DNA of 64,000 bases, taken from the IMG/VR virus record IMGVR_UViG_3300017913_001136, positions 20,908 through 84,907 of that record; one strand, written 5' to 3'. Made by a program: the position numbers and the translations under genes. Below, one piece after another: positions 1 to 64,000 of this stretch. The notes below the pieces were generated by a model. It was not told the DNA's origin. It made no database searches and saw only the letters and a list, made by a program, of their open reading frames with translations. Origin of the DNA: a virus (taxonomy: Duplodnaviria; Caudoviricetes). Within the stretch, counting starts at the first letter, position 1. Every line of letters begins with the position of its first letter.

Positions 1-1936
1 GTGCCGCAATACCTTTCCAAACATCACCCGAATCATGACCGTTCTCTGCCTCAAACTGAATACTGATACCATAACGAAGCGCAACTGATGGGGTTGATGA
101 ATCTAATGTAAATTCTGTTGGACCGCCAGCGGATTCAAAACCCTGTAGTGTAGCAAAGTTAGAATCAAATGACCATTGAATTTTATCGTGGTTCGAATGA
201 TCATCTGAGATTCTTACATAGTATGCTACATTTGAATCGCCTTTATAATGCCCTTTGAAGGTTGCATCGTTTAGACCAGATCCTGTGTGTACAGCAGAAG
301 CGATAGTATCACCGCCACCAACATATACAAACTGATCAGCAACTTCCAAACTTGCGACAGATGTTTTTGTTTCTGTTCCAAGAATGTTCAGATTACCAGC
401 GATTGTTACATTACCGTCAAACCTTGATGTGCCAATAGTTCTTAGAGTCTCAAAGATTTCTGTTCTAGGATTAACCTGAATACAACCGCCAACGTTGCCG
501 CCACTAGCAGAATCAGATACAAGCACAACACCAATCTCAAACGCAAAGTTTGGATGCGTTGGGTTAAATGAAACCAATTCACCAGCAGAGTCAGGAGAAA
601 CGTGTACAACAGCACCTACTGAGAATGAGGCAGTATTCAATCCACCAAACAGACCACGCATGGTAACGAAACCATATTCTTCTGTTGGGATATTGTGTGC
701 TGTTAGACCAATTGTTTCATATACAGTTTCAAAGGTATCTGATTTCGCCAAAGCGATAGTTGGGAAATCGTTTGCTGCACCAGTAATATAAACTGCTTTA
801 CCCTTATCGATCTGAGAACCAGTGTTGTTGTAAACCCTAACAATCTCGTCTTGAGCAATCTTAACATTGATACGATCGTTGGAATATGTGAGTGCATCTG
901 GACCTTGGAAGTAGAACAGATTCCCTTCTTCAAAGGTCGGTAGATTATCAGGAACATTGATATCCGTAAATGTAGTTTCTCTGAAGTTTATTTTATCTAC
1001 TTCACCGATAGAATCTACTGTGATACTTCTATGTGTAACTTCTGTATTATCACCACCAACATATTGATTGATAAACGCAGAATCGATAGTTCCTCTAATA
1101 TAATCAGAGTCTGCTCTTGCTCTTACATAAGCAGAGTCAATGACTGGTGTATTAGTAAAATTGTTATAATTTAAATAATACGTTCCTTCAAAACCATCGA
1201 GCGTATCAGCATTAGTATTCAATGCGTCTACAAAAGTCTTATCAACATCAATCGCAATAATGCTACTTATTGCTGCTGAGTCAAACGAACCAGAAACCGT
1301 TAATTGTCTTGACTGAATATACGCAGAGTCAATGATATTCGTAACATCTGCTGACTCGGCGATGCTACCTGCTGTCGTTTGATTGATGATTGTAATGTAG
1401 GATGAATCTACGATACTTCTTACGAAGTCTGAGTCTCTGAACCGATCACGTGCTTGAATATAGGCAGAGTCTACAATATTCGTTACGAATGAAGAGTCTA
1501 TAGAATTAGAAAGATAAGTAGCATTGACGGTATTGTTAATGATGTTAACAACATCACCTGAGTCGATATCTGCTCTTGCGTTAATATACGCAGAGTCAAT
1601 AATGCTGATAATAAATGCGGAATCTAAGACATCGCCAAAGTTGATAAGGTTATTGACGATGGTCGTGTCTAAACGATTATTGATATAATCTGAGTCGATT
1701 AATACAGTGACTTCACTTGAATCAAGTTGTGATTGGGCAACGGTTTCAATCTGGTCAACAAGGTTCTGTACAAGTGCAGAATCAATAAATGCTCTGATAT
1801 TATTAGAGTCATCTTTATAGTAAAGTTTACCATCGGCAAAGTTAATAGCGAGTTCGCCATATTGCAGATCGCTACTGTCAGGAATCCTTCCTGCTACCGA
1901 AGATCGTTTGAGTAATACTTTTGGTGTCGTTGCCAT
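1..1936 (-). CDS. Tail-fibre-like virion protein with D-S repeats (partial, runs off left edge; absent from ORF track)
   Basis: Manual translation from ATG at 1936: MATTPKVLLKRSSVAGRIPDSSDLQYGELAINFADGKLYYK (Mtd-N/hyaluronidase-like fibre N-terminus). Followed by repeated DSx(F/Y)(V/I) units and LDGFEGTYYLNYNNFTNTP. No stop seen in the part translated (to about 780). Confidence 0.8.
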   Translation of the reverse strand, partial: MATTPKVLLKRSSVAGRIPDSSDLQYGELAINFADGKLYYKDDSNNIRAFIDSALVQNLVDQIETVAQSQLDSSEVTVLIDSDYINNRLDTTIVNNLINFGDVLDSAFIISIIDSAYINARADIDSGDVVNIINNTVNATYLSNSIDSSFVTNIVDSAYIQARDRFRDSDFVRSIVDSSYITIINQTTAGSIAESADVTNIIDSAYIQSRQLTVSGSFDSAAISSIIAIDVDKTFVDALNTNADTLDGFEGTYYLNYNNFTNTPVIDSAYVRARADSDYIRGTIDSAFINQYVGGDNTEVTHRSITVDSIGEVDKINFRETTFTDINVPDNLPTFEEGNLFYFQGPDALTYSNDRINVKIAQDEIVRVYNNTGSQIDKGKAVYITGAANDFPTIALAKSDTFETVYETIGLTAHNIPTEEYGFVTMRGLFGGLNTASFSVGAVVHVSPDSAGELVSFNPTHPNFAFEIGVVLVSDSASGGNVGGCIQVNPRTEIFETLRTIGTSRFDGNVTIAGNLNILGTETKTSVASLEVADQFVYVGGGDTIASAVHTGSGLNDATFKGHYKGDSNVAYYVRISDDHSNHDKIQWSFDSNFATLQGFESAGGPTEFTLDSSTPSVALRYGISIQFEAENGHDSGDVWKGIAA

Positions 1937-1938
1937 TT

Positions 1939-3600
1939 CTAGTAAGTCCCGCAATCAATAGTTGCTATTTCTACATTCCCTGCTGTGACTAAAAAGTCTA
2001 CAGAGTCGAACTTAGCACCACCAATATTAGTGTCTGATGCTAGTTCTAATGATATGCTATATTCGTTCAATCCGTCATTATACAACACATCTATACCTTG
2101 CCCATCATTTAACAATGATGCTACTCGATCGTCTACACGTTCGTTTGTAAAGTATAAATTCGTTGTTCCTTCGCTAAGACTGTCAGTTGTTTTCGTTAAG
2201 AAACGAACATCAAAGTCTGAGTCTGCACGATAGGTTCTATAATATAAGTTGCTATCACCTTCCGGAAGTTGGTCGGTGTTTGCTAATCCTAAGTCGCTAT
2301 CAAAATTTGCTTTTGTATAAATTTGTTCAACATCAACGCTGATATCACCAGTCGTTGAGTTATAGGTAATGTCGCCCGAACCACTGAACAACGCACGAAT
2401 ATCATTTTCAAACAATGCATAATTAAACTGACCTGTTGAGTTGACATAAGTAAATGTGCCGAGTTCACCACCGTTCGTAGCAGATAATGCTGATCTTGCC
2501 CTAAGATCTGTATAGTAAAGATTATTGCCTTCTGTGAGATCGTCAGTAGTTTTCTGACCAAAGTCTGAATCAAATCCTTCATATTCACCGCTGAACCCAC
2601 CTTCTACTGTAAGTCCACCCTGTACAGTCAGATCGCTCTCGACTATCAGGTTTGGAGCATAAACGTCAATGTCTAAGTTCCAAGAGTGAGTTGGCGCATC
2701 GTAGTAAATATTTGCGTTCGCACCAGTGACGTGAATACCTGCCGAGTCTGCTTCGGTTCTATTAGTCGCACCAGAAGCGAGTGTGATATTTTTATCTTCT
2801 ACTGTAAGTGTCTGCGAGTTTACTGTAGTTGTTGTACCATCAACCTGTAGATCACCAGCGATGATAACTTTACCAGAGTTTCCGACAGGATTCGGGTCAA
2901 GAGTAAGATCGCCAGAGGTTGTGCTAATAGTATTGCCATCGACCTTGACATTATCTACTGTAAGACTTGCCAGTCCAAGAACATCAGAGTCAAGTGCGAC
3001 TTCTACCTTTACTCCATCGCTGGGTTGGTCAATACGTTTAGTGTTAGTGTTCCATGTACCACGAACTTGAATAGTTCCACCAGTGGTAACATTACCTGCA
3101 CCATCTTGGTTGACGTCAGCACTCACAAAGGCGACATCATAGTTATCAAAATAATTAAGTGTCAGCGCATCTTGCGGATCAGTAGGATCAACAACATCTT
3201 TGATCTGCGAAGTGCTTGCTGAGATGACCCCAGTAGTTGGGTCGAGAATTAGATTACCTGTTTCTGTAGATATTGTGTTTCCATCGATATCAATGTTATC
3301 AACGTGGAACTCAGAAACTTTATTATTTTCATCAGTAATAACCGCATGCTGAGGAACTGTTTGCCCCTGCGGTTGATCCATCATGTCAGTGTAATATTTA
3401 CCGCCAACGATATGGACTTCGTTCGCTATGCCATTTGTATTCCCACCTGCACCAATAAATAATCTATCACCACCAGCAGAGTCGCCTGTGGTGTAGGAGT
3501 AACCCTGTTCACCAGTTGCAAGAATCTTTTTGCTAGTGTTTAACGAACTGCTAATCAGCGGAGTACGATTGGAGGTTTTAATGAGAATTCTTGATGGCAT
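1939..3600 (-). CDS. Tail-fibre-like virion structural protein
   Basis: Mtd-N-like start (GEQGYSYTTG..DRLFIG), twice-repeated IDGNTIST-x-TGxLxLDP, KDVVDPTDPQDA motif, GDLQVDGTTTTVNS beta-repeat, repeated TDxLxEGxxNLYY units typical of marine T4-like fibres. Confidence 0.7.
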   Translation of the reverse strand: MPSRILIKTSNRTPLISSSLNTSKKILATGEQGYSYTTGDSAGGDRLFIGAGGNTNGIANEVHIVGGKYYTDMMDQPQGQTVPQHAVITDENNKVSEFHVDNIDIDGNTISTETGNLILDPTTGVISASTSQIKDVVDPTDPQDALTLNYFDNYDVAFVSADVNQDGAGNVTTGGTIQVRGTWNTNTKRIDQPSDGVKVEVALDSDVLGLASLTVDNVKVDGNTISTTSGDLTLDPNPVGNSGKVIIAGDLQVDGTTTTVNSQTLTVEDKNITLASGATNRTEADSAGIHVTGANANIYYDAPTHSWNLDIDVYAPNLIVESDLTVQGGLTVEGGFSGEYEGFDSDFGQKTTDDLTEGNNLYYTDLRARSALSATNGGELGTFTYVNSTGQFNYALFENDIRALFSGSGDITYNSTTGDISVDVEQIYTKANFDSDLGLANTDQLPEGDSNLYYRTYRADSDFDVRFLTKTTDSLSEGTTNLYFTNERVDDRVASLLNDGQGIDVLYNDGLNEYSISLELASDTNIGGAKFDSVDFLVTAGNVEIATIDCGTY

Positions 3601-3881
3601 TAGAAGTCTCCTCCTGCTGAGTCACGCAAGAAATATGCTTTCGCATCTCCTCCAGATATGATTAATCCGTCTGGGACGTTTGTATAATCAAACTTCTGAG
3701 TTGCGAAATTGAACTGAATCAAGTCGTGAGGAGTTGGACCAATCTCACCACTATCATTCAGTCCACTAATGTTTATGAGATCGCCAAGACCTTGTGCCTG
3801 TGCGCCAGTAACCTTTCGGACTGGTGTACCAATTATTATCTTGCGTATATGGGTCTGTACTGGGGGTGTTTCTTCTGCCAT
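3600..3881 (-). CDS. Small hypothetical virion-associated protein
   Basis: 93-aa ORF abutting neighbours in the late operon; shares the DSAGGD motif with the downstream fibre. Confidence 0.5.
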   Translation of the reverse strand: MAEETPPVQTHIRKIIIGTPVRKVTGAQAQGLGDLINISGLNDSGEIGPTPHDLIQFNFATQKFDYTNVPDGLIISGGDAKAYFLRDSAGGDF

Positions 3882-4232
3882 TTATGTCACCGATGGACTC
3901 ACTCGTATCTTTCCTTCAAGGATTCTCTCAATGATAGTTCTATTGTTACTATCTTCATAAGAGATCTCAACATCATAAACATAGTTGCCAACACGAAGTG
4001 CGTCAGTTTGTTGATTTGTCAAGGAAAGAGTTATGATACCATCGGATGCAGGAGTATTGATAGCAACAGCGAAATCTGTTGTATCATCTGAATCGGAGTT
4101 GTAGTTCCGTTTCATTTTAGCAGCAGCGTCGTAATTTGTGAGGTCTTTTTTGTTGCCTGAAGGGTCAACAAGTTCTAGTTGTACTGCAATGTCCGACCCT
4201 TTGTCGAACGTGAACTTTTCGTATTCTGCCAT
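3882..4232 (-). CDS. Conserved T4-like virion protein, BppU N-terminal-like beta-sandwich
   Basis: ITLSLTNQQTDAL..GNYVYDVEI...RILEGKIRVSPSVT pattern; late promoter upstream. Confidence 0.55.
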   Translation of the reverse strand: MAEYEKFTFDKGSDIAVQLELVDPSGNKKDLTNYDAAAKMKRNYNSDSDDTTDFAVAINTPASDGIITLSLTNQQTDALRVGNYVYDVEISYEDSNNRTIIERILEGKIRVSPSVT

Positions 4233-4275
4233 TTTCCCAATCTCGATGCTAAGTAACTCGACATGATATTACACT

Positions 4276-4283
4276 TATTTATA
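4276..4283 (-). promoter_or_regulatory. T4-type late promoter TATAAATA
   Basis: Exact TATAAATA on the minus strand 44 nt upstream of the 3882-4232 start. Confidence 0.75.
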
Positions 4284-4848
4284 AAAAAACAATACTGAAT
4301 CTAGTATAATTGTCGAACTTATCTTCAAAGGTATTGATGATTTTATTCTTAGCAGTCGTAACGCTGGCGACGAACTGATTTATATTTTCTTTACAGTTTA
4401 TGTGATCTTCTATCCCAAAGTAATCATTTGATTGTAGGATTACTACAGTCCCTTCTTTTTTCTTTTTAATCCAATTTTTAATTTCATCATCGGTCATATG
4501 TTCACAAGAACAACATACCAACACATTGTGATGGCGAGGGTTGTGTTTGTTTAGATCTATCGTTTTATATTTCACATTTGAAAAAAGTCTTAGATCAGCG
4601 CATTTAGGGTCTATATCAAACGACTCAACATTTTTAAAATCGTCAAGCATGTGCGCAAGTAATCCATGCCAACCTGCAGCGATGGATATTTTAGGATTCT
4701 CGTACATTAATAAATAAGTTTGTAAACGATCATATAAGAGTTCTTTATTTCTTATCTGATTTTCGTTCACAGCATTCGTGATATCTTTCACGAGGGATAT
4801 ATCGTCAGTCTTATGAATCGTCTTTAGAATTTTATTATAATCTATCAT
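4279..4848 (-). CDS. Class I SAM-dependent methyltransferase-like protein
   Basis: IAAGWHGLL (motif I-like), FDIDP (motif II), CSCEHM and LQSNDYF motifs. Confidence 0.6.
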   Translation of the reverse strand: MIDYNKILKTIHKTDDISLVKDITNAVNENQIRNKELLYDRLQTYLLMYENPKISIAAGWHGLLAHMLDDFKNVESFDIDPKCADLRLFSNVKYKTIDLNKHNPRHHNVLVCCSCEHMTDDEIKNWIKKKKEGTVVILQSNDYFGIEDHINCKENINQFVASVTTAKNKIINTFEDKFDNYTRFSIVFL

Positions 4849-5758
4849 GAAAAGAATAATTTACAGTTTGTATATTGATATCCCACTTGAGGAACTTGAT
4901 GAGCAACCTCCTCATTTCAATTCTACGATATCCAAAACACTTCACACCAAAGAAGAGTTTCAAAAATATTATGACTGGTTGGTTCAATCCCAAACAGCAT
5001 ACGCAAAAAAGAATCACACTGATTATATATTGTTCAAAGATGATGATCAATTCAAAGAATATAAGTCATGGTTTCTAAAAGAGTATCCTGAGATAACTTC
5101 ATACAACATAGTCAATTTCTACAAACTTCATTTGATGTATAAGTTGTTAGAAGAATATGACGAAGTTCTTTATATAGACTTTGATGTAATTCCCGTCAAA
5201 GAACTTAATTTCTTCGAACACTGGAATTTGAATAATGGTATATGTGTCTTATCTGGGATACAACCTTCACAAAGAGGGATATCGTTTAGTATGCCAGACA
5301 TATTAAAAGAAAAAGATAAGACCCACAGTAACAGATCACCGATAGCAAAATACTGGAACGCACATGCTATGTTAACAGAAAGCGATAACTCTGTAGAAGG
5401 ATGTGATGTCTTTAATACAGGAATCGTTGGTATCAACAGGAAGTTCGCAGACAAGTTGAGTTATTTTGAAAACTTTAACGAGACGATATCTTTCATGACC
5501 GAATTGAAAAAAAGAAACGATCTGATGTATCCTCCATATATTCAAAAACTATTTGGATACGATAATGAAACCATATGGGCATGGAAGGTATTATCTCAGA
5601 ATATATCGCATCAGAGTTTAGGTGAGGACTGGCACTATTTTATGGACAAGTGGGCATTTATTCCACAAAGTGCTATATTCGTTCATTGTATTAATAAAAA
5701 TTTTGAGTTTGTAAAGGGTTGGTATGAAGAGAATGATATTCTCGATCTTTTCAGATAA
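4847..5758 (+). CDS. GT-A fold glycosyltransferase-like protein (DxD)
   Basis: YDEVLYIDFDVI DxD motif, FNTGIV, DNETIW, C-terminal W...FVHCINK; paralogue of next gene. Confidence 0.65.
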   Translation: MKRIIYSLYIDIPLEELDEQPPHFNSTISKTLHTKEEFQKYYDWLVQSQTAYAKKNHTDYILFKDDDQFKEYKSWFLKEYPEITSYNIVNFYKLHLMYKLLEEYDEVLYIDFDVIPVKELNFFEHWNLNNGICVLSGIQPSQRGISFSMPDILKEKDKTHSNRSPIAKYWNAHAMLTESDNSVEGCDVFNTGIVGINRKFADKLSYFENFNETISFMTELKKRNDLMYPPYIQKLFGYDNETIWAWKVLSQNISHQSLGEDWHYFMDKWAFIPQSAIFVHCINKNFEFVKGWYEENDILDLFR

Positions 5759-6500
5759 TATCGAAAAAGATCATCAGTCAAGTAACGATTATAAGAAACA
5801 ACAGTTCACGAAGTATGCTCACCTCTTAGAAGAGAAACAAAAAGAGTATGCAAGAATATGTGGTGCTGAATATAATCTATTCAAAGTTGATACGGAAAGA
5901 TATGATCAAATACAATTTGATAAGATTCATATGTTTGACGAACTGGTATACAATTATGACGAAGTTCTATATCTTGACTTCGATGTAGTTCCGCAGAAAG
6001 AGGATAATTTTTTTGAACATCACGACTTAGATGCTGTTTGTGCATATTCCTTTGAAAGAAAACCAAGCAGTAGAGTTATAGAAAGAAAGATCCGAGAGGA
6101 TGATTTTGATGGGATGAATGTTTTCTCAAAAGGTTGTTGTAAACAATCTATGCTTTTGCTTCATGATATATCGAGTGACTACTCTATAATCAATACAGGA
6201 GTTCTCGGTATGAATAGAAGGTCGGTTGCAAACTTAAACTTCACTGATGATATTGTAGAGGCATGGACAACTTATTTTGAGTGTAGAAATGATAATATAT
6301 ATCCAGAAGAAATAAATAAATATTGGCGTGGCAATAACGAAGTATTCATCACATATATGATAGAGAAGAATAAGGTTAAATTCAACAATATCGGTATGCC
6401 ATGGAACTTTATGCTGGATGAATATGAACCAAATCCATCAGATGCTGCATATCTTTTACATTATGTCCATAAGGATTTTAAATTTGTGGAATCAAAATAA
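5724..6500 (+). CDS. GT-A fold glycosyltransferase-like protein (tandem paralogue)
   Basis: YDEVLYLDFDVV, INTGVL, NNEVF, WNF...LLHYVHK. Confidence 0.65.
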   Translation: MKRMIFSIFSDNIEKDHQSSNDYKKQQFTKYAHLLEEKQKEYARICGAEYNLFKVDTERYDQIQFDKIHMFDELVYNYDEVLYLDFDVVPQKEDNFFEHHDLDAVCAYSFERKPSSRVIERKIREDDFDGMNVFSKGCCKQSMLLLHDISSDYSIINTGVLGMNRRSVANLNFTDDIVEAWTTYFECRNDNIYPEEINKYWRGNNEVFITYMIEKNKVKFNNIGMPWNFMLDEYEPNPSDAAYLLHYVHKDFKFVESK

Positions 6501-7131
6501 AATAGTAATTGATGCATCTAACACTTGTACATTAGAATGTCCTAGATGTGCGAGACAGTTGTATCCAGAGTATGGATTACCCAAAGCAGGGTTTGAACAA
6601 TCTGGCAATCTTTCGGTTGAAAATTTTAAAAAACTTCTTAACAAATTTAACAACTTCACTTTTTGTGGGCAAGTAAGTGACCCAATTATGAATCCAAATT
6701 TAATTGAGATGCTTCAATTAATATACTCGGAAGGAAAAGATGTATCAGTAATGACTGCTGCTACAGTGAAGAATAGAAAAGAAGATTGGTATCGTAAAGC
6801 ATTTGAAGCACACCCAAAGGCAAGATGGGTGTTTGGAATTGATGGTCTACCAGAAGAAAGTAATTTGTACAGGATAAATCAAGACGGAGAGTTCTTGTAC
6901 GAGATGATGAAACTCTGTGCGAAGATTTGTAAGGTTAGTGAATGGCAATATATTGTTTTTTCATATAACGAGGATAATATAGAAACAGCAATGGCCATGG
7001 CGAAAGAAAATAAAATCCGTTTCTCCTTAAACTTTAGTTCAAGATGGAGTGGAGAAAAAGATCCATACAAACCAACGATTGATAAGTATCAATTTAAACG
7101 ACCAGATGAATGGAAAACACTTTGGAAGTAG
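6484..7131 (+). CDS. Radical SAM protein (core domain only)
   Basis: CTLECPRC CxxxCxxC motif, FCGQVSDP (GGEP-like), FGIDG, WQYIVFSYNE. Probable TTG start at 6484 (ORF track opens at 6418). Confidence 0.85.
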   Translation: MWNQNKIVIDASNTCTLECPRCARQLYPEYGLPKAGFEQSGNLSVENFKKLLNKFNNFTFCGQVSDPIMNPNLIEMLQLIYSEGKDVSVMTAATVKNRKEDWYRKAFEAHPKARWVFGIDGLPEESNLYRINQDGEFLYEMMKLCAKICKVSEWQYIVFSYNEDNIETAMAMAKENKIRFSLNFSSRWSGEKDPYKPTIDKYQFKRPDEWKTLWK

Positions 7132-7529
7132 ATGATATCAAAAAGAATAAAGTTCTAAGTCCAAAGTGCATCAACGATGGAGAAAGGTTTCCATCATATA
7201 GTTGCTCTGGATGGTTAACTCCCTGTTGTTGGGTTGATGGGTATTGGGCAGAAAAAGAGTTTCCTCAGTTTTTCGATGAAGAATTAAAACTTGATAATGT
7301 GGATGACGTTGATGAAATATTATTAAGTGAGGTGTGGATAGATTTCTTCAAGACATTAACTGAAACTCCAGAAAAAGCACCAAATACATGTTGGCGATAT
7401 TGTGGAGTATTTAACTCAACAGTAGAAAAGGCAGAAGAGATAAAGAAAGATTTAAATATAGCACCGTCAAGCGTGTGGGATCAAAAATGTGCACACGGTG
7501 TAAGAATAAAAGTTCTGAGTGATAAATGA
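7110..7529 (+). CDS. Stand-alone SPASM/Twitch-like Fe-S cluster protein
   Basis: PKC...SGWLTPCCW and CWRYCG cysteine pattern, directly after the radical SAM gene. Confidence 0.6.
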   Translation: MENTLEVDDIKKNKVLSPKCINDGERFPSYSCSGWLTPCCWVDGYWAEKEFPQFFDEELKLDNVDDVDEILLSEVWIDFFKTLTETPEKAPNTCWRYCGVFNSTVEKAEEIKKDLNIAPSSVWDQKCAHGVRIKVLSDK

Positions 7530-8083
7530 GAATAATATGTGTTCGCACTGGTGATAAGTATGACCAGTGGTATGAAGATAATCTAAAATATATGATTGAC
7601 AAGTATTCTGGTCTTGAATATGATTCGTATGAAGTGATTCGTGATGATGTATACGAACTATCTGTAGCAAATAAATTGTTAATGTTTGATCGTTACAGAG
7701 AAGGGCAAAACCTCTTCTTTGATCTCGACGTTTGCATTAAAGGCGATTGTAATAGATTTTTGTACGAAAGTCTGCACGTCTTACGAGCATGGTGGAGACC
7801 AGATTACCATACCCCATTGAACTCTTCGATTATATCTTGGCAAGGTGATTATTCTCACATATACAAAGAGTGGGAAAGTGATCCCGAATATTATATGTTC
7901 AAATATTACAAAGGAATTGATCAGTTCTTATATGAACAGTTCAATCCTACTGCGATATATTGGGGGTTCAATTCTTTACAGACTATAGAAGAAGAGGATC
8001 CCAGATATGCTGTGACCCTCTTTAATCAAAGATATGAATACATGAAGCGAAACGGATGGTGGAGTAAATACTTTATTTCTTAA
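7526..8083 (+). CDS. Glycosyltransferase-like protein (DxD)
   Basis: CVRTGDKY N-terminus, LFFDLDV DxD, NSSIISW, GIDQFL. Confidence 0.6.
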   Translation: MRIICVRTGDKYDQWYEDNLKYMIDKYSGLEYDSYEVIRDDVYELSVANKLLMFDRYREGQNLFFDLDVCIKGDCNRFLYESLHVLRAWWRPDYHTPLNSSIISWQGDYSHIYKEWESDPEYYMFKYYKGIDQFLYEQFNPTAIYWGFNSLQTIEEEDPRYAVTLFNQRYEYMKRNGWWSKYFIS

Positions 8084-8570
8084 GTTTCATTTCACAAGCA
8101 ACTTTTACTGCTTCTGCCAATGTTTTCGCTTTCCGTAATTCTGCTTTCATTTCTTTGTTGCTATGATTTTTAATAAAAGTCAGTTCGAACAATTTTAATT
8201 TAAAAGCAAAAAGTCTTTCTTGTTCTTCTTTTCCTTTTTTGTTTTTACCGAAAAGAAGTTCTAACAATGCATCATAGTGGAGTGAACTGTTAGCGATATC
8301 ATCAGCATCGTATATCAACCCATCTTCACGAGCGATAGTTGCTACTGCTTCGCGATAGATAGCATCTTGTTCTCTGATGTGTATTGCAGTTTTCTCATGC
8401 AACTCATCTAGAGTTGTATGTTTTAAGATTTCCTGCCAAACCTCATCGTCATCTTCTGCTAGGCAATGTTCTACCCTTGTTGTCCCATCCGGAGAAATCC
8501 AAGTAGAAACAACAGAAGTTCTTTCGTTATTATCGAAATATGCCCATTTAAATCTGTGACCATCCATCAC
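8073..8570 (-). CDS. Hypothetical protein
   Basis: 165-aa ORF overlapping its upstream neighbour in the minus-strand late operon. Confidence 0.6.
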   Translation of the reverse strand: MMDGHRFKWAYFDNNERTSVVSTWISPDGTTRVEHCLAEDDDEVWQEILKHTTLDELHEKTAIHIREQDAIYREAVATIAREDGLIYDADDIANSSLHYDALLELLFGKNKKGKEEQERLFAFKLKLFELTFIKNHSNKEMKAELRKAKTLAEAVKVACEMKLKK

Positions 8571-9589
8571 GTTATCTCCAAGTTAAGTGCCCAAGTTGAT
8601 TCATTAACAATCGAACCATTGGGAAATTCTTGCGCACGATAATCATCGCCTGTTGCTTTGTATTTAGTGTATTCCCCAGTAACACCAGTCATCTGTTGGT
8701 TCTTTATCAAAGTTCCTTGCCGTCTACCGCTTCCATTTATATTATATCTGATTGTATAACCTTGTATGCCATATATTGCTGCTTTTACCATTGGTCCGAA
8801 TAAAGCATCAAACTCCGCATATGTCATATGCCTTAATCCTGTTGGTGTGTTTTTACGGTTTGAAGCAGTATCAATCATTAATGGAGTTCTGTATCCAAAC
8901 CCCTGATTGATGATTTGCGAATTTACTCTATGCAATCGATATGTAGTTGTATCGTGGTAATCTTGTGTTGTACCAGCACCACCTATATTCGTTGATCCTG
9001 TTGATCTATATGTAGCAAGATTTGCTACAGTATCTGCAAAAACAACACCAAGATTTGCGCAGTTTGCCACATTTACAGATGTGGATATAAAATAAGAACC
9101 TCCTGCGCTTGATACAGTACTGCTTGTCGCCTGCATACTTCGTACAACAGGAAATATAAAAGTATCTAAACATTCAGCGAAAGACATTTCACGAATAGTC
9201 TGATCATCTTCCATATAAATTGGTTTCGTATTTAATGCCTGATAATCACTATTATCAAAAGATCCTGGATTCGTAATCGTCTGAGATATCTTATCATATG
9301 TAGTGCCTGTGATTAGTTGTGGTTCACCAGTAGCACCCTCTCCAGGCATACTTGTCACGTCTGTCCAAGGACCTGAAGTATCTCTTGCCGCAGTTCCTGA
9401 ACGATACCTTGTATCGGTCATCTGTGGAGTAATGTTACCAAGATTGGGTACGACGCTCAATGTTACAGGAACAGTTCCTTGTCCATATAGATACGTGATA
9501 CGACCCAACATTGCTTCATGCTGAGCAGCAGTCGTATGCCTTATCCTAGTGGATCCATCTTCTATAAACGCTCTTCTTGGTAACGGCAT
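8567..9589 (-). CDS. Probable virion structural protein
   Basis: 340 aa, G/T/S-rich, inside the structural operon. Confidence 0.55.
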   Translation of the reverse strand: MPLPRRAFIEDGSTRIRHTTAAQHEAMLGRITYLYGQGTVPVTLSVVPNLGNITPQMTDTRYRSGTAARDTSGPWTDVTSMPGEGATGEPQLITGTTYDKISQTITNPGSFDNSDYQALNTKPIYMEDDQTIREMSFAECLDTFIFPVVRSMQATSSTVSSAGGSYFISTSVNVANCANLGVVFADTVANLATYRSTGSTNIGGAGTTQDYHDTTTYRLHRVNSQIINQGFGYRTPLMIDTASNRKNTPTGLRHMTYAEFDALFGPMVKAAIYGIQGYTIRYNINGSGRRQGTLIKNQQMTGVTGEYTKYKATGDDYRAQEFPNGSIVNESTWALNLEIT

Positions 9590-10275
9590 TATGGGGTTCC
9601 AGGAGTACTAGATGTAGATAAGAAATAACCTGAAAGAACTACAGTTCCTGTTTCGTTTTTCACTGTAAGAAGTTTCGAGTTTCTAAACTCTACATTATCA
9701 AATGTTAATGTTTGACCGATAATCAAATGATCTATGAATGCGCTATCAATAGTTGCTGAATCAGCATCAATATTTTTAGCAACGACATTCGTGATAGTAG
9801 CACTATCAGTCGTTAAAAATTTTGTGTGAAGGTGATTTACTATCGCTGAATCAATGATTAGGTTAGCACCGTCATCAACGTGGATACGGTTTACATCAAT
9901 CTTATTGAACTTTCCGCTATCTACATCTAACACACCTGTCACAGTAAGATTAGCGATACTGGCACTATCTATTGTAGCACTATCAGCGACTAACATACCT
10001 GCACGAATGATTCTAAATGTACCAGAATCAGCAATAATGTTTTTAAGTAAAAGATTTCCTGTGCTTAATAACGTGTTGATACTGTCTACAGTTTCCCACA
10101 TAAAATTAATTGCGGAAACAATATTAGAGTCGTGAGTTTTACCTGCATTGGAATCATACACTCCAAAATCAGATTCAAGTTCATCGAGATCTCCGATGTA
10201 ATCTGACATCAGGTTCGTTTTAGAAACCCACTGACCTATGGGAGCATTGGTTAATATTTCTTCTTTTCTTGACAT
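9589..10275 (-). CDS. Fibre-like virion protein with DSAT/IDSA repeats
   Basis: N-terminus IGQWVSKTNLMSDYIGDLD shared with next gene; 11 DS dipeptides in 228 aa. Confidence 0.6.
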   Translation of the reverse strand: MSRKEEILTNAPIGQWVSKTNLMSDYIGDLDELESDFGVYDSNAGKTHDSNIVSAINFMWETVDSINTLLSTGNLLLKNIIADSGTFRIIRAGMLVADSATIDSASIANLTVTGVLDVDSGKFNKIDVNRIHVDDGANLIIDSAIVNHLHTKFLTTDSATITNVVAKNIDADSATIDSAFIDHLIIGQTLTFDNVEFRNSKLLTVKNETGTVVLSGYFLSTSSTPGTP

Positions 10276-10278
10276 TTT

Positions 10279-11208
10279 TTACACCACGTCTAATTTATAC
10301 CCACCGAACTGTATAACCCCTGGATCAGAAGGGGAACTTGGTCCACGTGAATCTGTTATTAAGAACTTGCTAACTCCATCATAGGTTGAATCGTCAAATG
10401 TTAAATCCTCTTGAAGATATAGATTATTTATAAGCGCACTGTCAATGGTCGCACTATCACTGGTGATGTTTGTAACCTTCAACAAATGATTAAACTTCGC
10501 AGAATCGATTGTATTAGAAACATTATGAACAAGAGCAAAGTTAATTTTTACAAACCCATCACTATCTGCAGTCAGAGTTTGTATATACCCACTATCATGA
10601 ATCTGTATATGATCGAACAAAGCACTGTCTAAGTCGTATGATGAACTATCGAAATGAGTGGTAACAAGATTGTTAAATGTTGCACCACTATCTACCAAGA
10701 AATCAAATTTGAATGACGAGATAAGATAGTTTGTAGAATCTGGTAACAAGATACTGTTGATGAGTCCAGTAGATCCGATAGAATCGCCACGCTCATAACT
10801 ATCCCGAACGAAAGCATCCGCAGCATAGAAATGAGTGAATACATTTCCTGTCCCACCTGGACTATCATCTAATCTTAATATGTGGAAGGTTGCTGAATCA
10901 ACGAGGAGATTAGCAGTCATCTTCGCTGAACCACCGTTGAACAAACTGGTCAGGAATGTGACCATTGGATTGTAAACGTGATTGACAGCAGTTACAAAAC
11001 TAGAATCTCTGTATCCAGGACGATAGGTATCATATAACCCACTATCAGCAATCTTTTCTAAATAGTAATCGCCATAGTAATTCAGAGGAGTAGTTCTAAT
11101 CTCTGTAACAAAATCATCGAGATCGCCCATGTAGTCAGACATTGTATTCTGACTATCGATCCACTGCTGGATAGTATTATCACTGTCGATATGAATCTTT
11201 CTTGCCAT
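10279..11208 (-). CDS. Fibre-like virion protein, paralogue of 9589-10275
   Basis: IQQWIDSQNTMSDYMGDLD N-terminus; 19 DS dipeptides in 309 aa. Confidence 0.6.
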   Translation of the reverse strand: MARKIHIDSDNTIQQWIDSQNTMSDYMGDLDDFVTEIRTTPLNYYGDYYLEKIADSGLYDTYRPGYRDSSFVTAVNHVYNPMVTFLTSLFNGGSAKMTANLLVDSATFHILRLDDSPGGTGNVFTHFYAADAFVRDSYERGDSIGSTGLINSILLPDSTNYLISSFKFDFLVDSGATFNNLVTTHFDSSSYDLDSALFDHIQIHDSGYIQTLTADSDGFVKINFALVHNVSNTIDSAKFNHLLKVTNITSDSATIDSALINNLYLQEDLTFDDSTYDGVSKFLITDSRGPSSPSDPGVIQFGGYKLDVV

Positions 11209-11411
11209 TACTTCAACCTATCCAGTATTTCCCTCATCATATCTCTTAGTTCACCAACCTGATATTTGATATCTTCGATCTCCTGCTTTTGACTCTTTCG
11301 TAATTTCTTCGAAAGTTTTGCTTTCTCGATCGAAGTTATATCAACATTCAATATAGCATTATTATTTAAATCACGAACAAGAGTGTTGTGATTCTCTACC
11401 TTCGCTTTCAT
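11208..11411 (-). CDS. Conserved small T4-like hypothetical protein with C-terminal coiled coil
   Basis: KVENH..LVRD....AILN motif, following the large structural gene. Confidence 0.6.
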   Translation of the reverse strand: MKAKVENHNTLVRDLNNNAILNVDITSIEKAKLSKKLRKSQKQEIEDIKYQVGELRDMMREILDRLK

Positions 11412-14400
11412 TATACCGCCAGTGCAATAACTCTTAGATCTTTGAATGATGGAACAAGAGCACTGCTCCTAGACTTCATTACGATCTTCAAAATAAATTT
11501 ATCAAACGGATCAACAAAACCTACTGTGTCACCAATAAGATAGGTGTAATCCCTGAACACTGCTGGGTTCTCGTCACTCTGGATTTGCTCTTCCGGAGAA
11601 ATTTCTACCCACTCAAGATCGTCAAAGTTCTGATCTTCGGTTGCGACTTTATAATACAAGTCAAAGTCAGCGACAGAAGGTTTGTTCGCTGAAAGAAGAA
11701 CTTTCACACCAACAGAAGGGGATTCAAGGATAACTGGTTTCACGATATGTTTCGCCAGATGTGAACCACCGTTCGGATCAGTTTCGTCAGCATAATCAAT
11801 AGGAGTGTTTCTATTATTGTTCAACAATACGCCAGGAGAACCTGCTGAATCTTGGAAGTCAATATTATTATGGAACATCCACAACCCAGTTCTCTGCAGA
11901 TCAACAACAGGTGAAAGATCACTATCGGTTGTAGTCAAGTTCAATTTGATAGTTGCTGACTTATCACCGCTCATAGAGTTGGTTTCACGCTCGGAGTTCG
12001 CAAGAACCTTTGGAGTGAGGAAGTAGTTATCTTCGTTCGCTATGATTCTTGTATATGTTCCTGCTTTAGTGTACTGTGTTTCGTTACCTGCATGAGACTT
12101 ACCCTCAGTCAGTTTTGCGTCAACAGTAATATCAGTTCTCTTTGGTATCAATGTTTGAAGGCGAGGACTCAAGATCTCGTAATGAATATTCTGAGTTGCC
12201 AGCGCAGATAGACCACCAAAAGTTGATGAGTCAGTTGCCGAATCGTCAGAAGTAATTGTATAATGATCTTCGTCTACAGCGATAATAGTTCTATTGTTGC
12301 TAATACTTGCACCAGTCATACCATTACCGAATGAACCTGTACTATCTAAACCACTGATTCTTACTGTATCACCAGCAATAAATCCATGATTCGGTTGATT
12401 CACTGTTACAACATTAGAACCTGAATCTACTTCAAATGGGTTCGCAGGAAGCAGGTCAAGAGGAACAGCAGGGTTCTCTAGGATAACTGTTGCCGAAGTG
12501 TTAGGGAACTTCGCTTGAATCAGTTCGAACTTCATGTCTTTGTTCTGAGCAGGATTCCATGTAGAACCATTCTGAGATAAGAACAATGAACCTAGTGTTG
12601 GTTGTTTTGCAATCTTTCTTGCAGTTGAACCTACTTCAAACTGTTCTGTTTCAGCAATGTATACATTATAATCTACTGACTGAGCAAGAAGAACAATAGC
12701 ATAAGTGGTTAAACCACTCAGGAATACTGGTTCATCAAATTCAAACTCAGTTGCTGAAGTAGCATCGTTTGAAGTTGTAACAGAACTTGGTTCTAAGAAC
12801 TTCACTGCTCCTGGAACAGGGATACTATCGGGAACGCCAGCAACCATTGGACGAATCTGTAATTGTACAGGAATATTCGCATCTTTCGTTTTAAAGAAAA
12901 TTTTGACTTTAGTAATGAATACACCGTTTGGTTTATTCACGAAAAATGATTGCGCCAAAGGATCATTTGGATTTGGTTCTGGTGGATTATCATCACCTCC
13001 TGGAGGAGAAGGTGGATTAATCCTAGAACGACCAGTTACTACAGAACGAATTGAAATTTGGCGAGTCGCCTTTACTGTACGATCTACAGTTTCGAGTACA
13101 CCGTTTGCATCAAAGTAACCTTTAGAAAATGATGTAGCATATTCTGCATCACCACCAGTAACATCCATCAATTCAAATGCACGTGTACCAGTTCTAAACC
13201 TGATCGCATCAGTATTAGGAACAAAGAAGTTACCTTCAATCTTACCTGCTGCATTTGAAGTAAGAATTCTGTCAGCAGCATTTGGTGCGTCTGGGTGAGT
13301 TGTTGCTCGGTTATGGCGATTGCCGACTGCTGTAGTGCTTGAACCATGACGTGTGAATGAAGCAGTTGCATCTACCCAATCTGCTACCGATACGCCATCA
13401 AAGAATGGATAGTGGCGAGTATTCGGTTTCAGACCTTGTACACGGAACGACATTTTCACTGAACGCATAAACGGAATCAGCGCAACATCTACAACCTTTT
13501 CGTCAATCACTTCACGAATAGTTTGTTCAGATACAACACGATTAACTCTCGTGACTCTGAAACCACCTTCTGCAGTAGTTCTTGCACCTGTGACATTAGT
13601 ACCAACTGAGATACCACCCCAGTTCCAACCCCAGTTACCAAATAACCGATTGGATTGATTATCAAGACGAGTACCACCGCTCACAACTTTCGTATGGCGA
13701 ACCTTTGTTTCTTTCCAGTGATCTGATGAAGGTGAAAGATCGGTATAACCTTCGTTTGTGATAACGGCAAACGGATTGATGTTTTCAGTTCCGGATGCAA
13801 GATCTTGATTAATGTATGAGGCATGGTTATATGCCATCATTACATTATCACCTTTTAGAATAGTGTTTGTGGATTGAACTGAATCGTAAAGAAGTCTCAG
13901 TTCTTCTTCTGAAAAGATAGGTCTCAAGATTTTATTTTGTGGATCAACAGATGCTCGATATTCGATATTGTTGACATCTGATGACTGATGGTCAATAAAG
14001 TTATCAACCAAGAACCCAGACTTTGTACGATCTAATCCACCAGAGTCTAAGACTGAGAAGTTTTTCAGATCGATTTCTAGTAGACTCAAAGCAGTGACTT
14101 CTTCAAGATTATCAAGACGATCTTCCATACGAGAAAGATCCTTCATTGTAAACCCTTTTGCCTCTACTTTACGCATCTCCATATCACTGTCATGAACTGA
14201 TCCTGGACGCATCTTGATTTGATACAGTTCTAATGCACCTTCTGGTGTTTCAGGGAACTGTGGATTGAAACTTGAGTTTCCTTCAAGATACTGCAGAGGA
14301 TTAGTCGCAATCAATTTATCGTAACGAGGAAGATAATAAGTGACGTCACCAGTGACCAATGAAGTATTAGTCGGCAAAGGATTATATCTTGCAGTTGCTG

Positions 14401-16501
14401 CTGAAAAGTTTGCACCTGTATCATCTTTACGAGAGCGGAAATCGAGATGATCTTTGAGGTCGTAAAGTTGACCTGATTTATCACGATATCTTGGAATATC
14501 TTTGTATGGTGTAGGATATGATGTAGGAGCAAAGAAGTCACCAGAAGAACCGTGCGCATAATAATTAAAGCGAACGAACACATTACCTCCAGGAGCAACC
14601 CTGTTACCTTTCAGAACCAAACGACCTACATCATAGAAGTTATCTCTCTGACCGTTATCAAGAATGAATCTTGCTGAGATATCTTGCCCATCAGAGTCAG
14701 CGATAGTTACACGAGTCACGTTTACAATATCTGCTTTACTCAGTGAGATATATGGCGCACCAGTTGAAGGTGTAGTTACAGTCGCTGTGACTGTGGCATT
14801 AGTAAGAGTCTTTGTTCTTGCTGTGCCTTCTACTGATTTTTTGTAAAGAATCTCAAGTGTAGTTGATGCAGGTCCACCAGATATAGATGCCCCAGTACCG
14901 CCACCAGTTAAGGTAATCGTTGGTGAAATTAATGCACCTGTATCGTTTCTTGAGATTACCCAATCGGTCGTATCAACATATCTTTCAGTACCAGATAGAG
15001 TTGGCAAAGATACGTTACCCGAACCATCAGTCGCTCTTGTGTCTCTACGAAGAACATTGTAAGATACGTTCGCCAGTCCCTGTACACGTGGGTGAGGATA
15101 TTCAAACAAAAGAATATTATTCTGCTTATCCTTAAGAACAGCATTTGAATTTTCTAGGATTGGGTTGGCATAGTTGGTCGCATCTTTACCAAGAGAGCGA
15201 ACTAATCTAAAGTCCTTACCAGCATTCATGCTGATATCCATCAGATAGTAACGAATATTTGGACCATCTTCTTCTACAGATTTAATTCTTGCTGTGCCGA
15301 TAGTGGTTCCGCTGTTACGATATCCGTCTTTCAGGTTGTACTGTTCGAACTCGTCAACATTAGGAACACCGAGTGAACTATCACAAAGAACATAATTACC
15401 GATACCAATAGAAACAACTTCGTTAGTCACTTCTTCTGTATCATCTGCTTTATTTACATCTAGACTTCCGTAACCAGTATATTCGTTTCTGTATCCATTC
15501 AGATAAACAAGTCCAGGAGAAACTCTCAAACTGAATTTGTTAGCAGAGTCTGTTGGGTGCGTCTCATAATTAATCTTAAATGGTTTTTTAATAAAGTCGC
15601 CATTGATTTCTTTAATACGAGTTGCACTAAAATCTTCGATCTTATTATAAGAGTCATCAGCAGATACAACTTCGATAACCTTACCACGCTGGATTTTAGC
15701 ATAGAATACAAAGATCTCGTCTGAGTCTACTTCTGACTCAAGAGCAAGAGTCATATCAATGCGAAGTCTATCCGCTCCAGGAGCAGTCAGGTTAGGATTC
15801 GCACCTTGATTATCATATAATCTATTGTCATCATCAACGGTAAAGATTCTTTGTTGTACACGGAAACCTACATTGATATTCGGAACACTAGAATATTTGT
15901 CAAGAATAATGCTTTGTGCGTCTGCTTGTACAAAGTGACCCTGCGTAAAGAACACCCCAGTATTGGTAGATGCACGTGTACCTGTACCAACAGCAGGATT
16001 TGCGTTTGTATTTGTTAATTGTACTGTAAGAGTTTTAACATTGTTTGTAAGATTTTCGCCAGGAGTAAATCTAATCGGAGTAGTTGCTCCAGCAACACCT
16101 GAAGTTGTGTTTGTATATTTAACGAATAGAGTAGCAGGATCAGATCCGGAAGCAGCAACGACTTCTAGAACTTCCGCTTGAATGCTTGAAGTTGCTCCTG
16201 TGATTGTAACCCCTTCGAGGGAAGTGATTACTGAAGGAAGGGTGTTAGATGATGTATCAAGTTTGATAAACTCGTACTTGTTATCAACGGTAATACCGCC
16301 ACCAACTACCGCAGCACCTTCTTTAAAAATGTTTGTACCAAAACGCTCAATCTCTTTTTGGATAATGGTTTGCATCTGTGTAAGTTCACGTGCCTGCAAA
16401 ACCTTTCCGCTGTTAAAGAGAATTCTATGATAGTGATCACTATCTCGGAAGTCGTCTTTGTAGGTGGTTTGAAATAATGTTTTGGTAAGATTATTTGCCA
16501 T
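11411..16501 (-). CDS. Large virion structural protein (DUF4815-like)
   Basis: DDF....YHRILFNSGKVLQARELTQMQTIIQ N-terminus, TGFLVDNF, PLAQSFFV, W...Q..DMKF; C-terminal VPSFKDLRVIALAV. Confidence 0.8.
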   Translation of the reverse strand: MANNLTKTLFQTTYKDDFRDSDHYHRILFNSGKVLQARELTQMQTIIQKEIERFGTNIFKEGAAVVGGGITVDNKYEFIKLDTSSNTLPSVITSLEGVTITGATSSIQAEVLEVVAASGSDPATLFVKYTNTTSGVAGATTPIRFTPGENLTNNVKTLTVQLTNTNANPAVGTGTRASTNTGVFFTQGHFVQADAQSIILDKYSSVPNINVGFRVQQRIFTVDDDNRLYDNQGANPNLTAPGADRLRIDMTLALESEVDSDEIFVFYAKIQRGKVIEVVSADDSYNKIEDFSATRIKEINGDFIKKPFKINYETHPTDSANKFSLRVSPGLVYLNGYRNEYTGYGSLDVNKADDTEEVTNEVVSIGIGNYVLCDSSLGVPNVDEFEQYNLKDGYRNSGTTIGTARIKSVEEDGPNIRYYLMDISMNAGKDFRLVRSLGKDATNYANPILENSNAVLKDKQNNILLFEYPHPRVQGLANVSYNVLRRDTRATDGSGNVSLPTLSGTERYVDTTDWVISRNDTGALISPTITLTGGGTGASISGGPASTTLEILYKKSVEGTARTKTLTNATVTATVTTPSTGAPYISLSKADIVNVTRVTIADSDGQDISARFILDNGQRDNFYDVGRLVLKGNRVAPGGNVFVRFNYYAHGSSGDFFAPTSYPTPYKDIPRYRDKSGQLYDLKDHLDFRSRKDDTGANFSAATARYNPLPTNTSLVTGDVTYYLPRYDKLIATNPLQYLEGNSSFNPQFPETPEGALELYQIKMRPGSVHDSDMEMRKVEAKGFTMKDLSRMEDRLDNLEEVTALSLLEIDLKNFSVLDSGGLDRTKSGFLVDNFIDHQSSDVNNIEYRASVDPQNKILRPIFSEEELRLLYDSVQSTNTILKGDNVMMAYNHASYINQDLASGTENINPFAVITNEGYTDLSPSSDHWKETKVRHTKVVSGGTRLDNQSNRLFGNWGWNWGGISVGTNVTGARTTAEGGFRVTRVNRVVSEQTIREVIDEKVVDVALIPFMRSVKMSFRVQGLKPNTRHYPFFDGVSVADWVDATASFTRHGSSTTAVGNRHNRATTHPDAPNAADRILTSNAAGKIEGNFFVPNTDAIRFRTGTRAFELMDVTGGDAEYATSFSKGYFDANGVLETVDRTVKATRQISIRSVVTGRSRINPPSPPGGDDNPPEPNPNDPLAQSFFVNKPNGVFITKVKIFFKTKDANIPVQLQIRPMVAGVPDSIPVPGAVKFLEPSSVTTSNDATSATEFEFDEPVFLSGLTTYAIVLLAQSVDYNVYIAETEQFEVGSTARKIAKQPTLGSLFLSQNGSTWNPAQNKDMKFELIQAKFPNTSATVILENPAVPLDLLPANPFEVDSGSNVVTVNQPNHGFIAGDTVRISGLDSTGSFGNGMTGASISNNRTIIAVDEDHYTITSDDSATDSSTFGGLSALATQNIHYEILSPRLQTLIPKRTDITVDAKLTEGKSHAGNETQYTKAGTYTRIIANEDNYFLTPKVLANSERETNSMSGDKSATIKLNLTTTDSDLSPVVDLQRTGLWMFHNNIDFQDSAGSPGVLLNNNRNTPIDYADETDPNGGSHLAKHIVKPVILESPSVGVKVLLSANKPSVADFDLYYKVATEDQNFDDLEWVEISPEEQIQSDENPAVFRDYTYLIGDTVGFVDPFDKFILKIVMKSRSSALVPSFKDLRVIALAV

Positions 16502-16511
16502 CTTCTATTCC

Positions 16512-17861
16512 TTAGAACGATATAATTATTTTTACGTCTTCAGTTTGTGTCGCATCTCTTAGCACTGCTGCACGATTATCTATATACAGAATATCGCCTG
16601 TTTCTACATCGTACTTCGGCGAGATCAATGCTGAATCGATAACACCATCACCAGCACCATTAGTTTCTTGAACAACTTCACCGTCCTGGAAGGCGATATG
16701 CCCTGTACTGTCAGTTTGATGGTAGAAAATTTCATTAGAGTCTATGTGGTCAACGAAAGCAACCGCACCTGAAGTCTGACCCTCAATTTTCTTATCTTTT
16801 GTAAATGCTGTAACAATACTGCTCAGAGTCATTTTGTCGAGCGCATTACCAGTCAAATCAGTAAAGTATGCGCCATTCTGTTGACGTGGATCTCTCCACA
16901 ACGAAACCTGACGGAAGTCCTGACCAACAATTAAATCACTATCATCTGGATCTAACTGTGAGTGGAACATAACAGCAGTAGACCTTAGATCATCTCTAGC
17001 ATCACGACCGATACCAGAATCAGCAGTAACAACCGCACGTGCTGTTGCTCCTGCACCACCACCACCAGTGATGGTAATAACAGGAGTATTGAAATATCCT
17101 GATCCATGACTTAGAGTAGAACTATCTGGATCCATAGTAATATGTGTCACAATACCAAGTGCTGAATCAATGAATGCTGATGCCGCAGCACCACTACCTG
17201 ACTGACCTGTGATTGATACTGTAGGACGTGATGTATAACCTGAACCACCATCTGTCAACACAATACTAGAAATCATTGCTTGCTTAGTATTGTTCTGAAC
17301 TGATTCGTGACGCAACTCAATGCCAGTAGAGTTGGAGTCAGTTACACCCTGCTTTTTAACAGGCATAAAGTTCGATGACATAAATTGGTTTGCATCAGAT
17401 GCTGATATAGTGTACAAGAACTTCCAAACATAACCATCACCAAGACGGAATGAGTTATCATTTGAAGAAGTCGGTTCTACAGTAGAAGTAACAATATTCC
17501 CGTCATCATCTCTACCTACTTCAAGGCAAACATAAACCTGATTGTTGTCTGTCTTTACATAGTATGGATTGGTCGGATATCCTGCTACCAGATCATCGTA
17601 TGCTGAGTAGATTGTACCGCTAATCCAGTTGTTACGAGGAACAACCTGTGAAACTGCCTGAACCTTTTTGACAGAAATAAGTTGATCACGAACTTGACGA
17701 ATATCGAGAATGGTATCTTCTGGAACAGGAACATGGTCATTTGAGTCCCACTGTTCTGGTCTACCGATACCCACATAATAATTATTGCTATTCAGGTTGA
17801 AACCGTCGAAGAAGTTTCTCGCCAATATCTTTCTGAGTGCTCTTGTAATAATTGCTGGCAT
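16512..17861 (-). CDS. gp8: Baseplate wedge subunit gp8
   Basis: YYVGIGRPEQW, VYVCL, DGYVWKFLYTIS, FMPV, DFRQVSL, GDILYIDNR..EDVKIIISF. Confidence 0.85.
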   Translation of the reverse strand: MPAIITRALRKILARNFFDGFNLNSNNYYVGIGRPEQWDSNDHVPVPEDTILDIRQVRDQLISVKKVQAVSQVVPRNNWISGTIYSAYDDLVAGYPTNPYYVKTDNNQVYVCLEVGRDDDGNIVTSTVEPTSSNDNSFRLGDGYVWKFLYTISASDANQFMSSNFMPVKKQGVTDSNSTGIELRHESVQNNTKQAMISSIVLTDGGSGYTSRPTVSITGQSGSGAAASAFIDSALGIVTHITMDPDSSTLSHGSGYFNTPVITITGGGGAGATARAVVTADSGIGRDARDDLRSTAVMFHSQLDPDDSDLIVGQDFRQVSLWRDPRQQNGAYFTDLTGNALDKMTLSSIVTAFTKDKKIEGQTSGAVAFVDHIDSNEIFYHQTDSTGHIAFQDGEVVQETNGAGDGVIDSALISPKYDVETGDILYIDNRAAVLRDATQTEDVKIIISF

Positions 17862-17873
17862 TTTATTTTCCTA

Positions 17874-20201
17874 TTATACTGAATCTGTCATTGGTATCCA
17901 ATCGTATCCGTTATAGAATACGAGGTATGGTTTTCCTGCTGATCTGCTATCTGGGTTGAAGTTTACCCCATCGGCATGTGCAATCTGACCTGCTCGTTTA
18001 CCAAGTCCACCTGTGCTTGCTGAATCTGGTTCTGCATCCATTGGTTTTAAGTAAAGAACATCATTGAACTGTCTTACTGAACCAACCGCATAACCAGCAA
18101 AACCATCTTCGCCTTGTCCTACATAGTAAGTTCTACCTGTCATATCATTGTGGAAGAATCTTCCTGGATCGTCAGCAAGTGAAATATCGCTATCAACACC
18201 CCACTGAGTATTTGATGCGTCGTACGTGTATATATCGCCACCAAAGTTGTCAGTTTCTGTACCATTGAAGTGGATCAGTTTCACTGGAGTTGTTGGGGTG
18301 AAAGTATTATTTGAGAACGTTGCAGCATCCTGACTTTGAGCAACATAACCATATCGAGTTTTACCAACAAACCTTTGTGTTCTCGAATCGGATGACAAGT
18401 CAAAGGTAAGTTCTGTTCCTGTATCTAGAGTTGTACTTGGTTGCTGAGAAGTTGTAAAGGTCAGATCTTTACCACGCTTCTCTACAAGAACTTTAGTCTG
18501 ACCTGTAACATCCCAGTTGTTATTTGCGCCAGAAACGGTGATAGTGCTCGCTCCATCAACGAGGACTGCCTGATCTGATTGACCGTAGTTATAAACAAGA
18601 CCATATGTCGAAGTGGATAGTACACCGCCACCTGTTCTGTATACTGTAAGTGAATATTCTGAATCTACTGAAGGTCTATCGTATCCTACAAGCAAACCAA
18701 TAAAATCATCGTCAGCAACAGTAGAAGAAAGTGTTGCTTCATGGTCGAAATCTTTAAACTTATCCTTAGAAACAAAACCAATAAATGTGCTACTGTTTAC
18801 TGTACTGCTGATAGTATCAGTTCCAGAGTTATATGACCAAGAGTTTGCTTCTGACTGATTAGCAGGGAATGTTCCTGAAGTATCGTGTGATATCTTTCTC
18901 CAAGTATTGAAGATATCAGAGTTAGTTGGTCTATCTAATTTACCTTCTTCCATATCAGCAGAATCATCAAAGAACTTATCGCTGACCTCTAAGATTGTTT
19001 TCGTTGATAGAGTATTAGTACCATCACCCGAAATAATAGTCAGGTCACCAGCATTACCTGCTGGAACAAAACGATTGAACGCACTATCGTCTAACTCTTT
19101 TGCTGAATCTTGCGTGACCGTACCGAAAGCAACGATCCGACCATCAACCTGTGATTGCGTAAGACCGCCACCCAAGTTGATTTCTGAACCGCCATTATCT
19201 TCTACTCTAATTCCTGTACCACCACCAGTTGCTTTTAGTCTTACACCACCGAGATTAATAGTAGAACCTGAAAGGTATAAGTCACGCCATTTGAAGTTTG
19301 AATCACCAAGATCAAATGCGCTATCTACTGCTGGAATGAAAGAACTCTGTAAAGAAAGAACAGGATATCCGTTCACTCCACCTAATCTTAATCTAGCACT
19401 ATCATTCGTATCTTGGTTAGTAATTTTGAAAAGTTTTACATTTTCTAACAGGAGTGTATTCGTACCACCAGGAGCATATGTAAATTTAGCACTATCAATA
19501 TGAAGTTCTCTATCAATAAAAGCATCCCGAAACCCTTGTGTCGCCGTTCCGAGGTTGATATTATTTGCTCCTGGATTTAAACTGAAATTTAAATCGCCAA
19601 AGTTTGATTCGAGAATGCTTTGAACTTTACCAGAGTCTACAATACCAAGAGCAAGAACATAAGACTGGTTTACTATCCTGTCAATTTCATATCCAACATG
19701 AGTTGAATCAAGACCTGCTGGGTCTTGTCTTGCCTGTACATATGCTGCATCTACAAGTCCAATAACACCAAGAGAATCAATAGCATGCTCATTGATAAGA
19801 GCAATTGTTTGTGTAGAATCTAAGTGAGTTCCAATAAGATCTAGAACACCTTGTGAATCAAACGCAGCACCAACATCTGTTAGCAGGGCAAGTCTACCGC
19901 TAGAGTCTGGCAATGTAATGATATTATCTTTTGATGGTTCTTGTGCTTTTAAATATGTTTCGTTATTATCAGCAGGAACTGAATTAGCACTGTCCTCACC
20001 AATAAACACAACCGCACGTTGGTCAAACGAGATTCCTTCGAGGTTTAATCCACCTGCAGAATCCGCCACCAGTAATTGCATCGCTGCAACATCTTGATAC
20101 AGTTCTGCGAAGTTATCATTTATTTTTTGACCGCCAGAGCGGAGGGTGTCCCCTGTTCCGTCATTACCTGCGGATCCTATAAAGATTTCTTTTCTTGCCA
20201 T
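17874..20201 (-). CDS. gp9/gp10-like baseplate wedge/tail-fibre connector with long C-terminal extension
   Basis: IFIGSAGNDGTGDTLRSGGQKINDNFAELY is the gp9/gp10 N-terminal signature. Confidence 0.75.
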   Translation of the reverse strand: MARKEIFIGSAGNDGTGDTLRSGGQKINDNFAELYQDVAAMQLLVADSAGGLNLEGISFDQRAVVFIGEDSANSVPADNNETYLKAQEPSKDNIITLPDSSGRLALLTDVGAAFDSQGVLDLIGTHLDSTQTIALINEHAIDSLGVIGLVDAAYVQARQDPAGLDSTHVGYEIDRIVNQSYVLALGIVDSGKVQSILESNFGDLNFSLNPGANNINLGTATQGFRDAFIDRELHIDSAKFTYAPGGTNTLLLENVKLFKITNQDTNDSARLRLGGVNGYPVLSLQSSFIPAVDSAFDLGDSNFKWRDLYLSGSTINLGGVRLKATGGGTGIRVEDNGGSEINLGGGLTQSQVDGRIVAFGTVTQDSAKELDDSAFNRFVPAGNAGDLTIISGDGTNTLSTKTILEVSDKFFDDSADMEEGKLDRPTNSDIFNTWRKISHDTSGTFPANQSEANSWSYNSGTDTISSTVNSSTFIGFVSKDKFKDFDHEATLSSTVADDDFIGLLVGYDRPSVDSEYSLTVYRTGGGVLSTSTYGLVYNYGQSDQAVLVDGASTITVSGANNNWDVTGQTKVLVEKRGKDLTFTTSQQPSTTLDTGTELTFDLSSDSRTQRFVGKTRYGYVAQSQDAATFSNNTFTPTTPVKLIHFNGTETDNFGGDIYTYDASNTQWGVDSDISLADDPGRFFHNDMTGRTYYVGQGEDGFAGYAVGSVRQFNDVLYLKPMDAEPDSASTGGLGKRAGQIAHADGVNFNPDSRSAGKPYLVFYNGYDWIPMTDSV

Positions 20202-20231
20202 TTTTAAATCCTATTGCGCACTTGCATAATG

Positions 20232-21278
20232 CTATTTATAATAGTTGTACAGAGTTGTTGGTCCATCACTGTCTTCCGTTTGAATATAATATGTCTGGTC
20301 GAACCTTGTAATTGACGTTGTAGAAGAGAACTTCGTGAACGTATCGTCGAAGGTGAGATGGAACCCTGCCCAGTGGTCGACATCCGCATAGTTGGAATCT
20401 GTATGACGGATTGTAAGACTGAGACCGTATTCTTCCGGAGTCTTGTAGACGCTGAGACGCTCTCTTGCCTTGTCCGCATCGTTCTCTTCTGGAGCAACAT
20501 ATCCTGGCAGCATGTAATCGCCAGATGCATAACCGATACGATCATCGTTATCAGCATAGAGACCAGTGACCTCCCCTTCAATTCTACCGAATACCAGAGT
20601 TGCCTCGCTATGAACTTTCTGACGAGGATCAAGTTCAGGCATAGACTGTTCAGTGGTAACGCCAACAGGAACATTAGAAAGAATAACAACTTCTGCTGCT
20701 AGGTGATAACCTGACGGATGTACGTATCTTCTCCATAGTGTTTCCCATACATGAATAGGAAAAGGAGAACTGACCAACAATGAAAAAATCTGGTAGATCT
20801 TTCCGTCATGGATTCTCTTACCAAATTCAGTTCCTATTTCATCGACACCAACATATAACAAATCTTTTTTGGGATAAATAATTTCAACATCTTCCTCGTT
20901 AAAGAAAGATCTAAAAAACCCATAACCAGAATATTCAGAACCCTTTACACGGAAGAAATTACCAAAGTTTCTTACGACCTCTCTCGGGAATGTAAAGATT
21001 CTAGAACTGACGCCAAGTCCAACTTCATCGAGAAGAAAGTCTAGACGCTCAAGTTCAGTATCCTCATAATCTCGGATAGTATTAATCTCATTGATTATAC
21101 CACCCCATTGACCATCAGAATCAAGATATTCATAATATCCTTCTAAGAAGGCGATAAGGTTTGGATAATCTTCCTGGAAATACTCTGGAAGAACTTCCTG
21201 AACCGCACTCTTCCTGAGATTGACAGGGAGTCTATTATAGTCCTTCAGAGTTTCTGAATTATTCGGTGAATGTCCCAT
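20232..21278 (-). CDS. Baseplate wedge gp7-like protein (short form)
   Basis: LPEYFQEDYPNLIAFLEGYYEYL, FFRVKGSEYS..FFRSFFNE, VHPSG motifs; sits between gp6 and gp9-like. Confidence 0.65.
   Translation of the reverse strand: MGHSPNNSETLKDYNRLPVNLRKSAVQEVLPEYFQEDYPNLIAFLEGYYEYLDSDGQWGGIINEINTIRDYEDTELERLDFLLDEVGLGVSSRIFTFPREVVRNFGNFFRVKGSEYSGYGFFRSFFNEEDVEIIYPKKDLLYVGVDEIGTEFGKRIHDGKIYQIFSLLVSSPFPIHVWETLWRRYVHPSGYHLAAEVVILSNVPVGVTTEQSMPELDPRQKVHSEATLVFGRIEGEVTGLYADNDDRIGYASGDYMLPGYVAPEENDADKARERLSVYKTPEEYGLSLTIRHTDSNYADVDHWAGFHLTFDDTFTKFSSTTSITRFDQTYYIQTEDSDGPTTLYNYYK
20233..20240 (-). promoter_or_regulatory. T4-type late promoter TATAAATA
   Basis: Exact motif 32 nt upstream of the gp9-like start. 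Confidence 0.7.
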
Positions 21279-23116
21279 TATGTCACTTTAAGAGTTTCTG
21301 TTTGTCTGTCTATGATTGCAGTTGCTGATGACTTATCTGTTTCTAATTTAAGAATGTAGTTCCGTAAAGGTTGAATAGATGAATCATTCTCAGGAGCAAC
21401 CTGTATTCTAATGAAAGTATCTCCGCTCAAAAGTCTTGTAGGATTAAACCCAACAATACTCACAACACCTGTATCTGCATTATAACTTCCAACATTATCA
21501 AGAACGATATTATCATCTAGATCAAAGATAGCAAGTTGATTGCTTTTTAATCTATTTTTAATAATACATACAAGTCCGTTGTATTCAAACGCATCGGTCT
21601 TAATAATAAAGAATATATCATCCGGATCTTTGATCTTACATGGGAATGGAACTGTAAATGTGTTTAGATCGTTTGTAGTAACTTCCTGACGCATCTGAAC
21701 ATCAATGTCAATCTTAGTATTCAGAACTGCTTTATTCAAAGCATCGATCTCTGTTAACAGATTACTCTTTCTGAACACTTTATTGAATGACTCAAGATTT
21801 CTCTTAAAATAATTTACAGTAAACTGTGTTATGTTCGCTTCTTGTGTTTGGTTTGATATACCGATAAGAGCAGGATCAAAATTAAATTGAGTTGTAAGAA
21901 TCAAGAACACGTCTTTAGGGTCTGCGAACTTCGGAGTCATCGACATTGTAGAAAGGTTCTTGACGTAGTTAGCACGGATCTGATCTTTAACTTGTTGTTT
22001 AGTAGAAGCAGAAACATTTGCTTTGAAATTGAGTGAAATATAAACTGCGCCATAATCTAATGGTATGTTTTCATCGCCCGACCAAATTGCTGCTTCTTTT
22101 ACGTCAGCAAAATTAGTTTCGATAATTGCTTTGTAATCGAGTGAAGTCACCAACCTTTGCTGGGATGCAAAGGCGATAGGTGCGAGTTGACGAATAGATT
22201 CTATTGATTGTTTTTCTGCACCGCCAGCAGATTCAGATGAAGTGACAGCACTTAAAACATATTGTAGATTGCCCACTGTTACTTGTGATTTCGCTAAGAA
22301 CGATGTTCCGTTATTAGCAAGTGGACCTTTTGAAGAAAGGTATGTGACAACGATCTTTTGTCCTGGTTCCGGAGATTTACCAAATGATGTACCATCCCCG
22401 AAGTTTACTTCATAGAATCCACTAGGTGCTTCGTTGATGCTATAGTATGTTGTTTCACTATCGATTCGAACTGCTTGAGAAAGTGGAGAATATTCTGTGT
22501 ATGTATTTGAAGTAAGACTATCATAGACGAGAACACGAGCAGTAGAACGATCCATAGTTTCATCAGGAATGATGTAAACTTGTCTTTCGTCTTTTTGACC
22601 AACGATAAAAGTTTTTGTTTTCTCTATGCCTTCGTATACAGGAATATCTGAAGAACCTGCTGAAGTCGTGAAGTCATAACTCCCTGAACCATTATCTCTT
22701 GCTGTATATGCCTCTAATGTTCTGAATGTATATGATGTGCCATCAATTGATGAGGAAAACTGAGTTCCTCTTGGTATAGTTATTGTAACAGGACGACCAG
22801 AAACCCCTGCCAAGTTGAGTGAAAGATTCAGGAGTGCTTTCGCTGAAGTCACAGATCTTGTTTCATAACCAAGCATTGCTGCATGAGAAAGAACTGAACT
22901 TCTCAGTTGCGCTGTCGGTAAGAATGCTTCGTTGAGTGCAAAGTTAGCAGTCAGAGCATTGACGTGTGTATTATATGCAAGAACATCAAGAAGGTTGTTT
23001 AGACCTGCACCTTCAAAGTCGTATGAATTAAATTCATCTTTGCTTTTAAAATAATCTTTGAGACGATTCTTAATCGTATTAAAATCAAGATCTGCCGATT
23101 TAGTCGTAGTTGCCAT
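21278..23116 (-). CDS. gp6: Baseplate wedge subunit gp6
   Basis: DLDFNTIKNRLKDY, FNSYDFEGAGLNNLLDVLAYNTH, AQLRSSVLSHA, QQRLVTSLDY. Confidence 0.92.
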   Translation of the reverse strand: MATTTKSADLDFNTIKNRLKDYFKSKDEFNSYDFEGAGLNNLLDVLAYNTHVNALTANFALNEAFLPTAQLRSSVLSHAAMLGYETRSVTSAKALLNLSLNLAGVSGRPVTITIPRGTQFSSSIDGTSYTFRTLEAYTARDNGSGSYDFTTSAGSSDIPVYEGIEKTKTFIVGQKDERQVYIIPDETMDRSTARVLVYDSLTSNTYTEYSPLSQAVRIDSETTYYSINEAPSGFYEVNFGDGTSFGKSPEPGQKIVVTYLSSKGPLANNGTSFLAKSQVTVGNLQYVLSAVTSSESAGGAEKQSIESIRQLAPIAFASQQRLVTSLDYKAIIETNFADVKEAAIWSGDENIPLDYGAVYISLNFKANVSASTKQQVKDQIRANYVKNLSTMSMTPKFADPKDVFLILTTQFNFDPALIGISNQTQEANITQFTVNYFKRNLESFNKVFRKSNLLTEIDALNKAVLNTKIDIDVQMRQEVTTNDLNTFTVPFPCKIKDPDDIFFIIKTDAFEYNGLVCIIKNRLKSNQLAIFDLDDNIVLDNVGSYNADTGVVSIVGFNPTRLLSGDTFIRIQVAPENDSSIQPLRNYILKLETDKSSATAIIDRQTETLKVT

Positions 23117-23117
23117 T

Positions 23118-23561
23118 TTATCTCAACCTTGTAAGTGATAGTTCTAATGAAACTGGTTCAACCGAATTTAGAACTTGAAAAGAAAGATTTACATTGATTA
23201 TATTTTTTTCTGGTTCCAATGAAATATAAACATCTCTCATCAAAGCACGTGGTTCATGCAAGGTAACAGTTTCAAATATCTGATCTCTGAGCATATCTGC
23301 TTCTACAGTGGTATCAAGTTCAAAAAGGAAACTGTTTAAGTTTCCACCATATGTTGTATTAAAAGGTTTTTCCATAAAGTTAGTCATCAAGATATTCTTG
23401 ACGGATTGTTTGACTGCAGCAACATCTTGCTTTTTATATACATCACCAGAAGGTTTTGCTGAGAAAAATAAATCGATATCCTTGTACAACACCTTTTTGG
23501 TGCTGCCAATGCTGGAGGTATTTAAATTTCCATCTTCGAGGGCAAACGCTTTTGCTGGCAT
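23118..23561 (-). CDS. gp25: Baseplate wedge subunit gp25
   Basis: YKDIDLFF, AVKQSVKNILMTN..EKPF...GGNL..LFE, EPR. Confidence 0.9.
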   Translation of the reverse strand: MPAKAFALEDGNLNTSSIGSTKKVLYKDIDLFFSAKPSGDVYKKQDVAAVKQSVKNILMTNFMEKPFNTTYGGNLNSFLFELDTTVEADMLRDQIFETVTLHEPRALMRDVYISLEPEKNIINVNLSFQVLNSVEPVSLELSLTRLR

Positions 23562-23579
23562 GTGAATTTCCTTTTATCC

Positions 23580-23587
23580 TATTTATA
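23580..23587 (-). promoter_or_regulatory. T4-type late promoter TATAAATA
   Basis: Exact motif upstream of gp25, followed by an AAGGA RBS. Confidence 0.75.
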
Positions 23588-23593
23588 AGGTTT

Positions 23594-25606
23594 TTATGCG
23601 AGTATTTCTATCAGTTCACCTGTTGCCTGAACATAATTGTTGTATCTCGTTTCCAGTTTATTTTCGTAACTTGCTGTGTATCCTGCTAAAGAAAGTTCAG
23701 GCATGATAACAATAATCTGGGCATTCAATGATCCATTCGGATTATATGTATCGTAGTCAAGAATCATCTTTTCATAATTCTGACTATCTTTCCACCATGC
23801 CGCAAGTTTAAATGTTTGATTAAGAGCAATTTTACCTTTGCGATCACGCAACTCATATACGATTGCTCTACCATAACTTCGATAATCGTTGACGCTTCCA
23901 GGAGTGATTATTTCGTTGTTTCCTATTTTATAAACACCCTCAGAAACAATCAAACGATATTCATCGAACTCGCCTTCATCTTCAATAACACTTCTCATCA
24001 TCTGACCATGAAGATAAAGGTATTTGGCCATCTCTACTCTATCTTCATCTACAAGATGATCAATAGTAATAGGATCACCATGCCCACCAATAAACTTCGC
24101 AATGTTTATCCCCCTTGCTAGTTTGGTTCGTTTAGTGATTACCTTTTTCCTTTCCGGATCATATATCGGATTAGGAGTGACTGTTATAACATTATTCTGT
24201 ACAGTTCCTGCAAACCTTTTTGCTTCTGCTCCAAGTATCTTACCGAAAGTTTCTTTCGGATGTGCATTGCGTGGAGTCGGTTCGTCATCTACGACCGCAC
24301 CAATTTTTTTAGGAACTGCATTTGTGTAAGTCGAACTTAGAATATTTTCTGCTAGAGCAGAGGCAATAAAGTCCTCGTTGTTTTGAGCAGATGCGTTTCT
24401 TAGTTTTGATCTGACTTCTTTTATCTGTAGAGATCTATCCGAAACGCCACCATAATCAACCAACCTATTGATTGAGTTGTAGATAACATCACCCACATCA
24501 ATAGCAACTTTAAATATCCCATATTGTGAGTTAAACCAGTCATTCTTGATTACAGAGTTGGTTGGTTGTACTGTTGTCTTATTAGTAGCAACAGTTGTAT
24601 CGTTTGTATTAGTACCAGGAGATCCTGCTGATCCAAGAGGTGCTTGTCCTGCCGTTGAAGCATAGTCTGCTTGATTAGCATCATCTGCTTTACCAGTTAA
24701 GTCACCGTGAAAAGTAGTAGCATACATCGCCGTGGCATGAACAGAAGTTGAATTAACACGAGGAATATGCGCAGTGTGCCCATAGTAAACCATGTTCTCA
24801 CCACCGATAGTTCCACTGTCACCGATGAAAGTCAAACTTGATGCACCCATATTGATATCTGGCGATGTAGCAATATATTTGTTTTCTGCAGATATTTGGT
24901 ATTCTGAACCAACAACGTCTTCTTTGTTTATACCAACCGTTGTGGTTTGATTTTTCTTAATGATATTCTGCTGATCACCAGATATAAAATTAGTATCTGA
25001 ACCTGTGATAGTCTTTGACATATTACGGTTGACGAAGGTTGCATGATTACCATTTACGTCTTGACGGAAACCACCTTTCACTTCTTGAGTCATCGCACCG
25101 CCAGAAGTCATGTTAATATTACCGCCAACCTCTAGATCAAAGTCGCCATCTACTTTTAATTTAAAGTTGCCGTGATATACTAACTCGCCATCACCTTCTA
25201 TGATAACTTTCTCACCACCTGCTGCTACTCTTACGATATTATTCGTTGCGTTAATAATAACCGAACCATCAGCACGCATCTCTATCCCAGCACCTGTCTT
25301 GTGCTTGAATAACATGCGCTCACGTCCAGGAGTATCATCTACCTCTTGTACATGACCAGATACAGTTCTCCTCACTTGATTCAAAGGAGCAGTAGAAGCA
25401 GGATAATCTTTTATTTCTAAATCTAAATTTACGTCACCGCCACCAAGAAGCAGTTCGTTTTGCTCAATACCACGTGCCTCTAAGTTTACAGATGGGGCAT
25501 TAGCATATTCACGTTTAGGGAACACACCTTTAGGATCGTCAAACGGATCTTCTTTCTCTGTTTGAGCAATATGAATATTGGATTTGTAAATATCTTCATC
25601 TGCCAT
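23594..25606 (-). CDS. gp5 C-terminal part (baseplate hub/spike beta-helix) with extension
   Basis: TVSGHVQEVDDTPGRERMLFKHKTGAGIEMRADGS followed by V-x-G beta-helix repeats. Confidence 0.8.
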   Translation of the reverse strand: MADEDIYKSNIHIAQTEKEDPFDDPKGVFPKREYANAPSVNLEARGIEQNELLLGGGDVNLDLEIKDYPASTAPLNQVRRTVSGHVQEVDDTPGRERMLFKHKTGAGIEMRADGSVIINATNNIVRVAAGGEKVIIEGDGELVYHGNFKLKVDGDFDLEVGGNINMTSGGAMTQEVKGGFRQDVNGNHATFVNRNMSKTITGSDTNFISGDQQNIIKKNQTTTVGINKEDVVGSEYQISAENKYIATSPDINMGASSLTFIGDSGTIGGENMVYYGHTAHIPRVNSTSVHATAMYATTFHGDLTGKADDANQADYASTAGQAPLGSAGSPGTNTNDTTVATNKTTVQPTNSVIKNDWFNSQYGIFKVAIDVGDVIYNSINRLVDYGGVSDRSLQIKEVRSKLRNASAQNNEDFIASALAENILSSTYTNAVPKKIGAVVDDEPTPRNAHPKETFGKILGAEAKRFAGTVQNNVITVTPNPIYDPERKKVITKRTKLARGINIAKFIGGHGDPITIDHLVDEDRVEMAKYLYLHGQMMRSVIEDEGEFDEYRLIVSEGVYKIGNNEIITPGSVNDYRSYGRAIVYELRDRKGKIALNQTFKLAAWWKDSQNYEKMILDYDTYNPNGSLNAQIIVIMPELSLAGYTASYENKLETRYNNYVQATGELIEILA

Positions 25607-27813
25607 TATTCTTCACTTTCATTTAAATAATCATCTGTAAGATCTGCATACGGATCATCGTCACCATCTTCTCCGTCTGGTATTTCTCGTTTCTTTAGAA
25701 GGTATGCTCCGACATCAAACTCTGGACCAATCAAATTCATAAACCGTGTAATCTGAGTTGCTTGCGTGCTTCCTGCAGCAAATTCTATTCTTTGTTCAGC
25801 AAGGAACTGATCATATCCTTTGAATACGCCTCCAGGAGAGTGGCGATACATAACTTCAACGATCATATCAAATGTTTTCCACTGTTCCGCTGTAATTGAC
25901 TTTGATGAAATATTAGTCCAGTCTTGTTTTAAGTTTACGCTGGCAACACCCCTATATGCAGGTTGGTCACCAAGTAGACCAGCATCAAATGTTACCAGAA
26001 TGGCATTGTCATGCACTTTTTTAAAGGGAGTTTGATCTTCTTGAACCAGTTTCTTTGAAAAGAATGTTGTAGGAGCAGTTCCGATAGGAATAACCCTTTC
26101 TAGACCACCATCCTTCTTGATGATATAGTTACATCTCGCATATCCAGGTCTTCCGATCGGTTCGGGATCTGGTTCTGCTTTTTTATCTTGTAAACTTTTA
26201 TAGAACCTTTGGTGCCAATCGTTTAATTTTCTTCCTGTATAAAATTCGTTCTCTGCACTCAGATTCCAGTTTACCAACAGATGTTTGATTACACGAGGCG
26301 AATTCTTTATTTCAAGTTCTAGTTCTTTTTTACTATTGACTGGTTCATATCCACCCCAGAACTCATTGTCAAGTTGATTATATCCGAGTTGATCAATACC
26401 TGTAGTTCTAGTGTCACCCAACTTTTTAACAGGAGTTGTTGGTTCTTCTACTGCTGTCTTGTTACCTTTATCAACGACTTTCTTTATCTGTGTCTTTCCT
26501 GTCGCCTGTGCAATATTAGGAGCAACTGCACCATTAGAAGGATCTATACCATTAACAAAAGATGGAAGTTCTTTACCAAGTTCTGAGAATCCTCCTAGAC
26601 CTTGCGCCAGTCCAACGACACTTGCCATGATATTACCGAACTCCACGCCCAGAGAACCGAAAGGATTTCCTGGTGCTATGGGGTTGGCACCATTACTAAA
26701 TGCCTCCATCGCTCCGCTAAAATTTGCTGAGATCTTATCTGTGAGAGGGTTATCTTTAATCTTTGATTGTAAAGAAGCAAGAGGATTAGGATTATCGATA
26801 TTGAACCCTGTAGGAACTTGAACTCCAGGAAACCCGATAGGATTACCAAGTCCTCTAAATTGTTTTGTTGAAAAAGTCTTTTGTGGTTCCACAGTCTTCT
26901 GTTTCTTTAGATTTACAACCGTGTTCGCAACAACATTCACTCCTTTATCAACCTCAGCATTCACTTCTGCTATTTCTTCATCACTCAGTCCGATGTCTTT
27001 ATATGCTTGTTGAACTTTAGGATCGTTCGTTACTGCTTTCATTTCGTTTACAACACCAACAACATCTGCATTTTTTATATTGTTTGATTTTTGAACTTCT
27101 GGACTCTCAAGAGTTTTCTTAATTCCGACAGGACTTGCAGAAGCAATCACTTTGTTCAGGTTTTTACTTGCAGCAGTTGTAGACCCTGCTAATGTGTCTA
27201 TGTTCGATTTCGTCGAAGGTGATTTCGTAACAGTAACATTAGGAACATTTTCTGTCATCTCTGAAATAGAGGGTTCAGGTTTATGTGATGACTGTCTAGA
27301 AGATGCAGGCAAAACTGATTCTGTATGAGACTTGAATCCCCCTGCCTGAGAACCTATTTCGGTTGTATTCTGCGCTCTTTCTAATGCAACCGTTTGTGCT
27401 TGTAGTTGTTTAAGTTCACGATCTCGCCTTTCAGCATCGAGTTTTTCTTGTCTGACAGCAAGTTGCGAATCTACAGAAGTCTTGTTGACTCTTTTTGCTT
27501 TTCTTTCTGCTGCTTCATCGTCCCTTGCCTTTTTACGTGCTTTCCTGAAAGCATTGATAACTTGTTTGATGTAATCAATCTGTAAAGAAAGGGCATCTAT
27601 AAAGTCTTGTTGTGTGCCTGAACCAGCAACAAGATCTCTTCTTTGCTTTTTCCTCTCTAGTTCAAGTTCTCTCCGTTTGCTTTTTAAAGCACGCTGTTCT
27701 GGTGCTCTCAATATTTTGCCTGTTGGGATCATCGCATTCATGTCCCAAACTCCAGGGACGATAGCGTTTACCTCTTCAGCAAGTTCTACAGATTTTTGAT
27801 ATGACACACCCAT
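25606..27813 (-). CDS. Virion-associated protein with N-terminal coiled coil and degenerate Amidase_2/PGRP-like C-terminal domain
   Basis: IKHLLVNW...LNDWH...NYIIKKDGGLE...ILVTFDAG...AEQWKTF...FKGYDQ...GPEFDV aligns by eye to T7-lysozyme-type amidases. Confidence 0.55.
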   Translation of the reverse strand: MGVSYQKSVELAEEVNAIVPGVWDMNAMIPTGKILRAPEQRALKSKRRELELERKKQRRDLVAGSGTQQDFIDALSLQIDYIKQVINAFRKARKKARDDEAAERKAKRVNKTSVDSQLAVRQEKLDAERRDRELKQLQAQTVALERAQNTTEIGSQAGGFKSHTESVLPASSRQSSHKPEPSISEMTENVPNVTVTKSPSTKSNIDTLAGSTTAASKNLNKVIASASPVGIKKTLESPEVQKSNNIKNADVVGVVNEMKAVTNDPKVQQAYKDIGLSDEEIAEVNAEVDKGVNVVANTVVNLKKQKTVEPQKTFSTKQFRGLGNPIGFPGVQVPTGFNIDNPNPLASLQSKIKDNPLTDKISANFSGAMEAFSNGANPIAPGNPFGSLGVEFGNIMASVVGLAQGLGGFSELGKELPSFVNGIDPSNGAVAPNIAQATGKTQIKKVVDKGNKTAVEEPTTPVKKLGDTRTTGIDQLGYNQLDNEFWGGYEPVNSKKELELEIKNSPRVIKHLLVNWNLSAENEFYTGRKLNDWHQRFYKSLQDKKAEPDPEPIGRPGYARCNYIIKKDGGLERVIPIGTAPTTFFSKKLVQEDQTPFKKVHDNAILVTFDAGLLGDQPAYRGVASVNLKQDWTNISSKSITAEQWKTFDMIVEVMYRHSPGGVFKGYDQFLAEQRIEFAAGSTQATQITRFMNLIGPEFDVGAYLLKKREIPDGEDGDDDPYADLTDDYLNESEE

Positions 27814-28766
27814 TACGATTCAAACTTTCTATATATCTCTTCTGCGAACTCAATCCGCTCTTCTTCACCAAGACGTTTATATTTACCGTCCTCACCAACT
27901 ATCTTCTTATCTTCATTCGCTGCAGTTTTTTCTACTTGATATCCAGGACGTTCGAACTTTCTCATGAATATAAGTGCTGCCTCTTTTGGTGTTTGTGCAC
28001 GTTTGAGTTCTGCCAACCCAAGATATGGAAACGAGTTAAGTTCTTTTTTAGTCCATAACAACTGAGCATATAAACTTGTGTATGTCAGGTTCAACGAAGC
28101 AGAAAATTCTTGTAGTGCGCCAAGTCTATTACCTGCAGCAGGAGCAGGATTCCACTGAGCAACACCAAAAGAACCTTCTCCAGGAATACCTGAAACAGCA
28201 GTAGGATTTATATCACCACCATTAGATCTTGCACCAGACTCTTCACAAAAGTTTCCGAGTACACCTGCTGCAGCAATCGGTGAAAGATTACATCCCTCTT
28301 TAGTAATTAAGAAGTTGTATGCTTTCTCAATATTTGTAGCACCATATAAATTTTCTTCGTCTACTTTATCAGGAGGCAAAAGGTTTTTATTAATCGCAGG
28401 ATCTAAATGTGGAGGGATGTCTGGTTGGTGTATATTACCACCTCTCTGCGGAACTGCTCCCTCAAACTTTGGCATTGAACCAACCACCAAAGGAAGTTGA
28501 GAATGCACACCATCAAGGAAGATACCAAATACTTGTGCCTGTTCTTTGATTCCTGTAGTCGCACCCAAACCAGAACTCCCACCTTCAGTCACAGGAACTA
28601 TAACCTGTGCCCATGGCAAGTCTCCGTCGGCGATATCAGGATTATCATGAACTCCAACAATTCTTACTTTGATTCTACCCATCTCAAGTGGGTCGTTGAT
28701 ATTGATAACTCTACCAACAAACCAACGAGTTTGATCACCGTAAAATTGACTGCTTGATGGTATCAT
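27813..28766 (-). CDS. gp5 N-terminal OB-fold fused to phage tail lysozyme (Phage_lysozyme2-like) domain
   Basis: WFVGRV..INDPLEMGRIKVRI.G.H...LPWA..GIFLDG (gp5 OB-fold); AAAGVLGNFCEESG...GVAQW...R...FERP (lysozyme). Confidence 0.8.
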   Translation of the reverse strand: MIPSSSQFYGDQTRWFVGRVININDPLEMGRIKVRIVGVHDNPDIADGDLPWAQVIVPVTEGGSSGLGATTGIKEQAQVFGIFLDGVHSQLPLVVGSMPKFEGAVPQRGGNIHQPDIPPHLDPAINKNLLPPDKVDEENLYGATNIEKAYNFLITKEGCNLSPIAAAGVLGNFCEESGARSNGGDINPTAVSGIPGEGSFGVAQWNPAPAAGNRLGALQEFSASLNLTYTSLYAQLLWTKKELNSFPYLGLAELKRAQTPKEAALIFMRKFERPGYQVEKTAANEDKKIVGEDGKYKRLGEEERIEFAEEIYRKFES

Positions 28767-30088
28767 ACGATTGCTGCCTCACTTGTAAAGTTTTTCATCT
28801 TCGCACAGGTCAGACTGATATCATATCTCTCGGTGGTGAACGAGTGTTTCGTAGCATAAATCAAATAATCACCTGATCGTTTCATATCCCAGTTATTTGT
28901 GGACTTCGCATGCGCAGGTTTATTCGCCATGAAATAAATTCGAACGGTATTCCCCAAAGTCATATTCGTTTTAGGTTTTAAGAATCCGACTCCAGAAACT
29001 TTGATAGTGATCGGTGCTTTCAGAAGATGTGCCTTCATTACATTTCCGATTACTTTCTTACCATAATCCGTATCATCTTTTTCTTCGTTGTATGATTTGT
29101 ATGAACCAAGTCCTGTATTGAAAACTCCAGCACTGCCGATCTGCGTTATTCTTTGAGAAGGTTGTTCATTCAAAACTTCACCGTCTATTTCAAACTCTGC
29201 GAAATTATACTTTTTCTCTTTAGTTGAAGGAAGGGCATCAACAACGTCTCTCTTATAATCTAAATTATATTTCGAGACTTTTGAAGTGAAAGCATCATAG
29301 AACTGATAGTCAGCACCAACAACCCCATCCTTAATCATCTCAAACATATTCTCTCGATCGCCTTCATTGTAACTCAGGATGGGGAGATAGTTATTACCTA
29401 TTTGTTTTTCTTCAGCGATATTTGGTGTAGAAGCATACATGAAAGGTTTCTGAGCATTAACTGGTTCTTGATCTAACATAGTTAACAAATCGTTGACCAC
29501 CAGTTTATCTAATCCGAGTGTAGAAAAGATATAATCAGGAACACCATCAGCAGTTGTCATTCTGTTCTTGACCCATGCGATTGCCTTGAGAGGATCTAAG
29601 TTAGGAACGATGACTTTCATTCTGTTTTGAAATGTTGCTTCTCCTGCTTGTACAATCTTCTTATCGAGAAACTCTTCAGCAATATCAGATATAATTTTTA
29701 TTGGATCGCCAGCATAAACTTTGTTCACGTTTTTATAATTTGATTTAAAAAGAATATCCTCATATAAACTCAAGACCACGAACTCTGCAGTTTGGTTTAC
29801 TTTTTGAGATTCTGTAATAGTTTCAACGACGAATCGTTTTGTGATTACAGGTTCCGTCAACAAAGAAGGTTTTAGTTTTATTTCTACAAACTCTGCACCC
29901 TGTAAATCAAGTCTATCCATCAGTCTGGTTTCATCGACCATAGCGATTTGTGCAGTTAGAAATGGGCAATCTAAATGCTCATAGATATCGATATCGCTCA
30001 CAAGATTTGATAATTCTACAGGAATAGTAGAGCGAGATGAATATAACAGGACGCTGTCTAGAACGTATTTTTTACTTGGTTCTGCCAT
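28763..30088 (-). CDS. Probable baseplate hub protein (gp27-like position)
   Basis: 441 aa between gp53 and gp5; IYEHLD.PFLTA and SGDYLIYATKHSF motifs. Confidence 0.55.
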   Translation of the reverse strand: MAEPSKKYVLDSVLLYSSRSTIPVELSNLVSDIDIYEHLDCPFLTAQIAMVDETRLMDRLDLQGAEFVEIKLKPSLLTEPVITKRFVVETITESQKVNQTAEFVVLSLYEDILFKSNYKNVNKVYAGDPIKIISDIAEEFLDKKIVQAGEATFQNRMKVIVPNLDPLKAIAWVKNRMTTADGVPDYIFSTLGLDKLVVNDLLTMLDQEPVNAQKPFMYASTPNIAEEKQIGNNYLPILSYNEGDRENMFEMIKDGVVGADYQFYDAFTSKVSKYNLDYKRDVVDALPSTKEKKYNFAEFEIDGEVLNEQPSQRITQIGSAGVFNTGLGSYKSYNEEKDDTDYGKKVIGNVMKAHLLKAPITIKVSGVGFLKPKTNMTLGNTVRIYFMANKPAHAKSTNNWDMKRSGDYLIYATKHSFTTERYDISLTCAKMKNFTSEAAIV

Positions 30089-30861
30089 TAACTAGTCAAT
30101 GCTCTTTTAAACGCACTTGCCACCTGAACGATGTTAGAAGGTTTGATTACCTTAATTCTTTTTAAATCGTTATTGATTCTATGGTATCGATCAGCGATAG
30201 TGACTTCATTATATATTCCAGGAGTAGGAGCAGTTGGATCTACATCAATCTGATTGCCGTCTGCATCTTCAAAGTGGTGTGTTGCGTTGTATTCGTATCC
30301 TGTTCCAAGAATAGTTGCTGTTCCTGTATGTTGTGGTAGACCTGTACAGGTTATCGCTTCACCTTTTCTAAATGTACTTGGGCGACCTGCTGTAGCATAT
30401 GGAATTGTATCTACAATCAGTATCCCATGGTCTAAGTCTCTTTTGATAATCTTCCCACGACATCCAGTCAGGATTCCTGTTACATATTCATTTTGTAGAA
30501 ATGTGTTCGCAAAATTTGCTCTACAGTAAATATATTGATGAGGAAAGTCTGTAGAGAGTTTATCTTCCATTTGTTTGTAAGTGAGTGGCCAACCATGCGC
30601 ACGTAGATGATCGTTCATCATAGCGAATGTCCAGTGATATACTGGCGTTTCGTATAAGAACTGCGACACTTGATCGGGACGTTCGTTTTCGATAATATTG
30701 TATGGTTCGTAGAAGTGAACACCTTCTCTCACCTGATCTACAACATCAACATATTGTGTCAAATCTTGAACATACTCGATCTGTCGACCAGCACCGCCAA
30801 GTTTTTCATAATCATCGCCAAAAGTATATGCTGTTGTTCTGAAGTTTCTAAAAAAGTCCAT
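30088..30861 (-). CDS. gp53: Baseplate wedge subunit gp53
   Basis: YNIIENERPDQVSQFLYETPVYHWTFAMMN...WPL; RIKVIKP at C-terminus. Confidence 0.85.
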   Translation of the reverse strand: MDFFRNFRTTAYTFGDDYEKLGGAGRQIEYVQDLTQYVDVVDQVREGVHFYEPYNIIENERPDQVSQFLYETPVYHWTFAMMNDHLRAHGWPLTYKQMEDKLSTDFPHQYIYCRANFANTFLQNEYVTGILTGCRGKIIKRDLDHGILIVDTIPYATAGRPSTFRKGEAITCTGLPQHTGTATILGTGYEYNATHHFEDADGNQIDVDPTAPTPGIYNEVTIADRYHRINNDLKRIKVIKPSNIVQVASAFKRALTS

Positions 30862-32123
30862 TAGAATCCTGCCTCGATATCTCTCTTACTCAATGCTCTG
30901 TACTCTAAGAATGTAAGATTCAAATCTATTTCTGTAGGATGCCCATCTTCAAAGAACACGCCTCCGCTCGTTGAGTTGTATGCTGCCTGAACATCTTTCA
31001 GGTAACAATATTGAATCTTGGGTATTTGTAAAGTGCCACCGTCAAACGCAAACTCAATCCTGTAGATATTAGGAAACTCGTATCCGATAGGTATTCCTGG
31101 ATTAAGGTCGATCTCACGAGGATATAACTGAAATCTGAAGTTTTCAATAATTTCTTTTATTCTCGCTGCCTCTTGCGGTGATGTAGGAATTAGTTTAAAA
31201 GAAAAAGAAAATGAACGCATAGTGGGTTGATCAAATAGCAATCTCGTTCCAGGATTCAATCCTGTTTGTAGTGCTGAAGAACCTGCCGCAGCATATCCTG
31301 CTGGAAGTTTAGAGGATATCCGTGATGCAGCAACTTTTGCTGCTTCTTGAGAAAGTGTACCTTTCGCAAGATTAAAAATACTTTCCATCCCTTCTGTCAA
31401 ACCAGAACTCAATGCTGACCCAATACTTTGCCCACTGTTTAATCCTGCGAGCGCAGTCATACCACCAGCACCCAAGTTTGCGCTGTTGTATTGGACAGCA
31501 TCGTTATATTGTAATGCTGGTGGAAAAAATAACTGGATTGCTGGTTTGGTTAGATCTCTGTATGCACGAAGATCTGTAAGTTTTGACCCCATCTCTGCTT
31601 GGTTTTCTTTGATTTCTTTATTGATACGGTCTCTGTCAGCAGCGGTTTGTCTTTTTTCTACGACCACCTCAGGATTCGATGCTTTTACAGGATCTCCTGC
31701 TCCACCGAAAGCATCTAAGTTTTCGGAAGCAGTAATCTCGTCATTCACAGATTCGGTAGATTTCCCTTCAGCATAATCTGCGATAAGAGGAGTATTAAAA
31801 ACAGAAGCGAGTGATTGGTCGATGAGTCCTGTATCAATTTTATAAGGATGGAATACAATATGCGCAGGATACATATCCTCACGATTAAGCGGAAACTTAA
31901 TAATTGTGCCAGAACCTCTACTCTTTTTTAATTCTTGGGTAGATCGAGACTCTTGTATAGACATATGTCCACCATATTTTGAACTGGAACCCATCGGGAT
32001 TTGATTGTTTCCTCTAGGATCAAACTGGTCTGCTTGAGACACTGGTGCACCTTTGCCATTCAATGTAGTTCCTGGTTTTGGAGTCAGTGACCCATTTGGT
32101 CCTGTAGTGAATCTTCCTGGCAT
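30861..32123 (-). CDS. gp48: Baseplate tail-tube cap gp48
   Basis: NPGTRLLFDQPTMRSFSFSFKLIPTSPQEA..I..II..F, YEFPNIY, P.EIDLNLTFLE. Confidence 0.85.
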   Translation of the reverse strand: MPGRFTTGPNGSLTPKPGTTLNGKGAPVSQADQFDPRGNNQIPMGSSSKYGGHMSIQESRSTQELKKSRGSGTIIKFPLNREDMYPAHIVFHPYKIDTGLIDQSLASVFNTPLIADYAEGKSTESVNDEITASENLDAFGGAGDPVKASNPEVVVEKRQTAADRDRINKEIKENQAEMGSKLTDLRAYRDLTKPAIQLFFPPALQYNDAVQYNSANLGAGGMTALAGLNSGQSIGSALSSGLTEGMESIFNLAKGTLSQEAAKVAASRISSKLPAGYAAAGSSALQTGLNPGTRLLFDQPTMRSFSFSFKLIPTSPQEAARIKEIIENFRFQLYPREIDLNPGIPIGYEFPNIYRIEFAFDGGTLQIPKIQYCYLKDVQAAYNSTSGGVFFEDGHPTEIDLNLTFLEYRALSKRDIEAGF

Positions 32124-32157
32124 ATTATATCCTTAATAAATAAAACAAAGATAAACC

Positions 32158-32165
32158 TATTTATA
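32158..32165 (-). promoter_or_regulatory. T4-type late promoter TATAAATA (divergent gp48/gp4 interval)
   Basis: Exact motif on minus; a variant TAATAAATA lies on plus at 32134-32142 facing gp4. Confidence 0.7.
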
Positions 32166-32172
32166 ATCAATT

Positions 32173-32658
32173 ATGGCATATTCTGGGAAATATAAAGTAA
32201 AGAACATCAAGAAGTATTCCGGAGATCCCGATAAGGTGGTTTATAGATCATCTTGGGAAAAGGCATGCTTCGTCTGGTGTGACCGAAACCCGAAGGTGGT
32301 TAAATGGTCATCTGAAGAAGTCGTAGTCCCATATCGCTGGGATATCGATAAAAAGATGCACAGGTATTTCGTAGATTTAAAAATCACATTTGAAGATAAT
32401 AAAACTATCCTCGTTGAAATAAAACCTGACAAAGAAACCGCACCACCGAAACGTCCTGATAAATCAAAACGATATATCGGAGAGGCGATGACGTATGTCA
32501 AGAACATGAATAAATGGGAAGCAGCAAATAACTTTGCGAAAGATCGTGGTTGGGAATTCCAGATATGGACGGAAGATACTCTACACAGTATGGGGATTAT
32601 GAAGAAACTCAAACCCCTAAAACCTTTGAAACCATACCGCAAAAAACGCAAGAAGTGA
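32173..32658 (+). CDS. gp4: Head completion nuclease gp4
   Basis: YSGKYK.KN.KKY.GDP..VVYRSSWE...WSSEEVVVPY...HRYFVD...VEIKP...NMNKWEAA. Confidence 0.92.
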   Translation: MAYSGKYKVKNIKKYSGDPDKVVYRSSWEKACFVWCDRNPKVVKWSSEEVVVPYRWDIDKKMHRYFVDLKITFEDNKTILVEIKPDKETAPPKRPDKSKRYIGEAMTYVKNMNKWEAANNFAKDRGWEFQIWTEDTLHSMGIMKKLKPLKPLKPYRKKRKK

Positions 32659-32666
32659 TATAAATA
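32659..32666 (+). promoter_or_regulatory. T4-type late promoter TATAAATA
   Basis: Exact motif only 5 nt before the gp2 ATG. Confidence 0.75.
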
Positions 32667-32671
32667 GCATT

Positions 32672-33262
32672 ATGGCAAATATATTTCAAAATCTTCAGAT
32701 AGATGCTTTCCGTGCAGGTATTACTCCGAGGACACAACAATCTCGTGAATGGTTCCGCAACAAAGCACAACAACTGAGAAGGATAAACCGAAACCAGTTG
32801 ATGAACTCTGAAGAGTTAAAACTTGTGAATAAATCACAACCACTTATCGGTTCTATGAATATGTTCTTCTATGATCCGAAGCATAAAGATACGTTGCCAT
32901 ATTATGATAGATTTCCGTTGGTGATTATTTCTGGTCCAGCACCAGGAGGGTTCTATGGTATGAATCTACACTACCTTTCCCCGATACTGAGGGCAAAGTT
33001 CTTAGATGGATTGATGGAAGTGACTAACAATAAAAAGTTTGATGACAGCACAAGGTTCAAAGCAAGATATGAAATGATTCAAAAGATATCCTCTTTAAGA
33101 TATTATAAACCTTGTTACAAACACTATTTGTTTCCGCATGTAAAATCAAGACTTGCTAGAGTTGCTCCTACTGAGTGGGAGATCGCAACTTTCTTACCGA
33201 CCGCAGATTGGGCGAAGTCAAGTGCGAGAAATGTTTACAGACAGTCAAGGGCAATGATTTAA
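32672..33262 (+). CDS. gp2: DNA end protector protein gp2
   Basis: FFYDPKHKDTLPYYDRFPLV, GMNLHYL, KPCYKHYL..HVKS, EWEIATFLP. Confidence 0.92.
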   Translation: MANIFQNLQIDAFRAGITPRTQQSREWFRNKAQQLRRINRNQLMNSEELKLVNKSQPLIGSMNMFFYDPKHKDTLPYYDRFPLVIISGPAPGGFYGMNLHYLSPILRAKFLDGLMEVTNNKKFDDSTRFKARYEMIQKISSLRYYKPCYKHYLFPHVKSRLARVAPTEWEIATFLPTADWAKSSARNVYRQSRAMI

Positions 33263-33924
33263 TGGCAACAGTAGATGAACTCAAATCCACCATATCCACC
33301 AGACTTGGTGTAGCAAAACCTAATCAGTTCTTGATCGAACTTCCCACTGACTTTCAAGGAAGCGGAAACATACTGACTCAAATCAGTAGACTCATGAACG
33401 GAAATGAACTCAACCTGCTTTGCCAAACTGTTGGTATCCCACCGAAGACTGTTCTGACTCTAGATCAGAAAATGGGTGTTCAGATGCGCAAAGTTGCATA
33501 TGGATATTCCGGAGCAGGTTCAGTCAATATGACTTTCTTAATGCTGAATGATTATAGCATTAGAAAATACTTTGACGCATGGTACTCTTCGACCGTTGCG
33601 CAGAATACAGGAAAGGCATTGTATTTCAATAACTATGCCAAACAAATTAAGATACATCAATTAAGAAAACCCATAACAAATAAAAAGTTTGGTGCAGGTC
33701 CGATTAGTCTCAATGTAAATATTGGGGAAGGAACTGTTTATAGTGCTTTGTTAGAAGAAGCATATCCAGTGAATATATCACAAACTGAATTTAGTAACGA
33801 TCCGGATGGATTGATGCAGTTAACAGTTGAAATGACATACACGAAATGGTCACCGATTGTAGATAATCAGGGACTGTTTTCACTTGACGCCAGTTTAGGT
33901 TCGCTTTCTGGTTTTTTACGATAG
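33262..33924 (+). CDS. Tail tube/baseplate junction protein (gp54/gp19-like)
   Basis: Start at ATG 33262 (MATVDELK); LLCQTVGIP, VAYG, YFDAW, LEEAYPVNI, LTVEMTY. Confidence 0.65.
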   Translation: MATVDELKSTISTRLGVAKPNQFLIELPTDFQGSGNILTQISRLMNGNELNLLCQTVGIPPKTVLTLDQKMGVQMRKVAYGYSGAGSVNMTFLMLNDYSIRKYFDAWYSSTVAQNTGKALYFNNYAKQIKIHQLRKPITNKKFGAGPISLNVNIGEGTVYSALLEEAYPVNISQTEFSNDPDGLMQLTVEMTYTKWSPIVDNQGLFSLDASLGSLSGFLR

Positions 33925-33934
33925 GAGTTAAATA

Positions 33935-34654
33935 ATGGCACTGCCACGTTTGAATGAGACTATTTGGTATGATCTTAAATTACCATCGTCGGGAGAAATC
34001 ATTCATTATAGACCGTTCCTCGTCAAGGAACAAAAGATCCTGCTTCTCGCAGGGGAATCAAACCAACCGAAGCAAGTTATTCGGGCAATCACAGATACTA
34101 TTAGATCATGTGTACAAGAAGATATTGATATTACTTCCTTGTCATCATTTGATGTAGATTATATCTTTACACGGATCAGGGCAAAGTCAGTTGGTGAAAC
34201 TGCCGAACTCGTTGTTAAGTGTCAAGAGTGTGAGCAGGATAATGATGTAAAGGTTGATATCATGCAATCTAAAGTTGTTGGCGATATTAAACCACAGAGA
34301 GTACAACTTACTCCTGATGTTGCGATAGAACTCCACTATCCAACATATAGTGATCTCATGTCTAATACAAGTGTGTTCGACGGAGAGAGTGAAAACAGAA
34401 CGAGTGAAGCGTCTATGAACTTGATTATGTCTTGTATGAAAACATTATACACAGACGATGAACGGATTGATCTGAAGAACGAATCAAGGCAAGAACTGAT
34501 GAACTTCATGGATTCTTTGAACGCAGATCAGTTTGAAAAGATCGCAACATTCATCGGGAATATTCCTAAGTTGAGTTATGATCTAGAATTTACATGTGAA
34601 CATTGTAGTCATGATAACAAAATCTTATTGGAGGGTATGGACAATTTTTTCTAG
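33935..34654 (+). CDS. gp26: Baseplate hub assembly protein gp26
   Basis: MALP, YRPFLVKEQKILL, FDVDYIF..IRAKSVGE, CxxC motifs, ends LEGMDNFF. Confidence 0.9.
   Translation: MALPRLNETIWYDLKLPSSGEIIHYRPFLVKEQKILLLAGESNQPKQVIRAITDTIRSCVQEDIDITSLSSFDVDYIFTRIRAKSVGETAELVVKCQECEQDNDVKVDIMQSKVVGDIKPQRVQLTPDVAIELHYPTYSDLMSNTSVFDGESENRTSEASMNLIMSCMKTLYTDDERIDLKNESRQELMNFMDSLNADQFEKIATFIGNIPKLSYDLEFTCEHCSHDNKILLEGMDNFF
34645..34651 (+). promoter_or_regulatory. Candidate -1 ribosomal slippery heptamer T-TTT-TTC
   Basis: Last two sense codons of gp26 plus the preceding T form X-XXY-YYZ; the -1 frame is open into gp51. Confidence 0.55.
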
Positions 34655-34674
34655 TATGCCTCTCGCATGAAAAC

Positions 34675-34848
34675 ATGGAAAATTTTTATACAACAAATTT
34701 TTCATTAATGCAACATCACAATTATTCGTTATCTGAACTTGATGAGATGGTGCCATGGGAGAGGGAAATATACCTCTCGATGCTTGTCCAACATCTGAAA
34801 GAACAAAGGGAAAAACAGCAGCAAGAACAAACTGCACAAGGATATTAA
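34675..34848 (+). CDS. gp51: Baseplate hub assembly catalyst gp51 (not in ORF track)
   Basis: Manual translation MENFYTTNFSLMQHHNYSLSELDEMVPWEREIYLSMLVQHLKEQ... (57 aa). Confidence 0.88.
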   Translation: MENFYTTNFSLMQHHNYSLSELDEMVPWEREIYLSMLVQHLKEQREKQQQEQTAQGY

Positions 34849-34849
34849 A

Positions 34850-36544
34850 ATGGCAGAAGCAACCTTAAATGACGTCAGTGCTAAACTCAGTTCACAAATG
34901 CGTGTGGACGAGGCAATCTCTCGTGGTGTTCAAGGACTGAGGGATGACTTTCAAAAGTTATATGGCATACAGACCAAACTCCTTCGTGAACTAGCAGAAC
35001 AAAAACGTGAGGGTGGAACTTCTGGCGGTGGCGGTGGTGGTGCCAGTCCCGCAAAAGAAGCAGAAAAGGGAATGAATCCATTCCTTGCTGCTGCGATGGT
35101 TGCCGCAGTTGCTATGGTAACTGCTGTCAAAGATTACTTTCAAAATGTAACTAAACTTCTCAAGACTTTATCTAAACCCCTTCGCTCAGCAATCGCTGGT
35201 CTAGGAAGATTATTCAAAGCGATATTCAGAGAAGCAGGTATCACGAAAGTCATCAACAATATTAGTACAACTGTTCGAGGAGCATTCTCTAGATTAGGGA
35301 ATGCATTGAAAACATTGCTGCCTGATCCGGAAGCAGTACAAGACTCGTTCAAAGCATTAAAGGGATATTTCAGAAGATTAAGAACATTCTTTACCACAGG
35401 CGGTGATGACTTCATGAAGTTTCTTACCGATAACAGTATCTTTAGAGTCTTGAAAAATGGATTCAATAGTATCAAGAATCTTTTGTTCGGATCCTTTCAA
35501 GGCGATGAAATTAAACTTGTAAAAGAATTTATAGGAAATATCGGTAAAAGGATCTCTAGTTTTTTTCAACCAATTAGAAACTTCTTTTCATTCGGCGAGG
35601 ACAGTCCTCTCGGTAGGATAGTTGCTAGATTGAAATCAGTTTTTAGTTTTGCTCAAGAGGGAAGTGCGTTCGCTAGAACTCTAGGAACTGTTGGTCGAGT
35701 TATTGGTAGACTCGCATGGCCAATCACATTGATCATGGGTGTTATTGATTCAGTGACTGGTGCTTTCAAAGGTTTTGTAAACACTGACGGTACGATAGTT
35801 GAAAAGGTGATTATGGGTATTGCAGGTGGTATTTCTGGACTGATTGAAGGTATAATTGGTATGCCTCTTGATTTGTTAAAGAGTGCTATATCTTGGATTG
35901 CTGGCAAGTTTGGATTCGAGGAAGCAGAACAATATTTAGATAGTTTTAGTTTTGTTGATCTGATTAGAGATATTGTTATGTCACCTATTGTAATGGTGAA
36001 ACGTGCAATCAATGGTCTTATTGATCTATTAGCAGATGGGATACAATCCTTTTCTAGTGTTCTATTTGACACAACGGAAATAGCAGACGCTGTCAGAGGT
36101 TTTAAGTTTGAAGATACAGGCGAGTCACGAACCGAAATGGTTGCTCGTAAAAAGCAAGAAGATATTGATGCAGGTGAAGCACTTGATGCATATGATGCTG
36201 AATCAGGTTTGAGTAGAAAAAAATATAAAACGAAAAAACTGGCACAAGCAGCAGCAGGTCCAGACGAAATGGTCGTGGAAGATAATACTGGTGCATTTAG
36301 AATTAAGAAAAAAGAAGCAGTAGAACTGAAAGAGGGGCAGGCAAAAGGTGCAGCAGGAAAGTTTGTAGACGGTGATCTAGCACCTTCTGGATCCGGAGAA
36401 ACACCATCAGTGACCGTTGTCAATCAGGATAACTCTCAGAATACAGGTGGAAGTGGTACAATCTTGGCAGGAGAAACCCGACCGTCCACTGGGAACGATC
36501 GGGCATTAGGAACTGGATTCTTTAGAACCTCTTCTGGTTATTAA
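34850..36544 (+). CDS. Tape-measure-like/baseplate hub protein (gp29-like)
   Basis: Helical, Phe/Leu-periodic repeats, G-rich pseudo-TM segments; position after gp26/gp51. Confidence 0.65.
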   Translation: MAEATLNDVSAKLSSQMRVDEAISRGVQGLRDDFQKLYGIQTKLLRELAEQKREGGTSGGGGGGASPAKEAEKGMNPFLAAAMVAAVAMVTAVKDYFQNVTKLLKTLSKPLRSAIAGLGRLFKAIFREAGITKVINNISTTVRGAFSRLGNALKTLLPDPEAVQDSFKALKGYFRRLRTFFTTGGDDFMKFLTDNSIFRVLKNGFNSIKNLLFGSFQGDEIKLVKEFIGNIGKRISSFFQPIRNFFSFGEDSPLGRIVARLKSVFSFAQEGSAFARTLGTVGRVIGRLAWPITLIMGVIDSVTGAFKGFVNTDGTIVEKVIMGIAGGISGLIEGIIGMPLDLLKSAISWIAGKFGFEEAEQYLDSFSFVDLIRDIVMSPIVMVKRAINGLIDLLADGIQSFSSVLFDTTEIADAVRGFKFEDTGESRTEMVARKKQEDIDAGEALDAYDAESGLSRKKYKTKKLAQAAAGPDEMVVEDNTGAFRIKKKEAVELKEGQAKGAAGKFVDGDLAPSGSGETPSVTVVNQDNSQNTGGSGTILAGETRPSTGNDRALGTGFFRTSSGY

Positions 36545-37446
36545 TCTTCGTTTGCTAGTTTAGCAAAGTAAGACATAGTGTCGTCATCGTCACTGCTCAT
36601 TTCTTCGGCAGTAATCGGTTCTGCAACTTTATACTCAGGTTCCGGAGCAGGTGTATTCATAGTCTGTTCCTGCTGCATAGTTGGTGCACCCAACTGAGAA
36701 TCTTCCCCAAGAACACGCATTAGTTTTGCTTTGAGTTCATCATAGGACTTATAGTTCTTTGGGTCGGTAAACTCACTGAGGTCATGTAGTTGGTTATAGA
36801 CTGCTTCCAACTTGGATTCGTCTCCATCATAGAGACCAGAAACGCTTGCAAACTCTGACTTATCATAATTACGGTATCCATCAACATTACGAATTTTTAA
36901 TTTAAAGTTGGCACCTTCCCACATATCAAATGGGTTCACAGGTGTCTCATCGGCAAACTGTGGTTGCATTACATCCATCAGTTTATCAAAGATCTTCTTA
37001 CCGAACTTGTAGAGCATAACCTTACCCTCGTTCTGAGGATTTGAAGGATCTTCTACAACAAGAACGTTTACGACGTAGTGAAGTCGACGCTTTTGCGCAC
37101 GTGCTTTGTCTTTGTCGGCATCAATCCCAGAATTCCACAGTCGGGAGTTGAGTTCGCCAACAGGGTCAGGTTGACCAATAGATGTAAGACTGTTTTCGAT
37201 ATACCATTGACCTGTAGGACCTTTGAATCCGTGATCCCAGTATCGTACCCATGGGAGATCTTGTCCTTCTGCCGCTGGCAAGAATCTGAGGACTGCATAC
37301 CCATTACCTGCCTTGTCTACCGTTGGTTTCCAAAGACGATCATCTGCGTAGGACTTTTGCTCGGTAGAACCTCCACCTGCTTGTTCTGCTGCCTGTACGA
37401 GTTTGGAAATTTGGTCGCGATTGCGTTTTAAGTTTTCGAATGACAT
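36541..37446 (-). CDS. gp32: Single-stranded DNA-binding protein gp32
   Basis: DDRLWKP..DKAGNGYAVLRFLP, HGFKGPTGQWYIENSLT, KFGKKIFDK, RNYDKSEF, acidic tail ending YFAKLA. Confidence 0.97.
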   Translation of the reverse strand: MSFENLKRNRDQISKLVQAAEQAGGGSTEQKSYADDRLWKPTVDKAGNGYAVLRFLPAAEGQDLPWVRYWDHGFKGPTGQWYIENSLTSIGQPDPVGELNSRLWNSGIDADKDKARAQKRRLHYVVNVLVVEDPSNPQNEGKVMLYKFGKKIFDKLMDVMQPQFADETPVNPFDMWEGANFKLKIRNVDGYRNYDKSEFASVSGLYDGDESKLEAVYNQLHDLSEFTDPKNYKSYDELKAKLMRVLGEDSQLGAPTMQQEQTMNTPAPEPEYKVAEPITAEEMSSDDDDTMSYFAKLANED

Positions 37447-37485
37447 ATATTTGTATCCTTTGTATTGCTGAAATATTGCTGTATT

Positions 37486-37515
37486 ATTATATCATATTTA
37501 CACTGAAGTGTAAAG
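37486..37515 (-). promoter_or_regulatory. Sigma70-type early promoter (TTTACA-17-TATAAT)
   Basis: CTTTACACTTCAGTGTAAATATGATATAAT upstream of gp32. Confidence 0.8.
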
Positions 37516-37516
37516 T

Positions 37517-37524
37517 TATTTATA
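37517..37524 (-). promoter_or_regulatory. T4-type late promoter upstream of gp32
   Basis: Exact TATAAATA immediately upstream of the early promoter. Confidence 0.65.
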
Positions 37525-37530
37525 TACAAT

Positions 37531-37773
37531 TTATTCAAAAAGTGCTGAATCAATCGTATTAGTTTTGGGGAGGAAGTTAAGAGACATTGCCTCTGCCTCT
37601 AACTTATCCTTGATGACTGGTGAGATAAACTTGCGAACATCTTCTGGTTCGATGTTGTTCTTCTCACACAGTAATAGGATAGCATCCATGTATCCTATTG
37701 ATTTTTCTACAACCTCGTTTTCCACGAGTTTAGAAAATTTAGATTTGTTTAAAAATGATTCTTCTACACTCAT
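37531..37773 (-). CDS. gp33: Late transcription coactivator gp33
   Basis: FSKLVE..V......YMDAILLLCEKNNIEPEDV.KFIS..IKDKLEAEA..LNFLP. Confidence 0.88.
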   Translation of the reverse strand: MSVEESFLNKSKFSKLVENEVVEKSIGYMDAILLLCEKNNIEPEDVRKFISPVIKDKLEAEAMSLNFLPKTNTIDSALFE

Positions 37774-38888
37774 TTATCTAATGCTCTCAATAGTATTGTT
37801 TCCACGTTGATCCGACCATTAGGTGCGAACGATTTGGTTGTAAGAGTTTTCCACTCCTTATCAATTTGAAGTGGAGTCTTACCAAGAACAATGGGCAGGA
37901 ACTCATTCGGTTTACGAAGTTTCACCGATCTGCTATTTTCCTGATCAAAGTTCTTGATCGTAGAACCACTGATTTCAAAACCAGTAGTCGACGTTGTCAC
38001 ATACTCAGTAAGAACACGTGTCTTAGCGTTGAAGCAGAAAAGACGAGTTTTGTTGATGATCTGAATAGGTGGTATAGAAACCAACTTGAACTCAGGATCC
38101 TCCTTCTTGTACTTCACATTACGAACTTGCTTATCAGCACTCTTCGGCAACTTAGCACGTGTCTTACGAGTTGCTTTCGAAGCAGACTTGATACGGTCTA
38201 GATCCGATAGCATTTCATTACAAACTTTTATGCGGCGACTGAGTTCAGGTCTTTTCAAATGCGAGTAACCTTCAACGGCATCAGGACAAGACTTGTTGTA
38301 GGCATCTTCATAATCAGATAACCATCCCTCAATCACCTCACGAACTGGGAGTGTAGCAGAAGCACCCAGTCCATGCTTCTTGAACAGAGCATATAAGTCA
38401 AGAGAAGTTTTTTCACCCTCCATCCAAGAATCTTCTAAATCTAATACGTCTTGCATGATTGTATTAGATATTTTATTTTGCAGTCTCTGCATAGGAGACA
38501 ACGAAACTACACGATCGGAATCTTTGAGTTTTGCTTGCTTCTCGAAATATAGTGGTTTACCTATTTCGATAAGAGACTGAATATATCTATCCAGTGCTTT
38601 TTTCCAATACACAACACGATCGTTAGTCTCGTGTGAGTTCATCAAGAATGCTGCAGTTCCGCAGTAATGTGAATGACCCCAAAACTTATAGTCAGGGCAA
38701 GCATTGATAAACTTGTAATCGCTCTTTGATACATTGTCTTTAACATAAGACTTGAATGTAGATACAAGGTCTTTACGATCCACTTCCGTGTGAACGAAAG
38801 ACATAACTGCGTCGATACCTTTATCGAAAGGTGCTGCCGCAATACCTGAACGACGAACAATTGCTTTTTTCTTCTTACGAACTGCCAT
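37770..38888 (-). CDS. Conserved T4-like hypothetical protein (basic)
   Basis: 372 aa, own early promoter; C-terminal TLRKP...NGRIN..TILL motif. Confidence 0.65.
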   Translation of the reverse strand: MAVRKKKKAIVRRSGIAAAPFDKGIDAVMSFVHTEVDRKDLVSTFKSYVKDNVSKSDYKFINACPDYKFWGHSHYCGTAAFLMNSHETNDRVVYWKKALDRYIQSLIEIGKPLYFEKQAKLKDSDRVVSLSPMQRLQNKISNTIMQDVLDLEDSWMEGEKTSLDLYALFKKHGLGASATLPVREVIEGWLSDYEDAYNKSCPDAVEGYSHLKRPELSRRIKVCNEMLSDLDRIKSASKATRKTRAKLPKSADKQVRNVKYKKEDPEFKLVSIPPIQIINKTRLFCFNAKTRVLTEYVTTSTTGFEISGSTIKNFDQENSRSVKLRKPNEFLPIVLGKTPLQIDKEWKTLTTKSFAPNGRINVETILLRALDK

Positions 38889-38920
38889 GATAAACTCCTC
38901 TAATTATAATGACTGCATAT

Positions 38921-38950
38921 ATTATATCATACTTTTAAATAAAAGTAAAG
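38921..38950 (-). promoter_or_regulatory. Early promoter CTTTACTTTTATTTAAAAGTATGATATAAT
   Basis: -35 TTTACT, 17-nt spacer, TATAAT; identical 30-mer at 40299-40328. Confidence 0.85.
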
Positions 38951-38957
38951 AACTTTT

Positions 38958-39539
38958 TTATCCTAATAGATCTAAAGTTTCAGCAACGAAATCATCCATG
39001 AGTTCTGCTCTGTACTCCCAAGCGATATCATTCCAGAATTCTTCGGATTCTTCATCCTCCCACTCACCAGTTTCAAAATCAAACTTGCCTTTGATTTCTG
39101 GGAACTTTTCCATCGCCATCTCAAGGATCTCATAATCCTCATCTTCGCGACTATCGATCTCCGTCTTACCGACATAAACTGATGCGCCAATGAAGTTAGG
39201 AAACTCATCTTCATAACGTACAACAGTCAATAACTTCTTATCATACTGAGAAAGATCTTCTAGGATTTTTTCAATACCTTCAATCGGAGGTGCCCATGCC
39301 GACTCTGTTGTAAAATAGTCAGGATCTCTATCTTCAAAGTAACACCATTTCGCTCCGACATTTTCTGTCATCCATGAGCGATCTTCGATTTTATCAAAGT
39401 TATCACCAACAACAAAGATATCACCGAACCATTTAAATGTGTGATCCTCACGAACCTTTGCATATAATTCTTGCAATCTCTTTTGTGCTGCTTCGTTGAT
39501 ACGTTGAAACTCAACACTAGTGTGTACGTGGTTTGCCAT
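38958..39539 (-). CDS. Acidic hypothetical protein, DUF1281/YubB ferredoxin-like
   Basis: W...NVGAKWCY......FTTESAWAPP pattern. Confidence 0.5.
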   Translation of the reverse strand: MANHVHTSVEFQRINEAAQKRLQELYAKVREDHTFKWFGDIFVVGDNFDKIEDRSWMTENVGAKWCYFEDRDPDYFTTESAWAPPIEGIEKILEDLSQYDKKLLTVVRYEDEFPNFIGASVYVGKTEIDSREDEDYEILEMAMEKFPEIKGKFDFETGEWEDEESEEFWNDIAWEYRAELMDDFVAETLDLLG

Positions 39540-39880
39540 TATCCTCTCCTCATTCTTGCTATCTCTTTGGCATCATTACTATCTTTGCGAACTGGCACCA
39601 TATTACTTTTATGCAATGTACCGATCCCTGCAAGTTCATCGCCAGTGTATTGTTTAGCAACTCTCTTGAACCCATTGCCAACAACATCCGAGCATGGTAT
39701 CGCTCGCTCAACCCTATACGAAGGCATTTCTGCTCTGTGTCCTGAGTTTGCGACATAACCAACTTTCCTCAACAACTCTGCAGTTTTACGTTCTTCTTCT
39801 AGAACTGCTGCAGTCTTTTTCTTTGATTTACGTTTACGAGTATTGAGTGAGGTCATACCTCTAACCAAATGCATAGTCAT
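39539..39880 (-). CDS. Conserved hypothetical protein
   Basis: YTGDEL.GIGTLHKSNMVPV...AKEIARMRR motif. Confidence 0.6.
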   Translation of the reverse strand: MTMHLVRGMTSLNTRKRKSKKKTAAVLEEERKTAELLRKVGYVANSGHRAEMPSYRVERAIPCSDVVGNGFKRVAKQYTGDELAGIGTLHKSNMVPVRKDSNDAKEIARMRRG

Positions 39881-40044
39881 GATTTGTCATACCCCTTTTC
39901 TTCCATCTCTTTCATTCTGCGTCTGAGATAATCCATTATCAAAATATCAATGCCTGATGGTTCTTTCTTCAGACTCAATTTTTCCAACTCACCCTGAAAC
40001 ACTCTGTAAGCAAGAAGGCGATCGCTCGTCATTTCCGGAAGCAT
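39877..40044 (-). CDS. Small hypothetical protein (55 aa, not in ORF track)
   Basis: MLPEMTSDRLLAYRVFQGELEKL...; start and stop overlap both neighbours. Confidence 0.6.
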   Translation of the reverse strand: MLPEMTSDRLLAYRVFQGELEKLSLKKEPSGIDILIMDYLRRRMKEMEEKGYDKS

Positions 40045-40265
40045 CAGTCCCAATCCCTATCATAATTAACAGCGTCACGCATACGATCGCCATAATACTT
40101 TTCAGCATACTGTGGAGCATCTGTCCAAGCATTAATATTATTTTGACTATACATGTATGATTGTGTTTCGGTTTTCCGAACACGCTGATTACGCTGCAAC
40201 TTTTTATTGAATTTTTTGGAAACTTTACGGATCAATGCCATCCGCTGTGCTTGGGTTTGTGCCAT
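40044..40265 (-). CDS. Early hypothetical protein
   Basis: GAGGAG RBS and early promoter upstream. Confidence 0.65.
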   Translation of the reverse strand: MAQTQAQRMALIRKVSKKFNKKLQRNQRVRKTETQSYMYSQNNINAWTDAPQYAEKYYGDRMRDAVNYDRDWD

Positions 40266-40298
40266 AATATAAACTCCTCAAGAATTGACTATGCATTC

Positions 40299-40328
40299 AT
40301 TATATCATACTTTTAAATAAAAGTAAAG
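40299..40328 (-). promoter_or_regulatory. Early promoter (identical to 38921-38950)
   Basis: CTTTACTTTTATTTAAAAGTATGATATAAT. Confidence 0.85.
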
Positions 40329-40336
40329 ACTTTTTT

Positions 40337-40606
40337 TTAAGAATTATAAATTTTTCTTAACATATCTTCGAACTGATCGACCTTTTCGATACGATTTGGC
40401 CACAGAATATATTCCTTCTCAGGATTCTTCTTTAAGTTCGTCAACAAAGGTTGAATAGCATTATAGAGGCGATCAAGTTTATCTTGAGTCACATTTTGAC
40501 CAACATCAAGTTGGTTGATTGTTTCTTGCTTTTTCTTAACAACTTCAAGTTCGTTTTCATCGACAGCAGTAAACCCGAAGTCAAAATCTAAATCATCAGA
40601 TGACAT
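40337..40606 (-). CDS. Conserved hypothetical protein
   Basis: DFDFGFTAVDE, LLTNLKKNPEKEYILWPNR motifs. Confidence 0.65.
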   Translation of the reverse strand: MSSDDLDFDFGFTAVDENELEVVKKKQETINQLDVGQNVTQDKLDRLYNAIQPLLTNLKKNPEKEYILWPNRIEKVDQFEDMLRKIYNS

Positions 40607-40772
40607 CGTCTCTCCTCATGTATGCGTAGTTTATAAAAAGTACATAGGAGATGAGGAACCAAAAAACACTGCCAGTGAGTATTGATTGACTCATCACCCA
40701 TGCAAAAGGTAATGCCACAAAGACGTCATACGGTTTTATTGCTGAGGTCTTTCGTTTGTCTGCTTGAAGCAT
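40596..40772 (-). CDS. Small membrane protein (58 aa, not in ORF track)
   Basis: Manual translation MLQADKRKTSAIKPYDVFVALPFAWVMSQSILTGSVFWFLISYVLFINYAYMRRDDVI; fills the gap between neighbours. Confidence 0.5.
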   Translation of the reverse strand: MLQADKRKTSAIKPYDVFVALPFAWVMSQSILTGSVFWFLISYVLFINYAYMRRDDVI

Positions 40773-40948
40773 ACGTACTCATTTCCAATTGGTGTTGTGA
40801 TTACAATCGACTTCGCATTAGGATCTGGCGCACGGCATTCAATCTGTGCCCAATAATTATATCCTCTTTCGTTCCACTTTAATTTTTCGTCGAGAAACTC
40901 TCGTTCTGCCCAACCAAACAATGCTAAAAAAGCAATTACACCTGTCAT
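40736..40948 (-). CDS. Small protein with N-terminal hydrophobic segment
   Basis: 70 aa; AGAAGG RBS. Confidence 0.55.
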   Translation of the reverse strand: MTGVIAFLALFGWAEREFLDEKLKWNERGYNYWAQIECRAPDPNAKSIVITTPIGNEYVCFKQTNERPQQ

Positions 40949-40959
40949 TTTTTTCGTTT

Positions 40960-41130
40960 CCTTCTATGGTGATGAGGGAGTAACCATGCTCCCTCGCGAG
41001 TCTATTTAGCGACCAACCTTAATAAAGCAGTGCCAGCGTTTACTTAATGGTGCTGGATGCATCTCCTTTTGTTAATGTAGGGATTCCACCTACTCCCACC
41101 TCGCTTTAAAGTCTGCGTGTCCAAGACTAC
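40960..41130 (-). ncRNA. Candidate structured non-coding RNA/leader
   Basis: GC-richer intergenic tract downstream of a late promoter with four stems: AGUCU/AGACU, GUAGG/CCUAC, CCAGC/GCUGG, GAGGGAG/CUCCCUC. Confidence 0.4.
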
Positions 41131-41133
41131 CCC

Positions 41134-41141
41134 TATTTATA
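41134..41141 (-). promoter_or_regulatory. T4-type late promoter TATAAATA
   Basis: Exact motif in the intergenic region. Confidence 0.65.
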
Positions 41142-41145
41142 TGGT

Positions 41146-41247
41146 TCCGGAGGTGGTTGAGAGAGAGGAGCAAAAAATACCACCTCCGAAAACTAATGCC
41201 AATCAATTATCTTCTATCGTCCAACCGTCTGTAAGATAATTGATTGG
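41146..41247 (-). repeat. Two long inverted repeats (hairpins)
   Basis: CGGAGGTGGT/ACCACCTCCG (41148-57/41179-88, extends by G-U on minus) and a perfect 15-bp stem CCAATCAATTATCTT/AAGATAATTGATTGG (41199-213/41233-247). Confidence 0.8.
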
Positions 41248-41257
41248 AAACTCTATA

Positions 41258-41491
41258 TTACTTATATACAACCTCAAACCCATGTTCATCTGCTTTTACT
41301 CTCTCGCCAGTAAACCAATCCAAACCGTTATTGAAATATGACAGAACATGTAAGACTTGATATCCTTTATCCTCGTATTTACCATACAGGGATCTACCGA
41401 ATGCCTGAAACATATCACCTTCTAAGTAACAAGGAATTGCATCAATCTTGTAACCAGGATGTTCAATTGAATCGTAAGTTTGTTTGACCAT
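41258..41491 (-). CDS. Early hypothetical protein
   Basis: 77-aa ORF coupled to upstream gene. Confidence 0.6.
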   Translation of the reverse strand: MVKQTYDSIEHPGYKIDAIPCYLEGDMFQAFGRSLYGKYEDKGYQVLHVLSYFNNGLDWFTGERVKADEHGFEVVYK

Positions 41492-41808
41492 TATGCAGCA
41501 TCCGCTTCCATTAACAATGCCATCTGATCACAAAAGTGATGCAACTCGCCATCGGTCATATCCGATAGTTTAGGACTAATGAAACGAGCATATGATTTGC
41601 TCATTGCATCTGCTGCCATATAGTAAGCAGACTCTTCGAGTTGCTGACGCTCGAACTCAGCAAGAGTGCCAGAAGGCACACGCTCTGACCAATACTCAGT
41701 ATCAGTATGGCAAGGCAACATGCCCATGAAGTTTCCAGGAGCAGCAGCAGTAAATGCTTCTGCTTCTTGACGTTGTGCTACAATATAATCTACTAATGCT
41801 TTTTCCAT
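41491..41808 (-). CDS. Early hypothetical protein
   Basis: Start at ATG 41808 after RBS GAGGAGCAAAATT. Confidence 0.65.
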   Translation of the reverse strand: MEKALVDYIVAQRQEAEAFTAAAPGNFMGMLPCHTDTEYWSERVPSGTLAEFERQQLEESAYYMAADAMSKSYARFISPKLSDMTDGELHHFCDQMALLMEADAA

Positions 41809-41841
41809 AATTTTGCTCCTCATTGATTTGATTACCCTTAT

Positions 41842-41871
41842 ATTATATCATACTTTTCGAGATAAGTAAAG
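41842..41871 (-). promoter_or_regulatory. Early promoter with upstream A-tracts
   Basis: CTTTACTTATCTCGAAAAGTATGATATAAT, preceded by three about 10-nt-phased A-runs (41872-41900). Confidence 0.85.
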
Positions 41872-41898
41872 ACTTTTTTTACTTTTTTTTCTTTTTTT

Positions 41899-42069
41899 TT
41901 ACCAAGTTTTTTCGTCACCACTGATAGTTGAAGGATTTTCCATTCTTTCAATCCTTTCCTTTAACTCAGCGATTTCTTCATTGAGTTCTTTGATACGATT
42001 CAGCAAAAAATACTTTTCTTGTGTCTCTTCCACCATCTGGCGTTTCATGATGTTGATGTCTGGATCCAT
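41899..42069 (-). CDS. Small coiled-coil protein (56 aa, not in ORF track)
   Basis: MDPDINIMKRQMVEETQEKYFLLNRIKELNEEIAELKERIERMENPSTISGDEKTW; GAGGAG RBS. Confidence 0.6.
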   Translation of the reverse strand: MDPDINIMKRQMVEETQEKYFLLNRIKELNEEIAELKERIERMENPSTISGDEKTW

Positions 42070-42473
42070 TTGTTATATAACTCCTCTTGTAACCTGTATG
42101 CTTCTTCCTCCCACGGAAGGTTCATATATGTATCTACAGTATCATAGATACCAATATATTCTTCACCTTTCCACGCTTTACGAATCCCATGATCTTTCAA
42201 TAAACCACGCTCGTGCTGACGAACATGAACCATCTCATGGAAAACCGCAGTCATAAAGTCCTCTTCGATCAAACCGCTCTGAACTTCAATCTCATGCTCA
42301 CCTTTATCAATACAACAATGATATGCATCGGCATCACCAGGAATATCGGTAATGGTGATTTCGACGCTCAAGTTTCTTTTGCGTGGCATTAACTTTTTGA
42401 TCGCAAAGTTGACAGCATCAAATGCCATCCTCTGCTCCTTGTTAGTTCCACCTTGTATCTCTAAAACTATCAT
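42045..42473 (-). CDS. Zinc metallopeptidase-like protein (HExxH)
   Basis: VFHEMVHVRQ and PWEEEAY motifs. Confidence 0.75.
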   Translation of the reverse strand: MIVLEIQGGTNKEQRMAFDAVNFAIKKLMPRKRNLSVEITITDIPGDADAYHCCIDKGEHEIEVQSGLIEEDFMTAVFHEMVHVRQHERGLLKDHGIRKAWKGEEYIGIYDTVDTYMNLPWEEEAYRLQEELYNKWIQTSTS

Positions 42474-42479
42474 ACCAAT

Positions 42480-42509
42480 ATTATATCATACTTTTAAAAT
42501 AAAGTAAAG
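42480..42509 (-). promoter_or_regulatory. Early promoter
   Basis: CTTTACTTTATTTTAAAAGTATGATATAAT. Confidence 0.85.
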
Positions 42510-42514
42510 TTTTT

Positions 42515-43141
42515 TTATGCAGTTTTATTATGTTTTTTCTGGTGGACTTCGATCTTTACATTATCTCCGACTTTGAACTTAATCTGATCGTGGAAGTGGT
42601 GTAAGATAAAATCTGTTCTTCCTTCAAAGTCTTTAAACATATTCTGCCACAGTGGTCGCCAGTTTTCTGATAATCTGTGATTGTTCATACCACCACGATC
42701 AGAAGGAAGAACCAGATCTGTATAACTGCGAAGATTAAAATCTAGGATAGAATCAAACCCCCACATATGTATGTGTGTTGCTTTTAATTTTTGTGCAGCA
42801 TAATACACTGCCATGTGACCACAATTGAAGTCAGTATAATTTTTTGCGTATGATGGTTTTTTTGTATAGAACTCTTTGATTCTATGTGCAACTTTCATAT
42901 AAAAATTAGAATGCTTATCACAGTACATCTTAGGACGCATACCACAAATCCATTCTCCAGGAGGATTGATCTCTCCCTTATTAATCGTGTGCATCATTTT
43001 AAAATCAACGATACAAGACGCATATGCTTCTGGAACATCAAATGGTGGAACATTACAAAGAAGTTTCAGTCCCTTCCTCGGATGGTCTCTATAAAATGCA
43101 GCGGCATCACCGTTACCTATTACATGAACAACTCTAGGCAT
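42515..43141 (-). CDS. CstII/Maf-like (sialyltransferase-fold) putative glycosyltransferase
   Basis: VIGNG...CN...D...NCGHMAVYYA...IHMWGFD pattern. Confidence 0.45.
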   Translation of the reverse strand: MPRVVHVIGNGDAAAFYRDHPRKGLKLLCNVPPFDVPEAYASCIVDFKMMHTINKGEINPPGEWICGMRPKMYCDKHSNFYMKVAHRIKEFYTKKPSYAKNYTDFNCGHMAVYYAAQKLKATHIHMWGFDSILDFNLRSYTDLVLPSDRGGMNNHRLSENWRPLWQNMFKDFEGRTDFILHHFHDQIKFKVGDNVKIEVHQKKHNKTA

Positions 43142-43808
43142 TTATGACCTCTCTAATTTTCATCAGTCCTTTTATCTTATCTTTACCTTTTGCTCCAGTA
43201 TGGTGCTGAATCTTGATAGAACCTTTATACCCATCATGATCCGTAGCAAGTCTCATCACATTCCATTCAAAGGGCAGTTCATTTATATATGACATTCTGG
43301 TGATGGGATTCATAATAGAGTGTAGAACTTCCTGATCACCAGTCTTTGGGTTTTCTCTGACTGCATTACACCATGAGTGTAGAGCAGGTGGTCTACCAAT
43401 AAACCCAACAACTCCGGAATTATACCAAGTTTCTCCACGTCTTTTCGTCCATGGTTTATCCTCTACCATATTCAACTTTCCAGCAACGATCATATCAAAC
43501 AGTGGTTCTAGTTTTGCTTTGACTTCACAGTCTGTATCCAACCAAAGTGTTTTCTTTCCTGGACTGTTGAACATTGCGATAGGTTTATTGAACCACCCCT
43601 CATCTTTGGTATGAGAAAGATTCATAATCCCTGTTACAAACGGATGCCTGTCTAGCATCATTCTTGCTTTTTCACTCATACCAAAATCGGCAACAATCAA
43701 CGGTAGATTAGAATGCTGAGTAAAGTTATGGAGAAACCATTCTAACTGCCACTCAGTTTTTTCATCACAACCTGTTATAACTACCTGATCAAATTTTTTA
43801 ACGGACAT
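43134..43808 (-). CDS. GT8-like glycosyltransferase
   Basis: LWLDTDCEV, YNSGVV, GDQEVL, EWN, IQHHTG. Confidence 0.7.
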   Translation of the reverse strand: MSVKKFDQVVITGCDEKTEWQLEWFLHNFTQHSNLPLIVADFGMSEKARMMLDRHPFVTGIMNLSHTKDEGWFNKPIAMFNSPGKKTLWLDTDCEVKAKLEPLFDMIVAGKLNMVEDKPWTKRRGETWYNSGVVGFIGRPPALHSWCNAVRENPKTGDQEVLHSIMNPITRMSYINELPFEWNVMRLATDHDGYKGSIKIQHHTGAKGKDKIKGLMKIREVINA

Positions 43809-44466
43809 TGACTAACTCATATTTGTTTGCATTGTAACTGTGTTTCATCTGAACACCAACTTCATTTTGAATCGTAGAAAAGGTATCTCGTGCCTCACAA
43901 ACCCATGGATAGTATTCTTGAATCATAGGAAACACGTCTCTGTTCAAAAAGATATCGGTTGGTCTTGCTGCTTTTTGTGCTGCTTCTATCAACATCCAAG
44001 CACCACGTGGTGTAACAATATATCCATGCGCACCACCGAAATATCTTTTCTGAGTCAAAGGATTCACACCAAGAAGTCTTGGAGTATTCCACTCACCATA
44101 TGATGGTTTTGAGAAAGTCATCACATGAGAAAAGTTTGCACTGATAGGAACTTCTCCTAATACAACTGCATCGTGTTCAAATATTACAGTGTTCTTATTA
44201 TGTAATGCTGCCTTTTCCCAACAACTAAAATGCGAAAGGAAAGCAGACATACAGTTCATCTTCCGTGAATATTTTTCCTCGAACATATCTTCGGGAATAC
44301 CACGAACTGCGAACTGCGCAACAGGATCGTCTTTTGGTGTAACTGCCCATTGCTTTTCAACCTCTAAACCAAACCTTGCTGCGCTTTTAATACAACGGTC
44401 TGCTGCCTTTACTGATCTTTCTTCGTCAGCAATTGTAATTACATACGCTTGATATTGAAAACTCAT
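43798..44466 (-). CDS. Glycosyltransferase family 25-like
   Basis: CMSAFLSHFSCW...VIFEHDA, GAHGYIVTPRGA, PTD. Confidence 0.8.
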   Translation of the reverse strand: MSFQYQAYVITIADEERSVKAADRCIKSAARFGLEVEKQWAVTPKDDPVAQFAVRGIPEDMFEEKYSRKMNCMSAFLSHFSCWEKAALHNKNTVIFEHDAVVLGEVPISANFSHVMTFSKPSYGEWNTPRLLGVNPLTQKRYFGGAHGYIVTPRGAWMLIEAAQKAARPTDIFLNRDVFPMIQEYYPWVCEARDTFSTIQNEVGVQMKHSYNANKYELVNVR

Positions 44467-44469
44467 AAT

Positions 44470-45165
44470 CTATCCTGTAGTCGTTGATGGCAGTCCCTGA
44501 ACCTTAGTGTAGAACCGACGTGTTACACCCATGTTCTTGATTAACTGTTTACACATAATTGCATCATTTGGCCATAGACCATATTGATTCACTGCTTCTA
44601 TCACTGCCTTTGCCCCATTAGGTTTTATTATATAGGCACTGTTACCAGCAAGTCCCTGTGGAATATTGAACTCATCAATATCAGGAATCGCTTGTATTTC
44701 TTCAGACCTACCTTTAACCATATCATAAAATTTCTTCGCTCTGCGTGTTGCCATGAGAGGATTGTTTATTCCTATTATATCATATTTCGACTCAAGAATA
44801 AAGTTATAATCTAACTTATGTACAAATAAAGCATCGTGCTCCATAATCAAAACTGGTTCATCTTTTTCCATGCATTCATACCATAGACGGTAATGACTCA
44901 TGGCGCATGCTATCCGTCTTTCTTTGTATTGCGTCGGATATGCTTTGAGGGTAAGACCTGAGGCAAAGTCAATGGTTTCACCCTGCCACGGATAAGTCCA
45001 TTTAAGACCACAACCACGCATTGTAACTTCTGCCATATCTGCTGTAGTCGCTTCTTGCATTTCTGGTTCAAAGTCATTCCCCACTTTCTTAGATGATTGC
45101 ACAAGTGTATCAAAACCTTTTACTGATACATCATTCCCTTTGATAGTGATTACACGTGCCTTCAT
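44470..45165 (-). CDS. Glycosyltransferase family 25-like (tandem paralogue)
   Basis: IACAMSHYRLW...LIMEHDA, GNSAYIIKPNGA, PND. Confidence 0.8.
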   Translation of the reverse strand: MKARVITIKGNDVSVKGFDTLVQSSKKVGNDFEPEMQEATTADMAEVTMRGCGLKWTYPWQGETIDFASGLTLKAYPTQYKERRIACAMSHYRLWYECMEKDEPVLIMEHDALFVHKLDYNFILESKYDIIGINNPLMATRRAKKFYDMVKGRSEEIQAIPDIDEFNIPQGLAGNSAYIIKPNGAKAVIEAVNQYGLWPNDAIMCKQLIKNMGVTRRFYTKVQGLPSTTTG

Positions 45166-45701
45166 TTTACCTGAACACCCTTGCCCTTTACAAGTTTATT
45201 GTAATGAGGGAACTCTTCTGGATAGTAATCTCTACCTAGAAACTCAAACAACTTCTTCGGTTTATCGCCACCGATAATATCTAAGATCAGGAAATCGTTT
45301 GGTCTGTTTTTAAAATAATTTGTAAATTCTTCATGCCATCTATCGTACGCATCAGAGTAAAGATCGTATTTAAAGAACGGATCACCATATACTTGTTTGC
45401 GAATATCTACTTGCCTTGCACCCTGTTTCCATTCACGTTTGCGTTCAAGATAGGGTTCCATTGACGCCATCCAAGATTTCTTATCTCTGATTGTATATAC
45501 AAACTTCGAGTTCGGAAACTTTGCGTCAAGATCTTTATATGCTGGAAGTACAGGTATATCGCTGCACCCATCGTTGCCCATAGAATACATTTCATGAGTC
45601 TGCGGATAGTGGATATGATTATATCCTACTTGCTTTAGAATCTCAGTGAATGTTGATGTTCCTGTTCTAGATAGTCCTAGACACCAAATCTTTGCCTTCA
45701 T
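45162..45701 (-). CDS. Sulfotransferase family protein
   Basis: N-terminal PAPS-binding loop GLSRTGTST; FPNSKFVYTIRDKKSW.S. Confidence 0.8.
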   Translation of the reverse strand: MKAKIWCLGLSRTGTSTFTEILKQVGYNHIHYPQTHEMYSMGNDGCSDIPVLPAYKDLDAKFPNSKFVYTIRDKKSWMASMEPYLERKREWKQGARQVDIRKQVYGDPFFKYDLYSDAYDRWHEEFTNYFKNRPNDFLILDIIGGDKPKKLFEFLGRDYYPEEFPHYNKLVKGKGVQVK

Positions 45702-46530
45702 TGTTCACCACATTAAATCTATCATATTGCCAGTCAGTTGGTGGATTATTTATGATCCGCAGTAACTGTTCTTCATTCATATCATCTGCCCCAGGAAACA
45801 TCCCATGCACGAAAACGGTTTCGGGTGTTCTATGGTCTACAATATATCTATCAGCGTGATTGATGTCACGAGTACCGTGTATGAAACTATTCCATTTAGA
45901 ATCCATAAAGTGCACGTCCATATCAGTAGCAAATATCATTGCATGTAAATAAGGTTGATCACAATGATAGAAACTATCAAGTGGTCGCTTCCGCATCTCA
46001 TTTACATAGTTCTTAAAATTATCCCACTTAGTTCTGGCATGTTCTGCTCCCTCTTGAGAATAGATAACAACACCAGAGTTGTATATTCTTACAAGTCCAT
46101 CTTCGGTTCTCGGGACATCTGTTCCATAAACTTCTTTGACTGCATCCGCCCAAAGCAAGTCTTGTTGAGAGGTGATCCGCCCCTTAGTGATGGTTCTTTG
46201 TTTCGGTTGCCAGACTTCTTCGCAGAGTCCGACTTGTCCTTCAAATTCTTCAAAGATATTATCCCGAGTGCCGCTAACATGGAAAATATCGGTATCGCAA
46301 AAAAGGATTTTATCATAGTCTCTATACCTTTTGTTCCAGAGTGGTTTGAACGCACCATAGTGCGCAGAGTAATTCCCGAAGTTCATTCCGAGACTTTTCA
46401 CCCACTGCGGATTATCTTCAAACACATAGTCCGCACCGACCATATCCGCATATGCTTTCATGCTGTTTACGCCAGCATGTACAGACGGTCTTACATTACC
46501 GTCCCAGAACTGATAAATTAAATATTTCAA
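45667..46530 (-). CDS. GT-A glycosyltransferase-like protein
   Basis: ILFCDTDIF, YNSGVVI, DQPYL, KWN, FVH. Confidence 0.7.
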   Translation of the reverse strand: MKYLIYQFWDGNVRPSVHAGVNSMKAYADMVGADYVFEDNPQWVKSLGMNFGNYSAHYGAFKPLWNKRYRDYDKILFCDTDIFHVSGTRDNIFEEFEGQVGLCEEVWQPKQRTITKGRITSQQDLLWADAVKEVYGTDVPRTEDGLVRIYNSGVVIYSQEGAEHARTKWDNFKNYVNEMRKRPLDSFYHCDQPYLHAMIFATDMDVHFMDSKWNSFIHGTRDINHADRYIVDHRTPETVFVHGMFPGADDMNEEQLLRIINNPPTDWQYDRFNVVNNEGKDLVSRTI

Positions 46531-47462
46531 TTATAAAAACCCCTATACCATTGCACAAAATTTTTCACCCCTTCTTCAATAGGAGTCGATGGATTGTAAC
46601 CAAGTTTCTTGAGTTTATCGGTATTACTCCAAGTCTCGAGAGCATCAGCAGGATGATGTTCTGCATATTTCATCTTCGCTTCCATACCGAGTTCTTTTTC
46701 GATACACCTGATAAAATAAGTTAGTTTCACTCGCTCACCGTAACCGATACAGTAGATATCTCTCTTTGTCATATTGTTAGCAACAAGGAAGACACCCTGT
46801 ACGATATCATCAACATAGGTAAAGTCGCGAATCATATTTCCTTCGTTGTATACAGTAATCTCGTCACCTTTTAGGATCTTCTTGGTAAAATCAAACAGTG
46901 CCATATCGGGTCGACCCCATGGTCCATATACCGTAAAGAAACGCAACCCAACTGCATTTTCAATATTAGAAACTTGAAACTGAGATTCGTTTGTTGCTTT
47001 AGTATAACCATATGGGGACAGGTGTGGTCCAAGAGCATCTACTTCACCCCATGGCAAAGGATGACCGTGCATAACACAAGATGTAGAAGCATAGATTACA
47101 TTATCAACCCCACCATGCTCGCACGCACGAATTACGTTTTGAGTTCCTGTAATATTATTATCGATATATTCCTGAGCATGCTCCATAGAATATCTTACAC
47201 CTGCTGATGCCGCAAGATGTATTACCATATCTGGTCGATTTTTTAAGATACAACCTTTCATCTTGTCTGCATCTTGAATATCGATCTCTTCTACTTTGAT
47301 GCCATGATTGTTGAGCAATCTCGCTTCTCTAGCATGTTTCAGTTTGACGTCATAGTAGTCATTAAAATTATCGATACAAAAAACTTCATGTCCTTCTGTG
47401 GCAAACTTTTCTGCAACATGATAACCTATAAAACCTGCACCGCCAGTGATCAATACCTTCAT
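46527..47462 (-). CDS. NAD-dependent sugar-nucleotide epimerase (UDP-glucuronate 4-epimerase-like)
   Basis: TGGAGFIG, HLAASAGVRYS, YGYTK (YxxxK), LRFFTVYGPWGRPDMA, RDFTYVDDIV. Confidence 0.9.
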   Translation of the reverse strand: MKVLITGGAGFIGYHVAEKFATEGHEVFCIDNFNDYYDVKLKHAREARLLNNHGIKVEEIDIQDADKMKGCILKNRPDMVIHLAASAGVRYSMEHAQEYIDNNITGTQNVIRACEHGGVDNVIYASTSCVMHGHPLPWGEVDALGPHLSPYGYTKATNESQFQVSNIENAVGLRFFTVYGPWGRPDMALFDFTKKILKGDEITVYNEGNMIRDFTYVDDIVQGVFLVANNMTKRDIYCIGYGERVKLTYFIRCIEKELGMEAKMKYAEHHPADALETWSNTDKLKKLGYNPSTPIEEGVKNFVQWYRGFYN

Positions 47463-48127
47463 AGGATTCCTCTGTCTACCAAATTTTTATATGCATCAAG
47501 TTTGTTCACCTTCGGTCCACCTGCAAATAATTTTTTCCGGATGTGGATAAATTCTGCCTCTTCAACACCGATATCAAACGAACTGTGGTTCCACTGTTGC
47601 CGATCAAAGTAAATACCCTTCTTCTCTTTGAAGTCAGCAAGGATTGCGCATCTATGCATAATACCTTCATCGTTGTAGTTGCCACTGAACTGGGTCATCT
47701 CGTGCAGGTGCAAGTGTTTACGAAACTCTTTGCGAATATCTTTATTTAACCTGTAACAAGAACCACCCCAGTACGGATATTCTACATTGGTAAGAAACGG
47801 AAACTGGCGATTGATAGAAACTCTCAGATTAGTCTGTATCCCATGATGTCTACCGATACCTTGTTCTTCCGTGAATATATTTTTGCGATCTCCTGGTCGA
47901 ACAATCATATCGATATCAACCATAACAACCGTATCATAATCATCCCACTGCTCGTCGAGCATAATCATCTTTTGGCAGATAGGACTCAAACCTTTATTGA
48001 ATACATTACCACGAACCAACTGATATTCTGCTCCACAGAAGTCAGCATAGTTCTTTAGACTCTCGTGAGATAATTCCTCGAGTTCACCCATCTTGCCTGT
48101 AAAATGTTGCAGGATTATATTTTTCAC
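47459..48127 (-). CDS. GT-A glycosyltransferase-like protein
   Basis: YADFCGAEY, VMVDIDM, NDEGIM, QWN, FIH. Confidence 0.6.
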   Translation of the reverse strand: MKNIILQHFTGKMGELEELSHESLKNYADFCGAEYQLVRGNVFNKGLSPICQKMIMLDEQWDDYDTVVMVDIDMIVRPGDRKNIFTEEQGIGRHHGIQTNLRVSINRQFPFLTNVEYPYWGGSCYRLNKDIRKEFRKHLHLHEMTQFSGNYNDEGIMHRCAILADFKEKKGIYFDRQQWNHSSFDIGVEEAEFIHIRKKLFAGGPKVNKLDAYKNLVDRGIL

Positions 48128-48855
48128 TTTCTCACCCCAAGCAAATAATTATCATTCTTTCTGAGCGGATCAGAATACCATTTCATATCGTGCGTCTTTG
48201 CCAACTTGCTTCTTAGTTCGCCGAAGTATTTTTTATTGTCAACGCCAAACGCATCATTATTTTTATGAACAATCATAATGTACTTATAATCTTTATAGAA
48301 TGGTTCAATAATCTGCCTGTCAGCGAGAGGCATCTCGTTGATACTGAAAGAACCAAAGATCATAGCATTATCAGTTTGAGGTTCGAGGTTTTTGGGTGAC
48401 AACCGTTCTGGCCAAAAGTTCTTGTTCTTCCCTATAGTGCTAGAAACGAAATATTCTTGAATCTCGTTCATGATAGGAAAGTCTATCATTGTGTACTTAC
48501 CTTTGAACCCAGACTTGTAGAATGAGTAACAGAGGTGCCCATAACCTGCACCGATGTCAACCATCTCATCTAGAGTCTCAGGACTAATACCAAACACATC
48601 TTCCATCTTTTGTAGATAGAATGCTGATTGAACTGCTGTCCAACTCCATCTACCACTAAACTGAATATCAGGATTACCAATAGCAGGATCTTTTGTATTG
48701 TTTAAATATTTACTATCATTCAATGACATAAATGTAGTCATACCCCCATGACGAGGGTGAGTTGTTCTTGCTATGTTTGGTTGTCTTAGGAAATTATCTT
48801 TGTTATCTCTAAACTCAATCCGAATGGCATCTAACCAGTTTTGCCAATTTTTCAT
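48124..48855 (-). CDS. Putative sugar O-methyltransferase
   Basis: VDIGAGYG, IDFP, FSINEMP motifs. Confidence 0.65.
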   Translation of the reverse strand: MKNWQNWLDAIRIEFRDNKDNFLRQPNIARTTHPRHGGMTTFMSLNDSKYLNNTKDPAIGNPDIQFSGRWSWTAVQSAFYLQKMEDVFGISPETLDEMVDIGAGYGHLCYSFYKSGFKGKYTMIDFPIMNEIQEYFVSSTIGKNKNFWPERLSPKNLEPQTDNAMIFGSFSINEMPLADRQIIEPFYKDYKYIMIVHKNNDAFGVDNKKYFGELRSKLAKTHDMKWYSDPLRKNDNYLLGVRK

Positions 48856-49502
48856 ATCTCAACCTTTGTAAAAATATAATCATGTTGTATGATAAGTTTC
48901 TTATCTCGAATATGATCTTTCTCATGATACTTATACACGAATCCATGCGATGCTAGAAAATCAAAATATTCCTTCTGTGTTGGAGAACCTTCGTTAAACT
49001 CTATACCTTCTACAGGAACTTCACAATGTAAAACTCTACAGTGGTTTAATATATCATCACAACCACGCAAGATATCCAGTTCTGCACCCTGTACATCAAT
49101 CTTGATTACATCAGGAAGAGGAATATTTTTCTCAGCAATATAACTATCCAACCTTCTAGTGGTCATCTTCGTTATTTTATATTTCGATTTTAGAAACTCG
49201 TCAGTCTCTCTGTAATATGTATCACCACTACCGCCATCGTGATAAAAATCCACCTCACCGAAATCAGTATGTGACAAAACTACACTATGCCACTCACCGT
49301 TCTTCCGTTCCTTTTTATCAGGACTTGCTTCGAACATATAAAATTTAGATTCTTTGTAAATCTTTTTGAACTTGCGAGTGAACATTCCATCGTGTGCACC
49401 AATGTCATAGAAAACGCTTAGATTATCAAACTGTTTGAGGGCATCATTTAATATCATAAAATTTCTCACCCAAGTCCTCGTGATTACCGTACCAATCACC
49501 AT
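48852..49502 (-). CDS. FkbM-family methyltransferase
   Basis: YDIGAHDG, FEA, TRRLDSY, IKIDVQGAELDILRG, Q.DYIF; likely start at 49457. Confidence 0.88.
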   Translation of the reverse strand: MVIGTVITRTWVRNFMILNDALKQFDNLSVFYDIGAHDGMFTRKFKKIYKESKFYMFEASPDKKERKNGEWHSVVLSHTDFGEVDFYHDGGSGDTYYRETDEFLKSKYKITKMTTRRLDSYIAEKNIPLPDVIKIDVQGAELDILRGCDDILNHCRVLHCEVPVEGIEFNEGSPTQKEYFDFLASHGFVYKYHEKDHIRDKKLIIQHDYIFTKVEI

Positions 49503-49743
49503 GCTTTTTACTTAGTTGTTCCATAGCACGATAAGTGGGAACAAGATGCATGGGGCAATCAAGAGTTGCATGACCCTTTCTATATTTCGTCTCATTGACT
49601 TTTAGATTCTTCAAATCCTTTGGATATGTAAAACCACGAGAGGCAGTTACATAGAACTCACACTCTTGATGTTTATACATCAGGGGCAACCAATACCAGT
49701 GGAACTTCTTTTGAGATATATCAAAGTGCGTGAGAATATTCAT
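49444..49743 (-). CDS. Hypothetical protein within glycan cluster
   Basis: 99-aa ORF overlapping both neighbours. Confidence 0.55.
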   Translation of the reverse strand: MNILTHFDISQKKFHWYWLPLMYKHQECEFYVTASRGFTYPKDLKNLKVNETKYRKGHATLDCPMHLVPTYRAMEQLSKKHGDWYGNHEDLGEKFYDIK

Positions 49744-50339
49744 TTCTTTGCTTCTACAACTGCCGAGTGCAACATGCGAATCTTTCCTGGAGTATCAATA
49801 CCTTTAAAGTCAGGAACACTGCTTTCTTGGTATTTACATTCCTTTACAACTCTAAATCCAACTTCTTTGAGGGCATCTATCATTTCTTGCTTGCCCCAGA
49901 TATACTGGTGTTCACCGTTTTGATGTAGCAATCCAAGTGCGCACTGTTCACGTTTACTGCGATGACTATTTCCTGGAGCAGCAAACTTATGCTTTACTAC
50001 ATAGAACGCATGATAGTGATCCACAAACTCTTTTTCGTCTGGTTCTAATCTTTCATCACTTACCAGTTTCTCCACGAACTCATAAGGTGGCCACACGGTT
50101 CGAATGGTGCCACCATTTTTTAGAATACGATATGCTTCTTTGAAGAAGTTGATTCCCTGATACTTATGCATATGCTCAATAAAATGCTCAGAGTAAATGC
50201 CATCAAACTGATTATCTTGATATGGTGTTGGTAAGTTAGTCAAATCGAGATTGTCTACCCCTGCTCTGTCTGCTAGGTTTACAACTTTCCAATTTAAACC
50301 ACGTGGTCTATCTGCTGCTATTTCTAAGAAGGTTGCCAT
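49740..50339 (-). CDS. SAM-dependent methyltransferase (type 11-like)
   Basis: LPTPYQDNQFDGIYSEHFIEH...EAYRILKNGGTIR. Confidence 0.75.
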   Translation of the reverse strand: MATFLEIAADRPRGLNWKVVNLADRAGVDNLDLTNLPTPYQDNQFDGIYSEHFIEHMHKYQGINFFKEAYRILKNGGTIRTVWPPYEFVEKLVSDERLEPDEKEFVDHYHAFYVVKHKFAAPGNSHRSKREQCALGLLHQNGEHQYIWGKQEMIDALKEVGFRVVKECKYQESSVPDFKGIDTPGKIRMLHSAVVEAKK

Positions 50340-51091
50340 ACACTTAACTCCGTATGTTCTAGTTTCGGCATGTTGAACTTTGTTCTTGCCAAAAAGTGAT
50401 TAATCCGTCCGTCAGGTTTGCCACCCTTCCATTGGTAAGGCATCCTGTTCCATAAAGTATCTAGTTCAACTACATCGAACACTGGTTGGGATAATTGTAG
50501 ATTGATATACATCTGTTCTGTATAACGAGTGTGTAAGACATAATCATCGATAGAAGTGAAATGCTCACGTGCTTTCTGTCTACCTTCACGAGACCATAGT
50601 TGTAACCCACCGTTTAGATAACGAAACCTTTCTTCAGGATATCGCTCTGACTTCGGGAACATCCAGTCAGCACCGAACAGGTGTTTACCATAAGCGATGA
50701 TCCCTCGCTGATACAAAGGAACATCCATAACTTTACGCAACCAACCAGAAGGTCCACCAGTATGTACACCAAGTTCATGAACCATAGCGACATCACCAAT
50801 TATATAATCAAAAATATTCCATTTGGTAGAAATAAGCATATCCAAATCAATGGATAAAATATTATCATATTCATCCCATTTTTCATCGAATATTAGTTTT
50901 GTAGAATCTAGTCTTGGGTCGATATGCTCAAAATATCTTTCGTGATCTAAGATATATTCAGCACCGCACATTTGAGCATAGGTCTGGGCAGAACGTTTAC
51001 CTGCGTGTGCCCACTCAGGCATCTCCACCCCACCTATGTCTTTGTCATTCATTTCATACGGAATATAATATTGATATACTAAATTTTTCAT
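50324..51091 (-). CDS. GT-A glycosyltransferase-like protein
   Basis: YAQMCGAEY, ILSIDLDM, LNGGL, EQMY, LWN, INHF. Confidence 0.65.
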   Translation of the reverse strand: MKNLVYQYYIPYEMNDKDIGGVEMPEWAHAGKRSAQTYAQMCGAEYILDHERYFEHIDPRLDSTKLIFDEKWDEYDNILSIDLDMLISTKWNIFDYIIGDVAMVHELGVHTGGPSGWLRKVMDVPLYQRGIIAYGKHLFGADWMFPKSERYPEERFRYLNGGLQLWSREGRQKAREHFTSIDDYVLHTRYTEQMYINLQLSQPVFDVVELDTLWNRMPYQWKGGKPDGRINHFLARTKFNMPKLEHTELSVWQPS

Positions 51092-51097
51092 GATGTA

Positions 51098-51436
51098 TTA
51101 TTTAGGATCTGATTTTTTACCCTTTACTGCATCAGCACCGAAGAATGCTGCAACCAATACTGATATAGAAACAAAATATGTAGGTGCGATATCACTGATT
51201 AATTGTGCTGCTTTATCTTGACCAAGTATCGTTGTGATTAATATAGTCAAGGGATAAAGTAACATACCAAACAATGCGAACCAAGTCATTTTTCTCATAG
51301 CGTCCCTTTGGGCATCAGCATCTTCTAGTTCTTTACGCTTGAACTCAAGATGCATATCGAGTTCTTGTCTAGTGATGTGACCATCACCGTCTGAATCTGC
51401 TTCATCTAGTCCTTCAACGGTTTTTCTTTCTGCCAT
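51098..51436 (-). CDS. EF-hand-containing two-TM membrane protein
   Basis: DSDGDGHITRQE canonical EF-hand loop; two hydrophobic helices; basic C-tail. Confidence 0.65.
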   Translation of the reverse strand: MAERKTVEGLDEADSDGDGHITRQELDMHLEFKRKELEDADAQRDAMRKMTWFALFGMLLYPLTILITTILGQDKAAQLISDIAPTYFVSISVLVAAFFGADAVKGKKSDPK

Positions 51437-51638
51437 TTTCGTACTCCGCGAGAATTATGTTAGCAATTTCCATTGCACGATCATAACCATTGCGCAGACG
51501 ATTAGAACGGAAACCGTGTTCTGCGAACCACTCTAGCGTATTTATACTAGAACCTCCACCAACAGACTTAGAAAAGTCTGTTGCTATTTCTTCAAACTCG
51601 GTGCGGAGATTTAGAAGTTGGATAAAATTTATCTGCAT
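51414..51638 (-). CDS. Hypothetical protein
   Basis: 74-aa ORF overlapping neighbours. Confidence 0.55.
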   Translation of the reverse strand: MQINFIQLLNLRTEFEEIATDFSKSVGGGSSINTLEWFAEHGFRSNRLRNGYDRAMEIANIILAEYENGRKKNR

Positions 51639-52162
51639 ACGATTGCATCCTCAAGTGCTGGAATTAAATACTCACGGAAGTCATCTTCATTACACTGAAA
51701 ACGAATACCGATACCACCTGCTTGTTCCCAACGGTGGATGTTCTCAGGTTTATCATCAATCAAAATGTTAGGACGATAATCGATTTTACTCATAGCATAC
51801 TTATGTTTGTTTGAAGTAAACACACAGTTTTCAACGAGATCTGGCATGAACCCCATACGATTCAACCAGACACGTTTCCAGTATGCTGAGTTGTATTCAT
51901 CACCACGCATGGGGGAGGAGCAAATCCCCCATGCGATCTCTTCTTGCCAAGCAACTTGTTTTACGTGCTGGACAATTTGACCTGATATCTCACGACCATT
52001 ATCATCATAGAAGCAGGGAAGTTCATTAAAGAACTCGGTGTTAGCAAGTTCAGCGAAAGCAACTTCACGATGCTGAATTGATTTCCAGTGATCTACATCA
52101 TAGTGTTTAGCAACACCTCCAAAGAAATCGGCGATTACGCCATCCATATCAAGATAAATCAT
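51629..52162 (-). CDS. 5'(3')-deoxyribonucleotidase (HAD family)
   Basis: YLDMDGVIADF and LIDDKPEN...W...GG.GI. Confidence 0.85.
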   Translation of the reverse strand: MIYLDMDGVIADFFGGVAKHYDVDHWKSIQHREVAFAELANTEFFNELPCFYDDNGREISGQIVQHVKQVAWQEEIAWGICSSPMRGDEYNSAYWKRVWLNRMGFMPDLVENCVFTSNKHKYAMSKIDYRPNILIDDKPENIHRWEQAGGIGIRFQCNEDDFREYLIPALEDAIVCR

Positions 52163-52257
52163 TTACAAACTCCTAAATCATTTACGAACCAAATTATTTC
52201 TGGCCAAAAGATAACTGCCAGAACACCGAGTAGAATACCAATTAATAGATTAAACAT
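52159..52257 (-). CDS. 32-aa single-TM peptide (not in ORF track)
   Basis: MFNLLIGILLGVLAVIFWPEIIWFVNDLGVCK; overlaps both neighbours. Confidence 0.5.
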   Translation of the reverse strand: MFNLLIGILLGVLAVIFWPEIIWFVNDLGVCK

Positions 52258-52663
52258 TGACTTCAATCCTTCCTTCTTCGATTGCTTTACTGATAATCAT
52301 GCTTGATTTATTGTGCATCATACGAAGATACTCATCACGACCAAACTGCTCAAGAACAGCATTCTCTACGATAATACGAAACGCAGGTGCGATACGTTCT
52401 TCGATAATATCCCACTTATCTTCTTGAGAAGAGTGGATAGGCAGGTGCCACACACGAAGATTTTTATCGAGAGTGCGAAGTTCACGATAGCGGTTCATAA
52501 GACCATTGTTGAAGATATCATGAATAACATTTTGAGCACGACGAAAACGATCTAACGATTTCGCTGAACCAGTAAAACCTTTACATCTACCGAAAGCAGG
52601 TACACGTTCCTGTAAGGCATCAATCCAAGGTTCTAAGTCTTTACAAGTTTTTTCCATCCACAT
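52250..52663 (-). CDS. Early hypothetical protein
   Basis: AGGAGCAAAATT RBS; LDRFRRAQNVIHDIFNNGLMN motif. Confidence 0.65.
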   Translation of the reverse strand: MWMEKTCKDLEPWIDALQERVPAFGRCKGFTGSAKSLDRFRRAQNVIHDIFNNGLMNRYRELRTLDKNLRVWHLPIHSSQEDKWDIIEERIAPAFRIIVENAVLEQFGRDEYLRMMHNKSSMIISKAIEEGRIEVNV

Positions 52664-52700
52664 AATTTTGCTCCTTTGAATGAATTTTTATTATATAACT

Positions 52701-52730
52701 ATTGTATCATACTTTTGCAGAAAAGTAAAG
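52701..52730 (-). promoter_or_regulatory. Early promoter with four phased upstream A-tracts
   Basis: CTTTACTTTTCTGCAAAAGTATGATACAAT; A-tracts at 10-nt period over 52731-52770. Confidence 0.8.
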
Positions 52731-52766
52731 ACTTTTTTTCTATTTTTTTAATTTTTTTTAATTTTT

Positions 52767-53441
52767 TTAATGGAACAACTTTCGACGATCATATTCTTTT
52801 TTCGTCGACAGAAGGAGATCTATGTAGTTATCTCGGTGTTCAACGAAGACCTGTGGGGACTCGTTGTCCACGTCCATACATATGACGGTGTTTGGGATAG
52901 GAATACCTGTGCGCTCTTCGAACATAATCGCATAAGCACTCGCCTGTGCGAAATAGTTAGAAATCTTTTCTTTATTTTTTGGATAGCGAGACGTCTTGAA
53001 GTCGATGATCGATGGTACACCATTCCACTCTGCTATACAATCGCAACGACCAGCAAGACCAAGATGGCGACTAAAAAGAGCAACTTCGAGACCAAAGATT
53101 GTCCCGATAGATTGATCAAGAACTGTCCGCAGGTTTTGTAGAGACTGCCTAACATGTGGGAGATAATCTGTTGTATCTTCATTTTTTAAATATCTTTCGA
53201 CAATACTATGTACAGCAGTGCCCCGATTACTAGCACGATGACCCACTCTATTTGCTTCATCTTCACCGACTCTTTGTCGCCATTTTCTGATTGCTTCTTC
53301 ATTGATAATACTCAGAACTGTTGTAACGCTAGGATACTTAGAACCGTCAGGAGCATAATATACCCGACCATTTTTCCCTGTATCTGCATCCAAATCACTA
53401 TATCCAAGATCAACTTCTTCATGTTTAAATACTCTGTTCAC
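52767..53441 (-). CDS. PD-(D/E)XK exonuclease (Cas4-like phage family)
   Basis: YPSVTTVL, RGTAVH, LAGRCDCI, IIDFKTS, YFAQASAYA. Confidence 0.85.
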   Translation of the reverse strand: MNRVFKHEEVDLGYSDLDADTGKNGRVYYAPDGSKYPSVTTVLSIINEEAIRKWRQRVGEDEANRVGHRASNRGTAVHSIVERYLKNEDTTDYLPHVRQSLQNLRTVLDQSIGTIFGLEVALFSRHLGLAGRCDCIAEWNGVPSIIDFKTSRYPKNKEKISNYFAQASAYAIMFEERTGIPIPNTVICMDVDNESPQVFVEHRDNYIDLLLSTKKEYDRRKLFH

Positions 53442-53682
53442 CGTCTATCCAATACTGTAATTTTATTCCATCAACGCAAACCACACTCTGAACTGGTCTG
53501 CCATCATATTCCGCTGAAGCAATATTTGCACTCAGCGATTTATTTTTCACCAAGAAACCACGACAACTGATTTCATCCGGAAATGGATATTTAGTAAATG
53601 CATAAATATCCGTTCCTTGCTGATTCGGTTCTGCGTTAAACATCAATGCTACTATAAACCATTTCATAAGATATCGTCCCAT
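53425..53682 (-). CDS. Hypothetical protein with hydrophobic N-terminus
   Basis: 85 aa; overlaps neighbours. Confidence 0.55.
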   Translation of the reverse strand: MGRYLMKWFIVALMFNAEPNQQGTDIYAFTKYPFPDEISCRGFLVKNKSLSANIASAEYDGRPVQSVVCVDGIKLQYWIDGEQSI

Positions 53683-54050
53683 CCTATAATTGCTTTGATT
53701 GCTACAGGATCAAACTCAACATTACCAGTCCCACCTGCTAGAAGGCAAGTAAACCCATTCATTGGTTGCCTTTCCACAATCGTGACTTGGTTATCTGTAG
53801 GATCAAACAACAAGAAGAAATCAGACTTAAATCCTGACCCATCCCCATTAAAAGAGTTGCCGTAAAAATACATGAGCGGTTTCATACCGTCTTTCTTTAC
53901 TTGTGACAACATCTCCATTGCATCATTAAGTGTTGGAGCGCAGATCACAGGTTTACTGTAAAGAGGTGCGCTCGGACCTTCTAAGTCTTGGGCATTACTA
54001 ACACATGAAGTAAATAACAAAGTGGTCAAGATTAAAAATTTTTTAAACAT
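53664..54050 (-). CDS. Hypothetical secreted/lipoprotein-like protein
   Basis: MFKKFLILTTLLFTSC signal-peptide-like start. Confidence 0.55.
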   Translation of the reverse strand: MFKKFLILTTLLFTSCVSNAQDLEGPSAPLYSKPVICAPTLNDAMEMLSQVKKDGMKPLMYFYGNSFNGDGSGFKSDFFLLFDPTDNQVTIVERQPMNGFTCLLAGGTGNVEFDPVAIKAIIGWDDIL

Positions 54051-54727
54051 TATTTCATTCCTAGCATCTCCTTCGTCATAATATAATCACGAAGAAAGTC
54101 TGATCTCACAATGTCTTCCCAACCAAATGTAATCACACTGAAGTTCTTTAGTTGTTCAATGACTCGTAAGAATCTCTGGATACCTTCCCTTTCAGATGCA
54201 TCTTTGAAGTCTGATTGGTAATAGTCTCCGCTAAATATGATTCTGCAATTATTTCCTACACGTGTGATAACAGAATCAAGTTCGTGGAAATTAAGATTCT
54301 GCATCTCATCCACGATAATGACGGCATTGTCTATAGTAAGTCCCCGAATAAACGATGTCGTCGTAAACTCCAACTGATGACTATTTATAAGTTTATTATA
54401 AGATGCGTTTTCACCAAATAGTTCATTACATATTGCTTTGTATGGAGTTTCAAATACTTCTTTCTTTTCTTCTACCGTTCCTGGCAAGTATCCCATGTCT
54501 CTCGTCGGAACAACCGACCTGACGATAATACACTTATCATAAGGTGTCTCTCGCTCGAGAACCGTTTCCATTGCAAGGTATAACGCAACAAAAGTCTTAC
54601 CAGTACCAGCAGAACCAGCAAGGACGAGATTGTCTCCATCATCCCATGCATCATATGCTTTCTTTTGATTTGCGGTTTGTGGTTCATAATTAAATAAATC
54701 CTCGAATCTTACAGTTGCCTTACTCAT
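54050..54727 (-). CDS. phoH: PhoH-like ATPase
   Basis: GSAGTGKT, GYLPG, FIRGLTI, VDEMQN, GDYYQSD, DIVRS. Confidence 0.93.
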   Translation of the reverse strand: MSKATVRFEDLFNYEPQTANQKKAYDAWDDGDNLVLAGSAGTGKTFVALYLAMETVLERETPYDKCIIVRSVVPTRDMGYLPGTVEEKKEVFETPYKAICNELFGENASYNKLINSHQLEFTTTSFIRGLTIDNAVIIVDEMQNLNFHELDSVITRVGNNCRIIFSGDYYQSDFKDASEREGIQRFLRVIEQLKNFSVITFGWEDIVRSDFLRDYIMTKEMLGMK

Positions 54728-54872
54728 AGTCTTGTATCCATTTGAGTTCCATGATCAATCGATAATACCAAACACGATCGTGTGGATCAGATGCTTTAAG
54801 GGCATCGTCTCTTAACTGTGCTATGCGTGCAGTGATATAATCGTGTTTAGATTTTTTCCTTTGACGTTTCAT
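54720..54872 (-). CDS. Small hypothetical protein (50 aa, not in ORF track)
   Basis: MKRQRKKSKHDYITARIAQLRDDALKASDPHDRVWYYRLIMELKWIQDYE. Confidence 0.55.
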   Translation of the reverse strand: MKRQRKKSKHDYITARIAQLRDDALKASDPHDRVWYYRLIMELKWIQDYE

Positions 54873-55099
54873 GTTTTGATTGTATTCCCTGAACCAGAAC
54901 CTTTTTTGATCCTACTCAAATGATCGTTCCACTCGCTTCCTGCACGTCTTAGATTAGATACAGTATTACTCGAGAACGCAGGTGTAGATAGAACTTTAGT
55001 GATATCATCATCTTCTAAATGCTGAGCAAGTTCATCAAAGGAGCAAGTGATATTCCACTCTTCTCCTGTAGAGATTCTTTTAAGTGTATATTTTGGCAT
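54869..55099 (-). CDS. Conserved small protein (FmdB-like)
   Basis: MPKY......TGE, W.D.L..IK pattern. Confidence 0.5.
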   Translation of the reverse strand: MPKYTLKRISTGEEWNITCSFDELAQHLEDDDITKVLSTPAFSSNTVSNLRRAGSEWNDHLSRIKKGSGSGNTIKT

Positions 55100-55455
55100 T
55101 ATATCAGATCACTCCATTTTTCAAGTTTTTGTTTTTTATAATCCGATCGATCTTCTAACTCTTGCCAACTGAAAATATCATATTGGTGCATGAGTTCTAA
55201 CATACAGAGTACATCACCTGCTTCTTCCAAAAGTTTATTACGAAGTCCTTCATCAATATCGCCTCGCCTTAAAACTTTCATGCAAACCTGAGTTAACTCA
55301 CCGCACTCTTCTGCAGTAATCGCCATCAGTTGTTGTTGCGCATCAATTTTTCGCACCCTGATATCCTTTCCACCAGTTAGGTGCTGCTCTGCCTCTTTCC
55401 CACTTGGCGAAAGGTTTCGCAGCATGATAATAGTTTTGGTATGCTTGAACTGCAT
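55099..55455 (-). CDS. MazG-like nucleotide pyrophosphohydrolase
   Basis: TAEECGEL.Q...K..R.......LLEEAGDV; true start likely downstream of the track start. Confidence 0.75.
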   Translation of the reverse strand: MQFKHTKTIIMLRNLSPSGKEAEQHLTGGKDIRVRKIDAQQQLMAITAEECGELTQVCMKVLRRGDIDEGLRNKLLEEAGDVLCMLELMHQYDIFSWQELEDRSDYKKQKLEKWSDLI

Positions 55456-55942
55456 TACCTGGAACCATACACTCAGGATACATCTTCATCGCTTGAGCAA
55501 ACTCGGTCATACCTATCTTCGGTATATTACGAGGTGGTGCTTGAATAGCATAAAGAATCTCTCTATGAGTTTTATGCATCTTGTGTGGTTCTTTCTCTGT
55601 ACTATATCTGTATGTATACTCGTCGCAAAGGGCACGCATATGTTCCCAGTGCCAACGATAGTTCGCTTCACTTTGCATTGACCATATGGTACAAGGATGA
55701 GCAGTATGCACTGCTTTATAGTATAGCAACTCTGCTTCTAGATCGTCAGAACCTTCATACAGATCCCAATACTTCACCATCGTCTTACCTGACTTCGAAG
55801 GACGTTTAGTTTCCTTGCCATCAAGCATACGGTGTGCTGTGCATAGCATCTGCGCTGACTCTACAATCATTTTAGGGATATGTTTGTCACACATCATTTG
55901 TGCAGCAATCACTGGATCACTGTCTAATACAAAGATATTCAT
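55343..55942 (-). CDS. Pyrimidine-dimer DNA glycosylase family protein
   Basis: MNIFVLD.DP..AAQ..CDKH..KM.VESAQML.TAH, HPCT.W, AYQNYY. Confidence 0.8.
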   Translation of the reverse strand: MNIFVLDSDPVIAAQMMCDKHIPKMIVESAQMLCTAHRMLDGKETKRPSKSGKTMVKYWDLYEGSDDLEAELLYYKAVHTAHPCTIWSMQSEANYRWHWEHMRALCDEYTYRYSTEKEPHKMHKTHREILYAIQAPPRNIPKIGMTEFAQAMKMYPECMVPGNAVQAYQNYYHAAKPFAKWERGRAAPNWWKGYQGAKN

Positions 55943-55980
55943 AATATGGATACTCCCACTGCCTCAACAATCACTATGTT

Positions 55981-56010
55981 ATTATATCATAAAAAGACAG
56001 TTTTGTAAAG
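55981..56010 (-). promoter_or_regulatory. Early promoter
   Basis: CTTTACAAAACTGTCTTTTTATGATATAAT. Confidence 0.8.
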
Positions 56011-56035
56011 CACTATTTTTTAGATTTTTTTTAAA

Positions 56036-56197
56036 TTAACTCGTCAATGGTACGTTCTCAAGTCGTTGGAGGATGAAGTCTTTCTTCTTGAGTATTTTCT
56101 TTGCCCTTTCGTGCAGTCCCTTCTTTTCTAATTTCCTAGCATAGATTTCAAGTTCGTTTGTATCTTTTTTAAGACGGTCGATTTGGGAATATACCAT
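56036..56197 (-). CDS. Small basic hypothetical protein (53 aa, not in ORF track)
   Basis: MVYSQIDRLKKDTNELEIYARKLEKKGLHERAKKILKKKDFILQRLENVPLTS. Confidence 0.55.
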   Translation of the reverse strand: MVYSQIDRLKKDTNELEIYARKLEKKGLHERAKKILKKKDFILQRLENVPLTS

Positions 56198-56275
56198 TTA
56201 GAGTTTCCTATTAAAAAACAGCGTACACGAAACGTGCACACTGCTAGTGTGTTGAAGTTAAAATGTGAAACAGTC

Positions 56276-56695
56276 TTAGTCTTTGAGTAGACCAGGAAAT
56301 GCCTCTTCTACGATCTTCCGAGTAATACCTTTGGGTGCTTTCTTATTGATCATGTTGATCACCACTTGAGCATCTTCAGGATGAACACCTTCTAGTAAAC
56401 CTATGAAGATCCTTTCTCGTTTAAATGCAGGCAGTTTATCACCTTTGCCACCCTTCACGAACCATGCGAATTGTTTATATTCTCTTTGAAGTTCTGATGG
56501 ATGATTGTGTCCCTCCGCTTCGGTAAATGGAGGAGAACCTTCTGGGAGGTTCCATTCGACTTTAGAATCGAGGGATCCACGAATAATATCTTTTATTGCC
56601 CAGTTGTTTGCGTTTTGTTTAAGGACTTTGATCTTTTCGTCCCGCTTCTTTGCCTTCGATACTTCATCGAAGATCTCAAATACATACTTTGCCAT
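56276..56695 (-). CDS. Conserved T4-like hypothetical protein downstream of RNase H
   Basis: W.LPEG.PPF, KRE..FI.LLEGVHP.DA...I.M..K pattern. Confidence 0.7.
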   Translation of the reverse strand: MAKYVFEIFDEVSKAKKRDEKIKVLKQNANNWAIKDIIRGSLDSKVEWNLPEGSPPFTEAEGHNHPSELQREYKQFAWFVKGGKGDKLPAFKRERIFIGLLEGVHPEDAQVVINMINKKAPKGITRKIVEEAFPGLLKD

Positions 56696-57549
56696 CAGTT
56701 TATAAATTCCTCTACTGATTCAATCAACATCTTCATGTTTTTATTTATAAGATAAGGAAACACCTTGCCCTTATTATGCCACTGATCCTGAGAATTAAAT
56801 TTTTCAATAATTTGCTTTTTTAATCTATCAGGAGTTTTAGTCAGGTCAATCATCGTTTCGTTTCGTTGATAGTTCCGATACCAAGATGCAGCATAAAGTA
56901 GTTCACCCTCTGCTAGATCTTCTTTGATTGCTTCTTTCTTTTTCTTTGAAAGAGGTGTCTGTCTCCTACCTTCTACGAATACATCATCATCAGATAATAC
57001 GTTTGGCACGCCATCACCTGCATCACCTGTAAGGATCTTCTCTATCAGATTTACCTTCGGATTATCTTCCTTGTATTCTTTTTTCATCAAAGGAGAATAC
57101 TGACGCACATTAGGATATTTCTGTAATTGTAAGAAGTCTTTATCAGCACTGATAATCATGACATCTTCATAATTACCGAACTCGTGAGTATTCTCACATA
57201 GAGTTCCTATAATATCATCTGCCTCACATTCATCCACTTGAATAACTTTGTAAGGGAAGTGATCCATGATTTCTTCTTTGATCTGGTGCATTACTTCAAA
57301 TGCCTTTTCCCAATCAAATGAATCTTCTTCACGTTTCTTCTTTCGGTTCGCCTTGTATTGAGGATAATATCCACGACGCCAGTTATTGGGACCATCGATA
57401 GCAAGAACAAGTTCACCGAAATCTTTTTTGTATTTGGTACGATATTGACGAAGACTGTTCAGGATCATATGCCTGAGCAGATTCTCGTCGTCAAGTTTAT
57501 TGACCACGATCGTTGCGATCGCAAGTCCACTATAATCTACAATAATCAT
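56695..57549 (-). CDS. rnh: T4-type RNase H (5'-3' exonuclease)
   Basis: IIVDY, HMILNSLR, NWRR.YYPQYKA.RK, EADDIIG, ISADKDFLQL, GDAGDGVPN. Confidence 0.93.
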   Translation of the reverse strand: MIIVDYSGLAIATIVVNKLDDENLLRHMILNSLRQYRTKYKKDFGELVLAIDGPNNWRRGYYPQYKANRKKKREEDSFDWEKAFEVMHQIKEEIMDHFPYKVIQVDECEADDIIGTLCENTHEFGNYEDVMIISADKDFLQLQKYPNVRQYSPLMKKEYKEDNPKVNLIEKILTGDAGDGVPNVLSDDDVFVEGRRQTPLSKKKKEAIKEDLAEGELLYAASWYRNYQRNETMIDLTKTPDRLKKQIIEKFNSQDQWHNKGKVFPYLINKNMKMLIESVEEFIN

Positions 57550-57710
57550 CTGTATGCCTTAAATTCCCATTCACCCAATAACCTATCGATCTTAATATCA
57601 AGACCGCTGTTTTCAATTCGTTTACGATTATCAATCAACCAATAGAACTTTCTATTGTCAGGTAACAACTTAAACTCTTCGAAAAACAAAATCTTATTTG
57701 TAATAATCAT
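57546..57710 (-). CDS. Small hypothetical protein (54 aa, not in ORF track)
   Basis: GAGGAG RBS and early promoter upstream; stop overlaps rnh start. Confidence 0.55.
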   Translation of the reverse strand: MIITNKILFFEEFKLLPDNRKFYWLIDNRKRIENSGLDIKIDRLLGEWEFKAYR

Positions 57711-57734
57711 ACGACTCCTCCATGTGTTTTGAAT

Positions 57735-57764
57735 ATTATATCATATTCTGGAGGAAAAGTAAAG
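57735..57764 (-). promoter_or_regulatory. Early promoter
   Basis: CTTTACTTTTCCTCCAGAATATGATATAAT. Confidence 0.8.
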
Positions 57765-58166
57765 TTATTTTTTTAGATGTTTGGAATGAATTTTACAACC
57801 GATGAACTCGTTGTAGTATTCGTCGCTCAGGAGGACATCATATTGAAACTGAAGTTTCGCTTCATAGTAAGACATTTCTCCCTTAGTTCTGCAAAGATGG
57901 AGGATGTCTCTTCTGTATCGGTCTGTTCCATTTGATTCAACGAGATCTCGAAGTTGTTCACTAGATCCATAATATCTTTGCCAGTCGCTTTCCGTTCTGG
58001 TTCGTACTCGCCGAGATCGCTTTGAATTTTTCGGTAATACCTTCGGACGCCAGAAGTTCTTTTTACCGATATATTTCTTGCCTGTATCCAACTCTGTGAT
58101 GAGATATACGAATCCCTGATATTCTTCGGGTGTTGCCTCAAAAGGTTTGTTTTCATAATACCACAT
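57765..58166 (-). CDS. GIY-YIG-like nuclease domain protein (conserved T4-like)
   Basis: GFVYLIT...GKKYIGKK, WQRYYGSS, E...QF. Confidence 0.65.
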   Translation of the reverse strand: MWYYENKPFEATPEEYQGFVYLITELDTGKKYIGKKNFWRPKVLPKNSKRSRRVRTRTESDWQRYYGSSEQLRDLVESNGTDRYRRDILHLCRTKGEMSYYEAKLQFQYDVLLSDEYYNEFIGCKIHSKHLKK

Positions 58167-58174
58167 ACATTTAT

Positions 58175-58819
58175 TTATTCAAGTCCTTCACCGACATTAT
58201 TGAATTCAGTCATATAAGAATTATCTGTAACAACTTCTTTTCTGTTTTCTACGGAATATTCATTCATGTCAATTTTATATCCTGGATTGTCCGTGATAGG
58301 ATTGAATGTATATGATGCATCGTGCCATATAATTCTATTGTTTGGGTAAGCAAAAAAATTACCATCATCCATTTGAAACATATGCGCACACTTATGTTCT
58401 GGAGTTTCGGAAAAGTTTACGTTCGTGTTTCCTGCTTTATTTTCCCACCCCCAATCAAGAGTGAAAAGATATAGTCCGCTATGTTTATTGCCATCGATGT
58501 CTATGAGTTTTGCTCTAAAATTAGAAAGTCTTTGCCTTACTTGAACATCAATATATGGACTAAAACAATCCCAGTACATATGATATTTCAAATCATAAAC
58601 TGGAGCATCTTTTTTCCAACAGAAAGCATGGATAGGTCTACGAGTCCAGTTTACACCATTTTCTAAAAATGCTTCAAATAAAGGAACTTTTTTTTCTAAA
58701 CTTGCTACACTGTGAATATCACAAGGTGTGTATTCTCCATGCCCTTTAGCATGATTAAACATATATTCGTTTCTAATATATGCGCTGATAACAGGTATAT
58801 TATGATTTAGAAACGCCAT
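58175..58819 (-). CDS. Conserved hypothetical protein
   Basis: LENG..W.R.PIHAF, YLFTLDW, EHKC.H...DDGNF.AYPNNRI. Confidence 0.7.
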   Translation of the reverse strand: MAFLNHNIPVISAYIRNEYMFNHAKGHGEYTPCDIHSVASLEKKVPLFEAFLENGVNWTRRPIHAFCWKKDAPVYDLKYHMYWDCFSPYIDVQVRQRLSNFRAKLIDIDGNKHSGLYLFTLDWGWENKAGNTNVNFSETPEHKCAHMFQMDDGNFFAYPNNRIIWHDASYTFNPITDNPGYKIDMNEYSVENRKEVVTDNSYMTEFNNVGEGLE

Positions 58820-58954
58820 CTATTCATCCGTTATGTTTTCAACTTCTGCTCTACGACCACAACAAGGACAGAACTCAGGTTTTTCCGCATTATCAACCAG
58901 TACAATCGTCACCGAATCGCATTCCTCGCACTCTATTCGATATTCGTTTTCCAC
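58820..58954 (-). CDS. Small zinc-ribbon protein (44 aa, GTG start, not in ORF track)
   Basis: CEEC ... CPCC cysteine pairs. Confidence 0.55.
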   Translation of the reverse strand: MENEYRIECEECDSVTIVLVDNAEKPEFCPCCGRRAEVENITDE

Positions 58955-59102
58955 TTTTATTCAGTATCTCCTGTTTGCGATCGTCGTCGCTATAGTACCA
59001 TTCTCTGATATCTTGGGAGGAACGACCACAACCAATGCAGTAGTCGTCCTCCAGTTTGCATATCCTTATGCATGGTGATGCTATTTTAGAAATCGATTTC
59101 AC
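58893..59102 (-). CDS. DUF1289-like Cys-rich protein
   Basis: SPCIRICKL....CIGCGRS..DIREW; probable GTG start at 59102. Confidence 0.7.
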   Translation of the reverse strand: MKSISKIASPCIRICKLEDDYCIGCGRSSQDIREWYYSDDDRKQEILNKSGKRISNRVRGMRFGDDCTG

Positions 59103-61302
59103 ATGCTCCGCCAGCACACGCTGCTGCGGCAAGTGTGTCGACATCGGTGTATCTTTTTTCCGTGAGGTCATTTTTCCAGTCCACTTCTTTCAAGTTCTTT
59201 TGAATCTTGTTCCACTTGTGAAGCAAATAGGCATCCTTCAGGCAGTATTCAGTTTTCTTCATATCACCATCAAGATAGTTTGCAGCGAACTGCTCGAACC
59301 TGCGAACCCAGTCACGTTTCATGACTGTTGATGAATCATCACGAGTAATATCTTCGCCCATACCTTGTGCAGTTGCGCACGCAGTCCAAAGATTATCAAA
59401 TGCATTCAAAGCATCTACAACCATACCTGAAGCAAAGATTGCTCCTTGATCATATTTATTTACCATCTGATCCGCAGTAATAACCGCAGTGTTTGGTGCT
59501 TGGTTATAGTCTTTGTCACCAGTCTGAGCAAGGAAAGAAATACCTGAGAAAGAGTGGCGATTTTCAAATACATATTTTTCCACATCGTCCCAGTCATCAA
59601 CAATGATTGTATTTGACACATTATGACGGATACCTTCATCAGCACATAGTTCTTCGTTCGTGCCTTCTACGACCCAATACTTCTGTGCTTTCTTTACCAT
59701 CTCAAGATGAGCAACGCCAAGAAGTTCATCCTTGAACATAGAACCAAACTTTGGTACGATTGGGAATGATACCACAACGTCTGTACCGTTTGCGCTCCAC
59801 ACTGATTCTTCTACCATATATGGATTAGATTTGATAATCGCCTGTGTAATCTCAGATTCTTTATTCATCTGGATGTTACGAATGTACATTGGCGAATGTT
59901 CAGCATGGATTCCTGAAGCAGTTTGTAACAAGACGGACGCATTCCCAGAGGGTTTGACACAAGTAGTACGTGCCGCAGGATTAATCCCAATGATTGCTGC
60001 AACTTCTTTATTCACTTTCTTTACGATACTCGCACCCTTCTTCAAGATTTTAGTATCAAAGAGAATATTTGGATTATTCATCCAACCAGTGATAGATACT
60101 CCGAGCAATGCTTCACGATCAAAGATCTTTTTAGATATATCAGAAATAAATTTGAAATCTGTATATCCTGCCTGTAGGGTTCCGAGGATAGATGCTGCTC
60201 GGCATGCCTTATAAAAATCTTCCTCGGAAGAACACATGCCCCCATTGATCTCAGTCAAGTTACAACCCTGCCAACCTGACTCGCCTTCGTATTGCGGGAA
60301 CATGCCAATCTCAACACATGGATTGGTTGTGTGTTCTTTTGAAGTCGTGAAGTAAAATCCTGGTTCACCGAATGATTTTACTGACGACATAATCTTTGAA
60401 AACATTTCTGGAGTTGCTTCGTCACGAACGATAACTGCTGAGTTGTTTGAACGACCACGTTGTGGGTTGTCCATAAACCAGTTACCAGTCTTTGCGTTCA
60501 TCATCTCATCATCTTCTGGTGAGAAGAGGCAAATAGTTGCTGAACGACGAACACCACCTGAAAGAACTGCGTCTGCTGCATGCATACAAATATCATAAAC
60601 AGCAATCGGACGGATTGCGATTGGATCCTTTTGATCGATAACCATACCCTGTAGCATGTGTTCAATCTTATCTAAAGATTTACGCAGACCTTCTGGTCCA
60701 GGTGCTTTGAATCCACCACTGATCTTAGCACCCTTTGGGCGAATCTGTGATAGATCGAAGAATACACGACGACCTTCATAGTCTGGATGTTTACCACCAC
60801 CCACAAAGTAAGATGACATCAACACGTCAAGTGCAGATGCCCAACCTTCAATGGAATCTTCTACGATATAACCTTTTGCTTGCTTCGTGCGCTGTTGAAT
60901 CTTTGGCAGTTTACTTACATGGTGTTCTTGTACAGAAAACCCTGCACCTGCTCCACAAAGCAAAATGTAAAAGAACTCGCCGAAAAATGCTGGACGGTCA
61001 GCATATGATGATGTACAGTTATACATCCGCATCTGATGCTTCTTAAGTTGCTCACCGCCAAACTGCAAGGCACGTTGCGCACCTAACACACGCTGTTCTT
61101 TATAGGCAGTTCTTGCTTCTTCGATGTATTGTGATAATTCTTCTGAATGCTCGGAATAGTTTTCCTCATGCATTGATATGACACGATCGACTGCCTCATC
61201 CCAACTCTCGTAAGATTCATTGTCGTCTTTGAATCTTGAGTATCCGTCATAGAACTTTGTCTGGGATAAAAACTCACGTGTGTCTGCAAATCGATTTTGC
61301 AT
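59086..61302 (-). CDS. Ribonucleotide reductase catalytic subunit (monomeric class II/RTPR-like; class not settled)
   Basis: MYNC, NPCVEI, GCNLTE, LGVSITG, TCVKPSGNAS, C-terminal CAGGAC. Confidence 0.9.
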   Translation of the reverse strand: MQNRFADTREFLSQTKFYDGYSRFKDDNESYESWDEAVDRVISMHEENYSEHSEELSQYIEEARTAYKEQRVLGAQRALQFGGEQLKKHQMRMYNCTSSYADRPAFFGEFFYILLCGAGAGFSVQEHHVSKLPKIQQRTKQAKGYIVEDSIEGWASALDVLMSSYFVGGGKHPDYEGRRVFFDLSQIRPKGAKISGGFKAPGPEGLRKSLDKIEHMLQGMVIDQKDPIAIRPIAVYDICMHAADAVLSGGVRRSATICLFSPEDDEMMNAKTGNWFMDNPQRGRSNNSAVIVRDEATPEMFSKIMSSVKSFGEPGFYFTTSKEHTTNPCVEIGMFPQYEGESGWQGCNLTEINGGMCSSEEDFYKACRAASILGTLQAGYTDFKFISDISKKIFDREALLGVSITGWMNNPNILFDTKILKKGASIVKKVNKEVAAIIGINPAARTTCVKPSGNASVLLQTASGIHAEHSPMYIRNIQMNKESEITQAIIKSNPYMVEESVWSANGTDVVVSFPIVPKFGSMFKDELLGVAHLEMVKKAQKYWVVEGTNEELCADEGIRHNVSNTIIVDDWDDVEKYVFENRHSFSGISFLAQTGDKDYNQAPNTAVITADQMVNKYDQGAIFASGMVVDALNAFDNLWTACATAQGMGEDITRDDSSTVMKRDWVRRFEQFAANYLDGDMKKTEYCLKDAYLLHKWNKIQKNLKEVDWKNDLTEKRYTDVDTLAAAACAGGACEIDF

Positions 61303-61340
61303 ACATTTCTCCGATGTTTATGATTTATTCTTTAGGTGAT

Positions 61341-61370
61341 ATTATATAGTAAATGGAGGTTTTAGTAAAC
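61341..61370 (-). promoter_or_regulatory. Early promoter upstream of RNR
   Basis: GTTTACTAAAACCTCCATTTACTATATAAT (T4-like GTTTAC -35). Confidence 0.75.
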
Positions 61371-61400
61371 CCCCATTTTGCCATATTTTAGAATTATTTT

Positions 61401-61610
61401 TTAATCTTTTTTCAAAAAATATTTTTTGATCATTGCAATCTGATCATCGTACTTAGCGACCTCTTCGAGTTGCTTTTCGATTTCTTCGATGACTTCTGAA
61501 TGTTCACCGACCCCGACAGGGTTGGTCAGGTAGATTTCAATGTTTGCCAAGTGCTTATTGATATGCCCTTGTGCGTGTGATATAAGTGCTTTGATTAATG
61601 TTTCTTTCAT
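61401..61610 (-). CDS. Conserved small hypothetical protein
   Basis: NIEIYL.NPVGVGEHS...EEI pattern. Confidence 0.65.
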   Translation of the reverse strand: MKETLIKALISHAQGHINKHLANIEIYLTNPVGVGEHSEVIEEIEKQLEEVAKYDDQIAMIKKYFLKKD

Positions 61611-62065
61611 TTTCGTCGTGCCTTTTCAATTGCTCTGGATCCGAACCAGAATGATATAATTGCCGCAAAGATCGCTTTCGTATCTTCGTCCCATAATAAG
61701 TTTATCGCTTCAGCGAAGTCTGTACCTTTATCTAGTGCTTCCATTAATAGAGTAATCTCAATGGTTGCGAACAACCCAAAGAAAGCATATGTGATGACTG
61801 GTCGTACAGACTTTTGTAAACCAGATATGATACCTGTTCCTTTGTTGATACTTATATCATGTTGAATCAAGCGAGTATGCTCGTCATCTGCACCTTTCGC
61901 CTCATACATCTGCATATCATGATCGAACCCTTTCGCACGAAGTTCTGCCATGACTTTGATTTTTTCAATCTCATGTTTCTGATCCGCTTTCCTAGCGAAC
62001 GAATCAGTAATTGCTGGAACCGCAGAACCTGCGAATCCCAACAAAGATCCCAATATCGATAACAT
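61607..62065 (-). CDS. Holin-like membrane protein (3TM family)
   Basis: SVRPVITYAFF and IISFWFGSR motifs; hydrophobic N-terminus. Confidence 0.6.
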   Translation of the reverse strand: MLSILGSLLGFAGSAVPAITDSFARKADQKHEIEKIKVMAELRAKGFDHDMQMYEAKGADDEHTRLIQHDISINKGTGIISGLQKSVRPVITYAFFGLFATIEITLLMEALDKGTDFAEAINLLWDEDTKAIFAAIISFWFGSRAIEKARRK

Positions 62066-62073
62066 TATTTCTC

Positions 62074-62340
62074 CTATTCACCAATCCCGTGTTTAGCATA
62101 ATAATCACGAAATGCTTTCAATGGTTTAAGTTTCTTTTTAGATCTACGATCAAGGAATTTAGATGGACCCATCTTTGTAACTGCAGGATTAGGGATCGCA
62201 GCGGTGGTTGTATCTTCACCTTGCGCACTCCTCATCTGGTCGGGAGTTGGCGCACCCTTCTCTCCTGGTTTACGCATACGTTCACCAGAACCCCTTTTAA
62301 TTCTTTCACGTTTCTTGTGTATGTTTGCCCATAGACTCAT
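62074..62340 (-). CDS. Small basic hypothetical protein
   Basis: SLWANIHKKRERIK.GSGE.MRKPGEKGAP motif. Confidence 0.6.
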   Translation of the reverse strand: MSLWANIHKKRERIKRGSGERMRKPGEKGAPTPDQMRSAQGEDTTTAAIPNPAVTKMGPSKFLDRRSKKKLKPLKAFRDYYAKHGIGE

Positions 62341-62924
62341 TTGAATATCTCGCTTATTGTGACATAGACTTGTTGATTAGTTTTTACATGAGTTGCTTCA
62401 TATACATCTAAACCAAATACATCACCAACAGGATAACAATTATCTTCTATGCGTATCTGATCACGAGGAAAACAAAACTCTTCGCAAGTTGAATTGAGTA
62501 TCTTTCCTTCAAAAACTCTATACAATCCAGGAGATAGTTGCTTATCTTCAAGAACAAACCACTGAGAAGACTCAGATAAAAAGTCTAGAGATTCTACTCC
62601 GACTTCTTCTAGTATCTTTTTTAGATGACTATCGTTTAAGTTATATTTTTCTTTTATTAGAAAAAGTGCTGCGGCAAAAGAACCAAGTTTAGAACCACCT
62701 CCAGGGATTTTAGAGACGAGGCGTTTTATGTTTGCGCATAAACGTATGAAAGGAGTGTAGGATGCTTTCTCCTCACTCGTTTCAATCTTTTTATCTTTGA
62801 TCCGTTTACCTTCTTTATCAATGATACCCATCTTGTAGGCATCCCAGTTTTCCCACCGCATAACAAGCATGCGGATGAACCGAAAGGTGTATGTAAGATC
62901 TGCTGCTCTTTTAATAATACCCAT
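62337..62924 (-). CDS. Conserved T4-like hypothetical protein
   Basis: AADL.YTFRF, AYKMGIID..GK, YT.F.RL...IKRL. Confidence 0.7.
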   Translation of the reverse strand: MGIIKRAADLTYTFRFIRMLVMRWENWDAYKMGIIDKEGKRIKDKKIETSEEKASYTPFIRLCANIKRLVSKIPGGGSKLGSFAAALFLIKEKYNLNDSHLKKILEEVGVESLDFLSESSQWFVLEDKQLSPGLYRVFEGKILNSTCEEFCFPRDQIRIEDNCYPVGDVFGLDVYEATHVKTNQQVYVTISEIFK

Positions 62925-63283
62925 TAGATTTTTCTTAGTACCTCTACGACCTTTTCGTCCATAGGAAATATGCCGAGTTCATCACTTTTAATATAATTTA
63001 AAAATATGAGAAACGGTTTTATAACTGGCCAATGTTCCTTTTCTAATTTTACCCATAACATGTTTACAGCAGGTTCTACTCCAAACACATTGAAGATAAC
63101 AATAAGATGATTTAAAATCAAACGTTCAGACAATACACCACTTTCTAAGTAACGATTGACTAAACGCTTGACATATTTAAATCTTTTCAGATCCTCATTG
63201 AACTCCTCGATATCGGAGAATGTAGGATTGTAGTAATGCTTTGCAGCATAGAGAAGTAAATTATTTTCATTCAGATTTTGCAT
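62924..63283 (-). CDS. Conserved T4-like hypothetical protein
   Basis: YAAKHY.NP....EEF.EDLKRFKY.KRL..RY, RLILNH.I..NVFG. Confidence 0.75.
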   Translation of the reverse strand: MQNLNENNLLLYAAKHYYNPTFSDIEEFNEDLKRFKYVKRLVNRYLESGVLSERLILNHLIVIFNVFGVEPAVNMLWVKLEKEHWPVIKPFLIFLNYIKSDELGIFPMDEKVVEVLRKI

Positions 63284-63302
63284 AACAAATTATCTATATG
63301 AC

Positions 63303-63644
63303 TTACTCCTCGTCCTCTTCATCCGATTCAGAAATATGATCTTCGAGTTCTACAATCAGATCAGACTTGTTTTGTCTGCGATCTAGTTCAATCCCATGCT
63401 GGCGACCAAGTGCTTCTAATTCAAGTTTGGTCATTTCTTCAAGTGACTTATCAGATGCTGGTGCTTCTACTAACATTTCAGGCATAGAAGGAGGAGCAGT
63501 TGTAATAACATCTTGATTTATATAATCTGCTATATCCTCAGTTTTTAATTTTTGTGCCTTTAATAGTTCACCAGTTCTAGGATGAGTCCAACCCTTTGCG
63601 GTCGGAACTGCATCTTTCGCCCATGCGGGTGGTTTAATCGCCAT
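63303..63644 (-). CDS. Hypothetical protein with C-terminal Rho-N/HeH-like helix pair
   Basis: LEEMTKLELEALGRQHGIELDRRQNKSDLIVEL. Confidence 0.55.
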   Translation of the reverse strand: MAIKPPAWAKDAVPTAKGWTHPRTGELLKAQKLKTEDIADYINQDVITTAPPSMPEMLVEAPASDKSLEEMTKLELEALGRQHGIELDRRQNKSDLIVELEDHISESDEEDEE

Positions 63645-63645
63645 T

Positions 63646-63990
63646 TTAATTACCTTTCATTTTTTGATATGCTGCCATAACCCCTTTGATCTTTTGATCA
63701 CCAGAGCGAACAGCATCACCGCCAGAACGTGCACCAGCAGGTTTTGTTACCTTACCTGCCTTAGATGCATCGTCATGACCCTTCTCGTCAAAATCTGATT
63801 CCTTTTCAGTTTTTGCTTCATGGTCTTTACCCATATCTTTCGCACCTTTACCCTTTAATGCATCTTCAGGTTTTTCTGCCTTCGCTGCATTAGGATTACG
63901 ATTCTTCGCTGCATCTTCACCGAGAACTGACATCAGTCTATCACGGATTGATGCTTTTTCTTCAATAGAACGAAGAGTGTTGCCGATCAT
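63646..63990 (-). CDS. Charged low-complexity hypothetical protein
   Basis: 114-aa K/D/A/G-rich ORF. Confidence 0.5.
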   Translation of the reverse strand: MIGNTLRSIEEKASIRDRLMSVLGEDAAKNRNPNAAKAEKPEDALKGKGAKDMGKDHEAKTEKESDFDEKGHDDASKAGKVTKPAGARSGGDAVRSGDQKIKGVMAAYQKMKGN

Positions 63991-64000
63991 TCCATTCTTA

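Follow-up and report, generated by a model that had tools for sequence, protein, structure and literature searches.

Fibre, baseplate and glycan genes at the locus

The window, meaning the whole 64,000-nucleotide stretch of DNA that was analysed, from an uncultured T4-like phage of marine origin, opens with tail-fibre and baseplate genes on the minus strand. The gene at 2..1954 encodes the N-terminal 651 of the 1921 residues of a gp37-like distal long tail fibre, with a stalk of 9-residue units rich in the dipeptide Asp-Ser (DS), and runs on upstream of the window (17096-22861 in G000). Residues 7-53 of this protein match the PHROG family “long tail fiber distal subunit”, and identity to T4-type gp37 N-termini is 50-58%. 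It is followed by a mildly DS-rich fibre or structural protein of 553 aa (1939..3600; matches to phrog_15769 and phrog_697, “structural protein”) and by two small genes of 93 and 116 aa (3600..4232), the second of which resembles a tail-fibre assembly chaperone. These two genes show 75-82% identity in relatives, and matches are to phrog_1084 and phrog_3304, “L-shaped tail fiber protein assembly” (E values 8e-23 and 6e-15). The sequence TATAAATA occurs at 4276-4283, directly upstream of the pair.

Further along the same strand lie p228 (9589..10275), which is DS-rich and fibre-like, and its paralogue p309 (10279..11208), which has the highest DS density in the window and matches no known family; hhalign joins p228 to the p309 family with a probability of 99.9%. 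Next are a giant VrlC-like DUF4815 baseplate protein (11411..16501; PF16075, E 3e-51), the baseplate wedge protein gp8 with nine clade-specific DS sites (16512..17861; PF09215 and phrog_438, E 1e-76) and a DS-rich, gp9/gp10-like baseplate-to-fibre connector with a fibre domain (17874..20201; PF07880 over residues 3-43).

A tailoring cassette lies inside the fibre region. One member, a 189-aa protein on the minus strand (4279..4848), gave no match in family searches; its homologues adjoin glycosyltransferase (GT) genes in relatives (L004, L007, L009, L011, L013, G006 and G014). On the plus strand, antisense to the fibre genes, are two paralogous GT-A-like glycosyltransferases with DxD motifs (4847..6500; 303 and 258 aa), whose GT8 matches are weak (E 1e-4 and 6e-4, under the curated cut-off; DFDV motif). 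Against the PDB, the profile of this pair found LgtC as its sole match, at an E value of 5.4. The pair is kept in the close relatives L004, L007, L009, L011 and G006, and its stretch has a GC content of 0.34, against 0.38-0.42 in the flanks. The next plus-strand genes (6418..7529) are a radical SAM enzyme, with CxxxCxxC at residues 37-44, and a Cys-rich ORF of 139 aa. The former matches phrog_21308, “radical SAM” (E 1e-12), and weakly the radical SAM/SPASM maturases TIGR04317 and TIGR04053; the latter may be a split SPASM-like part, and relatives have fused radical SAM forms of 340-363 aa. The most widely kept cassette member is GTc (7526..8083, plus strand), a GT-A-like protein of 185 aa with a DxD motif (FFDLDV). 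Its profile, A4, detects it in 10 of 27 related records, frequently as several copies; Pfam and PDB searches with GTc gave no match.

A second glycan cluster, on the minus strand at 42515..51436, was described from Pfam matches and from presence or absence across genomes. It contains a 208-aa protein of no named function (42515-43141), a GT8-like gene (43134-43808), two GT25 genes (43798-45165) and three GT8-like paralogues (45667-46530, 47459-48127 and 50324-51091), the G009 homologue of which passes the GT8 cut-off. Homologues of the first two genes and the GT25 pair are called the GT core below. Also present are a sulfotransferase, an NAD epimerase/dehydratase and three methyltransferases. 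The first-pass annotation had credited the phage with about ten GT-like genes plus sugar-decorating enzymes, and this estimate is borne out, as roughly nine to eleven GT-A-like genes accompany the epimerase, sulfotransferase and methyltransferases.

The locus corresponds to the host recognition cluster already described for marine T4-like phages. As portrayed in the relevant passages of Zaragoza-Solas et al. 2020 (PMC7029224), this cluster is a variable island of pelagimyophages and cyanomyophages between the VrlC gene and gp14, and mixes tail-fibre genes, GT8-type glycosyltransferases and radical SAM cassettes. The contig has that layout, with VrlC marking one edge (11411-16501), fibres and cassette at 1-11208 and gp14 upstream of the window. 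The passages of PMC7029224 on the cluster and on glycosylation take its GTs to modify the host O-chain and mention no Asp-Ser fibre signature. The isolate HTVC008M differs in having neither a DS excess nor GT8/GT25 matches.

The Asp-Ser excess, its motif and its conservation

Each protein was shuffled 2000 times with its composition kept. DS exceeds the shuffled controls 3- to 5-fold in four proteins (z 5.8-8.3), and in these no shuffle reached the observed count: p309 (309 aa, 19 observed and 4.2 expected, z 8.3), p228 (228 aa, 11 and 2.2, z 6.7), the gp9/gp10-like protein (775 aa, 21 and 7.3, z 5.8) and the in-window part of the gp37-like fibre (24 and 6.0, z 8.2, with 14 in the first 225 aa). 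The excess is about 2-fold in gp8 (449 aa, 9 and 4.2, p 0.017) and in the 553-aa fibre (9 and 4.7, p 0.04). In about 58 other ORFs the count does not exceed expectation. DS is rare in controls identified through Pfam, namely RNR (2 in 738 aa), gp32 (1 in 301), gp6 (3 in 612) and the gp5 C-part (2 in 670). The reverse dipeptide SD, with 5 and 2 occurrences in the two paralogues, is not enriched, nor did the comparison reveal enrichment of DT, ES or NS. Every DS count made by hand in the first-pass annotation, controls included, was reproduced exactly, as was its conclusion that composition alone does not explain the excess.

The excess continues upstream of the window. The full gp37-like fibre has 66 DS where 17 are expected, a 329-aa neck-region protein has 19 (3.3 expected) and a gp14-like protein of 407 aa has 14 (4.1 expected). 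The signature had been proposed to be restricted to outer virion proteins. This holds in that only fibrous proteins, gp8 and the gp9/10-like protein are DS-rich, and no enrichment was found in capsid-proximal, inner baseplate or non-structural proteins. However, enrichment is weak in the large and exposed VrlC protein (16 vs 10.2) and absent from the sheath (5 vs 3.1).

Rather than occurring as a free dipeptide, DS is embedded in a fixed motif, hydrophobic-D-S-(A/D/G/S/N)-(Y/F)-(I/V). Across 180 DS sites, position -1 is I/V/A/L, +3 is Y/F and +4 is I/V, while +2 is A (67), D (28), G (23), S (20) or N (15). One repeated unit, fixed in its hydrophobic frame, accounts for most DS, and the commonest DS-to-DS spacing is nine residues (21 occurrences). 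Among 86 non-redundant homologues of the unit frame, Asp is all but fixed (D in 96% of those that have S); the Ser position is S in 79%, otherwise A, K or Q, with T in just 1%. The units of p309 and p228 have a related form, hydrophobic-x-hydrophobic-DS-A-x-hydrophobic.

The repeated units coincide with predicted helix starts. In an AF2 model of residues 1-320 of the gp37-like fibre, 10 of 16 helices start exactly at the Ser of DS, a number that none of 20000 permutations matched, and Asp likewise stands in front of three of the remaining six starts (as D-T, D-K and, offset, D-S-D). The structural reading comes from this one model, with a mean pLDDT of 57 and values of 70-89 only at residues 11-70; a p309 monomer model (pLDDT 37) was uninformative.

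DS columns are invariant across homologues of about 50% identity. In p309 (75 homologues, mean column identity 52%), D8S9, D104S105, D194S195, D215S216 and D235S236 are invariant and several further sites are at least 90% conserved; the DS columns of p228 are likewise kept in alignment A5. A site-by-site comparison of gp8 found seven of nine DS sites conserved down to 59% identity, with PG, KG, ES or VV in their place in outgroups, and 51 of 84 gp8 orthologues are DS-rich. For the gp37-like fibre, 516 homologues were found, and among the 120 listed the median DS count is 3.3 times expectation.

Distribution among related genomes

DS richness is the mark of a single large, uncultured clade and was not seen in HTVC008M, Melnitz, S-PM2, P-SSM2, C48C1 or two near-complete metagenomic genomes. 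The GT core co-occurs with it in every informative genome, being present in the DS-rich G000, G005, G006, G009 (87% complete), G014 (84%), G015 and G019, and absent from the DS-poor G016 (81% complete), G029 (100%), HTVC008M, Melnitz and S-PM2. C48C1 is DS-poor although it falls inside the DS-rich clade of gp8; the GT25 pair and the 43134-like gene are missing from it, whereas other cluster genes are kept. It also has an 88-aa tandem repeat containing similar DS-started helix-like segments.

The co-variation of DS with GT genes, which the first-pass annotation had put forward as a check, is therefore seen in all informative genomes but does not extend to two DS-rich fragments, G010 (37% complete; fibre DS 53 vs 16.9) and G012 (31%). 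These have no GT8, GT25 or GT2 matches anywhere, though the usual cluster site is covered. In addition, the fibre-region GT cassette is absent from the DS-rich G009, and P-SSM2 has many GTs, including one GT25, and no DS excess. The association is confounded by clade structure, since it amounts essentially to one DS-rich clade and one nested loss.

Proposed structural units and competing explanations

A DNA-level or compositional origin is refuted. Asp-Ser encoded as GAY-TCN makes GANTC, a CcrM/HinfI-type site, and GANTC density does reach 6.4 per kb in 1-20201, against 3.5-3.9 per kb elsewhere in the window. However, serine codons after Asp are mixed (61 TCN and 32 AGY), the 32 of 93 that are AGY make no GANTC, and their share resembles the background (54/189). 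Asp/Ser-rich composition fares no better, given the shuffles, the ordinary frequency of SD and the conservation of DS columns as amino acids at about 50% identity. As judged from the codon mix, the DS excess is shown to be selected at the protein level. That much of the earlier claim of selection on the motif stands, with support from invariant columns and gp8. Its second half, selection for a modification site rather than repeat expansion, is not supported, as most DS belong to one unit of 9-residue period. Repeat expansion is insufficient for gp8, a globular protein without repeats in which DS was gained at single sites.

DS pairs might instead be metal sites (e.g. Ca2+) or inter-chain hydrogen-bond rings at or near the three-fold fibre axis, which would stabilise fibres in seawater with no need for covalent modification. 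We consider this unlikely. Trimeric phage fibres, such as those of T4, commonly hold axial ions, the motif is confined to fibrous proteins, Asp is nearly invariant and acidic or polar flanks are frequent (D at +2 in 28 of 180 sites; DPDSS and DPDDSD in gp8). However, the third residue is most often Ala, which is no ligand, and the hydrophobic flanks suggest that Asp and Ser face solvent at a helix start.

A plausible but tentative alternative is that the Ser of DS is a modification tag. Before assembly or in the course of it, one or more cytoplasmic GT-A enzymes of the phage would O-glycosylate exposed DS serines on fibres and on proteins of the outer baseplate. Chief candidates are the GT25 pair and the GT8-like genes at 42.5-51 kb, possibly with the fibre-region GTs; tailoring of the sugar would fall to the epimerase, sulfotransferase and methyltransferases. 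Consistent with this are the GT core in seven DS-rich genomes and its absence from five DS-poor ones, the losses in C48C1, the gain and subsequent conservation of DS sites in gp8 and the strong preference for Ser over Thr at a usually tolerant position. Moreover, no flippase, polymerase or initiating-transferase family was found among cluster ORFs scanned against Pfam. Against it, shared ancestry alone may give the association, and G010, G012 and P-SSM2 depart from it as described, as does G009 for the fibre-region cassette. The DS ratio of 0.70 in non-virion proteins resembles that of an unrelated phage (0.66), so no avoidance specific to them was found. The classical role of GT8 and GT25 is in making the lipo-oligosaccharide core, and in the published passages noted above such phage GT genes are interpreted as modifying the host surface (PMC7029224).

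Precedents for a glycosylated DS motif are partial. SdgA and SdgB add GlcNAc to the Ser-Asp repeats of staphylococcal adhesins and thereby protect these against proteolysis (PMC3794999); like the candidates here, they are cytoplasmic glycosyltransferases, and they act on Ser adjacent to Asp within repeats of surface proteins. Their substrates, however, are low-complexity (SD)n runs, whereas DS forms part of discrete, structured units, and the enzymes do not resemble the GT-A types GT8 and GT25; neither a Glycos_transf_1 match, a GT4 (Sdg-like) family nor a Maf-like family was found on the contig. In mycobacteriophages, sugars are reportedly carried by capsid and tail-tube proteins, unlike the motif here, which is known from sequence and occurs only on fibres and outer baseplate. 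According to the account in PMC12801897 of Freeman et al. 2023 (Cell Host Microbe), those phages glycosylate virions with GTs of their own; phage GT genes close to structural genes, with virion proteins as proposed acceptors, are common to both cases. A further analogy, drawn in the first-pass annotation to the general O-glycosylation sequon of Bacteroidota, fails because DT is not enriched. That sequon is D-(S/T)-(A/I/L/V/M/T), and DSA, the commonest form here (67/180), fits it; however, Thr is unused and the third residue is an allowed one at 47% of sites. In addition, the Bacteroidota system has exported proteins in the periplasm as its substrates, whereas virion assembly is cytoplasmic, and no evidence of a Bacteroidota host was found.

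We give a probability of roughly one half to the reading in which the DS excess stems from small structural units that make up the trimeric fibres and fibre-like baseplate proteins of this phage lineage. Asp after a hydrophobic residue would cap the N-terminus of a short helix, Ser would be its first helical position, and the aromatic at +3 with Ile/Val at +4 would give a hydrophobic-staple geometry; nine residues on, the next unit would begin. The resemblance to a helix N-cap with hydrophobic staple lies in the hydrophobic residue before the cap, the Asp cap, the hydrophobic residue four after it and the predicted helices that follow Asp. Structural caps at DS had been named in the first-pass annotation as evidence against glycosylation, and DS is indeed found at predicted helix starts. 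In the usual N-cap motif the cap may be S, T, D or N and the residue after it is not strongly constrained, whereas here D is followed by S in about 80% of units, with hundreds of repeats in one phage clade. A cap alone would not require 79% Ser and hardly any Thr at the first helical position, where constraint on Ser is normally weak. The single-site gains in globular gp8, kept to 59% identity, and the co-occurrence of DS with the GT core, including the nested DS-poor C48C1, also count against a cap. A cap could, however, serve as a scaffold for display, which would make glycosylation compatible with the structural units.

On the structural reading, we infer that the DS pattern is explicable without chemical modification. 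The units would have been multiplied by duplication and swapped among the fibre genes within the host recognition cluster, and this would be why many fibrous proteins of one clade share them.

The phage and its sugar genes

The source phage is an uncultured T4-like myophage, represented by a contig of 84.9 kb (G000) that is an estimated 45% complete; the window covers its bases 20908-84907. Marine T4-like myophages rank with the ocean's most abundant viruses. The nearest named relative is Phage C48C1 (Kyanoviridae; 39% identity in gp6), followed at about 30% by Synechococcus phage S-PM2, Methylophilales phage Melnitz and Pelagibacter phage HTVC008M. A megablast search of phages with 20 kb of the window as query found no match. 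Pfam and PHROGs confirm gp8, a gp9/10-like connector, gp6, the gp5 C-part, gp32, a class II RNR and VrlC/DUF4815. The sheath gene, large terminase, gp15, a gp14-like gene, gp13 and three large structural proteins are found upstream of the window.

In pelagimyophages and cyanomyophages, a variable island called the host recognition cluster extends from VrlC to gp14; fibres, GT8-type glycosyltransferases (GTs) and radical SAM cassettes are its content according to PMC7029224. The same layout is found here. The VrlC/DUF4815 gene (11411-16501) forms one edge of the cluster, the fibres, GT-A genes and radical SAM gene lie inside it (1-11208), and it continues past window base 1, with the gp14-, gp15- and gp13-like genes located upstream.

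A sugar-gene cassette (about 4279-8083) lies within the fibre region, mostly on the strand opposite to the fibres. Its GC content of 0.34 is consistent with separate acquisition; window positions 4001-8000 have this value and the flanks have 0.38-0.42. The cassette encodes two paralogous DxD GT-A-like proteins with weak GT8 matches and a third DxD protein, GTc (7526-8083, +), also opposite to the fibres. A radical SAM gene (CxxxCxxC) is followed by a 139-aa ORF with seven Cys (together 6418-7529, +). The enzyme weakly resembles radical SAM/SPASM maturases, whose usual substrates are peptides or proteins, and two relatives' loci (L004 and L005) carry fused radical SAM forms of 340-363 aa at the same place.

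Beside the GT genes, a 189-aa protein with no assigned function is encoded on the minus strand. Its start codon overlaps that of a plus-strand GT gene back to back (4847/4848), leaving zero intergenic space. Since its homologue is co-oriented with the GT genes in four relatives' loci (L004, L007, L009 and L011), the orientation here implies a probable local inversion in the source phage. The relatives keep the cassette at the same place with varying content, of which GTc and the 189-aa protein are most constant. Searches of the PDB with two cassette GT profiles (A3 and A4) gave nothing significant, with LgtC at E 5.4 only, so the acceptor cannot be read from homology.

A second cluster (42515-51436, -) combines GT genes (one GT8-like, two GT25) with genes for a sulfotransferase, an epimerase/dehydratase, three methyltransferases and a 208-aa protein without assigned function. 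It also has three further paralogues, whose homologue in the related genome G009 passes the GT8 cut-off. With three GT-A-like ORFs inside the fibre module and six GT-like ORFs in this cluster, nine ORFs have some GT evidence, close to the "about ten" of the first-pass annotation. No Glycos_transf_1, Glycos_transf_2 or Maf-like match was found on the contigs tested.

The T4-type late-promoter consensus TATAAATA occurs 11 times against 4.7 expected, with copies at 4276-4283, 10425-10432, 20233-20240, 23580-23587, 32158-32165, 32659-32666, 37517-37524, 51539-51546 and 56742-56749. Most are 20-150 nt upstream of gene starts in the correct orientation. The gene that opens the second, glycan cluster (51098-51436) has a copy 110 nt upstream. 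Because this copy is kept in only one of three relatives (G006, not G009 or G014), we set it aside as evidence for late expression of the cluster.

Asp-Ser pairs in fibres and baseplate

All counts of the Asp-Ser dipeptide (DS) in the first-pass annotation were reproduced exactly, and we compared them with 2000 shuffles of each protein. The excess is clear in two minus-strand proteins, p309 (10279-11208; 19 DS vs 4.2 expected, z 8.3) and p228 (9589-10275; 11 vs 2.2, z 6.7), in the in-window part of the gp37-like fibre (2-1954; 24 vs 6.0, z 8.2) and in the gp9/10-like protein (17874-20201; 21 vs 7.3, z 5.8). It is smaller in gp8 (16512-17861; 9 vs 4.2, p 0.017) and a 553-aa fibre (1939-3600; 9 vs 4.7, p 0.04), and weak in the VrlC-like protein (11411-16501; 16 vs 10.2). 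The remaining 58 ORFs pooled have 41 DS against 58.6 expected. When sequence beyond window base 1 is included, the complete fibre (1921 aa) has 66 DS against 17, a 329-aa neck-region protein 19 against 3.3 and the gp14-like protein 14 against 4.1. By these counts, the signal belongs to the fibrous proteins, gp8 and the connector. The proposed restriction to outer virion proteins thus applies to these, but does not extend to everything exposed, given the weak VrlC-like protein.

SD, DT, ES and NS are not enriched in the same comparison, and the shuffles rule out composition or chance as the cause of the DS excess. A DNA-level GANTC signal (GAY-TCN reads GANTC) was also rejected, since Ser codons after Asp (TCN 61, AGY 32) are used much as elsewhere (TCN 135, AGY 54). 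DS stands at 0.70 of expectation in non-virion proteins, but ES and DT are about as low and the unrelated phage CRP-6 gives a DS ratio of 0.66 in the same check; the dip is therefore non-specific, and we rejected sequon avoidance.

The pairs are held in a fixed frame (n=180 sites). Position -1 is I/V/A/L (I/V/A/L/F in 108 of the 180), position +2 is most often A (67), then D (28), G (23), S (20) and N (15), position +3 is Y/F and position +4 is I/V (I/V/L in 78 sites: I 35, V 31, L 12). More hydrophobic residues follow at +7/+8, often with another D at +9, and 9 residues is the commonest DS-to-DS spacing. In p309 and p228, which are paralogues (hhalign 99.9%), the repeated unit is hydrophobic-x-hydrophobic-DS-A-x-hydrophobic at intervals of 5-16 residues. 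Upstream of the window, the fibre's C-terminal half (G000 17096-20907) carries about six copies of a domain of about 85 residues, separated by Gly-rich linkers; two set positions in each copy are DS (FTADSGQT and AADSGD). The motif strings occur in no paper in the searched literature, and the motif is absent from Pfam.

Both p309 and p228 begin with a conserved domain of about 35 residues (RK..I....I..W...N.MSDY.GDLD) that may be for baseplate docking. A search by ESM features pointed weakly to gp9/10 N-terminal-domain proteins (score 0.87); this link was not confirmed when the gp9/10-like protein next to them was compared by hhalign.

Conservation differs between the two residues. Among 24 homologues of p309, at a mean column identity of 52%, five DS pairs never vary and the conservation of several others reaches 90% or more. 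Within the unit frame of 86 non-redundant homologues, Asp is almost obligatory (96%) and Ser is present in 79%, otherwise A, K or Q, with T in 1%. As A, K or Q can replace it, Ser is not indispensable to the structure, yet it is kept beyond the normal demand of a first helical position.

An AF2 model of fibre residues 1-320, built on a 26-sequence alignment (pLDDT 70-89 at residues 11-70, 57 overall), places 10 of its 16 helix starts exactly at the Ser of DS, which none of 20000 permutations matched (p < 5e-5). Asp also stands before three of the remaining six helix starts (D-T, D-K and an offset D-S-D). Asp is therefore the predicted N-cap in this model. The helix starts directly after the cap (at the same pLDDT of 57), with hydrophobic residues before the cap and four positions after, so that the modelled Asp and the residues at -1/+4 would have classical cap plus hydrophobic-staple geometry. 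Neither the AF2 monomer of p309 (pLDDT 37) nor its equally poor ESM Atlas model was usable, and the nearest clusters of the latter were uninformative. PDB sequence searches with p309 and the fibre stalk found nothing significant, and Foldseek with the fibre model found no PDB match at E <= 0.001.

Distribution of DS richness and of the GT genes

The fibre stalk region has 516 homologues of 358-1140 aa, and among the 120 of these that were listed the median DS count is 3.3 times expectation. All genomic contexts of DS-rich fibres that we examined are fragments of large T4-like genomes; we looked for small complete genomes that have such fibres and lack GTs, and none turned up. With the DS stalk (residues 26-320) or p309 as query, tblastn gave no match in 50,697 isolate phage records; isolates match the fibre in its gp37-like N-terminus and central domain only. 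DS ratios are near 1 in HTVC008M, Melnitz and S-PM2 (baseplate and fibre proteins) and in P-SSM2 (all large proteins). Roseobacter phage CRP-6 (44.9 kb, not T4-like) has a tail-fibre protein that shares the central domain (residues 337-651; window 2-1000) at 41% identity; that protein lacks the DS stalk and has 1 DS against 3.8 expected. This match suggests that fibre modules may be exchanged between unrelated phage groups.

As a non-repeat test we used gp8, where seven of nine DS sites are kept down to 59% identity and outgroups have NE, VV, PG, ES and similar pairs at the DS positions. A quick maximum-likelihood tree of 84 gp8 orthologues, 51 of them DS-rich, puts the DS-rich rows in one large clade with few outside it. 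DS-poor lineages (the C48C1 group, L160 and L146) are nested within this clade, and the tree requires at least about 10 changes of state. C48C1 is DS-poor outside its 1568-aa baseplate-fibre connector (OQ984149.1 126305-131011; L002 22804-27510), which has about ten tandem 88-residue repeats, each with several DS-started segments (DS 31 vs 17.7 expected, SD 28).

DS richness was expected to co-vary with the GT clusters. This is so for the core of the second cluster, which we defined as homologues of 42515-43141, of the GT8-like gene at 43134-43808 and of the GT25 pair, but not for the fibre-region cassette. G009 (87% complete) has no cassette although the DS excess of its fibres is strong (46 vs 16.5 and 23 vs 7.7), so the cassette is not required. 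The core is present in the DS-rich G000, G005, G006, G009, G014, G015 and G019, and absent from the DS-poor G016 (81% complete) and G029 (100%), HTVC008M, Melnitz and S-PM2. The complete genome of C48C1, a DS-poor phage that falls within the DS-rich clade, still has the epimerase, the 208-aa gene and a GT8-like paralogue. Missing from it are the GT25 pair and the 43134-like gene. Sugar clusters in general do not predict DS, since P-SSM2 has many GTs, including an unrelated GT25, and no DS excess.

Two fragmentary DS-rich genomes, G010 (37% complete; fibre 53 vs 16.9) and G012 (31% complete), cover the usual site of the second cluster, between baseplate genes and RNR. At this completeness they have no homologue of the cluster GT genes and no GT8, GT25 or GT2 match; G012 has a weak homologue of the 189-aa cassette protein. 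About two thirds of each of these genomes is missing and could hold the cluster. Among the informative genomes the association with the core is free of exceptions, but it amounts to essentially one clade and one nested loss, a pattern that must be common to many other genes.

Possible readings: structural repeat or glycosylation site

These facts are best covered, with a probability of about 0.5, by a structural reading in which DS would mark the start of short helical or turn units in fibre modules, and duplication and exchange would have spread these modules within one phage clade's host recognition cluster. Glycosylation of the DS serines by a phage-made system is a more tentative explanation. 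The DS sites of gp8, the preference for Ser over Thr in the unit frame and the co-occurrence of DS richness with the GT core favour it, but G010 and G012 are DS-rich without cluster GT homologues at the usual site, and the published view that the GTs modify the host surface (PMC7029224; PMC12801897) gives the enzymes an equally good home. Glycosylation would be compatible with the structural reading if the cap acted as a scaffold for display. A role of DS in metal binding or between chains seems improbable.

The first-pass annotation likened DS to the Bacteroidota sequon, in which Ser and Thr are both acceptors. This analogy fails because DT is not enriched (0-5 in the DS-rich proteins), and Thr fills 1% of the unit frame against 79% for Ser. 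The third residue of that sequon is A/I/L/V/M/T, which 84 of 180 sites (47%) fit, the rest being mostly D, G, S or N. Bacteroidota O-glycosylation acts on exported acceptors in the periplasm; because virion proteins assemble in the cytoplasm, such a host system should not reach them. As in actinophage-type virion glycosylation, a system in which glycans are covalently attached to virion proteins, phage GTs adjoin structural genes here. SdgA and SdgB are of Glycos_transf_1 type and glycosylate low-complexity (SD)n repeats; here the 84.9-kb contig has no PF00534 match, and the DS sites are discrete, with no SD enrichment. A flagellin O-glycosyltransferase of Maf type is not indicated either, as PF01973 (Maf/MptE-like) has no match at E <= 0.01 on this 45% complete contig.

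If DS is only structural, it defines an undescribed but ordinary family of fibre repeats, useful for fibre annotation. We know of no demonstrated substrate for the GT clusters in host-recognition regions of marine T4-like phages. With a motif and candidate enzymes that are well defined and few in number, glycosylation is directly testable by co-expression. In PMC7029224 and PMC12801897, the role of marine myophage sugar-gene clusters is only conjectured. It is possible, if rather doubtful, that the fibres and outer baseplate of this clade are coated by phage-made, possibly methylated or sulfated glycans on the Ser of the D-S cap, attached via the GT25/GT8-like core. Such a coat would mean that marine myophage sugar clusters act on the virion, and not on host LPS or DNA. 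With glycosylated serines, Gram-negative or marine phages would have their first sequon-like code for glycosylation of the virion; it would give marine phage GT clusters a function and would bear on host range, protease resistance and the stickiness of particles in seawater.
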